Shown here in pieces: positions 1-64,000 of a DNA stretch of 64,000 nt; position 1 is the first letter of the stretch, and the number at the start of each line of letters is the position of its first letter. The notes beneath the pieces are model-generated. The model was not told where the DNA came from. It was given only the letters and a program-made list of their open reading frames with translations, and made no database searches. A program made the position numbers and the translations under genes. The stretch is from assembly GCA_965649825.1 (NCBI GenBank), contig OZ287711.1, positions 231,201 through 295,200 of the forward strand. Direction: 5' to 3'. The DNA is from Penicillus capitatus. Its lineage: Eukaryota; Plantae; Chlorophyta.

Positions 1-3000
1 GGCAGATGAGACGATTCCTGGGAATTATGTCGAAGGCTTCGACCAGCCGTCGGAATTTGATTTGGGGAACTCACCTTATGTTCTGAACGAAGCGGGAAAG
101 TGCCGCTACCTATGCCGCAAAACGCCAAGTGCGCCGCCCGCTGTGTGTGCCGATATCCAAGTCACGTGGATGATGATTAGAATGTGTCGCGTGGGTGTGG
201 CGAGCCAATCTTCATCAATGCTACCTGAAGAACGACTACGATCCCTATCGCAGCGCGATCGATCCTTGCGACGATTGCGTGGCGCACGCCACCAAAGGAA
301 ATTATTATTTGCTATGGACGCCGCGTGGGGATTCCAAATTTCAGCCTTACAGTCGTCTGATCGAGAAAGAGGCGGCGGCGGCTCGATGTGCTTATACAAC
401 AGGCATGGATCAGCCAGCGAAATACGATCTTCATGATACGCCCCTGACGAAAGATAGCGCATTCCTCTGCTGCAACGCCTGCTACGAAGAGCCATGTATG
501 GATGTCGTTGTTGTTAGGTCTTACCTAAGGGGCGTGCGTTTGTGCAGTGTGCAAATCGTGGGTCTGGCATTTCAAGTCGGGTGACTGTCGCCTGAAGAGC
601 GCGTATTTTGCCGATGATCCAAGGGAGCCGTGCGCGGATTGTGTCGCCTACGAATCCGCCGCCACTCAGTTTGCTTACATTCCGGTTCAAGAGCTGTCGA
701 AAGAAGAGAATTTGACAGAAGCGCAGCAGCCAGTGTTGGGAAGCGGCGAGAGCTGGGCAGTGTCGAACGGAACAGAACAGTGTCGTTTTGTTCAGGGACT
801 GGATCTGTCGGATCAATATGATCTGTTAGAGGGTCCAAGCGAATCTGCTTTTGGCTGCTGCGATATGTGTGACACGATAGAAGGTCATTGCCCGCCGCCT
901 TGGGCCGGAGGTATGAGGGGTGGTGTGTAGGGTGTGAGGCATGGGTGTGGTACAGGGAATCCAAGAGATGCCGTTTGACGTCTCGTGCAGATTTTGGATC
1001 TGAACCCATAGAATGCGCAGATTGCATTGCCTCCAGCCCAGCTGGAAGGTTTTTTCTATTTTCATCGCCTACGGTTAGAGAACGAGAGATCACGTCGCTG
1101 GGGGATGCCTGTCGATGTACGAAAGCGAATTATGTGCCAGATGCTTATCCAAAGCGTTTTCTGGTCGAAGTGTGCAGTCCATTGGATTGCTGCAATGCGT
1201 GTAGTTTAGCATGCGGTAGGTTTGGTTTATTTGTGGCTGTTGGTGATATGCTTCTGGATAGGTTGCAATGGTTGGGTATTTCGGAACTCAACAGGGGAAT
1301 GTTTTATTAAAATGCCTGATGTTGTAGTCAACAGTGAGAAACTCTGTGACGACTGTGTGCAGTATGATGCAAATGGAGAAGGACAGTGCAATTTTGACCC
1401 TCCTCGGCTAAAGGAGCCTAGAATACCAAGTCCCAGCCCCAGCCCTAGTCCCAGCCCCAGCCCTAGTCCCAGCCCCAGCCCCAGCCCCAGCCCTAGTCCC
1501 AGTTCGATTCCCAGTCCAAGCCCAAGCCAGACTGGTCCATCGAAACCAAATCTTCCCGTCGAGACGCCTTCTCCATCTCCCATTCCAGTCGAGACGCCTT
1601 CTCCATCTCCTATTCCAGTCGAGACGCCTTCTCCATCTCCCATTCCAGTCGAGACGCCTTCTCCATCTCCTATTCCAGTCGAGACCCCTTCTCCATCTCC
1701 GAGTCCCGTCGAGACGCCTTCTCCATCTCCTATTCCAGTCGAGACCCCTTCTCCATCTCCGAGTCCCGTCGAGACGCCTTCTCCATCTCCTATTCCAGTC
1801 GAGACCCCTTCTCCATCTCCGAGTCCCGTCGAGACGCCTTCTCCATCTCCCATTCCAGTCGAGACCCCTTCTCCATCTCCGAGTCCCGTCGAGACGCCTT
1901 CTCCATCTCCCATTCCAGTCGAGACGCCTTCTCCATCTCCCAGCCCGGTTTTGGAGAAGCTGAACTCTACGGGCACATTTCAGACAAAAGGCAAAGAAGC
2001 AGTAGCACCTTCCGGTGTATCAGGAGAATCTGGACCTTTGTCCAAACAGCTTGACAAGGATTCGGTATCGAAAACCGAAGAACCGCCTTCCACCAAACAT
2101 CCCAAAGAAGCCGAAACATCGCCAACGACAGAAACTGACGAACCAACAATATCATCACCGGATGAAAAAGCCTCCGAAGAACCACAACCCGCAAGCTTAC
2201 CAGAACTTCCTCTGCCTACAGAAGACAAACCAGAAAATGTCACAGACAAGTGCACAACCTGTCTTGCAGAAGCCTCCGGCAAAAATACATCGCTGTCATG
2301 CCAATGCGAATGCCTGGAGCATGGAGGCGGCGGCGGAGGTGGAGCAGGCGATGAACACGGCGCAGGAGGTGGCGGCGGTGCACAGAGTGCATGCTTTGGA
2401 GGCGGCGGCGGCGGTGGTGCAAGCGTTGGTAATGCTACGGGCTCTGGCGGGGGAGACAGTGAAGGAGGTGGCGGCGCGGGTATTGCTGCGGCACTAACGC
2501 CAGAAGAAGAAGCGACATCCGCCGGTGCTGGAGGAGGAGGCGGTGGATCGAGCGGTTTACCCAAACTCCCTCGAGATCTGTCCTTATCTTTACCTGTAGG
2601 TGGCGGCGGCGGCGGTTCCGTTGGAAATAAGACAGAAGGTGATGGCGTCGGCATCGGTATTGGCAGAAAGAAGACAGGAGGAGGCGGTGATGGCGGACAG
2701 TCAGCCAATGCAACAGGCATTGGTATGTTTATCTGTGTGTTGTGTCCTGTCTTAGTGATGTTGCGGTGAATAGGTGGCGGCGCCGGCGGTGGCGGCGGAG
2801 GTGGTCAGCGTACAGAAAAGGAGCCGTACAGTCCTCCTGCTGAGAGCAGTTTGCCTGCCGCTTCCGTTGAGATGGAAACGCCAAGTAGCATAGGCGGTGG
2901 TGATGAGACCAGTAAAGGCGTCAGCAAAGAGACAGTGGAGCCTAGCAGCGCCTCACGCGAGAGTGAAGAAACTGAGAGCCTAGAAGAAGTAGCGCCTGCA

Positions 3001-4730
3001 AGTGCCGAGGCCGAGGACAGATCGATCGGCGGAGGCGGCGGAGGCGGCGGTGCAGTTGGCACAGGAATGGGTTCTGGAGGAGGTGACAGGACCGGAGGCG
3101 GCGGTGAAGGCGGCGGTAACAGTACTGTAGGAAGTGGTGGCGGAGGAGGAGGTGGCGGTGCTTCTGGTGGAGGTGGTGGCGGGTCTTTCGGAGACGATGC
3201 TCACGGTGAAGGTATGAGATGTGTAGCGAGTGACGACGGGATCGATGATGTGCTGTGTGGATGGCAGGTGGTGGTGGCGACGGCGTCGATGGTGGTGGCG
3301 GTAGCAGTAAGACGAAAAAGGGTTCCAAAAGTGGATCCGGTGGCGGAGGAGGTGGAGGCCAAAGTAGAGAAGGCGACATTTCAAAAGGAGGCGGCGGCGG
3401 CGGAGGTGGCGGTGGTCCTGCCGGCGGCGGCACTGCTGGAGGCAACGTCACGGGCGGTGGTGGCCTCGGAGGTGGACCCGGAGGCGCTGGCGGCGGCGGC
3501 GGATCATCTGGTGGAGGTGGCGGCGGAAGCGGGGATGAAGCTACAGGGAGCGGTGCTTCTACGATTCAAAGAAAGAAGCAGAATGCGTGATGTCGTTTCT
3601 GTCTGCGTAGGGGAAGGACACGGAACACTTGCCGGAGGAGAAGGCATCGGCATCTGTTTTGGCCAAGGAGGCGCCGGTGGAGGCGGTGGAGGCAGCGGGG
3701 ATGTCGATTGCGATGATGAAGGAGAAGGTGGCGGTGGAGGCGGTGGCGGTGGTGGTACAGAAGGATCCGGTGAAGGGTACGGTACCATCGAAGGAGGTGG
3801 CGGATCTGGAGAAGCCGATGGCGGCGGCGGAGGTGGCGGCGGCGATGTCGGAGGCGGTGGTGGCGGATCCGGAGGCGAAGCTACGGGGCGCGGTTCAGGT
3901 GGACTGAAAGAACCATGTAAAGACTGCGAGGCCGGTGGAGAAGGAGGTGGCACCACGACGCGAGGCGGAGGCTATGGCGGCGGATCCGGAGGAGAAGGAT
4001 ACGGAGTCAGTAAAGGAAAAGAAGGTACCTACCACGCTCCGCATACACAGAGACGCATCACACCGCGGGATGGATGTCTAGGCGGCGCCGGCGGTGGCGG
4101 CGGATCCAAGGGAGGTGGTGGCGGTGGCGGAAAAGGTAGTGGCCACGGCTCCGGTGAAAAGGGCGGTGGCGGCGGCGGCAAAGGCGGCGGAGGTGGCGGT
4201 GGTGGTGGCGTTGGAAAAGACACAGAGCGTCTGAGCACCGCAGGTATGGCATCCATCCGTCCTTGCTGTTATGAGAGAGGTTGTCGTCAGGTGACAAACA
4301 TCGCGGCGGTGGTCAATGGGGCGGAAGCGCGATTCAGGAGAAGGCGTCGAAAGGCGACGCACTGTCCGAAGAGACCATCGAACACGAAGGCATCGGCTAC
4401 GTCGATGACCTTATGGAAGGATTCGGAATGATCGTGGACCCTCCCGAGCACCGTCCAACCACGACCGATTACGACAGCACAAGCCAGACAAGACCAAGAC
4501 GTGTCAGAGCCTCCATCCCCAAGCAACCCGACAGCAAGACGCCGACCGAGACGCCACACGTTACTGTTCCGATATCGTTTCCACGCGCAGCCTCCTCCTC
4601 TCAAGAAGGCTATACCGGAAAATCACGCGATGCCTATATGGAAACGTACGTCAAGAAAGACAAGAAGAAATCGACGACGGGACACTCCGACAGCGGCGCA
4701 AATGATCATCTGGATCGCCCACAGACGTAA
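1..4730 (+). CDS. Multi-exon secreted cell-wall/surface glycoprotein (5'-partial): at least 4 PAN/apple-like Cys modules, Ser-Pro (HRGP/extensin-like) stalk, long Gly-rich region
   Basis: The ORF pieces join through phase-1 GT-AG introns at 129-180, 496-547, 884-930 and 1216-1261, then further introns near 2720-2775, 3210-3265, 3550-3610, 4025-4080 and 4245-4290. Each module has a C(C)xxC...CxxWVW/F....C.L(K) pattern. SP and VETPSPSP repeats and poly-Gly tracts follow. The frame is open from base 2; the stop at 4730 is tentative. Confidence 0.75.
1426..1503 (+). repeat. Hexamer (CCC/CCT-AGC/AGT) repeat encoding poly(Ser-Pro)
   Basis: About 13 SP dipeptide units read directly from the sequence. 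Confidence 0.9.
1558..1947 (+). repeat. Coding minisatellite, 13 x 30 bp (VETPSPSP[I/S]P)
   Basis: The unit GTCGAGAC(G/C)CCTTCTCCATCTCC... recurs every 30 nt from 1558 to 1918; IP and SP variants alternate from unit 4 onward. Confidence 0.95.
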
Positions 4731-5212
4731 GACAGAACACACAGAGATAAGGAGAAGAGCGCACGCATCTCTTCTACCAAGCTGTCGTGGCAGCAACGAT
4801 CGCGTCACGCCACGAACGTGTCATTTTTTTGGAGATCCCTTCCCTTACTCTTTTCCTTTACCAACACGAATGCCACATAGTATTCTTTTTTCTTACAGAT
4901 TACGCACTTGATCGCTATTGCATGTTTTTCGCACACGACCAAGCTGTCCATACGGGCATAAAAACGTCATTCTTTCGTTCATGCAACATTCAAGTGTAGA
5001 ACGCCAGTCGTTCGAATTTACGAGGCAATCAATTTTGGATTGAGGCATTAAAAAGGTGGACAACACCAATCATAGAAATTTGTTTTTTGTCGGAAAACGC
5101 TCTCCGTCGTTCTTTGATATCCTCCTCGGTTAAACAAACCTCCTCTTGAACTTCAATCCAAGCACCCCGCGCGCAGATCTTCATTTCACCCGTGCGTCGT
5201 CTTCAACAAGAC

Positions 5213-5566
5213 GATGAACGACGGTTGGCGCCGCCGCCGCCGCCGACTTTGACGACTGTCGGATCATAGAGCAGCTTGGCCAAGGCCAGAATTGACGCCG
5301 TGATGCACCACGTGCAACAGCAAACAGATGTACTCGGCCCCACGAGCCGCCAGCAACTCCACACATCCACGTTTCATCCACGCCGGTGTCTTGAAGCACA
5401 GCTGGACGAGCACCGTCTGAGAATCGTCGCCCGTCGCCTGGCAATTCGGTTTCCATTCCGTGTCCATACGAAACTGCAGAATTCTGGCCTTGCGCAACGT
5501 CTCGCAGAAAAACTGAACATCGGTATAGTGACGAGTATAGATCACGTCACCGAGAAAGACACGCAA
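5213..5566 (-). pseudogene. Truncated, frameshifted WRN/WEX-like DEDDy 3'-5' exonuclease fragment
   Basis: Frame 1 gives GDVIYT...MDTEWKP...VLVQLC...CLLLHVVHHG. After a shift near 5283 it continues LAKLLYDPTVVKVG, matching WRN-exonuclease motifs, then reads poly-Gly and stops. Exo II and Exo III are absent. Confidence 0.6.
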
Positions 5567-5908
5567 CGGCGCTGTCGTTAGCCAACGGCCGGCATCGCGT
5601 CGATGGCGACGTCAACGCCATACACAACGTTCGTCGCGTTGACGACTCTGACCGTTCGAACGCTATGCGGCAACGACTGGAGAAGCGACAGGCGCCGCCA
5701 GACTAACGACGCCTCTCTACTCTTCGCCGCAACCCCTCGTCAACACTGCAGCCGGTCACAGTTAACGACCGTTTTGCGCGTTATCTCCCCGTGCCTTGAC
5801 CAAAATGAAGACCCCCGAGAGGAGTAGACGTTTACAAAGGGAGACGCTGCTGGTGCAGATCGAATAACGTTTTCATCTTATCATACGTTTCTCGGATCGC
5901 GCTACAGT

Positions 5909-6670
5909 CTACAGTTGATAAGGCCCCGGCGGCGGCGATGTGGCGCTACGATGTCCGGCCACGGCAGTACGCTCCATGATCTCCATCGCCTGCACCATCC
6001 CTTTGTACTTACGGAAAAAGTAGAGCGTCACCATTCCGTGCACCACAATCAACGCGCCGCATCCCAGCACCGTCGAATCTCGAGACCTAAAAGGCGTGTG
6101 GCTGGCGGCGATGCGGTAGGGCGATGGATGGGTTACCCAAAAACGACGCTGAGGAATCCGCAAATAAAATCGGCGATGAAAGTGCCGACCATAAACGCAA
6201 GGAGCGTAAAGATCCGATCCGATGTCTTGAACCATGGGCTAAAGTACATGGCGCTGGTGATGACGGTGAGGACGACGCCGACGGCGAGGGCGAGGTAGAG
6301 TCCTCGGAGATAGAGGACGTAGAACGCTGTAAAAACGCCAGTCAAAAGCAGCCAAGCAATCCATGCCCATTTATTCTCGCGCCACTCTTTCACCAGCTGT
6401 TCCGCCTCGGCAAAGGTCATGCGGTCGGGGTCCGTCGTCGAGCGTGGCGGCGGTTGGTTGAGGAGCTCCAGAGCGACGGCGTTGGCCGTCGGTTTGCCCG
6501 TCACGACACTTCCTGCCGCGACTTGGCCGAAGGTGTAATACTGACCGCCATCTGCGCAACGCTGTCGACAGGGCGCCGCCACTGGCAAGACGACGATAAC
6601 CTGAAGGCTCGTGGGCATGTGCGGCTAAGTGGACGTTTTCCATCGGCGTTTCTTCGTGAGGCGTTTGCAT
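5909..6670 (-). CDS. Small multi-pass membrane protein of unknown function (3 exons)
   Basis: ATG at 6670, a 49-nt intron, ORF 6133-6618 with hydrophobic helices (WAWIAWLLLTGVFTAFYVLYL, LYLALAVGVVLTVITSAMYF, IFTLLAFMVGTFIADFICGFL), then a GT-AG intron into the 5909-6235 frame. Confidence 0.65.
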
Positions 6671-6775
6671 AGGACCAATGCAGTGCTGTTGTTGGTTATT
6701 AGGCAGAAAGGGGGTTTTGGTGACGCGTGGTTGATGTGACGTCGAAGGTGCCGCGGTGCTGACCACTCTGGCAGC

Positions 6776-7875
6776 TTACACGGAGACGTCAGCATCTTTG
6801 CGTATTTCGTCCAGTTCGTACGGGGCGAAGTAGCCGCCGAGGCCGAAGGAACGGCGATCGGTTGCCTTGAAAAAAGAGCAGAGCTGCGCGATGTATCTGC
6901 CCAACAGGCGACATCGAAAAGCGACGGTGGTGAAGGAAGGCTCTCTACTTGAGCAGTGGCTCGCGTCCTTCCTTCAGTCGGGCGCTCGTGGCGAAAAACG
7001 GCGGCAACGTGTTCCACGTTTCCGACAGCATCTCTCTGAAGTGTTCGATATTCTCCTTGGCACTCGGTACGCCTTTCTTGTGCTTGTCGGTCTTGGTAAA
7101 GACTAAGGTAAACGGCACTTGTGCCTCGCCGAACCAATTGGCACAGTGAATGTCGATCGGCAGCGGTGGGATGCTGGCATCGACAAGGAGCAGGACATTT
7201 GCCAGCGTCCCGCGTCGAGCAAAGTAATCCCGCGTAAAGGCATTCCACTCCACACGCGTCGATTCCTGTACCTTCGAGTAACTGACCCACACAACCATCG
7301 TCGCACCGCGCCGCCGCCGCGCCGCCATACGTTATCCGATGCTTACCCGTAGCCAGGGAGATCGACGAGATACCATTTATTGTTGATGAGAAAATGGTTG
7401 ATGCACTTCGTCTTGCCTAGACAGACATCGACAGAGGCGAATGGCGGCGGCGGCGGCGGATACCTGGGGTCTTAGATATGAGGGCGAGATTATGCTGCCC
7501 CGTGAGGAGATTGATCAACGAGGACTTGCCGACGTTCGATCGACCGACGACAGCGAACTCCGGATAAGTCTCTTTGGGACAGGCATCCACCGCGACACTG
7601 CTCTTGATGAACTCAGCGCTACGTATCTTCATCCCTCCCACTTGCGGCAGCTTCTTGAGCAGAGCACTCTCACCAATACGACCCGACACCACACTCTGCA
7701 CGGCGTGACGCGTCTCGGTCTACACGTCGCGCCGCACTTTGCTCGATTTCTTCGTCTTCTCTTTCGGCAGACGCTTCGCCACGTCGTGATAGATCACGAT
7801 CGCCATCTGTCGTCCATGACGCGTCAGATACTGCCGTCTGGCGAAGAGACGCTCGTGCTGGAGTCGATGCAGCAT
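6776..7875 (-). CDS. engB: EngB/YsxC ribosome-biogenesis GTPase, probably organelle-targeted (5 exons)
   Basis: [18 protein letters not shown] (G1), SKTPG|KT (G2), LVDLPGYG|Y (G3), VFTKTDK (G4) and FATSA (G5), joined by short introns. The start at 7875 ([14 protein letters not shown], targeting-peptide-like) is inferred. Confidence 0.9.
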
Positions 7876-7911
7876 GACGCAAATATCGTACGGCAGACTG
7901 TCAGCAAGAGT

Positions 7912-10165
7912 ATGTCGCATACCGACGCGTCGCAGCTGGCGAACGAAGCGCGGGATTTCGCCCTGGAAGAGGTGTGCCGTTTGCTGCAGCATCCGGAAGA
8001 CCTGAACCGACTGGCGGCGCTGAGAGCCGAGTACGAGAAAGGACGCAGTGCGAATAAGCTGCAACTCGCTGCGCTTGTGCAATCTCGTGTCGAAGCGGTC
8101 GAGTCATCGCGGGAGCTCCTTGACCGTTCGCAGAAAGCGGTGTCCAAACTCAAGGCGTGCTTTGAACAGATCGATCGATTGTGTGAGGAATGTGCCTCGC
8201 TGGTGGAGAACCACGAAAAGATACAGGAGCTGGCAGTGGCCCACCACAACGTCGCCAAGACGCTGTGCGAGATCGATGACATCATTGATCTGCCGTCCAA
8301 CGCCGGATACGCCGAAGAGATGCTCACAGACGATGCGCTGCTGCTCGAGGCGTTCAAAGCGCTGTCGAGTCTGGAAGGCACGAGCGCGTTGGTCCAGGAA
8401 GCGATGAAGAGAAACGACCGGCGCTCGGCGGAGCAGGAAAAACTCAAAGACTATTTTGACAAGGTCCGTCCGTCCGGCATCCACGTCTGACGCGAATACG
8501 TGTGCGATGTAGGTCGGCCTGTCGGCCAAGAAATTCGAAGAGAGGCTGCTGGAGCACTTTCGTAATTTTTCTGAGCTGAGTCGAACGAATCCCGGTCTGC
8601 TGGTCGCCTGCAATCAGATCGTGGAGATGCAGGAGTGGATGGACGCGCAGTTAGCCGCCGAGCAACGCAAAGAGTTTCGGCGCAAGGCTTTCGACGCTAT
8701 GGAGCAGTCCATCGACGACCGTTTTCTTCCGGTGTTTGATCAGTGGACCTCTCCGGAGGACGAGGATGAAAAAGTGGCGGCGGTATTGGAAGAGGCGCTC
8801 AATCTCGCCCAGCAATTGGTCGATATCTACGATCTCGTCGGTCCTTGCTTTCCCGCACAGGATGACGTCTTTAACCGTCTCTGGCGTACTTACCATCGCA
8901 ACTTCGGCCGTTTGGTTGACGTCTTTGGCGCCGATGCCGCAACGATGGACAACAAAGGTATCCTCGATGTCGTCCGCTGGGTCGAGCGCTACACCGATAC
9001 GCTTCGTGGACTGGGCATCGACGAGGAAGACGTCAAGCTGAAGAGCGACGCCCAAGAGGACGGCGGCATCGCGGCATTGATGGCTGTGTACATCGACCGC
9101 GACAAGAAGAGCACAACGAACTGGTATCTCAACATCCTCGACTCCGACATCGCCTCCGAGCCCAAGACCGACAAAGAGGGCAAGCTCTGGACGCCAGGAT
9201 TCGTCGATTTCTTCCGTATTCTTAACGACGCCTTCGCCGCCATTGAGCGAGAGACGCACGGGGCGATGCTCTTCCGTTCGGCCGAGAGCGCTATGCAGAT
9301 GATGGCGGAATTCGTCGAAGCTCAGATGGCCGTTCTCCAACGCGACGTCCCGATGCACATCCTCTGTGCCTTCTGCAACAACAACGTGCGCTCCTACGAT
9401 CTCGCCATCGAATACGTCGAGCACTTTGACGACGTCGTCGAGGAGGAATACGCGTCGAAGCTCGAGGCCGAAGACGTCTACCGTGGATTTCTCGAAGTGG
9501 CCAAGACGGCAATGAAGAAGCTCATTGACGGCGTGTTTAGCGACGCCGGTATGGTCGGCTTGCTGAAGAAGCTCTATCAGAGCGAGTGGCAATCGGGTGA
9601 GACGACGTCCAGCCTCATCGCCACGTTGCAGGACTATCTGGAAGAGTTCAGTGCCATCCTCGACGATTCTCTCTGCAAACGCGTCGTCGAGGCGGCGCTG
9701 GGCAAAACGATCAGCAGCTATACCACTGCCCTGGTCACACGGATGCCCAATATCACGGAAGCCGTCATCGAGCAGATGCAGCGCGACGAGGCGCAGCTAT
9801 CGGCGTTCTTTACCCAGCTTATGTCCGCGGAGAAAGTGGCGCCGCATATTCAGATCCTGTCCAATATGCGTCAGCTTGCCTGTGCCGATAGTGTCGATGC
9901 CTTCGTCTTTGCCTACCTGTCGATCCTGGACGTCAGTCCGGAGACCGCGCCGTCTCTCGTGGAGAAGGTCTGCAGTGCGCGTCCGGATATTACCCGCATC
10001 GACGCTAATGAGATCAACGAGCAGTGTCGAGAATTATTTCATCAAAAGCAATCCAAGAGACAACAACAGACGCAGAGCGAAAACAACGCCGTTACCAGCG
10101 AATCTTCAGCGTCGTATCTCAGCGAAGTGCGCACGAATTTGTGGAACAAGTTTATGGGATTGTGA
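7912..10165 (+). CDS. SEC6: Exocyst complex component Sec6 (EXOC3)
   Basis: The N-terminus EARDFALEEVCRLLQHPEDL...AEYEK...QLAALV parallels plant SEC6, followed by KLWTPGFVDFFRILN and LCAFCNNNVRSYDL. An intron at 8464-8512 (49 nt) joins ORF 7441 to ORF 8621 in frame. Confidence 0.9.
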
Positions 10166-10170
10166 CGACG

Positions 10171-12839
10171 ATGGCCGATGAGATTCACGGAGGTCTCGCC
10201 TTCTTTACCTGCCACGGCGCCCACGGGGACCCCCGCGTTGAGCTGCGATTCGACGCGACGGCGTCAGCGGGCGATGCAGCGTTGACTGACGGCTGTTTAT
10301 CGAGTTTCTGTTTTCCGGTCGTCGACGAGATGCGACAGACGCGGAGCTACGCAACGGATGCCGAGCATTACTGTTTTGTGGTGACCAATGCCCGAGGCGA
10401 ACGTACGCACGGATTCTGTCGTCGCATCTACTGGAGTGCCACACCAATGAAGCCCAAATTTCCGATCGTCCTCTGCCTGCTCTCCAATGACCTATGGAGC
10501 ATCTTCTATTACAAAGTACAGTCCTGTCGTGATGTGACTGGCGGCGCATGAGGCTGCTGTGTAGCTTCTGGAGGTGCTGGAATACTGTCTGCGGGCGGAG
10601 AAGATCCTGAAGATCCCAGCTTCGCCTGAGCTTCCGTTGTCGTCCATCGCCGTCCAGGTCCTGCGCGAGGTCAATACCTGCATCCAGCAGCACAGCGCAC
10701 CGGGCGCACGGTTTACCGTTACGCTGCCGTCGATCATCGGCCATCACAAGATCCAACCAGCCCAGACCATTCACACACTGCACGGACACGTTGATAAACT
10801 TCAAAGGTGTGATGCGCACGCTTCTCACTCTTTTTGTGATATCTCTGCTGTGCAGCACGGACGGTTTGCTCGAATTTCAGGTGCCGCCACTGACGGGTGG
10901 ATCGCCGGAGATGGCAGGCGTCGGATTGGCACGTCTGTTGTGGCGTATTCCGGTGGAATGTCTTCTCACTCTTATCGCCTCACTCCTTTTCGAACGGCGG
11001 ATCATCATGATCTCGACATCCAAGCACACGCTCTCAGCCGCCGTCCATGCCGCATCCGCACTTATCTATCCATTCGAATGGGTCTCGACCTCTTACCTCC
11101 CCCTCATGCCAGAGAAGCTCAGGGACTATCTCCAAGCGCCGTTTCCCTTTTTGGTCGGGCTTCCTGCGCAGATCTCCAATTTTGCAGGACTGGAGATGGA
11201 CGATGTGACGATTGTGGATTTGGATCGAGGGACGTGCGTGCCGGAGCCTGGGTCGCCAGACGACGATGCCTACCATCTGCCACGACGACAGCAGCTACAG
11301 AACGATCTCCACGAAGCTGTCAAAGCCTTAAGGTCGCCAGCAGAGTTCGAAGGAAATGAACGGATCGCTCAGATTATGACGACCTACATCATCCGTCTCT
11401 TCAAACACTATCGAGATTTTATTCGACCGCAAACGATGACAGAGATCGCGTCGATGAAGGACAGAGGGTGCTTTTGCCGGGGCAGGGCGAAAGGGGCGGC
11501 GGCGGCCGCCGCCACCGCCATGACGATGTCGGACGACGAGAACACCGTCGATGCGAGCGGCATCATCGGACATAACTATTACTTCGATCACACCAAATTC
11601 GTTGCCTCACACAAGTCATCTCACACATTGTTTGCAATGCTCGAAGTGTGAGAATGATGTGACAGGTCGAAAGGCGACAGGAATTTCTTGGAGATGCTGC
11701 GACAGAGCCAAATGTATGAGGTGTTTATTCGGCAGCGATTGGAGATGGCGTCGCTGGGCGAGTATCCCAAAGATGATCCGTTCGAGAATCAGATCAATTT
11801 GATCAACGAGCATACGGCGAAGCTTAAACCGGGTCAACGACCCTATCGTATGTGGTCACGCCTCTCAAGGGCGCATCTCTCACGAAAATTCGGGTCCATA
11901 TCCGAAGCGCCCTACCGTCGAGCGCAGACTCTAGTTAAGCTTCCAGAACACGAGACAGATGTGCGTCACGCATGATGTGACGTCCTGTGGCGAGATGTGC
12001 TGTGTACAGGAGACGATGCTAGTGCCGAAGGAAGAGGTGACGAAGAGGGGCCGTCCTCGACTGCGTCCCCGTGGGTTGTCCGGCAAGACAATTCGCACGA
12101 TCGTTCTCGACATGGCCAAAGGTCACATCATTCCGACGGTTGTCGAGATGATAATTTCTCACTCTTTTGTATGATGTATGCAGAATCACAGAAGCAATTG
12201 GGCAAAATGGAACCGGGGAATTTTTTGCGACGCAGCCGGGCGTCGTTCGTCGAACACGGACTCGATTCGCCGCCGTCAGAGGAAGAAGCGGCTCTCTCGG
12301 TGATCATGAGCGAAAAGAGTGACGTCACACTTATGGACGAAGCAGAGACGTCAGCTAACCATCCTGAACCGTCATCGGCCGCCGCCGCACCCGAGGCGCA
12401 GATCGCCGCTCCTGACGGACCCGATCTGCTGTCCCTGTCACCAGAAGATGATCTTAATGATCCTCTCGATCTGATGGATCTCTTCGATCCAGCGTTCGAT
12501 CCTGAGGCCGACGACGACTACGTGGCGCCGTTGGAAGAGCAGCCGATAGACTATGTCTCCTCCTCGTCTGCCATTCGGCCAAGCCATGGGCTTTTCACTT
12601 CAGCCGTCGGTCCCGAGAGATCCTTTCGTCTGGATGCCTCGGCCTTTTCCCAACTCGGACGTCGTTCTCCGCCGCTGTCCAAAGAGGACAAAGCGGCCGC
12701 CTTTGCCAATTCCAATCTCAAACAGTTAGAGAGCACGTCGTCGTTGAAGTTGGGTGTCGTGCCGAAGCCTCGAACGCAGACGTCGACCTCGCAGATGTTC
12801 GGCCGTTGCGACGCTTTCTCACTCAATCGCGAAAAATAA
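10171..12839 (+). CDS. DENN-domain protein (putative Rab GEF), multi-exon
   Basis: uDENN region FCFP...YCFVVTNARGERTHGFCRR; core DENN LLFERRIIMIS...LIYPFEW...YLPLMP..L.DYLQAPFPFLVG...VDLD; dDENN FLEMLRQSQMYEVFI; low-complexity C-terminal tail. Confidence 0.88.
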
Positions 12840-13135
12840 CACATAAGTTATATATTCATTCATGCGGACGGGTGGTCGTGGAGATTCCCATATAAATGTG
12901 TGACCAACTGGTCTGCCGATTGCTTTAGACATTGATGATAAGAGTGCCACTGTTGTCGTATCGTGTCTTCTTGCCGTTTAATGAGCACCCCTTGTCCGAC
13001 ACCGCGATCGATCTCCACCTCTTCGACGGAGATTTCTTCGTCGCCGTTGCAACGGAACTGATTCTCAGGTGGCTTGATCCGATAGCAGGCTCTAAAAGAT
13101 CACGATCTCGGATCGGATCAAAATGATCATTTGAG

Positions 13136-14788
13136 ATTACGGGCAGAGTTGGCATCGATAGGGATGGCCCGTTTCGAGACAGTGAAGACGATGGTCATCG
13201 AGACGGTGAAACGTGTGATCGCATGAAGGGTCGACACAGTGCATAGCGTGATCGTAGAAGATTCCTAAGGATGGGAAGCTGTCAGGAAGCTAAGGATGAG
13301 TGAGAAGTGTGAGATATCGAACCGAGTTCTTGTCGACAGTGACTGCACCGTCTGGGCAGCGCGTGCCAGTAACGCAGCTTACGATAGATCTGTCCGATGG
13401 CGAAGACGCTCAACGAGCCAACGAGGGATTCTTCCTGCCGAAGACGTTCGGCTTCCCAGTCTACCTCCCACATCTCAGGCTCCACATGCATCCTAGATCA
13501 CGACAGCTTCCCCGCAGCTTCGCAACGGCGGTGAGCGAACCGAACGCCGATGACTTTCTCGGCCAACGTGGCGAGGGAGATGTCTGCTGGGTAGCCGCAT
13601 CGTGCAGCGAGGGCCTGGACGTCGACAAAGTTGGAGAACTCTTCCATCTTCCAACCGAAGCTCTCTTCCATCTTCTGCTGATCCATTTGATCATATCCAA
13701 ATCCCAAAGTGATCAACGCCGGTTCTCTACGACCGCCGCCAGTCGCATCGGTCCATCGTCGGCGGCATTACCTGAAAAGATACGCAAGGGATGAAGGAAG
13801 GCCTATTTCCCAAAACCTTGGACCCCGAACGAACAAACAAAATGTCGCGGATGCCACTTGCAAACTGCCGACCTTGCTGCACGATAATCATCATAGAGGT
13901 GACATAGACAGGGATGGAGACCTCGTGGGGTGATTCCATTGCATATCGATCGCGATAACGTTGTCCATCATCGATAGCGCCAGTTTGTCCAGACCGTCCT
14001 GTGTTCGTTTGCGCGAGCCCGCTTGATAGATCATCAGATCCTCCGGCAAGACGAATTTCCGAACGCGTCGGCGCTTCGACAGATGGATATCGATCTCGCG
14101 CATCGATTTACCCCTGGAGTTGAACACCTAAACGCAAAGAGATCCTTAAGTACAAAACGTCACATCATTTCGGTTGAGACGGTCTGCCAGTTGCGTGGAG
14201 GATAGGCGACAGGTATACTGCACCAGATTCCCTCCTCTGAAGCTCGGCACGAGGCTCGATCGCAGCGTGGCATATGTTCCATATCGTAGGAACGAAGATA
14301 GGCTTCGACTTGAACGTTGGCGTGCTCAATGTCCGCCATTTTCACTTTGTCGTGATCGAGCGGGAGCGTCAAATGCGCCTTGCGCACGAGACCCTTCAGC
14401 TGCTTCAGATGCGACGTAGGTCCGCCCATCCAACGCACGAACGCGCATTTCGCCGCAGTGGTGTGCCACAGCGAACGACTGACGCTTCTCGCCTTCCACA
14501 TTCTGCGTCACGTCACATCAGGTCCATGGAGATGATCATCTCCGGTGGCCTCGCTCGGAGCGAAACCCTAGGAAAATGACGCGGACGTTGCAGCTGCAGG
14601 TCGACGCGGCGAAGCACGTCATGTGGAAAGCGACAAAGCACCATCGCAAGACGCGACCGATCAAAGTCCCCCTCTCCTCACGTTGCGTCTGCCTGACGCT
14701 CGCTCTGTCTTCAGCACAATCCTTACCAGCGCCGTCGTCGGCCGAAAGCGCGTGAGCCAGAACCCCCGCCGCCGCCACAGGTCGTCAT
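13136..14788 (-). CDS. DEDDy (WRN-like) 3'-5' exonuclease-fold protein with C-terminal Cys/His zinc fingers, catalytic residues degenerate
   Basis: Spliced reading: VIAIDMQWN|SKVGSLQVAS...LPSSLAYLF|REPALITLGFGYDQMD...FVDVQALA...SLATLAEKVIG|...DWEAERL...CSHC...CVDPSCDHTFHRLDDHRLHCLETGH. The 5' exons are uncertain. Confidence 0.65.
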
Positions 14789-14891
14789 TTTACGCGCCGC
14801 GCCGCCAGTTGAGGAAGCTGATGCGAAGTCGGACGAGAATGCAACGCGTGAAACGGAGGAGGCTTCTTGAAAAAAGAGACGGTCCCTCTTT

Positions 14892-16927
<2,036 letters not shown>

Positions 16928-17149
16928 CGAACTCGACCACCACCATGACGGTTTGCTGAGTCAGACGTTCATTCCACCAGACGGCTTTCTTCGCGTCGAG
17001 CTGCCCTTTTTCCTTCATCTCCTTTTCATCGACGCCGTCCTTTTTGCCATCGCCTTTTCATCGTCCACAACGCATCCTTTACGCGAACGTCGTTTGGCGC
17101 GTGTTGTTGTCGTTGACGCTGTTGCTGCCGTCGTTGTTATTATTTTTTA

Positions 17150-17600
17150 ATGGGTAAACGGTTCGTCGCTTTAGAGGACGCTTCGCGTGACGAAGGTGAC
17201 GAGAAAGTCGCCACAATGTCACCGAAGATGGCGCTGCTCGTTAAGTACTGGGAGAAACTCGTCGAGAATCCATTGCTATCGGGGAAGAAGACGTCGTCGC
17301 CAGGAAACGAAAACGAAATGCGCGACGTCGAACGATCCTGTCGCAGTGTGCGTCGCCGGGTGCACGAGCTCTTTACGACCTCTGAGAAAAAACGCCAGGA
17401 CGTCTTGACGCGACAGTCGACAGCGGATCGCATTGAAGCTGCTCGCAAAGTTGAGGTAGGCCTCGGGGGTAACGAACGGGACGACGGGGAAGGGCATTTA
17501 GGAAATTGTGTGTCAGTTCGAGCGCAGCGCCTCGACCAAGGAGGGGCGCTGCATGGCATGTCGATGTGACGTCTGCTCGGATTGCGAGTGCGCTGGGTGA
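17150..17600 (+). CDS. Small hypothetical protein (charged helical region, possible Cys-rich tail)
   Basis: 139-codon ATG ORF with natural composition; a possible GT-AG intron near 17455-17500 leads to a C-rich end. No family recognised. Confidence 0.4.
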
Positions 17601-17824
17601 CGCCATCGGAGTCCATGGACAGGCATCACACATAGGACGCCTTTGCTGCACTGCCAGGACTGTTGCTGATCGACGACGAGCCGTTTCAAATAGAGCCTGA
17701 GAGGCACGAATAAGAGAGTTATATACTGAAGTCTGACTGATGTGACGTTTGTAGTCTTCCTTCGTTATCCGGAAGCCACATCTGCATTATTGTTCGCCTT
17801 TGTGTGTGTCGCACGCTTTGTACC

Positions 17825-18828
17825 ATGCAGACGCAACGCGTCGTTTTCACTGGTGCCGTTCTCGCCCGTCTCTACACAGCCTGCGCCGAAGCTACCGCGT
17901 CCTTTGACGGCGTTCTCTTCGGTAAGACACGCACGAACGCACCCACCTTCTGTCTGTCACATCACCGCCTGCGTCAGGCTGCCGCTCGACGCATGCCAAA
18001 GATGTCTACGACGATGCACAAGGCACGTTCTCACCCCTGTCACATCATCACTCTTTCTCAACGAAGCTATGCAGAAGCGGTGTGCCACGAGGAGACCGTT
18101 CTCGTGGTGACCAATGTCATCCTCTCCGCCTCTGCCTGCTCCTTCTACGACGGCTCCGGAAAAGTGAACTGTATGGGACGAGGACCGAGTCCCTGCGGTG
18201 AGAACTGTGTGCAGATTCGGAGTTGGCGTCCTTGGCTGAGCAATGCCGCGATCCGTTGATCGGCTGGTGCAGTTTTCATCCTCAACCGGTCGACGAGCCG
18301 TCACTCCTTCACAAAAGAGTGACCCACAGTCTCACACAACACTGTGCCGGACAACCGAGTCGCCAAACCCACTCGCCCAATCTCTTCTGTCTGCTGCGTC
18401 TCGGCAAGGAACACCGTGACGCGACGGTCACACTACAATACGAGGCATATCTCCTGTCCGATGCCCGCGATCGTCAGCAGACGGCGTTTGATGTGATGTC
18501 TGGTCGGGTGATGGTTTCGATTCCTATCGAGATTCTGGACTTTGGTGATGCGCGTGGCGAGGCGAAGTATCGAACGCTGCGTCCCTCGAGTTTCAATTTT
18601 CTCTCGACGAATCTGGAAGAATCGGAAGCGATGCGATGTATCACAGACGTCGAGGCGCTGGCGCTTGAACCGCAGAAGAAGATGATCAACGATCTCCAGA
18701 GGCAATGCCAGCGATTGCTGGAAGAGTACGAACGCAATGTGGTCCACGTGCGCAGCGGAGTGCAAGAACTGCACCGACGTAAGGAGGAACTCGCTCGTCT
18801 GAAGGCCTTAACGCAATTACCCCAATAG
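17825..18828 (+). CDS. Abraxas/Abro1 (FAM175)-like MPN- scaffold of the BRCA1-A/BRISC complex
   Basis: FDGVLFG...SFYDGSGKVN...LIGWCSF...P followed by a C-terminal coiled coil matches the Abraxas pattern; interrupted by short introns. Confidence 0.75.
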
Positions 18829-18863
18829 TATTCATGCAAAACTCTGAAGTTCTATGGGGATGC

Positions 18864-19824
18864 TTATGCTTGAACGGCGGCCTGCTGCGAATTGCAGATG
18901 TTGATGAAGGAAGGCCCCTTAAGCGATGCGCCGCCCACGAGAAATCCGTCGATGTCTGCCTGACCCGCAAGCTCCACGCAATTGCCGTCGTTTACTGACC
19001 CACCGTAGATAATGCGTAAAGTACTGGAGACGTCATCCCCTACGCGCTCAGCAATCCACTTGCGCAGATACGCATGAACCTGATCCACAGCCACGCCGAC
19101 GATCTCGGCAGCGATAGAGGGCAATGCCTACCTCTTGCGCCTGAGCTGGAGTGGCGACGACGCCAGTGCCGATGGCCCAGACGGGTTCGTAGGCAACGAC
19201 GATGCGGTTCCAGTCAATAACCTTCTCTGCGATGGCCGACATCTGAGCATCGAGGATGTCGAACATCTGGCCGTCTTCGCGTTGCTTCAGCGTCTCGCCG
19301 ATGCAGGCAATGACGCTGACTTTCTGCCCCTGTGCATAGGCGACCTTCTCACCGACCACTTCATTCGACTCTCCACACAGGGCACGGCGCTCCGAGTGAC
19401 CCAAGATGACCCAAGGAATGTCGGCGTCTGTGAGCATCTCCGCTGCGATCTCGCCCGTGAAGGCGCCGGATTTTCCTGTCCAGCAGTTCTGTGCGGCGAT
19501 TTGGAACCGCCGATCGAGCGACTCCGCCACTTGAGCGAGGAAAACGAAGGGCGGGGCGCAGACGACGTCAACATCGTCCGGCACCGTTCCTGCGTTGAGA
19601 TCGGATACGAGCTGCTTGACAGAGGCACGCGAGCCGTTGCATTTCCAGTTGCCGCCGACGAAGAACTTCGCCGCTGAGGACATGCGCACGACGCGACGCG
19701 TGGCGGTGGAGCATGGCGTCACGGCGCGTCGGAGTGGCGCCCCCTGACGTAAAGTACTGAACAGCGAAACGCTGCTGCGCTGCATCGTCTGCGTCATGCG
19801 ACTCGCTCTCAAAATGGCCTGCAT
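18864..19824 (-). CDS. TPI: Triosephosphate isomerase with plastid-type transit peptide (2 exons)
   Basis: [38 protein letters not shown]|[14 protein letters not shown] and [10 protein letters not shown]; the N-terminal extension is rich in Ser, Arg and Thr. Confidence 0.97.
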
Positions 19825-19906
19825 CTCAAAGACTCACTTCGATCCACGTGTCTGCGGCTCAGAGACGAACGAACGCACGCACACGTTGACGGACATCCAA
19901 TGCAGA

Positions 19907-20827
19907 TTACTGTTGACCGAACGTACCAACACCTGATGTCTGAATCCCACCTCGCCGTTTGCGTAGGTATCTCTCCAGTCGGCCCTCATCTTTGAGTCGA
20001 TGGTACTTGGCGATGAGGTGCTGCCTCTTGCGCTCGCTCTTCTTGAGATAATACGGTTTCTTGCCTTCCTTAATGGCCTGGATCTCCGCTGCCTGCATCA
20101 CACATCGCCTCGCACCGATTCGCTAGCGAAGGATGCGTTAACTCGCAGCGCCTCGGCAGTCTTCGTTCGTTGACGGCGATCGCGTTCCTCTTGTATCTCT
20201 TGCTGGATCTGACCCAACTGCTGCCGCATCTTAGGTCGCGCTTCTTTGGGAGCCTCCTGCGCACGGGCGTTCTCTTTGGCACCGTCAGGGATGTCGTTGC
20301 GATAACCTTGAGACGTTTCTTCAACTGTGACGCTTCCTCAGGCAGCTGCTCATCGTAGAGAAACGCAAAACGCGAACGGGACCGATGCGCATCCGATTTC
20401 AGACGCGGCGTAGCAAATCTCGGATCCCGATGTTTCCTGCATCATCATGTACAGACACTCAATGCCGTCGCCAAAAGAGTGAGAAGCCAACCGTTGCATG
20501 CCATCGACAGAGATGTCTCGAAAGAGTGAGACGGGTCTTTTGGAACTGACTTCTGTGGGATGATTCTTGCTCAGACGTTTCTGAACCGTCAGCGGCTGTC
20601 GTGTGGCACGTGGCACTCCAGCGCCCTCTTGTCGAAGTCGCTCCAGAACTTCGAACGGTACCTCAGACAACTGCCACGCCAATTGGATCGTCTTCCTCGA
20701 CGCGATGTGGTCGACGAACCTCTTCGGCATCCGGCTGCCGTGTCAGCAGTTGCGTTCCGTAGGCCTTGGTATGTCTCTCTGGCGACATGGCGTCATTGGA
20801 CGATGCTTCCTGAGATTCGCGTTCCAT
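19907..20827 (-). CDS. RRP36: rRNA biogenesis protein RRP36
   Basis: LSEVPFE, KNHPTEVSSKRPVS, RDPRF, FAFLYDEQLP.E and GKKPYYLKKSE.KR..L..KY..LK..GRLERYL. The start at 20827 (MERESQ) is inferred through a 52-nt intron. Confidence 0.82.
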
Positions 20828-20868
20828 AGACCACGGCGAACGAACACACTCTTTTGTGTCGTACAAGC

Positions 20869-22384
20869 ATGGAAGCCATTCGAGTCGGTATCCTGCGCCG
20901 TCCTGCCTTCAGCCGCCGACTGCAGAGGCCTCCGTCCAGATCGTCGCCGAGTGTTCAACGGAGACGTCTGTGTCTCGTTGCCGCATCGACGGCGCCATGG
21001 AAGAAGAAGAACGCGCGACTGGTATTGGAAGACGGCACCGTCTGGCCCGGCGTCGGTTTCGGCGCCAAAGGCACACACGTGGCCGAAGTGGTGTTCAATA
21101 CATCGATGACCGGATATCAAGAGATCATGACGGATCCGAGCTACAAAGGACAGTTCGTGTGCTTCACGCATCCGCACATCGGCAACGTCGGCGTCAATAC
21201 AGGTAGGTCACTCTTTTTAGTCGTGTGTCAGTCAGCATGCATGGGTCATGTGCTGGCAGATGACGTCGAATCAAGAGCCTGCCACCTGCGTGGGATCATT
21301 GTTCGCGATCTCTCGCGCATTGTTTCGAACTACCGTGCCGAGACGTCGCTGTCGCAGTACTGCGAGGAGAACGATGTGGTGGGCATATCGGAACTCGACA
21401 CGCGCGCCTTGACGAAACGCATTCGGGAGAAAGGCGCCCTCGTCGGTGAGCAGATCTTGCCATGCATCATCGCCCATGCCGGAAGTGGATTTGGCCTGTA
21501 GGTGTGATGACGTCGGACGCGACCGTCGACGATGGGACGTTGCGCGAGCAGGCGCAGTCGTGGAGGATCGAGGGACGCGATTTGCTCAAGGTGTGACGCA
21601 GGTTTGACACAGATCGCACCTTTCATCTGTGACGATAGGAGGTGACGACGGCAGAAGAGTATGAGTGGCGCGATGTGACAGCTGCCGAATGGGATCACGC
21701 GACCGATCGACCCTCGCACACGCCTCTACACGTCTGACACGATTTCTTGCATCGACGGGCGCGTTTTGAAGACGCGTGTTGCTTCAGGTCGTGGCTTACG
21801 ACTTTGGCATCAAGCACAACATCTTGCGTCGTTTGGCGTCGCATGGCTGTCGCGTCACCGTCGTCTCGGCGGAGACGCCGGCTGCTAAAGTACTAGGGAT
21901 GCAACCGGATGGCGTGTTCTTCAGCAACGGACCGGGAGATCCGTCCGCCGCGCCGTACGCTGTGGAGAATGCCAAAGAGATTCTCGGCAAGGTGCCCGTC
22001 TTCGGTATCTGCATGGGCCACCAGCTGCTCGGTCAAGCATTCGGCGGCCGGACGTTCAAACTCAAATTCGGGCATCACGGCGGCAACCATCCCATCCGAC
22101 ACACGTCGACAGGTCACGCATCAGATGATGGCCTCGACGGATCGGATGGTGCAGGGAGGATCGAGATCAGCGCACAGAACCACAACTTCGCCGTGGATCC
22201 GGCGACGCTGCCGGAGGGTGTGGAGGTGACGCACGTCAATCTGAATGACGGTACCTGTGCAGGAATGAAGTATCCAAGACTCCAGGCCATCACGATTCAG
22301 TACCACCCTGAGGCATCGCCAGGGCCACACGATTCCGATCAGGCTTTTGCTGAGTTTGTCGAAATGATGGCGGCGAACGCATAA
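20869..22384 (+). CDS. carA: Carbamoyl-phosphate synthase small subunit, plastid-targeted (6 exons)
   Basis: [83 protein letters not shown] and [12 protein letters not shown]. Confidence 0.97.
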
Positions 22385-22853
22385 CTGTAAAATGCCAGTA
22401 TCTCGTGGTTCCGTTCTACGAGTGTCTTTCATGTCTGTCAGCACTTGTGACCCAAGACCTGTCACATCACTCTGTTCGTCCGTGCGATGTTGTGCTGTTG
22501 GGCATAGACATTAACCACTCTTCCTGAGTCGAATACTGAATCCGCCAAAGTAAGACAGTCGGTGTGTCGGTTCGAAGCGAGTAATATGGATGGCGTTTTC
22601 TGGAAAGGCGAAGGGATTCCATCAGTGAACAGACACAACCGTTTCAGACGAAACGGTTGACACCTGTCCAAATTTCAGAATCGCCTACGCGGACCTTCTC
22701 GACAGCGTCATATTTTTCACTTACAAACTCTCGTCATGCATCGCGCAAAACGCTTTTCCGCGTTGTTCGACGTTTGTGTGTTTTTCCGTCTTTGCTTCTT
22801 GCGTTGATCACGCACGGTCGTCTCGTTGACACTTTCGCGTTTGCGTCAAACAC

Positions 22854-23063
22854 ATCCTCAAATGGACTTTTCAGACTTCGCCGCGCTTCTCGACGGCGCA
22901 AGATCTCTTCAACGATACGACGGTTTCTCTTCCATACTGGATATGTACAAAACCTTGAATCCTCAAATGGACTTTTCAGACATCGCCGCGCTTCTCGGCG
23001 GCGGGAGATCTCTTCAACGATACGACGGTGTCCCTTCCATGCTGGATTTCTACAAAACCTTCA
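22854..23063 (+). repeat. 105-bp (35-codon) tandem duplication spanning the deletion junction of paralogue A
   Basis: ATCCTCAAATGGACTTTTCAGAC...TACAAAACCTT occurs at 22854 and 22959, with ATGs at 22862 and 22967. Confidence 0.92.
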
Positions 23064-23584
23064 CTTCCGCAGGAAAAGGACTAAATCTTTCAACCGAGCT
23101 ATTGACTGGCAAATACGAGAAGGTGTCATATCCTAAAGAAACCAAGACCGAATGTGTCGAAGAAAGCCATGTGGAGAAATTGACCGAAACAAGGATGGTT
23201 CAGGTTTGCGAAACGGTCGTCGACGATAAGGCAGCTAAGTTTAACACATACATGGGCCACACTGTGTCGGGTATTGGTAAAGCTGCGATGTGGATGGGTA
23301 ATGATCCACTCGTGGCAGGAACTCTTATGGCGGCTGGCTTTGTGCAAAAAAAGCTCGGAAAACTAGTGAGACCGAAAGAGACGATCAGATACGTCTACAG
23401 GCCAGTAGAAGTCACGGTGAACCTCGTCGTCACACAGAAGATCCGCAGAACGTATGAGCGAGAAATCCACGGAGTGTGGAAGATACTTGCTGGAGGCCAA
23501 AAGGTTTTCGAGGGGTATGAATACGGTCCATGGAAGAAAGCCGGCGAAGAGCTGCTGGATCGCACAGTAACGAAATCTGTATAA
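22862..23584 (+). CDS. Hairpin-GTPase family paralogue A: in-frame deletion of the whole G domain, stalk and tip module retained (240 aa)
   Basis: The C-terminal VTQKIRRTYEREIHGVWKILAGGQKVFEGYEYGPWK matches paralogues B, C and D. The N-terminal 14 codons join directly to the post-G-domain LDGG motif. Confidence 0.75.
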   Translation: MDFSDFAALLDGARSLQRYDGFSSILDMYKTLNPQMDFSDIAALLGGGRSLQRYDGVPSMLDFYKTFTSAGKGLNLSTELLTGKYEKVSYPKETKTECVEESHVEKLTETRMVQVCETVVDDKAAKFNTYMGHTVSGIGKAAMWMGNDPLVAGTLMAAGFVQKKLGKLVRPKETIRYVYRPVEVTVNLVVTQKIRRTYEREIHGVWKILAGGQKVFEGYEYGPWKKAGEELLDRTVTKSV

Positions 23585-24847
23585 GATCCGTCGAAAGGAT
23601 AGCGGCCAGAAGGCTCGATAAAAATATGCGGATTCAACATCTTCATTAACGCCCGCCATCAGCGTCAACATCTTCGATGTTTGATTTCGAACAGATCGAT
23701 TATCGATAAGCAACAAAAGCCTTTGCATTTTTGTCGTCTGAATAACAACGGCATTGTTACCCTGCTGATCCATTATTACCTGCATTCTCGTCAGGATTTG
23801 ATACTTGCACTTTGTTTGATCCCACTCGTTGTGAAAGAGCGTGTCTGTGTATCTATACTCAAATTGAACCGAATCTTCATCGGATGTACAAAACCTTCTG
23901 GGTCCTCATCTATCACTTGCATTGTGTTTGACCCTGCTCCTTGTGAAACAGCGTATCGGTGCATACCTATCTTCATCTGTTGCTTTCCAATCATGACAGT
24001 ATCTGTAAAAGAAGGCACTTAGATTTCAGTTGCCGTCGTGACATCGCATGCTTCTGCGTCCAGACCGCAGCTGAGAAACGCAGCGAAGAGAATGGAACTG
24101 ATGACGCTTCTGATACGTAAAAGAAGGCGAATATAACTTCTCCTTACCGTCATCCTCATTTTGCCGTCGCCGTCAGTCGACATCACGGTGTCATAACTCT
24201 CGTGGTCTGAGAGACTGTCGTCGAGAAGACGCATGTCTTCATAGAAGCGCTTACCGTATCGGACACGACAACTTCCCGAGGTCCCAGATCTGATAAGACA
24301 CGTTAGACTCGTCGACCAACCTAAAGTAAGACGTCACAGGTCACCCAAGATCTGTTTGTCACAGCATTTATGCACTTTGTGCTATTTCAGTTGATGCGGA
24401 CGTGGATGGTATGCCCACTGCTGTCACTAACTGTCACACTGTGCATATGGTTTCTTCTAGACCATCATAAACTGTTTACTCTATGCGAAACAGAGCTGCT
24501 TTTGCACAGATGAACACTTCGAAAGGAACAGTCCCTGTTTCGTCTGTCGGAAAATGATAACATGTCTTTATGTCACGACGAGATCGTAAATCAACATTAA
24601 GACACGGCCGTTTTTACCAATCAGGATTCATGGGGGATCCTTGTTCCCTCCGGCGACCAACACATTTGCTACGGTTATGCTGACACATTTGAGACAATTG
24701 TAATTGTTTGAAAGTTCGATTCTTCTGGCCAACTGCCGATCCTACTTCATTTTGAAGAGCGATAAGAGAACGGACATGTGTGATAGACAACGGAGTATTG
24801 AATACCCAAAGCTTGCGGGGAAAGTGAGCATTCGATAAGGCAGTAAT

Positions 24848-26628
24848 TCAATCAATCAGCCTGTGTACATATCGGAGACAAGGAAACGCTTTCACCATAG
24901 CGGAGTAAGTATCATGATCAACAGTGCCTTGCTTGAGAGAGCCCTCTATTCTTCTGAGCTTGGGCAGAGATCCGTCAGGCACTCCAGTTTCATCGTCAAC
25001 CAGCAGCTTCAAGGGAAACGGAACCTTGAGCACCTTCAAATTTGAGAGGAGGCTCAACTGTTTACAGAAAACTTTGTGGTCGATCTTTGGCTCACTAGCA
25101 TCAAGGCACAGCGCCGTGAGGCCGGTCAGAGCCTCAAAAGCGTCCAGAAACGGGCGATCCAGACAGCTATTGGACAATCTTAGCGTCTTCAACTGCCCGA
25201 GTTCTGTGAAGAACTGGAATGGCGTCACATTATTAAATAAATGCATCTCATCGGAACTGCAGATGTTTAGCGACGTGAGATTTGTCAAGTCCATCAGCGA
25301 CTCGGCCAAATCTTGTGGAAAAGCCTTCCAAGAACCAATTTTGAGATCGACGATTCCCTTTGGAAAGCGCGGAAATTGCTCTGGTAGAGATAGATCTCCC
25401 AGTAGATAAGGCAAAGACAGATTTGTCAGCTGCGTGAGAACTGTTAAACGTTTCGTGATCTCTGGCCAGAAATCCGGAGACTGACTTACACTGGAGAGAG
25501 TCAGGGATCTGAGTCCTGTCAGCGAGGGCATGATTTCGGCAAAAGCTTGCTTATTGCTTTCGGACATGCCGTCAACTTCCAGATGCGTCAGGTGATGCAT
25601 CTGCTGAAGTGCTTGGAAGAAGTTCGCATCTTGTTGGCGGAGGCTTCCAATTGTCAAGCTGGACAGATTCAAGAACGATCGCCATGGGGACGGCCCTGTC
25701 AAAGACGCCTGTTCGAAGTCTGTACAAACTGCCAGCAATTGCAGACGCGCAGCGTAAGGCGCGATACTCTATCGAAACACACACCGATTGCCAAACAAAC
25801 GAACAAAGGAGTTGGCAAACCTGCAGATTGCGGGGCAACGGCTGTGGGTAGCCAAAGTTGCCGCCGATAAAGAGGCCAGTAAGTCCTGTCAACATGGGAA
25901 AGATAAGCTCGCCCTGACTGTTGATCAGCAAGTTTGCAGGTATGCCCAGCTGTCTGAGTCCTGTAACACAGTCGTCGGTATCCAGATCGTTTTGGAGGAC
26001 ACCATTATGTGCGAGACTCAGCGATGTCAAGTTCGCCAGATGACGCAGCCCACGAATAAGGCATTGCAACGTGTCTTCCTGATCGGTCTGCACCTGAAGA
26101 AAGCGCAGACGGTGCATTGACAACATACAGGCGACCAGATTTCGTTGATCAATAGGTTCGCCCAGATTTCGTTGATCAATAGGTTCGACCAGATATAGTG
26201 TACCAATTTGTATACTGTTGAGACATAAAGAAAGATGGTTTAGATTCTCCAGTCGCTGCAAATGTGGGACGATGTGTGTTTCTATGACGTCCGTATCGTG
26301 AATCGATTCAATTATGATCAGCGTCTTGGCTTCCGGGAACATCTCTGCTGCTCTCTGCAGCTTATCCAAAGACATACTTTTTAGCTTGACAGGCAACTTT
26401 CCACATGCGTCGCGCCATCGGCGACAGACGAGACGGCATTCGTGAAGACCATCATCCTCCACGAGGTTCGCCAGCACTTTGAGCAGGAAGTGTTCCTGCT
26501 CGAGAAAGGCGCTGAGCTGATCGCCTACGTAAGGTCCACTGTTCTCAGCATCCGTCAACCCATCGGAACTGCGAGGCAACACACAACTGTAAGCTTTTAG
26601 CTATTTTCGCAAAGTTGACGTACGTCAT
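24848..26628 (-). CDS. F-box-like/LRR protein 1
   Basis: Motif LEQEHFLLKVL...GLHECRLVCRRWRDAC.KLPVKL followed by LxxLxxLxL repeats. Introns at 26623-26587 (37 nt) and 25820-25769 (52 nt) give a continuous frame. Confidence 0.82.
26135..26188 (-). repeat. 27-bp in-frame tandem duplication (EPIDQRNLG/EPIDQRNLV) in LRR1
   Basis: CCAGATTTCGTTGATCAATAGGTTCG occurs twice, 27 nt apart. Confidence 0.9.
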
Positions 26629-27995
26629 CTTGTAACGAACGGCGTTTGCCGACGAATGCAGAAACACGGCTTTCCGAGTTGAATAGCCTTTGTTTTATAG
26701 TCCTCGCTGACGTCGTCTAGCTTCATACGACATTCGTCAGATGTTCGCTTTCGATGTGACGCGACTCCTCGTGATGCCATGCGACATCTCATTCCAGACC
26801 AACGCTGCCTGCCGAGCACCAGTCCAAAATTCTCTTTGACCAGCCTCGACGCTCCACGAACTCCCTAAACTCGCCGTCCTTCTATGCCAGCATGAGCAAA
26901 TACAGTAGAGAGATATCGTCCGCGCCTGAACTTCAAACTTTGAGAAGAAAAGACAGCAGTCAGAGCAAAACATCAAACTGTTATGACGTACAACGAGCCG
27001 CTGATTAGACAGAGATGAACAGACAGTGTAGTAACGGATGGCATTTCATCGAAGCTTCTCATTTTTTCGAGTGTGCTTTGCTTCTGCGGTATCATTACCT
27101 TATGTCGTCCTTAACGGTGGGCATTGCAAACAGTTTCATCAAATCCGACTAAAGGATTAGCAGTCAGTCGTCTGCGAATTCTCCACAAAATTCTTCAGGA
27201 TGCGACGCATGGAGAGTTTGAAGATTACGTAAAGCAAGAGGCCAGTTGACGGTATCCTTTTTCTCATCGGGTGATAAATCGCACTGCAATGCCATGCTCC
27301 AGGCGCAAGTCCAGGACTGATTGTATCGTAGAGTCGAAGATCGAGCATTCACTGCGATCGCCTTGAAATCGACCGTCCCTCGAATGTAAGTCTGCTTTTA
27401 CATTGCAGCACCTGCTCTTCCACTGCCTCTTTGCCTGGCATCGTCTTCTCGTGAGCACTGTCCGCTCTTCAAGACCTTGTCAAAATGGAACACGAGACTC
27501 GAGGTATCGTCGTGGATTGCATAAATCGAGACAAATGAGCATCAGCGGAAGTGTCCACACCGCTATGGAGGTAACAGGTGTCACGAGCACTGCAGCCCGG
27601 CGGGTCTATGCACAAGTGGCTGAGAATGTGAAAGATGCGTTCTTTGTAAATGTCTCCTCGCTGTCACTGGTATGGTATGCGTCTATCCCACTGTGAGAAA
27701 CGACAGTCGCTGTGACTGTCATTCCTCTGTCATGGCGTGAGCTACGTGAGCGTGAAAGGAGTACGAACAAACGCATTGGTCTTTGATGGGACTGAGACAG
27801 ACGTGATCAGCAGATCACTAACGATCTCTCATAACAACCTCGTATCGTTCGTCTTTCTAAGAAGTCTTGTCAAACGAAACGACGAAAGGTTTTTAGACCG
27901 CCTTTTTCTTCCGTTTACGACTTTTTCGCTTCGTCTTTTTGCGTCCGTCTGGAACGCACTGTCCGTTTTTGTATTTGCCTCTGCGTTTGCGCTCA

Positions 27996-29108
27996 ATGTC
28001 TGTTCAGTCGGACTCTCCGAACCTCCCCGCGCTTCTGGTCGTTGGAAGGACGCGCGTGGGAAAAGGCCAATTTATTTCCACGGCTAACCAGATCCTCCAC
28101 GAATGCTCGCTTCCGGACATTGTTTCACATCGCAAAGTTTCGCACACCAGGACAACACGGGGATATCCTATGAGCCTTGATGGCCGCGACATCAGAATGG
28201 TGGACACTGTCGGCTTTGACGACAGTAGCGGAACGGACATTCCCGAAACAGCGTTGCTCCGTTTTTTGGAAAACACGGGAAAGGCTGACTTCTATCCACC
28301 ACTAGTGATACTTCAAACGCTGTCGGCACTCGAGAAGAATCTGTTGATGAAGATGGCAGCCGTCTTCCCAGAAGTCGTCGTGGCTTTTCGTGTAGGAGAC
28401 GAATCCGAAATCGAAGAGGCCCAGAATGACATTTATGCAGAGTGCCAAGTGACATCAATCAGGGTTTTCCCCATACAGACGTTCGTGCGTGACACCATTG
28501 ACGGAGGGCGCAGTCGGCAGTTGTATGACAGTAATGTCTCGGCTATACTGGATTTCTACAAGACCTTGACGCCTTCCAGGCAGATGCTGGATTTCTCAAA
28601 CCAGCTGTTTGCTGGACAGTATGAGAAGACGCCGTGTCCCAAAGAAACGAAAACTGAAGTTGTTGAGCTCAGCCACATAGAAACGCACCAAGAAACAAGG
28701 ACAGTTCCAGTTCCTAAAATCAAAGTCGTCAGCAATACATTGGATAGATACTATTACACCAACATCTTTGCGGTGTTCGCTGATGTCACACGTGAAGCCA
28801 AGGGAGAAATTACAGAGAGAATTCACCCAAGGGGGCCCCTTGCTGGTTTGTTTCACTTTTCGCGTGAGGTGTTTGGGAAATCCGAAGGCAATAGGCCGAC
28901 AAAGGAAGTGACTGTGTTTATCGACGAACAAAGAGACTTCGACGTTCCATTCACCATTACAGAGAAATTCCGCAGGACATCTCAGAGGGAAGTCGAAGAA
29001 GTGTGGAAGATACTCGCTGGAGAGATAAAGATTTATAAGGGATATGAATACGGGCCATGGGAGATCGTGAATGAAGACATTCTGCATCGCTCTGTTGACA
29101 GAGCCTGA
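27996..29108 (+). CDS. Hairpin-GTPase family paralogue B (370 aa, intact, intronless)
   Basis: LLVVGRTRVGKG (G1-like), VSHT (G2), MVDTVGFDDS (G3) and the conserved C-terminal KFRRTSQREVEEVWKILAG..GYEYGPW. Confidence 0.85.
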   Translation: MSVQSDSPNLPALLVVGRTRVGKGQFISTANQILHECSLPDIVSHRKVSHTRTTRGYPMSLDGRDIRMVDTVGFDDSSGTDIPETALLRFLENTGKADFYPPLVILQTLSALEKNLLMKMAAVFPEVVVAFRVGDESEIEEAQNDIYAECQVTSIRVFPIQTFVRDTIDGGRSRQLYDSNVSAILDFYKTLTPSRQMLDFSNQLFAGQYEKTPCPKETKTEVVELSHIETHQETRTVPVPKIKVVSNTLDRYYYTNIFAVFADVTREAKGEITERIHPRGPLAGLFHFSREVFGKSEGNRPTKEVTVFIDEQRDFDVPFTITEKFRRTSQREVEEVWKILAGEIKIYKGYEYGPWEIVNEDILHRSVDRA

Positions 29109-30898
29109 TCTGTCGTGTATTCGATGAGCATCTCTACTGACGATGAATGTTTGTGTTTGCCTTATCTTTCAGAATAACGCAAAGGTGAAAGCACTGCCGC
29201 TCTTGTGCTGCTTGTCCAAGAGAGCGTGTCCTGTTAGCGACGCGTGTTTTGCTGCCAAGAAGATGTCGATGGTCGTCTTAGATGTCTTCCCTAAGTGTAT
29301 GTACATAGCAAGAGGCGTGTGACTAAGGAGAGGAAGACTGTTTAGCTGTCTGCGGGATTCAGCGCAGCGAACCCTTTGCATTAGTCTGTTTCTTGTTTTC
29401 TGGATGTTAACACGGTTCAATCGCAGCAAATGTAAACGCTATTTGGGGATAAAGAAAAGAGTCAGAGCAGGCGCGTCGTTTACGAAAGAGAGATCCATTA
29501 GAGACACGCAATTACATGTACACAGACAGGCCTCAAGAAGTCGTTCAATCTCACTTAGAGTCAGTCGAGGATCCGAGGTGACGGCCATAACATTTGCCGT
29601 GTTGCGAAGCCATCCTGGACCGAGAAGCAAAAAGAGGAGAATGAGCGCGAGCCGCAAATACGTGTGACCTGGCAGAAAGGTAGAGATGAACATTTCGGAT
29701 GTCTTCTGAACAATACTTGTTGTTTGTCGTCTCAGACGTTTCGATCTCTGCATCCACTAGGTCTAGAAAGCGCGTGTCTTGCACAGCATTTATGAGCAAC
29801 CGAGTCGCACACACTTAATCATTTGGCCTTCCTTCGCCATCGTTGTCGTCCACGGTCTGCTGTGAATCCATCAAGAGGCCAAAGTGAGTTTACAGAAAGA
29901 GAAAGGCATCGACAAGGCGGAAAAAGACATCTTCCTGTGACGAGACATGTGAGGTAAACCGTTTCAGGCAGACGCTTGGTAACGCCGTAGCTTTCGTTTA
30001 GCGATGCTGGAGGAACTTTGGTCCTCTGTTGCGTCTCTTTCAGGAGTCTTTGGTCTCTCTACAACGTTAAAATCAACACTCGGCGAATCGTGGAGACGTG
30101 AAATGAAGCTTATCGGCTGCGAGACAAAGTCGACGGATGTCAACAGAAAAGAAGCATTGCTGTGGCAGTTTCATGGAAAAGCGTCTGTTTGGGGAGCAAT
30201 GACTTACATACGCGAACATGCTCAGCGCAGGACAGGTGTTACGAAAGATAGATAGATCCATCCGTTCTGTAACAGCTAGCCTTACAAACGCGTGTCGCTC
30301 TCGACTGGCATCAAGACGCTGCGAGATGATGGTAACTATATGAAATCAGATGAAATCTCTTGTAAAGGGTGTACACTGTCCTATGCATAGACGCGCTTAC
30401 CAAATTAGGCAAACTGTAGTTTCCCGATTCCTTACATCCGATGTCAATTTGTAACAAGTTTAAGCAATACGCAAACGTCCCAAGTTGAAAACCTCCTGTA
30501 CTTCTCTCAAAGAAAAGCCTTGCGGCGTTCTCATACAGTGTCCTTCCTTCCTCCCTTCCTCCGACTTGGTTTCGAGATCATGTTCTCGATAATAGCTGAG
30601 ATCTCGAAGAAGGTAGATGGGATTTCAGCTCGCCCTTCACAGTCGATCTCCGTCTAAAGAGATCCATCTGACTAAGATCTATGGTGAGTGATATTGTCTG
30701 GCGGAGTATATGCCAGACGAGCGTCGCGCGATCGAACAGGATCTGTTCAGCCGCGCGGCGCTCGTCTGGCGCATAGAACGCCCGACAAAAATTAGGCTAT
30801 CCCGTCGAGAACCGAGACCGGTCCTCGAGGGAAGCAAGTTGAAGAGAAGTGAAGAAAAATTTGAGAGGCGGTGGCCACCACCATGGAAGATAGGCCGT

Positions 30899-31013
30899 AG
30901 CCCGCCCGTCACCGTCCGCGTGTCTCTCCTCGCAGGCCGAAGCCCGCCCGTCACCGTCCGCGAGTCGTCCTCGCAGGCCGAAGCCCGCCCGTCACCGTCC
31001 GCGTGTCTCTCTG
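30899..31013. repeat. GC-rich direct repeat, 2.7 x 41-42 bp
   Basis: AGCCCGCCCGTCACCGTCCGCG occurs at 30899, 30941 and 30982. Confidence 0.9.
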
Positions 31014-33202
31014 CAAAAAAACATAGAAGAGAACACCTACTTTGTGAAGTGGCGATTCCGTGGCATCTTCCAGCTGTTGCGCTCACGAAGCTGGGTTGGG
31101 ACTCTGTTTTTACGGACTTCTCGAATGCCGCCTACGTGCAGAAGAAACTTGGCGTCAGTTCAGAGCCCTCTCTGTTCGGGGAACTTACCTTCAGAATTTG
31201 GCGCGAAGGCGCCCCTCGTCCGTTTTTCTCTCCGGCCACGTTTCCGTCTTCCGCTTCTGCGTGCGAAGCGACCTACAAAGCCAGGACAGCGCCGAATGAA
31301 CAGAAAGTGACAGAGACTTACCTTTCGGCGAGGTCGGCTGGCTGACTTCGTCTTCGGGGTCCAACACCTAAGAACGCGAAGAACTGCGCCGACGGAGACA
31401 TTGCGTCCGCGTCGCGTCGACAGAGTGTATGAACTTGCCTTACAAGTTCACCGTCGCGCGTTTTGCATCTGCGCCAGTCGGAGGCTTGAAACGAAATCAG
31501 TCGACAAAAAAGACGGGAATGACAACCGCGTTCCGCCTTTTATGGGTTGGAAGTTCACGATGTGACGTCGCCTGACGTCAGATCGAGTCGGAGGAAATGG
31601 AAAATGCCGTCGGACAGGAAGCGCCTCTGGATATGTTGTCGGTTCGAATTCTCTGAGAAACACAGACCCTACACCTCAGTGATGACCGTTCTGACGAATT
31701 CGCGCATCCAAGTCACATCGCGTTACGCGCACCGCATCTACGCATTCAGGCGGGACCCATTAGACTGCCTGTCACATCTTGAACCTTGTCATGGCCACAT
31801 CGACTGTGCAAAAAAGTCACGCTCTGTCCGATGCTGCCTACCAAAGGAGAATCTGCACACTTCGTGTGGAAGGTGAGATGTGTTCTGAGCAAAAAGACGT
31901 GGATACCTTCGGTTTTCGCCCTCCAGTTGACTGTGGCGTCAAACAGGGGAGTTCGCGTTGCAAGCGATGGATTACATCGATGCGCATGTCTGGATTACTT
32001 TTACTTTTCTGGATATTCGGCACACTCGGCTTAAGCTCGTTACCTGCCCGACGAACACTAGCATTCGCATGTTTGTCATTGAAAACGGGACTCTGTACAT
32101 CGTCTGTCTTCTCTGTTTATAACAATCCCATCTTCGGCACCGCCAACGTTGCAGACGAACAACGATATGACGGGAGAGTGAGTGAAATCTGCTCGAGCTG
32201 ACGTCGTTCGAGTTCGAGACTCGCCGCCAGTGCTCGTGCCTGTGTGTATATGCGCTATTCAAAACACACTGCAGATGGAGTCTACTCAGTAGCGAGGTGA
32301 GAGTGGATCAGGTCAGTCGGATGACCGATCTCTTTACGCCACATGTTGCTCATATAGCGAGGCCTGACAAGGGTATCGCATTCTACCGAGAGGGACTGGG
32401 ACTCTAACTGGGGGACTCGCGGCCATTATCGACTTCACTGCGAAGGATCTACAAAAAACACTAAGCAGACTTCTATGACGGAAGGCGCATCACGGCGAAC
32501 GGCCAATCCTTTATAATATCCGGCAGAAGATATAGTGCCCCGAATCTCTGTGCTTAAGGAATGCCTCAACGGTTACTGAAGGCAGCAGCTGCGAGAGGCC
32601 CGAATGGACGGACACATGTTTGCTCAGTACAAGGACGCCGAGGATGCGTAGCGTTTGGCGTTTCGTTCGATGAGCGCCGCCACTGGTTTCTGATAACGTT
32701 ATTTGTAAAGATGGACTCAAAGAAGTTTCCATTCCTACTGAGCACTCGCGTTTCGCGGCAGGACTGCGGCGTCCATGCCCAAACTGCCGTTCCTTTGGGC
32801 GTCTTGGCAGACGGATCTGTTACGCGATTGATTTATCGTCGCGTTCTCACCGATTGTTTTTCCGTACGCGGTGTGACTTTTCGCAATCTACGATGGTCTC
32901 CCTAAGAAGGTTTGTTGTTGTGTTCGAAACGATGTGCTAGATGCTCGTTCTGTATCGGAGAGCATGCACGCCACTAGCGCAGCCATAGGATAGCCAGAGA
33001 GAGTTAACAGTTCTCTGTGCGCTGTTCTTTGATTCGAAGCACTCTATCTAGATTAGACGTCTGATGGTTCGATCGACGCGATCAGTTTAATCTTCATTTG
33101 CCGTAAGCTGCATACCACCTCCACCAAAACGTTATACCCAAGGTCAGCTGCTTTTCCTTTCAAACAGAGCGAGAGCTCTCTTGTGCTGTGTAGATTTCAG
33201 GC

Positions 33203-36200
33203 ATGTTTTCCAAAGAGATCCAAGATGGGCCCAGCGACGGTACGGCGGGTGGCCATCAAAACGGCAGCGGCCCCGAAGTGCGACCCGCAGGACAAAGCGA
33301 CAATGTTTCAGACGAGAAGAAACTGAGGGCTCTCGTTAGAGAGAAGAGCATCGACTCAACGGCATCTCTGGTCCGAGCTTATAACGGCTCGGCGACTGGA
33401 GAGACGGAACATCTCCTTCACAAATTTCTTTTCATCTACTGTGCGAAGAAAGAGCAGTACATCAATCCTAACACCGTCATAGAGTATGCGGAGCTCTGTA
33501 AGATAAAGCCAAGGACGGACGACGACAGAGAGCTGCTCCACGAGGTGGTCTTGGCTCTCACTGGTCGGATTCCCGTTGGAGAATTTGCCGCCGAAAGCGT
33601 CGCGGAGGCGCTGTACAGGTCGTTGCTCTGGACACCTCCTGCCATTATCCAAGAAGACCTGACAGGACTCACAGCATTGGCGGACAAGCTCACGGCCAGT
33701 CTACATCCGACGCCGCGGCTGACGGAGGCTAATTTTCCTTCCCATGAGGCCACATTCGAGGCACTGCACGAAGTCTTCGTCCTCATGCAGAGGACAGCGA
33801 ATAAGAGAGTGACGGTGGAGCAGAAGAAGAGGTTCCAGTCGAGCCTCAGGGCGAAGCGTTCGTCGATGGGCGACTCATGCAAGCACTATCCCGTCCAGTA
33901 CTACTTCAGACTCATCGAACAGAGCATCCAGCGACTAGAGCTCGATGAAGAGCCTTCTCCGATTCTCAAGGCCATCCATTGCTTGTACATCATCACCTGC
34001 GGGTTCCTGCACATCTCCCACGCAGTGAAGCAAATACTAAAACTCGATATCGATCCCTCCCAGCTGAAAGCGCTGCCTGGCAATCTGAAAGAATTGGTTG
34101 CCGACATAGACGTTGCCGAGCGTCAATGGTACGATCTGCTTCAGGCTCTCAGCGTTGCGGGCAAGAAGACCGTCGAAGATCACCAGAAGCTTGAGATCTT
34201 CGAAGAGAGCTACAAGACCGTGGAAGCGACTGTCTGGAAGATGCGACGTAACGAAGACGGCAAAGCGCTGCTCTTTGGGCTCATGCAGGAGCTCCGTCAC
34301 CTCTCGTTAGCTCAAGGCTCTGCCGAGGTTAGCGCGTCAGGATCATCGAAGCTCTTTGCTCTGGCGGAGGCCGTTTCCAATAGCGTTTGGGTCAAAGACA
34401 AAGACATTGTGGAAGCGTTGCTCCGCTGTCTTCACGCCGTCCGTTCCAGAGGCAACGATGCTGAGGCAGCGCTGAGATTCTCGCAGCGACTGATTGACTC
34501 CGTCAAGTCGAATGCAGTCAGTAAAGCCGTGCGAGAATGGACGGGCGATAAGTCGCTCGAAGAGAAGCTCAGGGAAGCAGTGCATTCGCCACCAGAGCCG
34601 ACTGGGCAGCTCTTCCACGCAATGAGTCGAGAGATCGATCTCGTTCCGTTGGAAGAGGCACACAGCAACATCGAACGTCTCAGAATCCTGTACCAAAGCA
34701 AAAGATTTGCGACGGTAAGACTGCTCTCATTGTTCCTGATCGTTGAGAGTGTGTATGTCGAAGATGCCTTCTCTGTTCGACGAAGACGTGTGCGTGCACG
34801 TAAACTCCATGGAGCGTCACATCGTTATCTGCCAGACTGTCGAGGAAAACGATAGTATCGTGTCTGAGCAAACAGACTCCCAGCAAAGAGAAGATGGCTG
34901 TGCATCTGGACGCATTGCCAAGATGCCGATCGCGTTGGAGGACCTTTTCAAAGCGAGATCTCCGAAGAAGAATGCTCCTTTGCAAAGGATCCGTCGGATC
35001 TTGTTTCACGGGAAGCCAGGCTCGGGGAAGACGTGCGTCGGCAAAGCAGTCGCATACATGTGGGCGACAGGTCAGGCCTGGCCCGAGGTCGGCGCCGTTT
35101 ACGTCCTGTCCGCAAGAGAGCTCAATGACCCAGGACTCAACAGTGACGAAGACAAATCGCTCGTCGTGTCGATCGTCAAGCATTGCTTCACCGTCGAGCG
35201 TGTATCCGACAGAGGACTGTGCGCTCAAGTGGACGACCAGCTGGACCTCGACACGACGTTGCTCGTCATCGACGGTTTGGATGAAGCAAACGAGAGGGCC
35301 AATGAGATATTGGCGTCGGCGAGGCGTAGGCGATGCAGAGTCCTGTGGCTCACGCGTCCATACAATCTCCGGTCGATGCGTGAACTCGCAGACATCGAAG
35401 TGGAGTGCCTGGGATTCAGTGACAAACAAGTCGAGACGTATGTGGAGAAAGAGGTGCCGTTGGACAGCGGACGAAAGCTATTCGACGTCCTGAAGTCCAA
35501 TGCCTCGCTGTGGGAAGTGGCCCACATCCCAGTGATGGCCCACATCCTCAGCTTCCTGTGGAAAGAGGGAGTTGTGAACTTCGGCGGAGGCCGTCGATTG
35601 TGTCCCGCTTCGATGTACGCCGACATGGTCAACTACATTTGGCGTCGTTTCTTGAAGAAGGCGGGAGAGGAGAAGGCCACGCGCAAAGAGGTCTTTGCAA
35701 CGCTGGAAGCAATTGCATTCGACGCTCTACGCGAAGACCGCATCCTCATCAGCATGAGCTTCGTGGAGCGTCGCGAGGACTCGTTGAATGTCAAGGCGGT
35801 GCTGAGGCACAGTGGATTCCTGCTGTTCAAGGCAGAAGGTCTAGACTACCAGTTTCCGCATCTGACCTTCCAGGAATACTTTGCAGCGAGGTGGCTCGCG
35901 CACAGCCTGAATAAGTCGACCGAATCAGACGAACACCAGAAGGCGCTGGAGTTCTTGCGAGAGGAGAAGTATTTGGATAGACACAGGACAACGCTGATGT
36001 TCCTGGCCCAGCAGCTGGCGGTACAGCAGGGAGTCGCCGGATTGCCAGAACTGCTGTCAAGCCTCGACGAGGAACCGATTGAAGTAATCGGTCTGCAACA
36101 TCTGTTCCTGAAACTTCGCGTCGCGGAATCCTGGCTGACGGCGCTGGACGATTCGAACATAGAAGAGTTCTGTCACTGCGACGCCGTTGTTCAACTCATT

Positions 36201-38135
36201 GACGTCTCGATATCCGTACCTAGACTTCCAGACAAAATAGTGGTGCGCCGTGAGTTCGGTGATCTTTTTCGACACATGATTCTGCAATGCCCCACTTTGT
36301 TCGCCACTGTTCCCAAGATTCTCGATCATCTGACAGAGAAAACGATGGTCAGATACACAGTGCAATACGGTGTGTTTGGAGAAGTTGTTGGAGCCGCGAA
36401 ACATTCCCCCGGACACTTGAAGATATTGGTCGAAGAAGCCCGGCGTAACATACTGAGCGCTGTTAAGCTGGATCGCTATATTGGAATGGACATGCTGCGA
36501 GAACTACTAGACTGTGCACCTCAGCTGTCTGCAGATCTTTTGTCGCTGTGCGAGATGGTGCTTCTGAACAAGATTTTCAGTGGTCCGGGAACGTCATTGC
36601 AAGCCGTGATCAGTGTCCTGACAGATACGAAGAATATTCCGTCCGGGCTGTTGTCTCTGCTTGAAAGAACGAGCGCAAATCCGAATAAGTCTGCCAGGAA
36701 GGCTGTCATGGAAGCGATCGGGAGCTTTGCGTCTGCAGCCTCCGAACAATACAGTCGTATTCTGTCGCTCATAAAGAGAGCTTGCGAGGACGAAGATGTG
36801 GATGTCTGCCAGGAGGCACTGAGAGCCATCAGGCATTTCGTTTCAGAACAGGAATTCCTACTTGCTGACCTCATTCCGGTGGTAGAGCGCCTTACCCGTG
36901 ATGAAAACGAAGAGGTTCGTCGAGAAGCAATCAAGACGATCGAGTGCATGGGCAGAAAATCGCCACAGGTCTGGCCTCTGCTTCCAGCTCTGTGCCACTC
37001 GATGTGCTCGGCCGAGAAAGCAAGTGTGCGACGAGATGCGGTTGAGATGGCTGGACGTCTGGCAGCGTACGTACCGCCACTCCGAGGCGATCTAGTACCC
37101 TTGATAGAGGCAGGCTGCGCGGACGAGTGCGCTGTCGTCCGGGCAGCAGGAATGTGGGCAATCAAGCTCCTTGCCACCAGATCATCGGAGAATACGAACC
37201 ACCTGTTACGCACAGCTGCAGCGGGGTATGTGGATGAGAACGCGTCCGTTCGCCGGGCAGCGATGGAAGCCATCAGTCGTCTCGCTTTGGCTTCGCACCT
37301 TTCAGAAGATATCATGTCGCTGGTCAAGAGAGGGTCCCTGGATGAGGATGTCCATGTGCGTCTGTGGGCGGTTGATGCACTCGGCCGACTCTCTTCCGCT
37401 GCGCCTCACCTTTCAGAAGACATCCTCGTGTTGCTGCGCCAGAGTTGCTCCGATGAAAACGTCCAAGTGAGGCAGTGGTCGATGGAAGCCATCGGGAATC
37501 TGGCTTCAGCGGTACCAGACCTCGCTGTCGACATCTTGCCGTTGTTGAGAGTCGGTTGCTCGGACGGCGAGGAGCACGTGCGCTTGTGGGCCTTAAAGGC
37601 AATCAGCCGATTGGCAGCAGCTGCGCCACAGCTTTCAGAGAGTCTTTTGCCGCCGCTGAGAAACGTCAACGCAGGCGAAGACGCACACATGATGAAGAGA
37701 GCGGACGAAGCGATGAGGGCCATTTCATCAGCGACGTCTCTACGTCTCTTTCCCCGTCTTCTCGGCGCATCCGAAACCGAACGTGCGACAGACAGATCGA
37801 TGGGATCAGGAGCAGGGGCCAGTAACAAAACCGCGTTGGCGTTCGAAGATGTTCTGAGGGAGGCTATTGAGACAATGCGGCCGACCAAGTCACATCAATT
37901 TGCGTCTTGGTTTCTGTACGAAGCTGTCACCGTGGAGAAGACGAAGAAAAGCGGATACGGTAAAGTCGTTCTGCATTCGACCGATAAAAGAGTCGTTGGC
38001 GAGTATCCTATGGAGCACCTGAAGCAATTCCTGTCTGCTGTCGCCGAGATTCTCGACACATTTTATGATGGACTGCCGATTTCATTACGTAAAATCACGA
38101 CGAAGAAGTGCGAGAAGGACAGACTGGTCCAATAA
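33203..38135 (+). CDS. NLR-like STAND protein: N-terminal helical domain + NACHT NTPase + about 10 HEAT repeats (about 1627 aa, 2 exons)
   Basis: An intron at 34715-34763 joins ORF 33203 to ORF 34743 in frame. Walker A GKPGSGKT, Walker B LLVIDGLDE, LWLTRP, HIPVM and FPHLTFQEYFAA are present, then 39-aa D/E..VR..A..A repeats at about 36680-37720. Confidence 0.88.
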
Positions 38136-39405
38136 CTGCAAACCGTCCGTCGACTCCACTTCATTCCTTACGTGCACGCGAGACAGGACCCCGTCCATGC
38201 CAAAGCCGCTTTTTTATCTTTCATGCTTTCAGATTTCGTCCAGTTTGTTTAAAGAACTGGTGAAAGAAGCAAAACAGAACTCCGACCTCTCCCTCATGGA
38301 AAGTGTTCGAGGACGAAGCCAACCAACTTCACAGGAAATTCAGTACTTGAGTCCTCGATCAGACTTCTCGATGGATAGACTGTTTCTTGCCTTTACTGAC
38401 GGTGTCTGAGAAGTGCATTGTACATACGGAAGAAGTGCTTGCCTTCACTTGATAGAAAAAGATAAAAAGAGAGACAGCATCCATAAAGACGCTGGGAACG
38501 ATTGTGTGAACTGTTCGTTTTAGTCGAAAGCGGCGAAGTCCTACCGTGGCCCCGATTGGAAACGACGTCGGTACGCTATCTCTCTGAGCTGGGTATTTTG
38601 TTTCGATGCACTGTTTCTGGTAGTTGCTACAAACAAAACTTGAAAAACTGCATGGACAATGCGTTAACAGCATTCCTCCACTTTATGGAAGAGGTCTTCG
38701 TAAGCGACTATCCACGACGGGTGCGATCATGATTCGCTCACGTCAGCTTTGAATCTTCGGACTCTGAATGAAGATAAGAACGCAAGCACTCTCCTTAATT
38801 ATCGGTGAGAAATTCATCCCGCTACAGATGCAAGAGTCAAACAGCGTTAGACACACTGCCACGCTTTTACTTTCCTTCGGATATTTGAATTGCGCCGCAT
38901 CGACATCGACATCGACATGACCAACGCGTTAAGAAGTGACTAGCGTGTGATTTCTTTTCGTTTTGGCCAAAAACCATCCATTCTCGCTGTACTCAGAGAT
39001 GCTTTGGATAGATTCTTTGCGAAATCGCTTCTTTTGGACACAAGCGAAGTTTGTTCAGGAGTCAAGTTTTCTCAATCATTGCTTACCAAACATCTCCAAA
39101 TACGTCGCGCTACGTTCGCCCTTCGTTTTTTTCTGCGCGTTGCTTGAGGACTCGAGATGCGTTGCACATCACAATCACCGGTAATGAACGGGGCAGCTCA
39201 CACGTGTCCGGAGTTCGGAACCGTGTGATACGATTTCTCTCTCAACCTCGTATCGTTGACCTCCAAGTCGTATCAGACACTCTCGAGAATCTTTCTCGGA
39301 TGACCTTTACCTGGTATCTGTCACTGAGCCGCTCTTCACTTCCGCTTCTTGCTTCCTACGTGCAGTACTGTTTCGCGTTGACAAGCACGTTCGCGTTTGC
39401 ACCGA

Positions 39406-41231
39406 ATGGAGCATCGACCTGGCTTCTCGCAGTCTCCCGTGTTCCTCGTCGTTGGGAGAACGCGCGTCGGAAAAGGCGAGTTCATCTCCACCGCCCACAG
39501 AATCCTCAAAGGAAGCGCGCTTCCGAACATCGTATCCAGCCGTCTGGTTTCGCACACGAAAGAGACAAAGGGATATCCCGTGAGTCTCGGCGAACGCGAC
39601 GCTCGAATGGTGGACACTGTCGGCTTCGACAACAGCAGCGGAACGGACATTCCCGAAGAGACGCTGCTGCGTTTTCTCGAAGAGACTGGAAAGGCAGACT
39701 TCTATCCGCCGCTCGTCATACTCCAAACGCTGTCCGCAATGGAGAAGGATCTGCTGACGAAGATGTCTGCTGTCTTCTCGCATATCGTCGTGGCAGTTCG
39801 AATGGCTGGTGCATCCGCACTGGACGAAACGCGACGCGACATCGCTATTGAGTGTCGGATAGAGCCGGTCAGCGCCTTCCACCCGCTAGGGTTTGTGTCC
39901 GCGAAGCTCGACGGTGGGACTAGTCGTCGGCTGTATGACGCTGGCGTCCAGGATATACTGGATTTCTACGGCGGTCTGACCCCTTCCCGGAGGGCACTAG
40001 ACTTCTCGAGCTCGCTGTTCGCTGGAGACTGTGTGAGAACGCCGTGCTCGCCAGAGACAAAATGCGCCGCCGTTTCGCACCAGCGCCACGAAACACGACG
40101 AGAGAGAAGGACGATAAGGGTTCCCGTGATAGTGACCCTCGCAGACAGTGGCCACTACGAAGAAGCAAATCCCTCCGTGGCCAAGGCCTTCAACTGGGGA
40201 TCCGGCGCTTGCTCGGGGATAGGGATGCAGGCCGCCATTACTGCTGTTGCCGCTGTCGTTCTCGTGGTCCTAGGCGCGGAGGGCAGTCGTTCTCCGAAGA
40301 CTCGTGGCTAATTTCTTCCGCGCTAGGTTCCGTGTACGACGGCCCCGCTTCAGCGACTTCCTCGTGCTGGATTTCCTGGACCGCGGTACTCCTGTCGTCC
40401 GAGCTGCGTCGGGAGTTAAAAAGAGCGGTGTTGTGGACCACTCGCTCTGCGCCCCACTGGAAGAGTTCCGAGGCTTCGATGCTCCTACGCTCGGCGCTCC
40501 TGAAGTGTTCAAGGGCGGCAAGGAACGGCGGATTGCGGTAGAGCGGAGGATAAGGAACAGTTGCTCGCGCGATGTGTCGTGCTTCGTCGTCGGCCAGAGT
40601 GAACACTCGAACGCGAAACGAAAACGAAAACGTTTACAATGAGCAGACGAACAGCGTTTCCCAGCCTTTTATCCGGTCGAGGCGACGCGACTTCCTAGAC
40701 AGGTGAGTCATCCAGCGCCGAGAGCCAGAAAAAAGGGCCCCTTCGCGGCACGGGGTCTCATCTGACACGACCCCAAGTGTCCCTTGAACGCATGACCCCA
40801 TCTCCAACAAGGCAGTCCCATCATCAGGTCCCTTCCTGCATTTGCATCATCATTCCTCTATTTCATCTCGTCGACAGCCGCTTCGGCGTCTGCTGCTGCG
40901 TTTGTCGGTCCTGTGTTGTGGGTGTGTGCCGGAATCGCCTGTCAGTACGCGTCGATTAAGGCGGGTGAAGACGTCTGGGTTAGCGACACGAGGCAAGAGA
41001 TCGCGTTACCTCGATGAGAAGAAGGAAGTCGACGTGAGATACGTCGTCACACAGAAGCTCCGCAGGACGTTTGTCCGAGAGGTTCAAGAAGTGTGGAAGA
41101 TACTTGCTGGCGAGATCAAGATCTTCGAGGGATACGAGTACGGTCCGTGGAAGGAAGCAGGCGACGAGCGTCTGGACAGGTTCGAAACGGAACTGCCATC
41201 AGATCTGCCCGAGGGAAAACGTGTTGACTGA
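39406..41231 (+). pseudogene. Hairpin-GTPase family paralogue C, disrupted by an approximately 0.6-kb insertion and a frameshift
   Basis: An intact G domain (GRTRVGKG, DTVGFDNS) runs to about 40260, then foreign sequence with a stop at 40311. The tip resumes near 40875 (AASASAAAFVGPVLWV...), there is a +1 shift near 41008, and the conserved C-terminus ends at 41231. Confidence 0.82.
40262..40870 (-). other. Inserted segment inside GTPase C carrying an unrelated inverted ORF fragment
   Basis: No counterpart in paralogues A, B or D; a minus-strand frame reads LADDEARHIARATVPYPPLYRNPPFLAALEHF. Boundaries are approximate. Confidence 0.55.
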
Positions 41232-43431
41232 ACATCTCTATTGATGACCGGCGCCGCCGTGAACATTATCGATGTATGTCTTTTAACAGAATGCGCGTTG
41301 TTGCGCAGCAAATCTTCTGCCAGTGTGTGCGGACGAAAGAAAAGAACGGTTATACAAAAAAGGGTATTAGCGCACATTGCCGTAACGACGAATCTCACGC
41401 AGAAAGCATTCGTTTGCACCAACGAGCAATACGTGCACGTCTATTGTTTCGACGGCGAATATAGGGGTTCGATTTGAACGGCCGTCGGCAAAGGTTCTAC
41501 GTCGCAAGAAAAGACGCTTCCTTGCGTTTGCGACTTATTTCACGTCGCATTTGAACTCTTTATTCCATCGGAGAGGACCCGAGGGAGTAAGTAGTGCGAA
41601 ACAAACGAGTTGTGAGTAAAATGCGAGCGCCGTCACTGCTGTCTTAGTCTGCATCGCCTAACTCATCGAACAAGATCGACAAAGATCCTCTCGCGGACTT
41701 TTTGCATGTGCGATGTCGTCGCAACAGTCCAAGAAAACCCATGGGGCTGCGTATGCTGAAACAGGACTAGTCAATACAGGAGTCACAAACAATCTTCGTT
41801 CGACGAGATCTTCGATGGAATAAAGAAGGGCACATTCAGTTATGGATGTGGTTTAGTGATTAGAAACAACAACACGAGGAATACCGAGCTGCTCACAGGA
41901 AACGGTAGATTTGTTCGGCAGTGTCGCCGAGATCGAGTTTAGACGTCACAGCATTCAAAGTGTAAATTTTGTGGAAACGTTGCTATGAATCGTGTCAAAT
42001 CTCGAGATGAACTTGCACGAAGATGCTCGTGAGGTTCTCACGTGGCGACGGGAACACCTAGGAACATACAAATAGAGTTCTTAATGATGTCACATATGAA
42101 CCGGGAACCTTCAAGTGAACTCCAGTTTCAGAATAGTATACATTCAATCCTTGCAGCCTTTGATCACAATCGTAAGATTCATGCATAACTCCTGTGTCGA
42201 GCAACGTTCGAAACAGCGCATATCTCAGTGTGTTCTTACTCTGTACGAGTCAGTCGTAACTTAACGAAATAGAACTTCAACGAATCTCCCCGTATGCGAT
42301 GAAGAGGATTAGGTGAAGTCTTGGCATACTTTGTGCCGCCATTCAGATCAAAAACCCAATCACCGGCTGCAAAGAGTGCCCGGGGACATCGAGACGGCGG
42401 GATGCGTGCCTCGAATGGGGCATAGTGTTGTCTTGTGTTAGAAAGTGATGCCACGAGTATGACACGATGACACAAGAGTAACAAGAGGCATGAGGTACGT
42501 GGATTTCGGCATTTAAGTGCACAATTCGTCTTACGCGTGTACATTTGTTAAGAGTTAACTATTGCCACAGTCAGTTCTTTTAGGACGTAGAATGAACATC
42601 GGAATTCTAGGATTATGGAGTTACCTCACGATGTACATGATTTGACTGGTTGTCCATAAAAGGAGCAAGATGAGCTAGCTTCCTCGTTGTGTGTGAATAT
42701 TGGCGTGTTTTTGTATTACGATCCTCTACAGTTCATTGCGCAGTTAGCATCTGACGAAGGATCCTCCCACACGGGAGTCCTTCATGCGAGGTCGAAGGCA
42801 CCGTGTGGAGACAAAGATCCATCTTGTAGAACTCTCGAAGCTGACTGCTGTTCGAATGCAAGAATCCGGAATTAAGCAAAGAGATCCGAAAACCATCTCC
42901 GTCGATACTCTTTGACGGCGACTTCGGACTACAGACGCGTTCAGTCCGATCGCGAATGCGACCGAAGATGGATGCCAATAGGAAGTAGAACTCTATGTCT
43001 ATCGTCACGAGACTTCCGTTTCATAGCACCGCGTGCTGCACTAAGCAGGTAGGAGAAGCGATCTCAGAGTCCTCCCTCGTCAGGTCTCGCGACCGGTAGC
43101 GAGAGACGTCGCGCTCTCGTTACGTTAACTTATAACCTGTTTCGGAGAAGCAGCACTATCTCGACGATATGCCAACTTGTGTGTCAATCTTTTTGTTTGC
43201 TTTTTTCTTTTTTGGCGAAAAAGAGAGAGACTAGTTGTCGCGCTCGCGGTGAACAAACGTGTGTGCAGCACCTAAACAATCTTCAAAGCAGAAATCGTCA
43301 ACAAACTCAATATCCCCCATTCTTATAATGTGACAGTAACGCTAGTCATGTCACAGCTTCAGATGCTGAGCCCCGTCTTAAAGCTCAGGTTGAAATGAAA
43401 ACAGACCCTGGTATGCAGCCGATCTTTATCT

Positions 43432-46400
43432 TCAGTCGTCGACGGCCGAGTGGGTGGAACTCTCGGACTCTTCGTGGCCAGTCCTCGACTTGGGGTGCTT
43501 GATCTTGTATCTGATCCACTGCGCCAGAACACAGAACATGTTGGTATCTGGTGCGCAGTTCTCCCCTTTCTCGCTGAGATCGCTTTTGAAGAACTCGGCC
43601 GCGAACTTGAGAAAGTAAAACACAAAAACGCAAAATGTGATGAGGTTCAGCAGGACACACGCGCCCGTGAGCAACTCGCGAGTGATGTTATCTGGATAGT
43701 TCTCGTCGTCCAGCATGATCGCAACCAGCGTTGTCAGCAGCGACACGAACAAGGATCCAATTTCGAATCCGTTGAGATTTTGGAAACGTTGTCGGTAAGG
43801 ACTCGCCAGAATATGCGCCGCGATGGCAAGTGTGATCAGGTGCGCGACTCCGGTGATTGGCAGAGTGCTGTCGAAGAGATGAGCGCAGAAGACGAGAAAG
43901 GCAATGGCGACCTTTCTCGCAACGATGACGACCTCCCAGTAACGGCGACGATCCATTCTGTAAGAGCGATAGAGGAATCCGGTCGTCTGGAATGTCCAGC
44001 TGTGCTTGTAGGAAAGGTGTTGGACCGGGACTCCGAGGGTGGCGATGAAGAGACCGAGCAGAATGCCGTAGACCGGACACACAAAAGCGACGACCAAGGC
44101 GTAGACCAGCATCGAGTGGTCGCCTTGGTAGCATTCGAGGGCAGTGTCGACCGCCCAGTACTTGTGCGTCGAGTTGTGCACGTCGGCTCCATCCAAGTGC
44201 GTCGAGTCGTGCACGTCGACGCAAAGAAAAACGCTCAACGCGGTCTTCAGCACTGGCACGAAAGTGATGTACCAGATGACCATGAGCGACAGCACGCATC
44301 TCTTTAGCAGGAAACGCGGAGGCATGTCGTTCTTTCCTCTCACTGATTTCGGCGTCCAGAACACAATCCAGAGGTGGAGCACGGCGCAAGGAACGATGCA
44401 CGTGTTGACGACAAGCGCCAGTGCCGTCGGATGGATGAACAGGTCTTTCGATCTCAGACACACGACGGAACGTCGAATGCCATCCGATGCGAGACCACCG
44501 AAGAACTCTAGAAGCGCACAACAGTCGACGAGACGAGACTTCCGAGATTCTGGTTTCACCTGCCACGTCCGCCATGACGATCAGCGAGAAAGCCCATCCC
44601 ACGTCGAGAGAAGCCAACAGCACAGTCACTTGCGTGTAGCTCAGCGTGATCTGCAAAAATAAGAGGAAGAGGAATAAGACGTTTAGGACGGACCTTGAAC
44701 ATTTCGACTGCTCTCCACTTAGCTAGAAACTTCTCAGACGTACGCACTCCGTCGTCTGATTCACCCTGTGGCACACGATTTTGAGAATTGTGGCAGTGAC
44801 GTTACTCTGCACCCACGTCTGATTCCGTACGCGGTGAGTCTGGCTCTTCCAGTAACAGAGATGAGGATGCGCTCTGGCTAGGAATCTGTCTCGTTTCTCC
44901 ACGCAATGCACTGAGCGTGCCATGAATCGTGATGGCCGTCAGTCCCAAGAGAAAGAGAGCCGACATCGCAATGTAGGTCACACTGAAGGGCCAATTCAGG
45001 CACTCCTTGCACTCCGAGGACAAGCCAGATCCGTAGTTGTCCGAACAGGACCCACAGAGAGGACCTTCGTAACCCTTTCGGTATCAAACAAGAGTTTAGA
45101 AAGCTTGTATCGCTGAGAACGCAGCTTACCTCCGCACACTGAGCGTCCATGTAATCCTCTATCTCTGATTCCTCAAAGCTGCACTTCGTGACATCGCTGA
45201 CTGCTTTACTCAACTTGTCAGATCGGCCTTCGAATTCGCAGGCTGCGGTCGGAAGGCATCTGTAAAGGCGGTCCGAACACGGCGTCTTCTGCCAGTAGCC
45301 GTCGTTTGGCGTGATCGCTTGAGATGTGCAATTGCCATTCTCTGGGCACGACTGGCAATCATTCTTTGAAGGCGGAAAACTGTAGGTCGTGCTGCTGCAA
45401 TCCACACAGATTCCAGCACTCGACAAACTCTCGCCGACAAAACATTCCCGCACACTGACACGAATATCGATGCTCTTGATCTCCTTCTTGTCAAATTCGA
45501 CGGTCAGCTGGTACTTCCCTGGAGGAACGAAGGCTTCGATGTGTTTGAAAGAACAGCTTCCTTTTTTCATCTCCAAGACGAAGGACCCTGTCAGGAATCT
45601 ACCACCCTTCGAAGACATGATGGCTGACACCGGTTGGTCGCTCGTTGCCGGTTTTTGATCGAGACGATCCACCAGCTCTACTGTTGCCGCCGGCAGCTCT
45701 GTACCGGCACGATAACTTTCAATCGCACAGCCCTCTTCGCCGCTCTCACAGCCAGAGTTGGTGGCATCCTCGATCACCATCTGTGCGCTTACGGCATACG
45801 TTGCGATAACAGGCCCGTAAAGGCGCGCGTTGTTGTCCTTCCACGACGGACAGACGTCATTGACAGATTTAATACTGCGCAGACTTTTCCAGTCTCTGTC
45901 CTTGTTAGACGATAAACTAGAGTCTGTCGAAGCATCGGAGCAGCGGATGCGAATGGCTTCCAAGTAACCGGCGAAGACAGCTCCTCCACCAATACGCGCC
46001 TTATTCCCAGAGAGTTGCGTAATTAACAAAGCCATAAACGGACAATCGACGGCCTTTGTCAAACATTCTCCATTCCTTTCTTCGCACCCAAAGAAAACAC
46101 CGCCTAGAAGCCAGAGTAAGAAGAAGATCTCCTTTTCATGACGGTCGCATACCTCCCAGCTCCGCCTTGTTGTTCTCGACGCGGCTGAGGGTCAGCGACA
46201 AAGCAAGAGTCTGGTCCTGGTCGGTATCAAGGAAGACAGCACCGCCTTTTCCCCCGTTCGCTGAGTTGTCGTGAAACAAGCAGTCGGTACAGAGGAAAGT
46301 TGATGCGTTGATGCCCTTCACACCACCACCGTCTCCGTCAGCTTCGCAGTAAGCTATGGTAAGATTGCGAGCCGTCGTGTTAGATTTCTCCAACCAGATC

Positions 46401-49400
46401 GCTCCACCGTCTTTCGACTTTCCCTCAACGACAGTGGAGTCCTTTATGCTGATTGAGCTGCCATGTGATGCCGCGACAAAGCCGCCAGCCGTTTTCGAGG
46501 TGCTCGAAGACCAATGTGAACGTGCAATTTTAACGGTGGAGCTTCCGGCATAGACTAAAGCTCCAGATTCAGAGCTGCCGTTCGTAGCTGTCAAGTTTTT
46601 CAAAGTTATCGCCGATTGCTGAGCGTAGACGAATCCACCTTCATTTTCTGCGTTGTTGCCGGTAGCATATGTGTGCTTCAGCGTAGCATTTGACTGTTCC
46701 GCATAGATAAATCCTCCGTATTCAGCAGTGTTGCTTTTTGCATTGGTCTGATCCAGAGTCACAGTCGAGTGCTTTGCAAAAACGAAACCTCCGTTCTTTG
46801 CTCCATTGCCGTTTGCTTTTGTGGTGACAAGAGTCACAGTCGAATCTTTCGAGTGCATGAAGCCGCCATTAGACTCAGCGGTATTGTTGGACACTCTCGA
46901 CCTCTCCAGCGTTACTTTCGACTTCTCCGCATGCACGACTCCGCCATTAGACTCTGCGGTATTGTCGGTCACGGCAGAGTTCTCCAGCTGCACGTGCGAG
47001 TTGGACGCGTATACGACTCCACCATTAGACTCTGCGGTATTGTCGGTCACGGCAGAGTTCTCCAGCTGCACGCACGAGTGGGTCTCCGCGTACACGACTC
47101 CGCCATCAGACTCTGCACTGTTGAAAGTTGCGTTGGTGTTATCCAGCTTTACGGTCGAGTTGGACGCGTGCACGACTCCGCCATTAGACGTTGCGCTATT
47201 GTCAGTCACGGCAGAGTTCTCTAGGTTCACGTGCGAGTTGGTCTCCGCGCACACAACTCCGCCATTAGACTCCGCGCTGTTACCAGTTGCGGTGGTGGTG
47301 TTTAGAGTTACGTGCGAGTTGGACGCGTACACGACTCCACCATTAGCCCCGGCGTTGTTGTCGGTCACGGCAGAGTTCTCTAGCTGCATATGCGAGTTGA
47401 ACGCGTACACGACTCCGCCGTCATGCTCTGCGCTATTGTTGGTCGCGGCAGAGGTCTTCATTCTTACGCCCGAGTTGGACGCGTGCACGACTCCGCCAGC
47501 AAACCTTGCGATATTGTTGGTCGCGGCAGTGCTCTCCAGCTTTACGTGCGAGTTGGACGCGTACACGACTCCACCATTAGCCCCAGCGTTGTTGTCGGTC
47601 GCGGCAGAGTTCTCCAGGTTTACGTTCGAGTGGGTCTCCGCGTACACGACTCCGCCATCAGACTCTGCGCTATTGTTGGTAACGGTGGTGCTCTCCAGGT
47701 TTACGGTCGAATAATGCACTACTACCACTCCTCCACGTGATGCTCTATTGTTGGTCGCGGCAGAGTTCACCAGCGTTACGTCCGATAACCACGCGTACAC
47801 GGCTCCACCATCATGCTCTGCGCTATTGTTGGTAACGGCGGTGCTCTCCAGCTTTGCGTTCGATCTATTCATATCTAGAACTCCTCCCTGTGATGCTCTA
47901 TTGTTAATCGCGGTGGTGTTCTTCAGCTCTACAGTCGACCAAGCTGCGTACACGACAGCTTGGTTATCGGACGCGACGGTGTTCTCCAACTTCACGTACG
48001 AGCCACCCCCCGCGTACACGACTCCGCCTCTCAATGCGATATTACCAGTCACGGTGGTATCCTTCAGCTCTACGTTCGATTCTTCCGCGTATACGAGACC
48101 TCCATAAGACATTGCTCTGTTGTCGGACGCAGCGGTGTTCTCCAGCTTCACGTTCGATTCTCTTCTTGCGTATACGACACCTCCTTCAGACATTGCGGTG
48201 TTGTCCGTCGCGGCAGAGTTCTTCAGCTCTACGGTCGAGTTGTCCACGTAGACACAACCACCCTTCCAAAAGGCGACATTGTTCCGGAAGAGCGAACCGT
48301 ACAGAAAGACATGCGTTGTGTCTTCGGCGTAGATAGCCGACCCTGAGGTCGCTGAATTCGAAGAGAAATTGCATGTGCTGATATCAGCAAGTGACTTGAC
48401 CAGATGAATACAAGAGCTGAATCGGCTGTCGCGCATGTTTTGCGCCAGAGTATTCCGATTGAAAGACCCGTTCGCCAGGGAAAGGACACCGTCTCGAACT
48501 CGAATGATGGTGAGGTTGTTTTCTGAGGCAACGAATCCCTGGATTGTGATTGTGGTGTTGGATGACCCTTGAGCGTATAGCAATGACGATAATTGATCGT
48601 TGGATTCATCTACGATGTTCCTGGCCACGGTACAGTTCTCCACACTAGTTCTCTTCGCTAGGAACACTCCGCACCCATCGCTTGAGCAAAAGTTGTCCGC
48701 AATCTCGACATTGGCCATCTCCAGTCCAGAACATGACGATGACATACGAAGTCCCGAGGCCGCAATGAGTCTGTTCTTGCGTATCGTGACGCGGCGGAGA
48801 GCTACGAGTCCAGAGTTGCCAGGAGTCTCACATCCAGTGACTTCGACGAGCGACCGGACTCCCTCCGCTTCTTCGAATGTGCACCCCTCAATGACGAGAT
48901 CGACAAAGGTAGCGCTCGTCGCTCTACGCAAGGAAAGGAAGATGGATATCCCAATCGATACCGTCTTACTGCACTAGGAAGAGGCCGGAGTTCTTCCGAG
49001 GGCATGTAAACGTTGTCTTCGCTGCTGGATTCTCGGACGCGTCGCCGTCGAAGTCTGTGCCGTCGATGAGGGAGGAGATGGTCAGTTGCCAAGGAATGAC
49101 CACACGCGATCGTGGCTGAATGACCCTTGTCACGTTGAACGCAATCACATCACCCTCCTCGGTGCAGTTGACAATTCTTTGCAAATCGTTGCCAATTTCT
49201 TCAAGGACAGCGTCGCTGACGATCCATGTTCGACCATCTGACGAAGTGTACCGTGCTCTGGCCTCGCCTGTCAAATCACAATTGAGACCTACGACATGGC
49301 AGAAACCCTTAAACTCCCGAGCACCGTGCGACGGAGGAAGAATGACTGACCTGCCTCGTTTCCCAGGCCGGACGTAGCAGACTGGAGTGGAAGAAGCGGC

Positions 49401-49723
49401 TCGTTCGCGGTCTACATACAAGAAACGACGTGTTAATACCCTCGGCGCGGAACGTGCTCGAGCTGTACGTCTTGAACGCGTTCCGTTTTGAGGCTTGTGG
49501 ATGTGGCGGTGAATACGGTCGGCTTTTTGTCGTCCGTTTGATCTAGAACACCAGACAACAGCATGGAGAGCTGCGACGAAGTGGGTGTTTTGAAACCGTC
49601 GTTGGTAGACAGGGCATCTGACGGACGCAGAAAGGCGCGCTGAACTGCGCCTAGTATTCCAATTCCTTGTGCCAACACAGCGCACAGAAGAAAGAGTCTC
49701 AAACGAGAAATTGGTCGGCGCAT
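43432..49723 (-). CDS. Very large surface receptor: signal peptide, Pmp-like GG/N beta-helix repeats, Cys-rich linker, multi-pass (about 7 TM) C-terminal domain
   Basis: Signal peptide MRRPISRLRLFLLCAVLAQG. ORFs 48966, 46136, 44878, 44802, 43688 and 43432 can be joined by GT-AG introns. It contains C..C..CP.NG.C, GYEGPLCGSC and the TM region RRRYWEVVIVARKVAI. The 5' exon structure is less certain. Confidence 0.82.
46250..48300 (-). repeat. Coding tandem array of about 27 units of 25-27 aa (75-81 bp), consensus LENSAxTxNxAxxxGGVVYAxxSxV
   Basis: Near-identical 78-bp units at 46935 and 47013; GG motifs counted in the translation. Confidence 0.92.
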
Positions 49724-51522
49724 TTTGTGAACGAGAAACGCTGAACGGAGATAGCAGAATGCTTTTGTTAAGAAGACGCGACTCATTAACGGACGATCGA
49801 CGCGCGTCCTGAAAAGACGTCTGCATAACGTTTAAACGTCAAAGAGCTTTGAAGCAATGGAAGTCAGAACCAGCGTGCAGTGTTGCATAAGACAACAGTC
49901 GACGAATCAACAGGTCATCCGAATGAGTTCAACGCGACAGAAGAGATAGACCTCGTGTGATGATGGTTGGCGCTGCATATGGCAAGGCACTTTCATGATA
50001 GAACACGACTGCAGATCCGTCCAGAGAATGACACCAATAAGCTGAGCAGCTCTGCGCAAAATGAGTCCAGAATGTGTGATGCCTCCACGTCTCTGCTCCT
50101 GAAATCTGGTTTCGTCAAGGCCGTCATCGTCCACCTCGATCAGCTTGACTGTCGCCCGTCGACTCCTTCTCCGCAATGCGAAGTGTCACGGACTCTGTGT
50201 AACGGTAGAAGGTGTCTTGGTGAGAGGCATGTCCGGTATGGATTGAATGTCCGGGCAATGATGCTCAATCTTGACCACTAGACCAATAAACACCCGCCAT
50301 CTCTGACAGGGCTCCACTGGATTGACTTGATATGACTCTCGGGGTCGAGGTCTCCACGAGACACAGTCTCTTTGCTTGTGCAGTGATGTGCTCTGTCACG
50401 AATAGCGGTCTCCTCTGTCTGCCGTTTGCTGCCTGATTCACTTCACGGTCGTGCTCGATTCTGTGAGTGCTGCACTCGCCTCTTCCCTCAAACACAACGC
50501 TCTGCCATCTATCGAGGCAGAGCAGTCACGGATGTCTGTCTTCTGTATAGTGACATCCCCTTTCCATCGTAGACTCACCCCCTTAACTGCGTCGTACCTT
50601 CAATGAGCTTCTAATTGCGAACGCAGACGAGAGTCTGTCCGGCAAAAGAGGATGCCGCCTTCTCCTTCACGACGATCGCGCGGAAGACAACGATTGAACC
50701 GAAAGCTGGACTCCGCTGCGTAAACGGTAAAGCCGTCTGTTACCACCCAGTCGTCTGTGGACGTCGCGTTTGAGAATTCTCCAACTGCGTTGGCATCGTG
50801 GTGCACGGCGTGTGCATCACTGGCGGAACTGCTCTGGAATCAAGAGTCCGGTGAGCTTCACGTTGCCGGCGGATACATTGGCAGAAAAAGCGTCGCCTTC
50901 GTTGTCTTCAAAGATCGACGCATTTCGTCAAATGCCGGTTCTGTCACATCAAGAGCGCCAACATGTGCTTGATTGCTGCGTCAGGAACCTTGAGTTCTTC
51001 CTCTTCGCCGGACAGGATGGACGCTTCTTTCGATGAACATGTAAATGCACGAAGCTCGTGTGAGTCAAGCGGAACTGCCGTGCGCAAATTCACAAACAAA
51101 CGCGATTCGAAAACTCATCCCTGGTCGGCACAAGAACCAACAACAGGTTCACGTCGCAGGGGCAATCGCCATGATAACTTTCCGTGCGCATTATAACAGC
51201 GACTCCTGCAAAATGAATCTATGCAGTGCCGTCCTTTTCTCTCCGTCATCCATCGTCGTCCTGTCACATCCAAACTCGATAAAGCATCGACATCACTCCA
51301 GCCATCCATGCGTGGAACAAGCATACTTCTACGAAGACGAGAGAGACTCCAACGAGACAACGTCATCGTCAACCCTGCCATTACATAACATCTCCATTGA
51401 ACACTCTCGTTTCGAACAAAACACGTCACACCGCCGCCAGAATCGAAATGGAAGGGTACTCTAGCTGTCCCCTATCCCTTTCACATCATCTATCCGCCGA
51501 ACGACGCCCATCGTCTTCTACA

Positions 51523-52476
51523 CTACTGAAACGGAACGCGCGCCTCGTCCACCAGCGCTTGAATCTCTTCGACAGACTGCAGATCGCGTTGCTCTTCGAG
51601 CTTCCAGTTCATATCCATCGCGCCAAAAGGTAAGCTTGTCTGATACCACGCGTGATTCTGAATGTCTTCAATTGAAAAGCGATCCTCAGGATTCAACACT
51701 AGGATCTTCTGAATCAAATCGCTACAGTCGTCCGACATCGATCCACGCGGTATCTCGTAGTCGAGCCTTCTCAGACGATCCAGAATGATCGCGTTGTGCA
51801 GTCTTGGATTCTCTCCCTGTCTTACGAATGGAAACCGCCTCACGAGCATCACGTAGAGAAACACACCGCAGCTCCAGATGTCTGCTTTCTTGCCATCGTA
51901 TGGATCGCCACGGTTTTCTCTCAGAATCACTTCCGGTGCCAGGTACGGTCGCGTTCCGACAACGGTCGTCGGGACGGAGTCCTTGTCGACGTGCTTCGAG
52001 AATCCAAAGTCGCAGATCTTGAGCAAAGGCCAGGCATTGTCATTCAGCAACGTGTTTTCGAGTTTGATGTCGCGATTGGCGACGCCCATTCGGTGGCAGT
52101 AATCCAGTCCGATGATCAGCTGCTGGAAGAACCAGCGGACCATATCCTCCGAGAGACCACGGCGCTGGCGGATGTACTCCACCAGGTCGCCACCTTCTGC
52201 GTACTCCATGACGATCGCTAGGTAGCGCGCCGTCAGGAAGACGCCCTTGAACTGGATGACATGATGGTGCAGGAGGTTCTTGTGATTGAGAATCTCCCGT
52301 TCGACGTTCGTGTTAATGCACGGACCACGTGGCAGGAATTTGATGGCGACCCGTTCGCCGACGCGCACGTCTTGAGCGAGGATGACGAATCCGAACGAGC
52401 CTCGGTTGAGGTCGCTTATCTTGCGATAGCGCGGATGGTCGACGAGCAGATCTTCCTCGGCAGCTTCGTCCGACAT
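51523..52476 (-). CDS. SnRK2-family Ser/Thr kinase (intronless)
   Basis: RGSFGFV, VAIKF, REILNH, LAIVMEYA.GG, RWFFQQLI.GLDYCH, NRDIKLEN, LKICDFGFSK, VGT.PYLAPE and YDGKKADIWSCGV. Confidence 0.92.
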   Translation of the reverse strand: MSDEAAEEDLLVDHPRYRKISDLNRGSFGFVILAQDVRVGERVAIKFLPRGPCINTNVEREILNHKNLLHHHVIQFKGVFLTARYLAIVMEYAEGGDLVEYIRQRRGLSEDMVRWFFQQLIIGLDYCHRMGVANRDIKLENTLLNDNAWPLLKICDFGFSKHVDKDSVPTTVVGTRPYLAPEVILRENRGDPYDGKKADIWSCGVFLYVMLVRRFPFVRQGENPRLHNAIILDRLRRLDYEIPRGSMSDDCSDLIQKILVLNPEDRFSIEDIQNHAWYQTSLPFGAMDMNWKLEEQRDLQSVEEIQALVDEARVPFQ

Positions 52477-52631
52477 GGAGAGGGCTTTGTCGGCGTTGCA
52501 GAACACGAATCGCCTAACACGGTGCGCTGTTTATCGCTAATCGACGCATGATGGTTCACAGGAAATGTCGAGCATGTCTTTTCAAACGGTGTTTCGCACT
52601 CTACTGTGTATCAAACATGTTCTGCACAACT

Positions 52632-54297
52632 TTAGGGGCGGGGGAACGTTGGCTCAATCACATCTGCAGACGTTAACTCCTTAATGCGCCGGAGACTCGG
52701 GAAGGTCTTCATCAGTGCCGCCTCTTGAGCAGGAAACAGACAAGTCTCCGGACGAAACCACAGTTCTCTGAGATTTTTCATGCTTCCCTGTAGCTTTCTT
52801 CGATCCAACTCGAATGGCATGGAGGACCACAACTTGAGTTCTCTGACATTCGAAAGTGCTGTCAAGCCAAAGTAGAACCCAGGCAACTCGAAAGGTAATT
52901 TCCATGCCTCGAAATGCAGCTTCGTCAGATCCGGCAAGGTTCCCACAGCATCGAAGAAATCGTACTCCACGTCAACCATTATCACCGTCAGCGTCTTCAG
53001 CTTCCTCAATTGCGCAAGCGTGGATGAACGCAGTGCAGGTGAGTGCGTGTCAGATGATCTTAATTCTGGGTCAGTGTTGACGATTTTGAGTGATTCCAGG
53101 TTTGGCATGCTGGCCAAGAAGTAGGGGAAATCTGGGGGCAGGTCGTAATCGGGTTGGATGTGGAGATCGACCAGCGACGTCAAGCAACGCAGAGATCTCC
53201 CAGAGATGTTGCGCCCCGACAGAACAAGACGCGTCAACTGCGTCATGGCGGTCAGCGATTCCGTCATCTTCAGCGGAAACGGTGACTCCGACGTCTCTCT
53301 GAGAACGAGCGCCTGGAGATGGACCAGCGAGAACACCGATTCCATAAAGGCATCGACGCTTTCGCACTTGACGCCTGCCGCGAAGAACTCCGTCAGATGA
53401 TGCATATCGCTCAGAACGGCGGCGAAATTGCTGTGCTTTTCGTCGACGTCGACAACGGCCAGTTTTTCCAGGCGAGAGAAGGAACGCAGGATGGACCAGT
53501 CTTTGAGTTGGGGATGCTGTCCGAACACGCCGAGATGCAGAGATCGTAGAGAAGAGGCATAGGGTGCCATCACCTGCAACACACATCGACGCCATCGGGT
53601 CGTTGCCTTTTAGCCGTACCTGCAGTTTAGGAATGGGGTATTGCAAGTGCGGCAGTCGCCATCTGCTCGTGATCTCGAGGCGTGTCAGTTGAGTGAGAGA
53701 CGGGAAGCGCAACTCTTCACCGTGGCCGAAGAGAATGTTGGTATTTCCTATCAGCGTTTGCAGCCTTTGCAGTTCGGTGACGGGCATCGGATCGACATAC
53801 ACTGCCCTGCAAGACGTATAGATGGCCAGTGCCGTCAGGTTTTGCAGCTCCCTCAAGACATCCGTCATGGCATAGAAGGTTTCCTGAGCGTCGATTTTGA
53901 CGGAGAGCGACTGCAGACGTTCCACCGATCGAAGACTCGATACCAGGCTTTCCGGAATGTTGTAGGTTTGGTAGAACGCCAGTTTAAGGTGTTGGAGATG
54001 TCGAAGTTGGGGGAGGTAGGGGATCAGATGCGTCTCCAGGATGTCTGGTGTCGTGGCGTCATTTTGAAGGGGCAGAGAGGTGACGGCAGGGAATGCCTCG
54101 GTGATGCGTTGCATCTCGTTCATGTGCATTTGTTTAAGCTTGACAGGCAGTTTCCGAGAGGCTTCGTACCAACGACGACAGACCAGACGGCATTCGCGAA
54201 TGTCTTCGTCCAAAACGCACGTGAGGATCTTCAGCAGGAAGTACTCTTCTTCGAGCAGTGTGCTCAGGAGGCGGCCCTCGGGCAATGTAGACTCCAT
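52632..54297 (-). CDS. F-box-like/LRR protein 2 (539 aa)
   Basis: LLEEEYFLLKIL...IRECRLVCRRWYEAS.KLPVKL; an intron at 53619-53574 (46 nt) sits at the same position as in LRR1 and LRR3. Confidence 0.85.
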
Positions 54298-54599
54298 GTG
54301 ACTGACTATTCGGCGTTTATCGATGCCACGGGTGACGTCGCTCGTTTGAGAAACACAGGAGGTGATGGTCGAGAAAGCGAAGAGGAAAGCGTGAAAAAGG
54401 TAGCATGTGGCTCAAGACGGCTGCTGACCGTATGCATGCCGTATGCAAGATCGATCTGTCTGAGACGTGCGTGCGTGTCCATTTCTCAGTTTTTTTTTCG
54501 CCTTTCGCCTTGCCGTCGGAATTTTGCACCTGGCTCTGTCGACTGCACCGAGATGCCTCGCGTGAGCGTCGACTTCAGGTGCCGCTGGGAGACATCTGC

Positions 54600-54644
54600 C
54601 GACATGACGTCGTTGGACGATGCTTCCTGAGATTCGCGTTCCAT
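54600..54644 (-). pseudogene. Remnant of the RRP36 5' end (MERESQEASSNDVMS), co-duplicated with carA
   Basis: Near-identical to 20785-20827, then diverges. Confidence 0.7.
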
Positions 54645-54684
54645 AGACCACCGCGAACGAACACACTTTTCGTGTCGTACAAGC

Positions 54685-55478
54685 ATGAAGGCCATTCGAC
54701 CCGGTGTCCACTCCATCCAGCCTTCAGCCAGAGCGTCGCCGCTTGTTCGTCGGAGACGTCTGCGTCTCGTTGCCGCGTCGACGACACCGTAGAAGAAGAA
54801 CGCGCGACTGGTGTTGGAAGATGGCACCGTCTGGCCTGGCGTCGGATTCGGCGCCAAAGGCACACACGTGGCCGAAGTGGTGTTCAATACGTCGATGACC
54901 GGATATCAAGAGATCATGACGGATCCGAGCTACAAAGGACAGTTCGTGTGCTTCACGCATCCACACATCGGCAACGTCGGCGTCAACACAGGTCACTCCT
55001 TCAAATTGTGGGTCAGTCAGTGTATGCACGGGTCATGTATTGGCAGATGACGTCGAGTCAAGAGCCTGCCACCTGCGTGGGATCGTTGTTCAGGATCTCT
55101 CTCACGCATTGTCTCGAACTACCGTGCCGAGACGTCGCTGACGCAGTACTGTGAGGAGAACGATGTGGTGGGCATAGCGGAACTCGGCACGCGTGCCTTG
55201 ACGAAACGCATCCGGGAAAGAGGCGCGCTCGTCGGTGAGCACATCCCGTGATGTGACGGCTGCCAAATGGGATCACCCGACCGATCGACCCTCACACACG
55301 CCTTTACACGTCTGGCATACTTTCTCACTTGGATGGGCGCGTTTTAAAGACGTGCGTTACCTTTTTAGGTGGTGACTTTCGACATTGGTATTAAGTGCAA
55401 TATCTTGCGTCGTTTGGCATCGCCAGGGCCACACGCTTCCGATCAGGCTTTTGCCGAAGCTGACGAACCGAAGGCGGT
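54685..55478 (+). pseudogene. carA: carA pseudogene
   Basis: Collinear with 20869-22384. It has an in-frame TAG at 54790 (TGG in the original), a 2-nt insertion near 55100, an approximately 210-bp deletion near 55245 and an approximately 477-bp deletion at 55416-55423. Confidence 0.95.
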
Positions 55479-55704
55479 AAAAGCCAAGGTGTAAAAACGC
55501 CAGCATCTCGTGTTATACATAGCTCACTTCTGCGAGAGATCGACAGGAGCTGAGGCACAGAAAGGCATCCCTTTAAACAACGGATAAGAACTGCGCACGG
55601 ACATGCCCGTAGCGCATTGATTGAATCTCTACCCCCACTTAAATACAGAAGCAATATCGTTGGGCTTGCATGAAGGCACCGACACATCCTGGATAGGAAG
55701 ATGC

Positions 55705-57511
55705 CTATGGATCCGTTGTCAACTTGCATTCCCCATCGAAGAGCTCGATAGCTGAGGTCGTCAGATGGATGTGCTTGTGTGGATATGCACGGAAAGGAAA
55801 GCGCACGAGACAGATGTGTCGAAGGCACGGAAAGGCACGGATCAGAGCCGAATGGCTGACGGTTTCCTCCAATGATGTCGCAATCTGTCGATACCACTTC
55901 TTGCGGTCGAATTCCGTCGTCACGAAGAGCATCTTCTGCAGCCTCGGCAAGCATCCTCCCATCAATCGTATTCGATCTTCCGTCAGTGCCCAGCGACACG
56001 ATACGGTCAGCACTGCTAAACGGGACAACAGCGTCAGCTGAGCGAAGAAAACATGATCGCCTTCGTCAAGGAGGCCCGGAAGAAAACTCAACTCCGTCAA
56101 ACCTGGCAGCGCCGCCAGCGCAGTGAAAAAACTGGACGCTATCGGATCGACCTTCCACAACTGCAATGTCTTGAGTTTGGTCAACGGCCGAACAACTTCC
56201 GGCGGCAATGCGAAGGGTTCGCCGCACTTATTGATCTTGAGCGATGTCAGATGCGGCATACAGGACAGTGCTTGCGGCAAGAATGTCGGCATGGGGCTGT
56301 GGCCGACGATTTCGAGTTCGATTAACTTCGTCAGGCACGAGAAGGAGCTTCCACATAACGATCGTTCCACGACGAGGCGCGTCAACTGCGTCATCGCCGT
56401 GAACGCTTCGGTCGAGTCACATGCGACCCGCAGATGTCGATTCTGAGCGGGCTCGAGGAGGAGTGAGCGGAGTTGCGTGAAGCTCGGCACGAAACTCACC
56501 GGTACAGGAGCATAATCATTCGTCATACAGGAGATTTCCAGTTCCGTCAAGTGATGCATCTCCTGGACAGCGGCATAGAAACCCTCGAGTGGCACTTCCT
56601 TGTATACAAGTTTAAGCGACTCCAGACTCGAAAACCGTGTCAGCGATGGTATGTCTGCGATCAAAGCGCTGTCCCAGAAGTCATGAATCTCTAGCGACTT
56701 CAGCAGCGCGGCATAAGGCAAGAGAGTCTGCACAGCATAACATCCTTCGAGAAGTGACATGTATTGTCATCACTTTCAGCTGCAGAGCTCTCTCTGCCCT
56801 ATAAGGCAATCTAACGCAGTAAACACGGAGCTGTGTGAGCCGAGTCAACGTCGGCAAGAGCAGGCGATGGTCCGGAGTGAGCAATACATGAGCATCAGCG
56901 ACGAGCTTCACAAGTCCTTGCAACTGTGTGACGGGCTCGAAGGGATCGAGTCGTTTTCGAGGCGCACGGAGACCTAGGGACGTGAGCTGCGTCAGGTATG
57001 GCAAGAGCTCGATCCACGCAGGGTAGTCGCTTTTCTCTTTGATGCGGAAGGAAAGGGATCGAAGGCTCGTCATCGAGAGGAGTATGGGTTGGAGTTTCTC
57101 CGCGACTGGACGTCCTCCGCATAATCGTGTCTCTAAAGTGTGCAGTTTTGTGAATCGTGCCAGCCACGGAATCGCATCGGCATCCAAGGCATCGTACCTG
57201 TCCCGCCAGTCTTGGAAACAGAGAGCCGTGGCGTCTGGAAACGCCGTGGCTGCTTTTTTGACCACTTTGCGGGCGTCGAAAGCGAGTCCTGTTCGAATCC
57301 TGACGGGTAGCTTCTGGCAAGCTTCGCGCCATTGGCGACAGACGAGGCGGCACTCTTGGAGACCGTCTGCCATGGCGCAGGTCAGCACTTTGAGCAGGAA
57401 ATACTCGTGTTCGAGAAGAGCGCCGAGAATGCTCGCTGCTGTCGGCGCGGGCCCAGACTCGGACGCGGCATCAGCGAGGTGTCGCTGGTTCGCTGGAGAC
57501 GACGATGACAT
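55705..57511 (-). CDS. F-box-like/LRR protein 3 (586 aa)
   Basis: LLEHEYFLLKVL...GLQECRLVCRQWREACQKLPV; an intron at 56773-56728 (46 nt) joins ORFs 56681 and 55705 in frame. Confidence 0.85.
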
Positions 57512-58417
57512 TGTTCCTCACTTATGGCGAATAAACGTTTACGATTGTCGCGACGAAGAGACAGTAGGAATTCCGAGACCTGCTGCAAACGCATCGACGT
57601 CGATGCACGATTCCGAATCACAACGTCGCCGAAATCGACGTTTGTATCATGTGCGCATCTAGCGGCGACGGTAGATAAGCGGTCTCCCCTCGACTAGCTT
57701 GCAAAACCTCAAATCCCAGAGAGACGTCCGCGTCGCCTCGCCGAGTCGCGCGAGGAAACGCATGGCGGAAAACCAGACGAACGCTATAGAATCGACAACG
57801 GGTTTACTGCGGGTGGCGGCGGAGTTACTGCGATGATGTGACCCAGAACACCATGGCAGTGAGCGACTCCGCCGCCACCCGCGACAAACCTGTTGTCTGA
57901 CCTCTCGCGAAGTCGATCTCGCAAAATTGCCCGAGGTCCCAGACGCTTAAAACAAAACATGTTCGACCAGCCGACCGACCTGGAAGCAAGCCGGCACTTG
58001 TCACCAAGACCTGTCACATCTCTCTGTTCGTCCGTGCGATGTTGAGCTTCTGCTGCCGGCGCAGACACCGACCACTCCTCCTGAGTCGGATAACGAATAC
58101 ACCCGAGTAAGGCAGTCAGTGTGCCGTTTCGAAGGGAACAGTACGGACGGCGCTGTCTTGTGGAGAGGCGACGGGATTCTCTCGTTGCGCAAACGCACCG
58201 GTTCAGATGAAATGGTTGACACGTGTCAAGGTTTCAGAACCGTCTTTGCGGTTTTCTCCAAAACTTCGTCTTTTCCACACGTACAAAGTCGCGTTAAACA
58301 GAGTGCCGAACTGTTCTTCGTCAGCCCTTGTTCGGTATTTCCGACTTTCCCGTTTCGTTTTTTGCGTGGTTGGGTACACACCGTCGTTATTCGTTGCCAC
58401 CTTCGCGTCTGCGTCCA

Positions 58418-59701
58418 ATGAATTCTCAAGCGAACTCTTCAGACCGCGCCGTGCTTCTTACCGTTGGGAGGACGCGCGTTGGGAAGGGCGAATTCATTTC
58501 CACAGCCAACCGCCTCCTCCACGGCCGCGGACTTCCACACATTGTTTCGCGTCGCAAAGTCTCGCACACCAAGAAGACACATGGATATCCCATGCGCCTT
58601 GCCGACGAAGACATCCGAATGGTCGACACCGTCGGCTTCGACGACAGCAGCGGAACGGACATCCCCGAGACAACGCTGCTCCGTTTTCTCGCGGACACGG
58701 GGAAAGCCGACTTCTATCCGCCGCTCGTCATACTGCAGACGCTGTCTGCGCTGGAGAAGGACGTGCTGAAGAAGACGAGCGCCGTTTTCTCGGAAGTCGT
58801 CGTAGCCCTTCGAGTGGAAGACGCATCCGAGATCGAAGAGGCCCAGAATGACATCGCTAACGAGTGCCGAGTGACACCGATCAGAGTCTTCCCCATACAG
58901 ACGTTCGTGCGCGACGCCCTCGACGGCGGGCGCAGTCGGCAGCTGTATGACAGTGACGTCTCGGCCATCCTGGATTTCTACAGAACCTTGACGGCTTCGA
59001 GAAAGAAGCTGGACTTCTCGAGTGAACTCTTTAAAGGAGAATTCGAAAGAAGGCCGTCGCGCCCAGAGACGAAAAGCGAAGTCGTCAAGGTGCGCAGCAA
59101 CGAAAAACGCCTTGAGAGAAAGACGATCGAAGTCCCCAAGAAGAAGACGCTTGTCAACGGTGGGCATTTCGAAAGAACAGCTGATTGCACCAAAGTCAAA
59201 CGTCTGACTGCGGGGGCTGACGTGTGTCACGCGGGAGCAGCGGGGTGCGGCGTCGGCGGCGCAGCATTGAGTGCGACTATTGCCGCCATGCCTGAGGTCG
59301 CTGCGATGTCAGCTATGGTACCTCCAGTCGCCATCGCCCTGCTTGGAGCATCGGCTGGGCTGTTCATCGCTGGAGCCTGCTTGAAAGACGAAGCCGATTT
59401 TTGCGAACAGGGGCGAAAGTGGGTCGTAGATAAAAAGGAGGAGATCGTGTACGTGACCAAGAACGAAGTGGTCAACGTGAAGTACATCATCACACAGAAG
59501 TTTCGCAGGACGTCGGAGAGAGAGGTTCACGAAGTCTGGAAAGTGCTTGCTGGCGAGATCGAGATCTTCGTGGAGTATGCGTACGGTCCGTGGAAGGTGC
59601 TCAGCGATGAGCTGCTGGATCACTTCGAAACGGAAATGCCCGCATACCTGCCGGAAGACAAGTTGCCAAAGGGTCTGTCCAAAGGAGAACGTGTCCATTG
59701 A
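58418..59701 (+). CDS. Hairpin-GTPase family paralogue D (427 aa, intact, intronless)
   Basis: GRTRVGKG, VSHT and DTVGFDDS, a Gly/Ala-rich hydrophobic tip, and the conserved C-terminal KFRRTSEREVHEVWKVLAG..EYAYGPW. Confidence 0.87.
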   Translation: MNSQANSSDRAVLLTVGRTRVGKGEFISTANRLLHGRGLPHIVSRRKVSHTKKTHGYPMRLADEDIRMVDTVGFDDSSGTDIPETTLLRFLADTGKADFYPPLVILQTLSALEKDVLKKTSAVFSEVVVALRVEDASEIEEAQNDIANECRVTPIRVFPIQTFVRDALDGGRSRQLYDSDVSAILDFYRTLTASRKKLDFSSELFKGEFERRPSRPETKSEVVKVRSNEKRLERKTIEVPKKKTLVNGGHFERTADCTKVKRLTAGADVCHAGAAGCGVGGAALSATIAAMPEVAAMSAMVPPVAIALLGASAGLFIAGACLKDEADFCEQGRKWVVDKKEEIVYVTKNEVVNVKYIITQKFRRTSEREVHEVWKVLAGEIEIFVEYAYGPWKVLSDELLDHFETEMPAYLPEDKLPKGLSKGERVH

Positions 59702-60339
59702 ACTGCTCCGTTAACGATCGCTGTCAGGGAGAGAGTCTTCGAGGTATGGTTTCTAACAGGTCGGGCGTCGGTGAGGAGCGAAATCTTCTGCGTTTTTGTC
59801 TTTCGAATAACGGCAGCAATGTTGACGTGCTCCGCCATCTCCTAAGTTCTGGCCATAATCTGTCACTTGCATCTCCTTCGGTCCTGTGCCTTGTGAAACA
59901 GCGTGTCAGTGTATACCTGTCCTCGCCACTGGGTCGTTTTTTGTTACCTATCTGTTTCGATATCATCTTTCAGCTGATCTGCCACGTCGTCTTTGAGATT
60001 GATTCGCCAACGAAACTCAACGGCACCTGATGATCGAATGTAAAGGTCTCACCCACTTTTCATCGAACCCGCTAACTGTCATCTCATGTTTTCAGTTTTG
60101 AATCTTTGTGGAATGAATCCAATGTACTGGCTGGAACATTAAGCTTGTCTCCTGACTGACGTTAAGCACTGCCGATGGACCAAACCTTCTCATTTTAACA
60201 CGCTTCGGCAAACAAAGCGCGTTGTCATATTCTTCGATGCGAAATGCCTATTGATACGTGCGAAAACGTGCTCGAGTTTATGTTGCTCAGAAACGTTGTT
60301 TTGAACAGAGCGTTTTTAAACAGACATCGAATCGTGTTT

Positions 60340-60420
60340 TCCCCCATTTTATATCTTAGCATGACGTCATGATTGCGTCATGCTTTATGTCATGGTGCCT
60401 TCTTCTTCGCTTCTTCTTCC
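60340..60420 (-). promoter_or_regulatory. Putative polypurine tract and start of the 3' LTR (U3) with CRE palindrome and TATA box
   Basis: The minus strand reads GAAGAAGAAGCGAAGAAGAAGG, CACCA, then TGACATAAAGCATGACGCAATCATGACGTCATGCTAAGATATAAAA. The second LTR is not in the window, so this is unconfirmed. Confidence 0.45.
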
Positions 60421-63400
60421 TTCAGGTTCTTGAGAATGACAATCGCTTCCCTGCGCTTGACTCCGAGAAATGAAGGATCTGAGGTGATCCCGATGAGTCA
60501 GGAAGGGCTTCTTGCGTGAGTTAGAAGTGAGGTAGTACAATTGGGAAGAATATCGTTTGTGAATGCGGTAGGGCCCTAGCCATTGGGGGGCCAACTTGTT
60601 GCCATGTGTCTGGTGAAGTTGATGATCGAAAAGCAGCACCAGCTGACCGGGTTCGAAGAGATCGTCTTTGTGGGGCCTGGCAGCGCGCAGTCGGTGCTGA
60701 TGAGTCATGTGGGCATCGATGGCAGTCCAGCGGAGTGCCAGGGTATCGCGGTGCGGTATGGGAGGGGGATCAGTGGGGGTGTTCGGCAGAGGGGAGGTGG
60801 GTGGGGCGGAATGTAGGCGTGGTTGGTAACCGAAGGCGGTTTGAGCGGCGCTGAGATGAGTGACCGCATTGGGATGAGCGTTCAGTAATGCTTGGACTTC
60901 GGGTATAAACTTGGCCCACTTCCCTTGTGTGGGAAGGCGTTGGAGGCGGCGGATGACCTCCTGGTTGAGGCGTTCCACTGTGCCGTTGCATTGTGGGCGA
61001 TATGCAGGGATACTGCGGCGCTTGATACTGCGCTCTGACATCCAGGCGGAGAGCTGATTCCCGACAAAAGCAGGCGCGTTATCTGTCTGTAGGCTGTCAG
61101 GGTTGCCAAATAGGGATACCCAGCGTTCCAGGAGTCTGATAATGGTGCCAGCTGTGGCGGCGGATGTCGCAGAGAGAAGGCAGAACCGGGTACAAAGGTC
61201 GACCGCAGCAATAATATACTTGTATGTGCCGTCCGCCTTGAGGGGTCCGATCACATCTAGCCCAACGCATTGATTGAGTTGCTGCCAAGTGTTAAAGGAC
61301 GGAGCAACTGGGGCGTCATGACGGGCAAACTTTTGGCAATGCGGGCAGCTTTTTACCCAGTGCTTGACACGTGCGGGTGCGTCGGGAAAATAAACTAATT
61401 GCTGGAGCTTCTGCGCGGTCGTGTGGATGCCGTAGTGGCCACTTTGTTCGTGTGCCCGGTGGAGCCACTGGTCCACTTCTCTTCGTTTCCCTGTCAAATA
61501 ATGCATACCCGAAGCCGTCTCTGCTTGCGTCGACGTAGAGATCCACGGTATGCCCGGATGACTCCGGTCGGTTGTACCAAACATGTTGTACCGAGTGAAT
61601 GATGGCGTTCCATCTGGAGGGTTCTTCTTTCCAGTAGCGCTGTATGCTTGCCGGGTCCGCTTGCGATAATTTTTGCAAAGCTGCCAAGCTGCGGACGTCG
61701 CTTCGGCAGTAGCTGAGTATCGTACGAAAAAGCCCGAGAAAGGAGCGTACTTCCGTCTTGTTCTGAGGTGGAGACGCCGCCAGTAGTTGCTGCATGGTAC
61801 TCTTAGGTGGCAGTACTCCTTTTTGGGTGAAGCGATACCCAAGGAATTCAATCTCTGGGTCCCCGTATCTACATTTTTTTGGGGATGCTGTCCATCCATT
61901 TCTTCGGTATGCCAACATCAGCTCTACGACTGCCGCTTCCAGATCTTCATTTGTCGTTGCTCCAACACAAACGTCATCGGCATAGCTTTCGACTGCCGCT
62001 CTGATCCCTCGTTCCTTCAATCGATCTCGTACTTCCGCAATTGTCGTTTGTACGGCCAGATCAAAGAAGGCCATGGAGTTTATCCATCCCATGGGCAGCC
62101 GTGTAAATGCGTACGGCCTCTTGTCAAATACCGTGACGAAATAGGACTGTAGCTCTTCTGTCAACGGGATTTGGTAAAACCCATGCCTGAAATCAAATTT
62201 TGCAAATGTAGACATTCCTGACAAGCCTTGGATTGCTCCTTCCCGATGCATCGGTAGAGCAGGTCTTCGCGTGGTGAGGGTGTTCAGTCCCCTGAAATCA
62301 AGTACTACCCGCCTCTCGAGCGAGTCCTTCTTTGCCACCGAGAACCAAGGTATCACGTGCTTCGGCTTCCCGTGGAATCTTCTTATAATTCCCGCTTCGA
62401 TCAGCTGGTCGATTTCCTTCCTACATGAGGCTGTCTCCGCAGAGAATGCGTAGGGGACCTTGGTCGAAACGGAGTGGATCTGCCCTTGTACGTCTGCCAT
62501 GCCGACTTCCCATCCCAAGAAGCGCCCAATTCCTTCACGGATGACGTCTGGGAATGTCGCCAGCATCTCTTCCATACTCCGGCAGTCAGTTTTCCGATTT
62601 CTCGACAGTAGGCCTGACTGCTGGTCTACTGCCGCTTGGGAAAAGATTGCTTGTTCCCACGCAGCTGTCTCTGCTGCCCGTTACAGTCTCGTATCGTCAG
62701 AGTGTCTCCGGCGCGTGTTGGGATCTCAAAAATGGTCGTCTTTCCGGTGATACGGACGGGTTCCTTCCGGTGGTTGGTCAGGGTGAGGGTAGAAAAAGTC
62801 TCGTATTGTACCCCTAAGTGCACAGAAAAATGGGGTGCAACAACCGGTGTCCGCTGGTGCACCATCCCCCTTGGAATGACAATCGGTGTCTTCACCATGC
62901 GGCTTTCATTCGGCCCCAGGACTATGGACCGGTTCAACGGCACTTGGATCCTGTCTCCCTTTACTGTTGGGAGGTGATCCACTCGTTCCGTAAGTCTTCC
63001 CACGTCTTCTTGTTTGGCCACCTCGTTCTTCGCTTCCCTCTCCATCTTGGGTCCCGCGAAAAGGCACTTGATCTGTCGTCCGTTGATGCTAACGGAGCGG
63101 TTGTGTGGATGTGCCGAAATCTGGTTCTTGGTCATTGCGTCTATGCCCAGCAGCAAATCATATCCCGGGTTGGGTAAGACCAGGCAGTCCAAGGTAAATG
63201 TTGGATGAGTCGCCTTCTCGATCGATACCTCCACATGGCACTCCCCCGTGACTTGAGCTGTCTTCCCATGTGCTAGGAGCAGCTTCGTCTTGTTCGGCAG
63301 GATCTTCGCTCCCAGTTCTCTGGCCAGTGCGAGAGACATGATTGAAGATTCGGCACCCGTATCAACCAGAGCGTCGATGCGTCGCGGGTATCCCAGGTGG

Positions 63401-64000
63401 CTCTGTGAGACCAAACCTAGCTTCATAACCCTCTTTTGCTCTTTCTTCCTGCTTTCCGTCTGCGCCGCATAAGTCCTTGTCATTTCCCGCTCCGCGTCTT
63501 CCTCTCCTCCTTCGCTCAGCGTTTCACAAATCGGTTCTCCGCTTCCTTCTGGCATGTCATCGTCAGCAGCCATGTAAGCCCGTCTTCCGCCCCATCTTCT
63601 TTGTTGGTTCATAGGTCTTCTTTGACCTGCTGGCTGTTCTTGCCCATTACAGATCCTCTGGAGGAATCTTAACATATTCTGCGCTTCTCGTCTGGAAGTC
63701 TTGCAGATTTCCCGCGCGCCGACCATAACTCTTCCTGCGTTCGTTATGGCGGAGAAGTTGATCGCTCCATCTCGCCCTATGACCCGGCCATCTGTCGCGA
63801 CATTTGCTTGTACTACTCCTAGGTCAATGTCCATCGCGTCTTCATCGACCTCGATTTTGGCCTGGGCGCCAGATTCCCAGAAGCTTACGTTCCGTATGAG
63901 CCCTCTAATATCTGCGGGCATTGTCGTTGGCGGAAGGTGCATCACAAGCCTCTTCAGGTGTGGGGGCAGCTTCTTGTATAACGTCTTGACCTGCGTTTCA
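60385..64000 (-). mobile_element. Ty3/Gypsy LTR retrotransposon, defective: gag end, protease, dUTPase-like domain, RT, truncated RNase H, integrase (5' part outside the window)
   Basis: Protease ALVDTGA; RT LDFRGLN, KFDFRHGFYQI, RLPMG and YADD; RNase H start LYVDAS; integrase H..GH...C..C, GLDVIGP, QTDNAPAF and VERLNQ. The RT-RH-IN order is Gypsy-type. Frame breaks lie near 62650 and 61480. Confidence 0.93.

Follow-up and report, generated by a model that had tools for sequence, protein, structure and literature searches.

A tandemly amplified, haplotype-variable cluster of LRR, GTPase-like and NLR-like genes in Penicillus capitatus, probably of innate-immunity type

Introduction

The question raised by this Penicillus capitatus locus is why F-box-LRR and GTPase-like genes stand head-to-head in it, and whether the state of one gene depends on the presence of the other. 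A sequence-only reading of the window (the whole stretch of DNA analysed, 64,000 nucleotides) had proposed a two-gene module of the toxin-antidote or guard-executor type, in which a cytotoxic membrane GTPase is restrained through ubiquitylation by the F-box-LRR protein and copies lacking a partner are selected for disarming. Many intact LRR-less copies were named beforehand as an observation that would speak against it. Here, the genes of the window are compared with their alleles, orthologs and paralogues.

LRR and GTPase-like genes of the window

The window contains three LRR genes and four copies of the GTPase-like family, arranged as follows.

22862 to 23584, forward strand: GTPase-family copy A, an open 240-aa ORF with the G domain absent
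24848 to 26628, reverse strand: LRR1, F-box-LRR gene, 557 aa when spliced, with introns at 26569-26623 (55 nt) and 25769-25820 (52 nt)
27996 to 29108, forward strand: GTPase-family copy B, an uninterrupted ORF of 370 aa, hairpin-less subtype
39406 to 41231, forward strand: GTPase-family copy C, a pseudogene in this haplotype
52632 to 54297, reverse strand: LRR2, F-box-LRR gene, 539 aa without the intron at 53574-53619, GTPase partner absent
55705 to 57511, reverse strand: LRR3, F-box-LRR gene, 586 aa without the intron at 56728-56773, head-to-head with D
58418 to 59701, forward strand: GTPase-family copy D, 427 aa, with a predicted GIMAP-like P-loop domain, long β-stalk and hairpin (AlphaFold2, Foldseek, hydropathy)

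LRR1 and B diverge from start codons at 26628 (reverse strand) and 27996 (forward strand), 1367 bp apart, and LRR3 and D from 57511 (reverse strand) and 58418 (forward strand), 906 bp apart, as first described; B and D are also intact as described, with uninterrupted ORFs. Each of the three LRR genes appears to lie in two frames and is intact after splicing of a homologous phase-0 GT..AG intron of 46-52 nt, with an extra 55-nt intron directly 3′ of the ATG in LRR1. The description of LRR2 as an intact orphan holds once its conserved 46-nt intron is removed.

The F-box assignment of these genes is marginal on profile scores. Pfam F-box (PF00646) scores 21.0 bits in LRR1 against a cut-off of 20.5, and LRR1 is the only one above threshold, with LRR2 and LRR3 below the Pfam cut-offs at E-values of 2e-4 to 9e-3. 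The F-box-like motif ECRLVCRRW...LPV is invariant across the LRR family, and the canonical Leu-Pro is Leu-Leu here. C-terminal to this motif is the LRR domain, with LRR_14 matches of up to 57 bits (Pfam), and a profile search matched LRR structures at E 5e-12. The best-scoring LRR models are plant-type, namely LRR_14, RPS2-like and FBD-associated F-box LRR.

In a tblastn comparison with D, copy A matched only D residues 168-401, indicating that its G domain is missing. A stretch of ∼35 aa, start codon included, is also duplicated in tandem, and the hydrophobic segment of A is weak (maximum KD19 hydropathy 0.97). Copy A is near-identical to its allele, P0028, and keeps the family promoter with a degenerate G-box and TATA box. 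It had been regarded as crippled, and the G domain is indeed absent, but the ORF is open, is kept in the allele and retains its promoter, so that 'crippled' is an interpretation and not an observation. Copy B had been taken for a hairpin GTPase. However, a hydropathy scan reveals no hydrophobic hairpin, the most hydrophobic 19-residue window being inside the G domain, and the hairpin-less subtype is conserved in P0009, P0010 and P0011. B is thus a partnered copy without the hairpin on which the proposed toxicity depends, which argues against a toxin-antidote arrangement. D has a Gly/Ala-rich hydrophobic hairpin at residues ∼283-324.

The repeating unit

Allelic and related contigs yielded nine further gene contexts. 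The GTPase set comprises 13 distinct loci, which are not independent, as several are alleles or orthologs across two metagenome assemblies. An F-box-LRR gene or remnant is located on the opposite strand 0.9-1.6 kb upstream of the GTPase in 8 of these 13. The head-to-head pairs are those of B, D, a 361-aa gene in contig L001, P0013, P0012, P0005, P0015 and P0016; the mutual identity of their GTPases is only 42-60%, and that of the LRRs 30-60%. The LRR-GTPase adjacency is therefore a recurrent, non-random and real feature. Its persistence at such divergence is consistent with a functional, non-selfish two-gene module, in which the F-box-LRR protein would be a dedicated SCF adaptor or sensor of the neighbouring GTPase and selection would keep matching alleles linked.

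The module is larger than two genes because a further gene comes next in six units, on the same strand ∼4.1 kb 3′ of the GTPase. It encodes a NACHT-HEAT (NLR-like) protein, and in the window it follows B.

29109 to 33202, no strand assigned: GTPase-NACHT spacer, conserved, 4.1 kb, with a 41-42-bp tandem repeat at 30892-31011
33203 to 38135, forward strand: NLR-like gene, third member of the unit, with a 550-aa N-terminal region followed by NACHT and HEAT repeats

The spacer is 72-92% identical to its counterparts in L001, L002, L004, L005, L006 and L007, and no Rfam family or tRNA was found in it. The NACHT domain scores 54.5 bits (Pfam cut-off 26.7) and is accompanied by HEAT and HEAT_2 repeats; for the N-terminal 550 aa, Pfam and PDB gave no match. 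A paralogue of the NLR-like gene is a single 1645-aa ORF. The recurring pairs together with the downstream NACHT gene define a repeating unit of three genes, ∼13 kb in length, in which an LRR gene diverges from a GTPase-like gene that is followed by an NLR-like gene. It is the whole unit that is duplicated, in one block, and this accounts for the head-to-head adjacency. The two-gene module of the first description stands as regards recurrence of the pairs, but the unit has a third gene.

Genes of the LRR1-like subfamily again adjoin GTPases in L001, L005, L007, L012 and L008, and they are partnered with at least 4 different GTPase subtypes. GTPase identity did not correlate significantly with that of the partner LRRs (Mantel test, r = 0.31, p = 0.14), indicating that there is no strict GTPase/LRR co-phylogeny. 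Both results count against a dedicated two-gene module, as do the orphan LRRs (LRR2, L009 and L010); the LRR-then-kinase order of the LRR2 region recurs in L002. Pointing the other way, the D-type GTPases, D and P0002, are each found near an LRR3-like gene. In P0002 and P0017 an LRR is co-directional and within a few kb, neither being head-to-head.

The absence of significant co-phylogeny is also what would be expected of a neutral neighbourhood, in which functionally unrelated genes share a history of segmental duplication but no pathway; block duplication suffices to explain adjacency. Against this, the three families remain together at 30-60% protein identity and also in the second sample, where Sec6 is only 91% identical, and the most divergent GTPase members, even those outside the main cluster, have an LRR within 6 kb (P0017) or a head-to-head LRR remnant (P0016).

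GTPase integrity and the LRR neighbour

Within the window, both partnered GTPases are open and both unpartnered copies are altered, from which it had been concluded that integrity tracks the partner. The four window copies fit this pattern, but it fails over the 13 loci examined. Intact copies without a head-to-head LRR are C in its allele P0004 and ortholog P0003, P0007, P0002 and P0017, and of the 5 loci lacking such a neighbour, 4 have an intact version in one haplotype or more; as regards intactness, the LRR-less copies named beforehand were therefore found. Conversely, the P0005 and P0016 GTPases are intact beside a dead LRR with a frameshift and an in-frame stop (P0005) or an F-box remnant only (P0016). 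GTPase integrity is independent of the presence or state of an adjacent LRR, and the view that partnerless copies are selectively disarmed was not borne out. The intact partnerless GTPases (P0004/P0003 and P0007) and pseudogenised LRR neighbours also weigh against a dedicated two-gene module.

Copy C does carry the insertion and frameshift ascribed to it. Relative to the intact allele in L003, its hairpin-coding part is interrupted by 619 bp inserted at 40259-40877, and 1 bp is inserted downstream of this. However, an intact 398-aa C is present in the same partnerless context in the allelic contig (P0004, L003) and in the second sample (P0003, L006), and the allelic dN/dS is 0.28. The disruption is a recent polymorphism, which argues against selected disarming.

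The GTPase-like family

The G domain as modelled by AlphaFold2 (pLDDT mostly 80-95 in this domain, with >90 reached in the β-stalk) was compared with known structures using Foldseek. The best match is GIMAP7 (8.7e-6), followed by GIMAP2, Toc34 and GIMAP5. Each of these has a probability of 1.0, and the top matches span E-values of 1e-5 to 3e-4. Sequence matches are weaker. AIG1 is below the Pfam gathering score in B (16.7 bits, cut-off 27) and has no match in D, MMR_HSR1 is below the cut-off of 21.9 at 16.6-19.2 bits, and a GTPase-family profile matched no GTPase among PDB sequences. The weak matches of the family profile are genuine AIG1/septin-type GTPases.

The G1 P-loop reads G[RK]TRxGKG, not GxxxxGK[ST], in B, C, D, most paralogues and the distant relatives P0020-P0027 and P0047, and GKS is found only in P0015 and P0017. 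In G3, VDTVGFD is invariant, and a switch-I SHT is conserved upstream of it. The G4-equivalent β-strand reads PPLVILQTLSALE and appears to lack an Asp in the expected position. Given the GKG P-loop of most members and the lack of a recognisable G4, the protein possibly neither binds nor hydrolyses GTP.

In the model, the C-terminal half consists of a long β-stalk of three strands and a helical hairpin; in most members the hairpin is 40-58 residues long, uncharged and with central prolines. This half has no significant structural match in PDB or BFVD, pore formers included. Its Foldseek list is populated by β-pore-forming proteins, none significant (E ≥0.9, probability ≤0.06), and this list, with the long β-hairpins and hydrophobic tip, is what a toxin would have in its favour. 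With 42 matches among 1.8 billion representatives, the 'GTPase' constitutes a narrow, uncharacterised family with a predicted GIMAP/Toc34-like fold and an atypical GKG P-loop.

Upstream regions

Two non-coding features bear on whether the divergent genes are regulated together.

26629 to 27995, no strand assigned: divergent intergenic region LRR1/B, 1367 bp, with separate conserved blocks on the LRR1 side and the B side
58218 to 58417, forward strand: conserved GTPase D promoter and 5′UTR (12-paralogue upstream alignment and motif scans)

Approximately 250 nt 5′ of every GTPase paralogue can be aligned and include a G-box and a TATA-like box. Upstream of D these are the G-box GACACGTGTC at 58218-58227, and the TATA-like box and an initiator around 58280-58301. 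In motif scans, the G-box/TATA-like motifs were seen solely upstream of GTPase copies. LRR1-like genes have their own common upstream block and 5′ intron, and the upstream alignments contain no motif common to the GTPase and LRR1-like sides. Judging from these alignments, LRR and GTPase genes each bring their own conserved upstream sequence. Separate promoters are in keeping with a neutral neighbourhood and count against a dedicated two-gene module.

Haplotype variation and other genes

The remaining features of the window are a polymorphic repeat protein, a kinase and a retroelement.

46136 to 48931, reverse strand: PMP-repeat protein gene, 931 aa (Pfam Chlam_PMP), strongly polymorphic across haplotypes
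51523 to 52506, reverse strand: protein kinase gene downstream of LRR2 (Pfam Pkinase 1e-60)
60252 to 64000, reverse strand: LTR-type retroelement with protease, RT and integrase (Pfam), 3′ of D in this haplotype only

The PMP-repeat protein shares 74% amino-acid identity with its allele with a dN/dS of ∼1, and the kinase has a dN/dS of 0.10 between alleles. Allelic values are 0.35-2.2 for LRR exons and 0.48 for NACHT, and few substitutions underlie them. The allelic contig L001 is without the retroelement and contains another LRR-GTPase-NACHT unit instead. L001 also keeps the flanks of the B unit, with a GTPase of a different subtype between them. The copies evolve by birth and death: A was truncated, C acquired an insertion and a frameshift, LRRs decayed, GTPase subtypes were exchanged and a retroelement inserted.

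Discussion

The region is probably a tandemly amplified, haplotype-variable birth-and-death cluster of three-gene units of an innate-immunity type. Its content includes NACHT with HEAT, LRR_14/RPS2-like LRRs, a kinase and a PMP-repeat protein (all from Pfam), and the immune reading is drawn solely from domain content, clustering and polymorphism. The host appears to be a green alga allied to Ulvophyceae: its TPI is nearest to TPIs of chloroplasts and plants, and among named organisms Caulerpa lentillifera has the closest Sec6.

Like plant NLR pairs such as RRS1/RPS4 and NLR clusters, the locus has divergent genes with a short intergenic region, a STAND NTPase (NACHT), tandem birth-and-death, haplotype structural variation and LRR polymorphism. 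It differs in that the divergent pair joins an F-box-LRR with a GIMAP-like protein instead of two NLRs, and in that the NLR-like gene, with HEAT repeats in place of LRRs, lies co-directionally downstream. The GTPase-like proteins resemble GIMAP/IAN (AIG1) GTPases and Toc34 in predicted G-domain fold and in weak Pfam AIG1/MMR_HSR1 matches, and the membrane-anchored GIMAP2 and GIMAP5 in C-terminal hydrophobic anchoring segments; GIMAP/IAN genes likewise occur in lineage-specific tandem clusters. For Arabidopsis IAN genes, tandem duplicates in head-to-head orientation have been described (PMC12845241). The family here is unlike GIMAP/AIG1 in its sub-threshold AIG1 score, its mostly GKG rather than GK[ST] P-loop and unrecognisable G4, its C-terminal β-stalk with a helical hairpin lacking a significant PDB or BFVD match, and its narrowness.

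That the F-box-LRR is a dedicated adaptor of its GTPase neighbour in a two-gene module is unlikely. F-box-LRR SCF adaptors such as CPR1 and FBXL proteins share with the LRR genes an N-terminal F-box-like motif followed by a long LRR solenoid and plant-type LRR models. The plant F-box protein CPR1 governs the stability of the NLR immune receptors SNC1 and RPS2, so there is precedent for immune components being under F-box control. In contrast to CPR1 and FBXL, the F-box signal here is marginal, without Leu-Pro, leaving an SCF role putative, and the LRR genes are paired with GTPase-like and NLR-like genes. The NACHT protein is as possible an LRR target as the GTPase. A neutral neighbourhood is a little less likely again, given the conserved company of the three families at deep divergence.

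Least of all is a toxin-antidote or guard-executor element to be expected, a very improbable reading in that the correlation disappears with more copies, GTPases being intact with or without an LRR neighbour. Similarities to peel-1/zeel-1 of C. elegans are two tightly linked genes, one with a hydrophobic membrane segment and the other E3-adaptor-like, and presence/absence and knockout polymorphism across haplotypes. However, known toxin-antidote drivers are single-locus, whereas this is a multi-copy tandem family of >13 clustered copies with an NLR gene in the unit, in which the integrity of the proposed toxin is independent of the proposed antidote and which is related to such elements neither in sequence nor, significantly, in structure.

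Under the preferred reading, an immunity-type cluster of three-gene units, functional coupling of LRR and GTPase is possible from the gene arrangement. That the head-to-head order has been retained among deeply diverged paralogues could be due to selection for linkage, and hence to real coupling, rather than to passive co-duplication. Anchored by its hairpin, the GTPase-like protein would sit in an internal membrane or a lipid-droplet surface, like the membrane-anchored GIMAPs, and the rigid, charged β-stalk would keep the P-loop domain off the membrane. The protein may then share a pathway with the NLR-like protein, in the role of scaffold or effector, and the F-box-LRR proteins, as SCF-type adaptors or sensors, would control the abundance of one cluster product, be it the GTPase or the NLR.

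Gene content and sources of relatives

The window is eukaryotic, with a GC content of ~53% and few, very short introns. Housekeeping genes for Sec6, a DENN protein, triosephosphate isomerase (TPI) and the carbamoyl-phosphate synthase small subunit occupy 1-22 kb. The closest named relative of Sec6 is from Caulerpa lentillifera (54% identity, EukProt EP00210), and among solved structures the chloroplast and plant TPIs are nearest to the TPI. On these affinities a green alga allied to the Ulvophyceae is the most likely source. Rfam and tRNA scans of the window gave no matches. At 2001-4431 the sequence is strongly skewed locally in GC (+0.31) and also in AT, over a 526-aa ORF (2851-4431) without a match in Pfam.

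The two ENA metagenome assemblies ERZ25074695 and ERZ26696514 supplied every close relative of the genes under study. One contig, ctg340102, is allelic or near-allelic to the window (98.5% identity across 48427-60251). Homologs of the GTPase, LRR, NACHT, kinase and PMP genes were mapped on 12 context loci (L001-L012), drawn from GTPase relatives plus one LRR relative. JGI metagenome contigs scanned for relatives yielded only one contig of 1.4 kb, without gene context.

The GTPase-like family

Four family copies were detected in the window by tblastn with copy D as the query:

22994-23578, copy A, matching D residues 168-401 only
27996-29108, copy B, full length
39406-40212 and 41007-41219, copy C
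58418-59701, copy D

Copy D is one residue apart from the database copy P0001. The family is narrow, with 17 matches in a word-indexed search and 42 at E ≤ 0.001 among 1.84 billion representatives. Pfam gave only sub-threshold matches, to MMR_HSR1 and AIG1, and a profile search of PDB sequences with the family matched no GTPase. The weakest profile matches in the representative search are genuine AIG1, septin and MMR_HSR1 proteins, and the AlphaFold2 model of the N-terminal domain (pLDDT mostly 80-95) has GIMAP7, GIMAP2, Toc34 and GIMAP5 as its best structural matches (E 1e-5 to 3e-4, probability 1.0). The P-loop is G[RK]TRxGKG in nearly all members, distant ones included, with Gly replacing the Mg2+-coordinating Ser/Thr, and only the relatives P0015 and P0017 have a GKS P-loop. 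The G3 motif DTVG is invariant across the family. A G4 Asp is not apparent, so that any binding of nucleotide by these proteins is uncertain.

For the C-terminal half the models predict, at high confidence, three very long, highly charged β-strands of ~25-45 residues each. A helical hairpin is predicted at their tip, consisting of 40-58 uncharged, Gly/Ala-rich residues with central prolines; the 431-aa relative P0007 has a long hairpin. A fold search with this domain found no significant match in PDB or BFVD. A likeness to pore formers was discounted, the top-listed matches having a probability of ≤ 0.06. Judged from the models, this uncharacterised family appears to combine a GIMAP-like fold and a GKG P-loop with a very long single-sheet β-stalk and a hydrophobic hairpin. 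Copy B, which the sequence-only reading had placed among the hairpin proteins, has no hydrophobic hairpin and belongs to a conserved hairpin-less subtype.

Copies A and C had been regarded as crippled. Copy A does lack its G domain, but its 240-aa ORF is open, it has the family promoter upstream, and it is retained in the allele P0028. Copy C is interrupted within the hairpin-coding part by a 619-bp insertion (40259-40877), with the 6-bp direct repeat GCCGCT on both sides, and carries a 1-bp insertion downstream. However, this damage is polymorphic, and C is intact (398 aa) in an allelic contig (P0004, in L003) and in a second sample (P0003, in L006), in both cases directly behind a NACHT gene and without a head-to-head LRR gene. 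The insert starts with GT and ends with AG and was therefore considered as a possible spliceable intron, but if it were simply spliced the frame would stay shifted until the downstream 1-bp insertion. No second copy of the insert was found in the window or the 12 related loci; it could be introner-like or a one-off insertion.

The F-box-LRR genes

LRR1, LRR2 and LRR3, all on the minus strand, each appear to be split across two reading frames. What interrupts each gene is a phase-0 GT..AG intron of 46-52 nt, homologous among the three, and LRR1 has an extra 55-nt intron straight after the ATG:

26569-26623 and 25769-25820, minus strand, introns of LRR1
53574-53619, minus strand, intron of LRR2
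56728-56773, minus strand, intron of LRR3

Since all three genes have a phase-0 GT..AG intron at one position, the possibility that they are frameshifted pseudogenes was rejected. The spliced products are stop-free and predict proteins of 557 aa (LRR1), 539 aa (LRR2) and 586 aa (LRR3), which bears out the description of LRR2 as an intact orphan; further orphan LRR genes are present in L009 and L010. The 5′ intron of LRR1-like genes begins after ATG plus 2 nt and is kept in at least seven paralogues.

Towards the C-terminus the proteins are clearly LRR solenoids of plant-like type (LRR_14, RPS2-like, FBD-associated F-box LRR), but the F-box assignment stands less firmly. The N-terminus has an invariant ECRLVCRRW...LPV motif without the usual Leu-Pro, and only LRR1 reaches the Pfam F-box cut-off (21.0 against 20.5 bits). 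On its sequence the N-terminus can reasonably be called F-box-like. Cluster look-ups returned no names for the LRR relatives.

A duplicating three-gene unit

The head-to-head arrangements and coordinates first reported for LRR1 and B and for LRR3 and D are correct, with spacings of 1367 bp and 906 bp, respectively. An LRR gene, or what remains of one, lies 0.9-1.6 kb upstream and on the other strand at eight of the 13 distinct GTPase loci (B, D, the 361-aa gene in L001, P0013, P0012, P0005, P0015 and P0016). In six units (B, L001, P0013, P0002, P0012 and P0010) the GTPase gene is followed on the same strand by a gene predicting an unknown 550-aa region, a NACHT domain and HEAT repeats. The spacer between the GTPase and NACHT genes (29109-33202 in the window) is ~4.1 kb and 72-92% conserved in all units. 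The recurrence of LRR/GTPase pairs, with a NACHT-HEAT gene after this conserved spacer, indicates a duplicating unit of ~13 kb in which a head-to-head LRR/GTPase pair precedes a co-directional NLR-like gene.

The spacer has no Rfam or tRNA match and no convincing ORF, and may contain a spliced gene that escaped recognition or an extended regulatory region. It includes a 41-42 bp tandem repeat (30892-31011), and a related repeat with a period of ~34 bp is expanded upstream of P0007 (L004, 8026-8562). In the NACHT-HEAT protein, the first 550 aa (33203-34855) match nothing in Pfam or PDB and may be an unknown effector domain. This part is 100% identical between haplotypes, whereas the NACHT-HEAT part differs.

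Approximately 250 nt of upstream sequence can be aligned across every GTPase paralogue, with equivalents in L001-L008. The blocks in the window are:

22600-22861, upstream of copy A
27740-27995, upstream of copy B
39150-39405, upstream of copy C
58160-58417, upstream of copy D

Each comprises a G-box (ACACGTGTC), a TATAAAG-like box ~55 nt further downstream and a conserved 5′UTR. Even copies with only ~45% protein identity share it, an unusual degree of promoter conservation for old paralogues. LRR1-like genes have their own distinct upstream block, together with the 5′ intron, in common. As the upstream blocks are distinct and the G-box and TATA-like motifs occur upstream of GTPase copies only, a single bidirectional promoter for each pair was rejected; rather, the entire intergenic region is inherited together with the unit.

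Haplotype variation and probable exchange between units

The C insertion, the retroelement that follows D and extensive differences within the PMP-repeat gene set the two haplotypes apart. The LTR-type retroelement (protease, RT and integrase) at the right end of the window (60252-64000) is not in the allelic contig, which at that site runs straight into another LRR-GTPase-NACHT unit. The PMP-repeat gene (46136-48931) predicts a 931-aa protein with Chlamydia-PMP-type repeats, only 74% identical between haplotypes and possibly a secreted or surface protein that evolves fast. Allelic dN/dS, for which all figures rest on small numbers, is 0.10 for the kinase, 0.35-0.55 for LRR3, 0.48 for NACHT, about 1 for the alignable part of PMP, and 2.2 for LRR2 exon 2, from only 12 changes. 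These values fit relaxed or diversifying evolution of recognition-type genes.

A ~650-bp piece of the carbamoyl-phosphate synthase small-subunit gene (20778-21456) is duplicated at ~54605-55255, between LRR2 and LRR3, with 87% identity, and is a footprint of segmental rearrangement within the cluster. A unit in L001 (13005-21284) is a mosaic relative to window 23983-33292. On both sides its flanks agree at 75-91% with those of the LRR1-B-NACHT unit, but the enclosed GTPase is of a different, hairpin-bearing subtype, which suggests that units have exchanged cassettes or undergone gene conversion with one another.

GTPase integrity and LRR adjacency

The sequence-only reading had proposed that GTPase integrity tracks the presence of an LRR partner. 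Tabulated over the 13 loci, the expected excess of broken partnerless GTPases was not borne out, as four of the five loci without a head-to-head LRR are intact. In addition to C (P0004/P0003), these are P0007, with no LRR within 10 kb upstream; P0002, in an array of LRR, kinase and GTPase genes, in that order and all on one strand; and P0017, where the sole nearby LRR is co-directional and 5.7 kb off. Two further intact GTPases adjoin dead LRR genes: the head-to-head LRR of P0005 has a frameshift and an in-frame stop, and of that of P0016 just the first ~90 codons remain.

The best-supported reading is that an innate-immunity type of cluster evolves here by birth and death, with LRR-GTPase adjacency following from block duplication. 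A dedicated regulator-effector pairing of the two genes is unlikely but plausible, because the arrangement has persisted across deep divergence. Against it, GTPase and partner-LRR identities gave r = 0.31 and p = 0.14 in a Mantel test of nine pairs, and LRR1-like genes are partnered with at least four GTPase subtypes. A purely neutral neighbourhood is likewise unlikely. A toxin-antidote element is very improbable given the intact GTPases without a live head-to-head LRR, and B, which has a live partner, is without the hairpin needed by the proposed membrane toxicity.

Possible function of the cluster

Within a birth-and-death cluster of this type, the GTPase-like protein would be a hairpin-anchored GIMAP-like scaffold or effector, comparable to GIMAP2 and GIMAP5, which are anchored through C-terminal hydrophobic segments. 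The F-box-LRR adaptors would set the level of some cluster component, for which the plant F-box protein CPR1, which governs NLR stability, provides a precedent, and the NACHT-HEAT protein would be the switch.

A more speculative and rather unlikely extension is that the unit is a three-component immune or non-self module of siphonous-type green algae, made up of a membrane-hairpin, β-stalked GIMAP-like executor, an F-box-LRR sensor/turnover adaptor and an NLR-like switch. The membrane-acting executor would then represent a new class, possibly catalytically dead going by its GKG motif, and the polymorphic F-box-LRR would be dedicated to it. Such a module, if real, would be a counterpart in algae to paired immune receptors, assembled from other components.

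Both the gene families and this type of cluster are known in kind, and as it stands the region is an interesting yet fairly ordinary case of birth-and-death evolution. Literature searches turned up nothing on the pairing of F-box and GIMAP proteins in algae, and neither the architecture of GKG P-loop, β-stalk and hairpin nor the three-gene unit is described in the literature searched. Should the cluster be functional, three families familiar from immunity in plants and animals (GIMAP/IAN-like GTPases, F-box-LRR adaptors and NACHT STAND NTPases) would be joined here in one duplicating unit, and it would give a first view of how intracellular defence or self/non-self genes are organised in poorly sampled green algae.

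What the first reader, a model, noticed from the sequence alone, without database searches (positions are those of the whole stretch)
27996..59701. Unrecognised GTPase-fold family: G domain + putative long beta-hairpin stalk + hypervariable hydrophobic tip
Seen: paralogues share a near-identical G domain and two T/E/V/K/R-rich segments with strand-like alternation (outbound ETK.E.V..S..E..E.RT..V; inbound V.V....T.K.RRT..RE..EVWK.LAG....F.GYEYGPW). Between them the sequence is essentially unalignable. In D it is GAAGCGVGGAALSATIAAMPEVAAMSAMVPPVAIALLGASAGLFIAGACL, in A SGIGKAAMWMGNDPLVAGTLMAAG, in C GACSGIGMQAAITAVAAVV...AAAFVGPVLWVCAGIA, and in B an amphipathic YYYTNIFAVFA...GPLAGLFHF. Known: GIMAP/AIG1, IRG, GBP and dynamin-like GTPases act on membranes in immunity through hydrophobic paddles. 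Inference: a membrane-inserting or pore-forming immune effector with a swappable tip. I do not recognise this architecture.
Basis: partly seen in the sequence, partly recalled or inferred. Interest (0 to 1): 0.8.

Follow-up and report, generated by a model that had tools for sequence, protein, structure and literature searches.

The report
Algal GIMAP-like protein with beta-ribbon stalk
A small, uncharacterised gene family of green algae and diatoms joins a GIMAP/AIG1-like nucleotide-binding domain to a long two-stranded beta ribbon of fixed length that carries a variable, mostly greasy tip; it sits in fast-evolving clusters next to NACHT-type genes, so it looks like a new membrane-targeting module of an algal conflict or immune system.

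Summary
The window holds four paralogues: A 22862-23584 (no G domain, outside the stated range), B 27996-29108, C 39406-41231 (interrupted here) and D 58418-59701.

AlphaFold2 predicts a G domain, then two roughly 40-residue strands, confident in B (pLDDT 92-98). An unmodelled tip lies between them. Foldseek matches only the G domain, best to GIMAP7/2/5 and Toc34. Nothing in Pfam, the PDB or BFVD matches the C-terminal half.

An exhaustive HMM search of 1.84 billion representatives finds 47 proteins. Named ones come from Caulerpa and the diatom Seminavis. The arms are 41 and 38-39 residues in nearly all members, while the tip is 11-87 residues.

- G domains are 64-78% identical, not near-identical.
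- Tips are conserved within subtypes.
- The P-loop reads GKG rather than GK[S/T], so GTPase chemistry is doubtful.
- Both arm faces are polar, which argues against a beta-barrel pore.

The context looks conflict-like. The module of family gene, 5xx-aa gene and NACHT-HEAT gene recurs at three old paralogous loci. The B alleles differ by dS 0.39 inside 98-100% identical flanks.

Membrane anchoring or insertion is plausible. Pore formation is untested.

The parts
27996..29108 (+). Copy B: intact 370-aa gene with an amphipathic, aromatic tip type
   Evidence: ORF. AF2 gives mean pLDDT 83.7 and pTM 0.71. The allele on the ENA contig is only 78% aa identical.
28044..28067 (+). B P-loop GRTRVGKG, with Gly where the Walker A Ser/Thr is expected
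   Evidence: Read directly from the sequence. GKG is conserved across the family, including distant members; only P0015 has GKS.
28614..28733 (+). B outbound arm (aa 207-246), one continuous strand
   Evidence: AF2 DSSP strand E207-246, pLDDT 92-98. This arm is 41 residues in nearly all family members.
28734..28898 (+). B tip (about aa 247-301): two aromatic/hydrophobic patches around a charged helix
   Evidence: AF2 pLDDT is below 50 for aa 249-299. Hydropathy: KD19 0.18, KD11 1.25, eight aromatic residues.
28899..29105 (+). B inbound arm (aa 302-340) and two C-terminal strands (EVWKILAGEIKIYKGYEYGPWE...)
   Evidence: AF2 strands E302-340, E344-352 and E356-369, pLDDT 93-98. This is the most conserved non-G segment.
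58418..59701 (+). Copy D: intact 427-aa gene. G domain aa 1-206; outbound arm aa 207-253 (59036-59176); tip aa 254-332 (59177-59413); inbound arm aa 333-377 (59414-59548)
   Evidence: ORF. P0001 is 99.8% identical. AF2. The tip has KD19 2.24 and 40% Gly/Ala/Ser, arranged as helix, VPPV, helix.
39406..40254 (+). Copy C, 5' part: G domain, outbound arm and first half of the tip
   Evidence: 96.5% aa identity to the intact ENA allele P0004 over aa 1-283.
40255..40882 (+). 628-nt insertion in the C tip, absent from the ENA haplotype. It starts with GT and ends with AG followed by a repeated CCGCT.
   Evidence: blastn and sequence reads. No other copy of it in the window or in the eight loci fetched by then, L001-L008.
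40883..41231 (+). Copy C, 3' part: second half of the tip, inbound arm and C terminus, with a 1-nt insertion near 41005 relative to the intact allele
22862..23584 (+). Copy A: G-domain-less copy with a duplicated last G-domain helix, both arms, a 44-aa tip and the C terminus
   Evidence: tblastn covers only aa 198-431 of D. ORF. The ENA counterpart is P0148. Internal 103-nt tandem duplication.
33203..38135 (+). Linked gene pair: a 550-aa protein of unknown function plus a 1130-aa NACHT-HEAT protein, about 4 kb downstream of B and 1.3 kb upstream of C
   Evidence: Pfam NACHT 1.6e-14 and HEAT repeats. The same module follows family genes P0013 and P0002 at two other loci, with NACHT proteins 48-75% identical between modules.
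24849..26582 (-). Leucine-rich-repeat gene pair upstream of B. It also diverges between haplotypes (85-93% nt identity in places).
   Evidence: Gene calls with LRR_14 on L003. Sliding identity.
52632..57511 (-). Two F-box/LRR gene pairs upstream of D (52632-54297 and 55705-57511)
   Evidence: Pfam F-box-like and LRR_14, both below Pfam's curated cut-offs. Similar pairs flank family genes on other contigs.

Best explanation
This is a lineage-restricted eukaryotic family found in an unidentified alga of likely green lineage, with distant members in the ulvophyte Caulerpa and the diatom Seminavis. Its N-terminal 200 residues form a divergent AIG1/GIMAP/Toc34-type G domain. The Walker A motif reads GKG instead of GK[S/T], so nucleotide chemistry is probably atypical or lost.

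The C-terminal half leaves the G domain as a 41-residue strand and returns as a 38-39-residue strand. Together they form a rigid, polar two-stranded beta ribbon whose base joins two further strands. I infer a length of roughly 10 nm from strand length, not from coordinates.

The far end of the ribbon is an insertion site that accepts 11-87 residues. In most copies of this species the insert is a Gly/Ala/Ser-rich pair of hydrophobic helices split by Pro-Pro, which is hydrophobic enough to be a membrane hairpin. In B-type and distant members it is a short basic-plus-aromatic or hydrophobic loop, of the kind that binds at a membrane interface.

Proposed mechanism (inferred): the tip anchors or inserts into a membrane, and the tip type chooses which membrane or how. 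The ribbon holds the G domains at a fixed distance above that membrane. The G domains then oligomerise as GIMAPs and septins do.

The genes evolve by birth and death in clusters tied to NACHT-HEAT and F-box/LRR genes. The family is therefore most likely the membrane-acting arm of a conflict or immune-type system, not a housekeeping GTPase.

Shown: family, fold class, arm geometry, tip variability and genomic linkage. Inferred: membrane binding, oligomerisation and immune role.
For: Family and range:
- An exhaustive profile search finds only 47 proteins at E<=1e-3 among 1.84e9 representatives.
- Named members are Seminavis robusta CAB9527989.1 and a Caulerpa lentillifera EukProt model.

G domain:
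- Foldseek's best hits are GIMAP7 3zjc (E 1.3e-7), GIMAP2, GIMAP5 and Toc34.
- The nearest out-of-family sequences carry Pfam MMR_HSR1, AIG1 and Septin domains, with the motifs GxTGVGKS and DTPGFDD[ST].

Ribbon:
- AF2 predicts E207-246 and E302-340 at pLDDT 92-98 from a 34-sequence alignment. A similar topology appears in D.
- Arm lengths are 41 and 38-39 residues in 25 of 30 full-length members, down to about 20% identity. P0017 is shortened on both arms, to 24 and 27 residues.
- Cross-strand opposite-charge excess peaks at p+q=42, the register expected for a hairpin that closes at the tip, out of 41 registers scanned.

Tip:
- KD19 is 1.7-2.2 in most copies of the window's species clade, with 33-46% Gly/Ala/Ser and a central PP.
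- Distant members have a basic stretch followed by a PLLGVGSW-like loop.

Functional constraint:
- dN/dS is 0.29 for the B alleles and 0.25 for the C G domain.

Conflict-type context:
- The family gene, 5xx-aa gene and NACHT-HEAT module occurs at three loci. The NACHT proteins are 48-75% identical and the family genes about 46-59%.
- The B gene is a sharply bounded island of 82-86% nt identity (dS 0.39) within flanks that are 98-100% identical.
- C is intact in one haplotype and broken in the other.
- A is truncated.
Against: - There is no experimental or expression evidence for this species.
- The tip itself is unmodelled (pLDDT below 50), so its helical-hairpin nature rests on hydropathy alone.
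- B-type, A-type and most distant members lack a segment hydrophobic enough to span a membrane. P0150, P0155 and P0166 have tips of only 11-18 residues, so membrane insertion cannot be the conserved core function.
- The GKG P-loop and a degenerate G4 leave it open whether any nucleotide is bound.
- Linkage to NACHT could simply be inherited from block duplication. The two loci from a more distant genome (P0016, P0017) have no NACHT neighbour.
- dN/dS shows no positive selection anywhere, including the tip.
- AF2 with 17-34 sequences can over-predict long hairpins, and coordinates could not be inspected.
Confidence: 0.45

Rival explanations
1. Pore-forming executioner. On activation, perhaps by the linked NACHT-HEAT protein, the hydrophobic helical hairpin at the tip inserts and oligomers permeabilise a membrane. 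This would resemble the hydrophobic helical hairpins of colicin and Bcl-2 type pore formers.
For: - The tips are Gly/Ala-rich helix-PP-helix units with KD19 up to 2.24.
- G domains of this class oligomerise, which is established knowledge for GIMAPs and septins.
- Linkage to NACHT genes recurs.
- Allele and copy turnover is typical of effector genes.
Against: - Neither model resembles any pore-forming fold.
- The arms carry a Thr ladder on one face and an E/K/R ladder on the other, so they cannot line or span a bilayer.
- Several members have no hydrophobic tip.
- Nothing suggests a masked or autoinhibited state.
- A constitutively exposed pair of transmembrane-grade helices more simply predicts a resident membrane anchor.
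Confidence: 0.12
2. Housekeeping organelle GTPase or pseudo-GTPase. The protein would be a resident hairpin-anchored membrane protein that tethers or scaffolds an organelle membrane such as ER, lipid droplet or plastid envelope. This would resemble atlastin, mitofusin, Toc34 or transmembrane-anchored GIMAPs, with no role in conflict.
For: - The out-and-back stalk with a membrane element at the far end mirrors the topology of the dynamin superfamily and mitofusin (AF2).
- The fixed arm length suggests a spacer or ruler.
- Selection is purifying.
- The G domain is also close to Toc34.
Against: - The taxonomic range is extremely narrow and patchy, at 47 proteins in 1.84e9.
- There are many divergent paralogues per genome, with truncated and broken copies.
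- The B alleles show dS 0.39 inside identical flanks.
- The tip classes are radically different from one another.

None of this is expected of a core organelle factor.
Confidence: 0.2
3. Soluble recognition module. The ribbon would display a variable loop that binds a ligand or partner protein. The Gly/Ala-rich stretches would be flexible low-complexity linkers, not membrane segments.
For: - The tip is the only region with large length and sequence variation between subtypes.
- AF2 gives it no structure.
- B-type tips are charged and amphipathic.
Against: - 19-residue windows with Kyte-Doolittle values of 1.7-2.2 occur in most copies of this clade. That is unusual for soluble loops.
- A conserved central PP and flanking Cys and basic residues fit a membrane hairpin.
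- Tips are conserved within subtypes, not diversifying.
Confidence: 0.1
4. Decaying or selfish ORFs, meaning pseudogenes or cargo of a mobile element, with no cellular function.
For: - A is truncated and C is broken in this window.
- A retrotransposon integrase lies nearby at 60385-61899.
- Segmental duplications surround A and D.
Against: - B and D are intact.
- dN/dS is 0.25-0.29.
- Architecture and arm lengths are conserved from a green alga to a diatom.
- Positions are syntenic in two haplotypes.
- NCBI names the Seminavis member 'expressed unknown protein'.
- There are no relatives in IMG/VR.
Confidence: 0.03

Closest known systems
GIMAP / AIG1 / IAN GTPases (Pfam PF04548), including transmembrane-anchored GIMAP1/2/5
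   Same: They are the best structural match for the G domain, with GIMAP7 3zjc at E 1.3e-7 and also GIMAP2 and GIMAP5. Both have the motif DTxGFDD[ST] after strand 3, and a hydrophobic box after switch II (FYPPLVILQTL) that recalls the GIMAP conserved box. That second resemblance is from memory and was not tested. Both are multi-copy and rapidly evolving, have immune associations in animals and plants, and include members with a hydrophobic membrane anchor.
   Different: The family falls below the Pfam AIG1 cut-off, at 16.7 bits against 27. Walker A is GKG, not GKS. No conserved G4 Asp is present. The helical C-terminal extension and tail anchor are replaced by an out-and-back beta ribbon with an internal tip.
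Toc34 / Toc159 chloroplast import GTPases
   Same: They belong to the same AIG1-like fold group, with Foldseek E-values of 2.5e-5 to 4.4e-5. They occur in plastid-bearing organisms and are membrane-anchored.
   Different: The family has no C-terminal tail anchor or beta-barrel M domain. It is lineage-restricted and multi-copy instead of universal in plastid-bearing lineages. Its genes cluster with NACHT and LRR genes.
Dynamin-superfamily membrane remodellers with an out-and-back stalk (BDLP, mitofusin/FZO, atlastin)
   Same: They share the topology of a G domain, a stalk going out, a membrane-binding paddle or transmembrane hairpin at the far end, and a stalk returning to the G domain. Atlastin-1 appears among the Foldseek hits (E 2.6e-5).
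   Different: The stalk here is a two-stranded beta ribbon, not helical bundles. The G domain is small (about 200 aa) and of GIMAP type, without dynamin insertions. No sequence relationship was detected.
Fungal and protist AIG1-like 'G domain' proteins with GxTGVGKS...DTPGFDD[ST] (the out-of-family hits P0170-P0179)
   Same: They are the nearest sequences outside the family (E 1e-8 to 1e-3) and share the first 80-100 residues motif by motif.
   Different: They keep a canonical GKS and have helical or coiled C-terminal regions. None has the ETK...GGHYE...WVKDKK...EVWKVLAG...EYGPW half.
Hydrophobic helical hairpins of alpha-pore-formers and of hairpin-anchored proteins (colicin/Bcl-2 type; oleosin/caveolin type)
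   Same: Both show two Ala/Gly-rich hydrophobic helices joined by a tight Pro-containing turn. This is a resemblance at sequence level only.
   Different: No fold or sequence match was found. The hairpin here is displayed on a beta ribbon, not packed inside a helical bundle. It is absent from B-type, A-type and distant members.

Membership tests
AIG1/GIMAP/IAN (PF04548) | Scores above the Pfam AIG1 gathering threshold | tested here: not met
   B scores 16.7 bits against a 27-bit cut-off. Only 4 of 34 members reach even E<=0.1. MMR_HSR1 matches 13 of 34, with a best E of 7.6e-6.
AIG1/GIMAP/IAN (PF04548) | G-domain fold closest to solved GIMAP structures | tested here: met
   The top Foldseek PDB hits for both models are GIMAP7, GIMAP2, GIMAP5 and Toc34, with about 205 aligned columns and E down to 1.3e-7.
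AIG1/GIMAP/IAN (PF04548) | Canonical G1 Walker A, GxxxxGK[ST] | tested here: not met
   The motif is G[KRP]TR[VIA]GKG[EQT] in all members that include the region, except P0015, which has GKS.
AIG1/GIMAP/IAN (PF04548) | G3 DxxG followed by a GIMAP-like FD[DT] motif | tested here: met
   VDTVGFDDS is almost invariant in the family. The out-of-family AIG1-like relatives have DTPGFDD[ST].
AIG1/GIMAP/IAN (PF04548) | G4 with a guanine-specifying Asp | tested here: inconclusive
   After strand 128-132 the sequence reads R-x-x-D in many copies of this clade. The Asp is missing in C, P0013, P0014 and the distant members, while R132 is nearly invariant.
AIG1/GIMAP/IAN (PF04548) | Helical C-terminal extension, with or without a C-terminal tail anchor | tested here: not met
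   AF2 predicts strands and an internal tip, not helices alpha6 and alpha7.
GTPase (functional sense) | Binds and hydrolyses GTP | not testable with these tools
   The sequence shows only an atypical G1 and a weak G4. Nucleotide-binding and hydrolysis assays are needed.
Dynamin superfamily / mitofusin / atlastin | Large dynamin-type G domain and helical-bundle stalk | tested here: not met
   The G domain is about 200 aa, and the stalk is predicted as beta. Atlastin appears only at Foldseek rank 14.
Dynamin superfamily / mitofusin / atlastin | Out-and-back stalk with the membrane-binding element at the distal end | tested here: met
   The order is G domain, strand, tip, strand, back to the base. 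The arm lengths are matched.
Beta-barrel pore-forming proteins (aerolysin, haemolysin, MACPF, gasdermin types) | Amphipathic hairpins with one lipid-facing hydrophobic face, and a recognisable pore-former fold | tested here: not met
   One arm face is Thr-rich and the other is E/K/R-rich. No such fold appears among the PDB or BFVD hits listed.
Toc34/Toc159 | C-terminal tail anchor or M-domain barrel, and conservation across plastid-bearing lineages | tested here: not met
   The architecture differs, and only 47 proteins were found in 1.84e9.
NLR-associated immune gene cluster (functional class) | Conserved physical linkage to STAND/NACHT genes together with elevated polymorphism | tested here: met
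   The module recurs at three paralogous loci. The B alleles show dS 0.39 against flanks that are 98-100% identical. Functional coupling itself was not tested.

The most novel reading that the evidence does not exclude
The family would be the membrane-attacking effector arm of an algal NLR-like system. A NACHT-HEAT sensor encoded about 4 kb away would activate a GIMAP-derived pseudo-GTPase. That protein's rigid 10-nm beta ribbon would drive a subtype-specific hydrophobic hairpin into a target membrane, either the cell's own (cell death) or a pathogen's or virus factory's. This would be an executioner architecture unrelated to gasdermin, MLKL, CC-resistosomes or HeLo domains, with tip classes maintained as old alleles by balancing selection.
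Probability: 0.12. Interest if true: 0.85.

Novelty: new variant of a known kind. Interest (0 to 1): 0.6.

Why it matters
Membrane-acting GTPases of cell-autonomous immunity (GIMAP/IAN, IRG, GBP and dynamin-like proteins) all use helical stalks or tail anchors. This family would add a different solution: a length-invariant two-stranded beta ribbon that acts as a spacer, with a swappable membrane element at its end. It is built on a GIMAP-like domain that has lost the canonical Walker A serine.

Its repeated linkage to NACHT-HEAT genes, and the very old alleles at one locus, make it a concrete and testable candidate for an effector of algal innate immunity or allorecognition. Almost no molecular parts are known for that process.

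It is also a clean case for studying single-layer beta ribbons, and for asking how a pseudo-GTPase scaffold is reused.

Tried and rejected
Searches that found nothing useful:
- PDB sequence searches with D alone and with the family profile gave only chance-level hits.
- Pfam found nothing for the C-terminal half, even at E<=1.
- Rfam found nothing in the window.
- Foldseek against the PDB and BFVD matched only the G domain. The EF-Tu 'full-length' hits have an rmsd of 25-30 Å and are meaningless.
- Pattern scans of IMG/VR and the JGI metagenomes found no relatives. Alignment A2 was too divergent for that tool.
- A word-indexed profile search added no new taxa.
- Literature searches found no description of the family or of the Seminavis gene.
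- The linked 550-aa protein has no Pfam or PDB match.
- The context of a distant member on a 7.7-kb Logan contig was uninformative.

Analyses that were negative or uninformative:
- Positive selection on the tip: sliding dN/dS between the B alleles is 0.11-0.58 everywhere and 0.26-0.30 in the tip. Paralogue comparisons are too saturated to use.
- A gene-conversion donor for the divergent B allele: no paralogue in about 210 kb of fetched sequence is closer than the allele itself.
- Fourier analysis of arm hydropathy gave no period-2 peak, because both faces are polar. Residue-class ladders and the charge-register scan were informative instead.

Ideas considered and rejected:
- I first took LVILQTLS to be the G4 site. 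Comparison with AIG1-like outgroups places it in the box after switch II, with G4 after strand 128-132.
- I considered reading the 628-nt insertion in C as a repeated transposon. No second copy was found.

Organism identity could only be narrowed. The carbamoyl-phosphate synthase small chain is 75% identical to its best named hit, Tetradesmus, and there is a family homologue in Caulerpa.

Full report
**What is in the window**

The window looks eukaryotic. It contains:
- a split, plastid-type carbamoyl-phosphate synthase small-chain gene, whose best named hit is Tetradesmus obliquus at 75% identity;
- a NACHT-HEAT protein, a Ser/Thr kinase, F-box/LRR genes, a Chlamydia-PMP-repeat protein and a retrotransposon integrase.

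tblastn with B and D finds four related stretches:
- A, 22862-23584. It has only the C-terminal half and lies outside the stated range.
- B, 27996-29108, intact, 370 aa.
- C, 39406-40254 plus 40883-41231.
- D, 58418-59701, intact, 427 aa.

**How large and how wide the family is**

- A word-indexed search of 5.8 billion protein clusters returned 17 relatives, all from ENA assemblies.
- An exhaustive HMMER profile search of 1.84 billion representatives returned only 47 proteins at E<=1e-3, and 30 at E<=1e-10.
- Full-length distant members at 20-34% identity come from metagenome or SRA assemblies.
- Two members have names: Seminavis robusta CAB9527989.1, a diatom protein called 'expressed unknown protein', and a Caulerpa lentillifera EukProt model.
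- No relatives were found in IMG/VR or in the JGI metagenome contigs by pattern scan.
- I found no paper describing the family.

**The G domain**

- Pfam gives only sub-threshold MMR_HSR1 and AIG1 matches, and only to the first 60-70 residues.
- Both AF2 models place GIMAP7, GIMAP2, GIMAP5 and Toc34 at the top of the Foldseek PDB list, over about 205 columns with E down to 1.3e-7.
- The BFVD hits are AIG1 or GBP domains from giant viruses.
- The weakest hits of the profile search, which lie outside the family, carry Pfam MMR_HSR1, AIG1 and Septin domains. They share the first about 100 residues motif by motif: GxTGVGKS.FI ... DTPGFDD[ST].

So the domain is a derived AIG1/GIMAP-like G fold. Two defining GTPase features are not met:
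- Walker A is G[KRP]TR[VIA]GKG[EQT], with Gly in place of the Mg-coordinating Ser/Thr, in every member that includes the region except one.
- The Asp of G4 is not conserved.

DTVG (G3) and a switch-I Thr are conserved. I therefore treat 'GTPase' as unproven, and a pseudo-GTPase as a serious possibility.

**The stalk**

AF2 on D with 17 sequences gave mean pLDDT 74.5. It predicts one continuous strand at 207-253, low-confidence helices and coil through the tip, and a strand at 333-377 followed by two shorter strands.

AF2 on B with 34 sequences gave mean pLDDT 83.7 and pTM 0.71. It predicts strands 207-246 and 302-340 at pLDDT 92-98, a tip at 249-299 with pLDDT below 50, and then strands 344-352 and 356-369.

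Two observations independent of AF2 agree with this model:
1. Arm lengths are almost invariant. The outbound arm is 41 residues and the inbound arm 38-39 in 25 of 30 full-length members, down to about 20% identity. The segment between them ranges from 11 to 87 residues. The one member with a clearly shortened outbound arm (24 residues) also has a shortened inbound arm (27).
2. I scanned 41 antiparallel registers for an excess of opposite-charge over same-charge pairs. The maximum fell at p+q=42, the register expected if the hairpin closes exactly at the tip boundaries. The effect is modest, and the chance of the maximum landing there is roughly 5%.

Column profiles show one arm face rich in Thr and the other in alternating E/K/R. 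Hydrophobic alternation appears only near the base, where the two extra strands pack. This is the signature of a solvent-exposed two-stranded ribbon. It also means the arms cannot form a transmembrane barrel. No PDB or BFVD structure listed matches the ribbon.

**The tip**

Between window paralogues the tip aligns at 5-22% identity. Within each subtype, compared across related loci on other contigs, it is 46-67% identical, similar to the outbound arm at 53-63%. The tips therefore fall into discrete, conserved classes and are not continuously hypervariable.

The classes are:
- C-type and D-type, and most other copies of the window's species clade. These run GGHYE, then about 10 residues, then G-S-G-A-C, a Gly/Ala/Ser-rich helix, (A)PPV, a second hydrophobic helix, Cys, a short polar stretch and WV.D.K. 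Kyte-Doolittle 19-residue maxima are 1.7-2.2.
- B-type. Two aromatic patches flank a charged helix (KD19 0.2-0.9).
- A-type. Shorter and moderately hydrophobic.
- Distant members. A basic stretch is followed by a hydrophobic or aromatic loop of about 10 residues (PLLGVGSW, LFLLGVGGW).
- Three members have only 11-18 residues.

The motifs GGHYE and WVKDKK on either side of the tip are conserved across the family.

The conserved core is thus the G domain plus the ribbon. The ribbon's end is an insertion site. In this lineage it has mostly acquired a unit hydrophobic enough to form a membrane helical hairpin.

**Evolution and context**

The window is collinear with an ENA metagenome contig (ERZ25074695, ctg340102, 236.7 kb), which behaves as another haplotype of the same species. 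Long stretches are 100% identical.

Against that background:
- The B gene is a sharply bounded island of 82-86% nt identity, running from about 27950 to 29400. It shows dS 0.39, dN 0.11 and dN/dS 0.29.
- The two B alleles are 78% identical in protein. That is as far apart as either is from the B-type gene on a different contig, at 74-76%.
- No closer paralogue that could have donated the sequence was found in about 210 kb.
- The LRR pair upstream of B, and the HEAT end of the NACHT gene, are also locally divergent.
- D is 99.8% identical between haplotypes.
- C is intact in the ENA haplotype (P0004, 398 aa). In the window it carries a 628-nt insertion and a 1-nt insertion.
- A lacks the G domain in both haplotypes.
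- A and D share a duplicated upstream block that includes a fragment of the carbamoyl-phosphate synthase gene.

The arrangement of a family gene, a 3-4 kb gap, a 5xx-aa gene of unknown function and an approximately 1,100-aa NACHT-HEAT gene occurs three times:
- after B in the window;
- after P0013 elsewhere on the same ENA contig;
- after P0002 on another contig.

Between these modules the NACHT proteins are 48-75% identical and the 5xx-aa proteins 64-71%. F-box/LRR pairs flank several copies. Two loci from a more distant genome (ERZ26696514) lack a NACHT neighbour.

The linkage is old and recurrent. It could still be inherited from block duplication without reflecting function.

**Interpretation**

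What is shown:
- a real and very narrowly distributed family;
- a GIMAP-like fold with an atypical P-loop;
- a length-invariant paired beta stalk, from prediction plus two independent sequence arguments;
- a variable distal insert that is strongly hydrophobic in most copies here;
- purifying selection;
- birth-and-death dynamics, one pair of very old alleles, and recurrent linkage to NACHT-HEAT and LRR genes.

What is inferred:
- The tip anchors or inserts into a membrane.
- The ribbon acts as a spacer of about 10 nm.
- The G domains oligomerise.
- The system serves conflict or immunity.

I put about 0.85 on the architecture, about 0.6-0.7 on membrane association for the C and D types, about 0.4-0.5 on a conflict or immune role, and about 0.1 on pore formation.

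**Comparison with known systems**

In topology the family resembles the out-and-back stalks of BDLP, mitofusin and dynamin, which carry a membrane element at the far end. The stalk here is built from beta ribbon, and the G domain is of GIMAP type.

It is not a member of Pfam AIG1 by score, P-loop or C-terminal architecture, although the G fold is clearly of that lineage. It fails the defining features of beta-pore formers. I rate it a new variant of a known kind: AIG1-like, membrane-associated, rapidly evolving GTPase-fold proteins. Its stalk has no described counterpart in the libraries available here. An AlphaFold Database fold search could not be run.

Noticed in passing
window 40255-41010 (copy C): The 628-nt insertion begins with GT and ends with AG followed by a repeated CCGCT. 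If a 623-nt GT...AG intron were spliced out, 5 nt would remain. Together with the 1-nt insertion near 41005, that restores the frame downstream. The product would be a full-length protein in which about 40 tip residues are read in another frame (PLRRLLLRLSVLCCGCV..., the open frame of ORF 40842-41231). This could be coincidence, pseudogene decay, or a new tip created by a compensated frameshift. There are no RNA data.
   Followed up: partly
window 27950-29400 compared with L003 9845-11347: The allelic island at B has 82-86% nt identity and dS 0.39, inside flanks that are 98-100% identical. The edges coincide with the gene plus about 300 nt of 3' flank. This suggests balancing selection, introgression or conversion from a donor not sampled here.
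   Followed up: partly
window 54595-55512 and 57994-58239 compared with 20778-22680: A partial, degenerate duplicate of the carbamoyl-phosphate synthase small-chain gene and of the 5' flank of A lies upstream of D (78-87% identity). An F-box/LRR gene pair (55705-57511) is inserted between the pieces. A and D therefore derive from one duplicated block.
   Followed up: partly
window 22854-23061 (copy A): A 103-nt tandem duplication (91% identity) repeats the last G-domain helix (…SLQRYDG.SS.LD.YKT…) at the start of the G-domain-less copy A. It is present in both haplotypes.
   Followed up: no
window 33203-38135: The 550-aa ORF and the NACHT-HEAT ORF overlap by about 110 nt in different frames, here and in paralogous modules. 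They may be one gene with a short intron or frameshift. The 550-aa part has no Pfam or PDB match. The HEAT end (36600-38700) is polymorphic between haplotypes, while the N-terminal part is identical.
   Followed up: partly
window 43432-48931 (- strand): A large gene or gene set encodes about 930 aa of Chlamydia-PMP-type repeats (GGVVYA...), a Cys-rich region and a multi-pass hydrophobic C-terminal part. The repeat block at 46800-48000 differs strongly between haplotypes (70-88% identity in the overlapping local blastn alignments of the repeats, with many gaps), probably from repeat turnover.
   Followed up: no
window 1222-4431: Two ORFs encode (SP)n and [10 protein letters not shown] repeats (tandem DNA repeats in steps of 30 nt at 1553-1947) and long poly-Gly runs. 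They resemble the hydroxyproline-rich and glycine-rich wall proteins of green algae (from memory, not tested).
   Followed up: no
window 60385-61899 (- strand): A retrotransposon-type integrase ORF (Integrase_H2C2 plus rve) lies just downstream of D.
   Followed up: no
P0145, P0150 (distant members); P0015: Two distant members, including the Seminavis gene model, begin with a hydrophobic stretch like a signal peptide ahead of the P-loop. In P0015 the N-terminal extension appears to be a translated 5' leader instead, because it shares GRLVDTFxFAS with the sequence upstream of A. Whether any member enters the secretory pathway is open.
   Followed up: no
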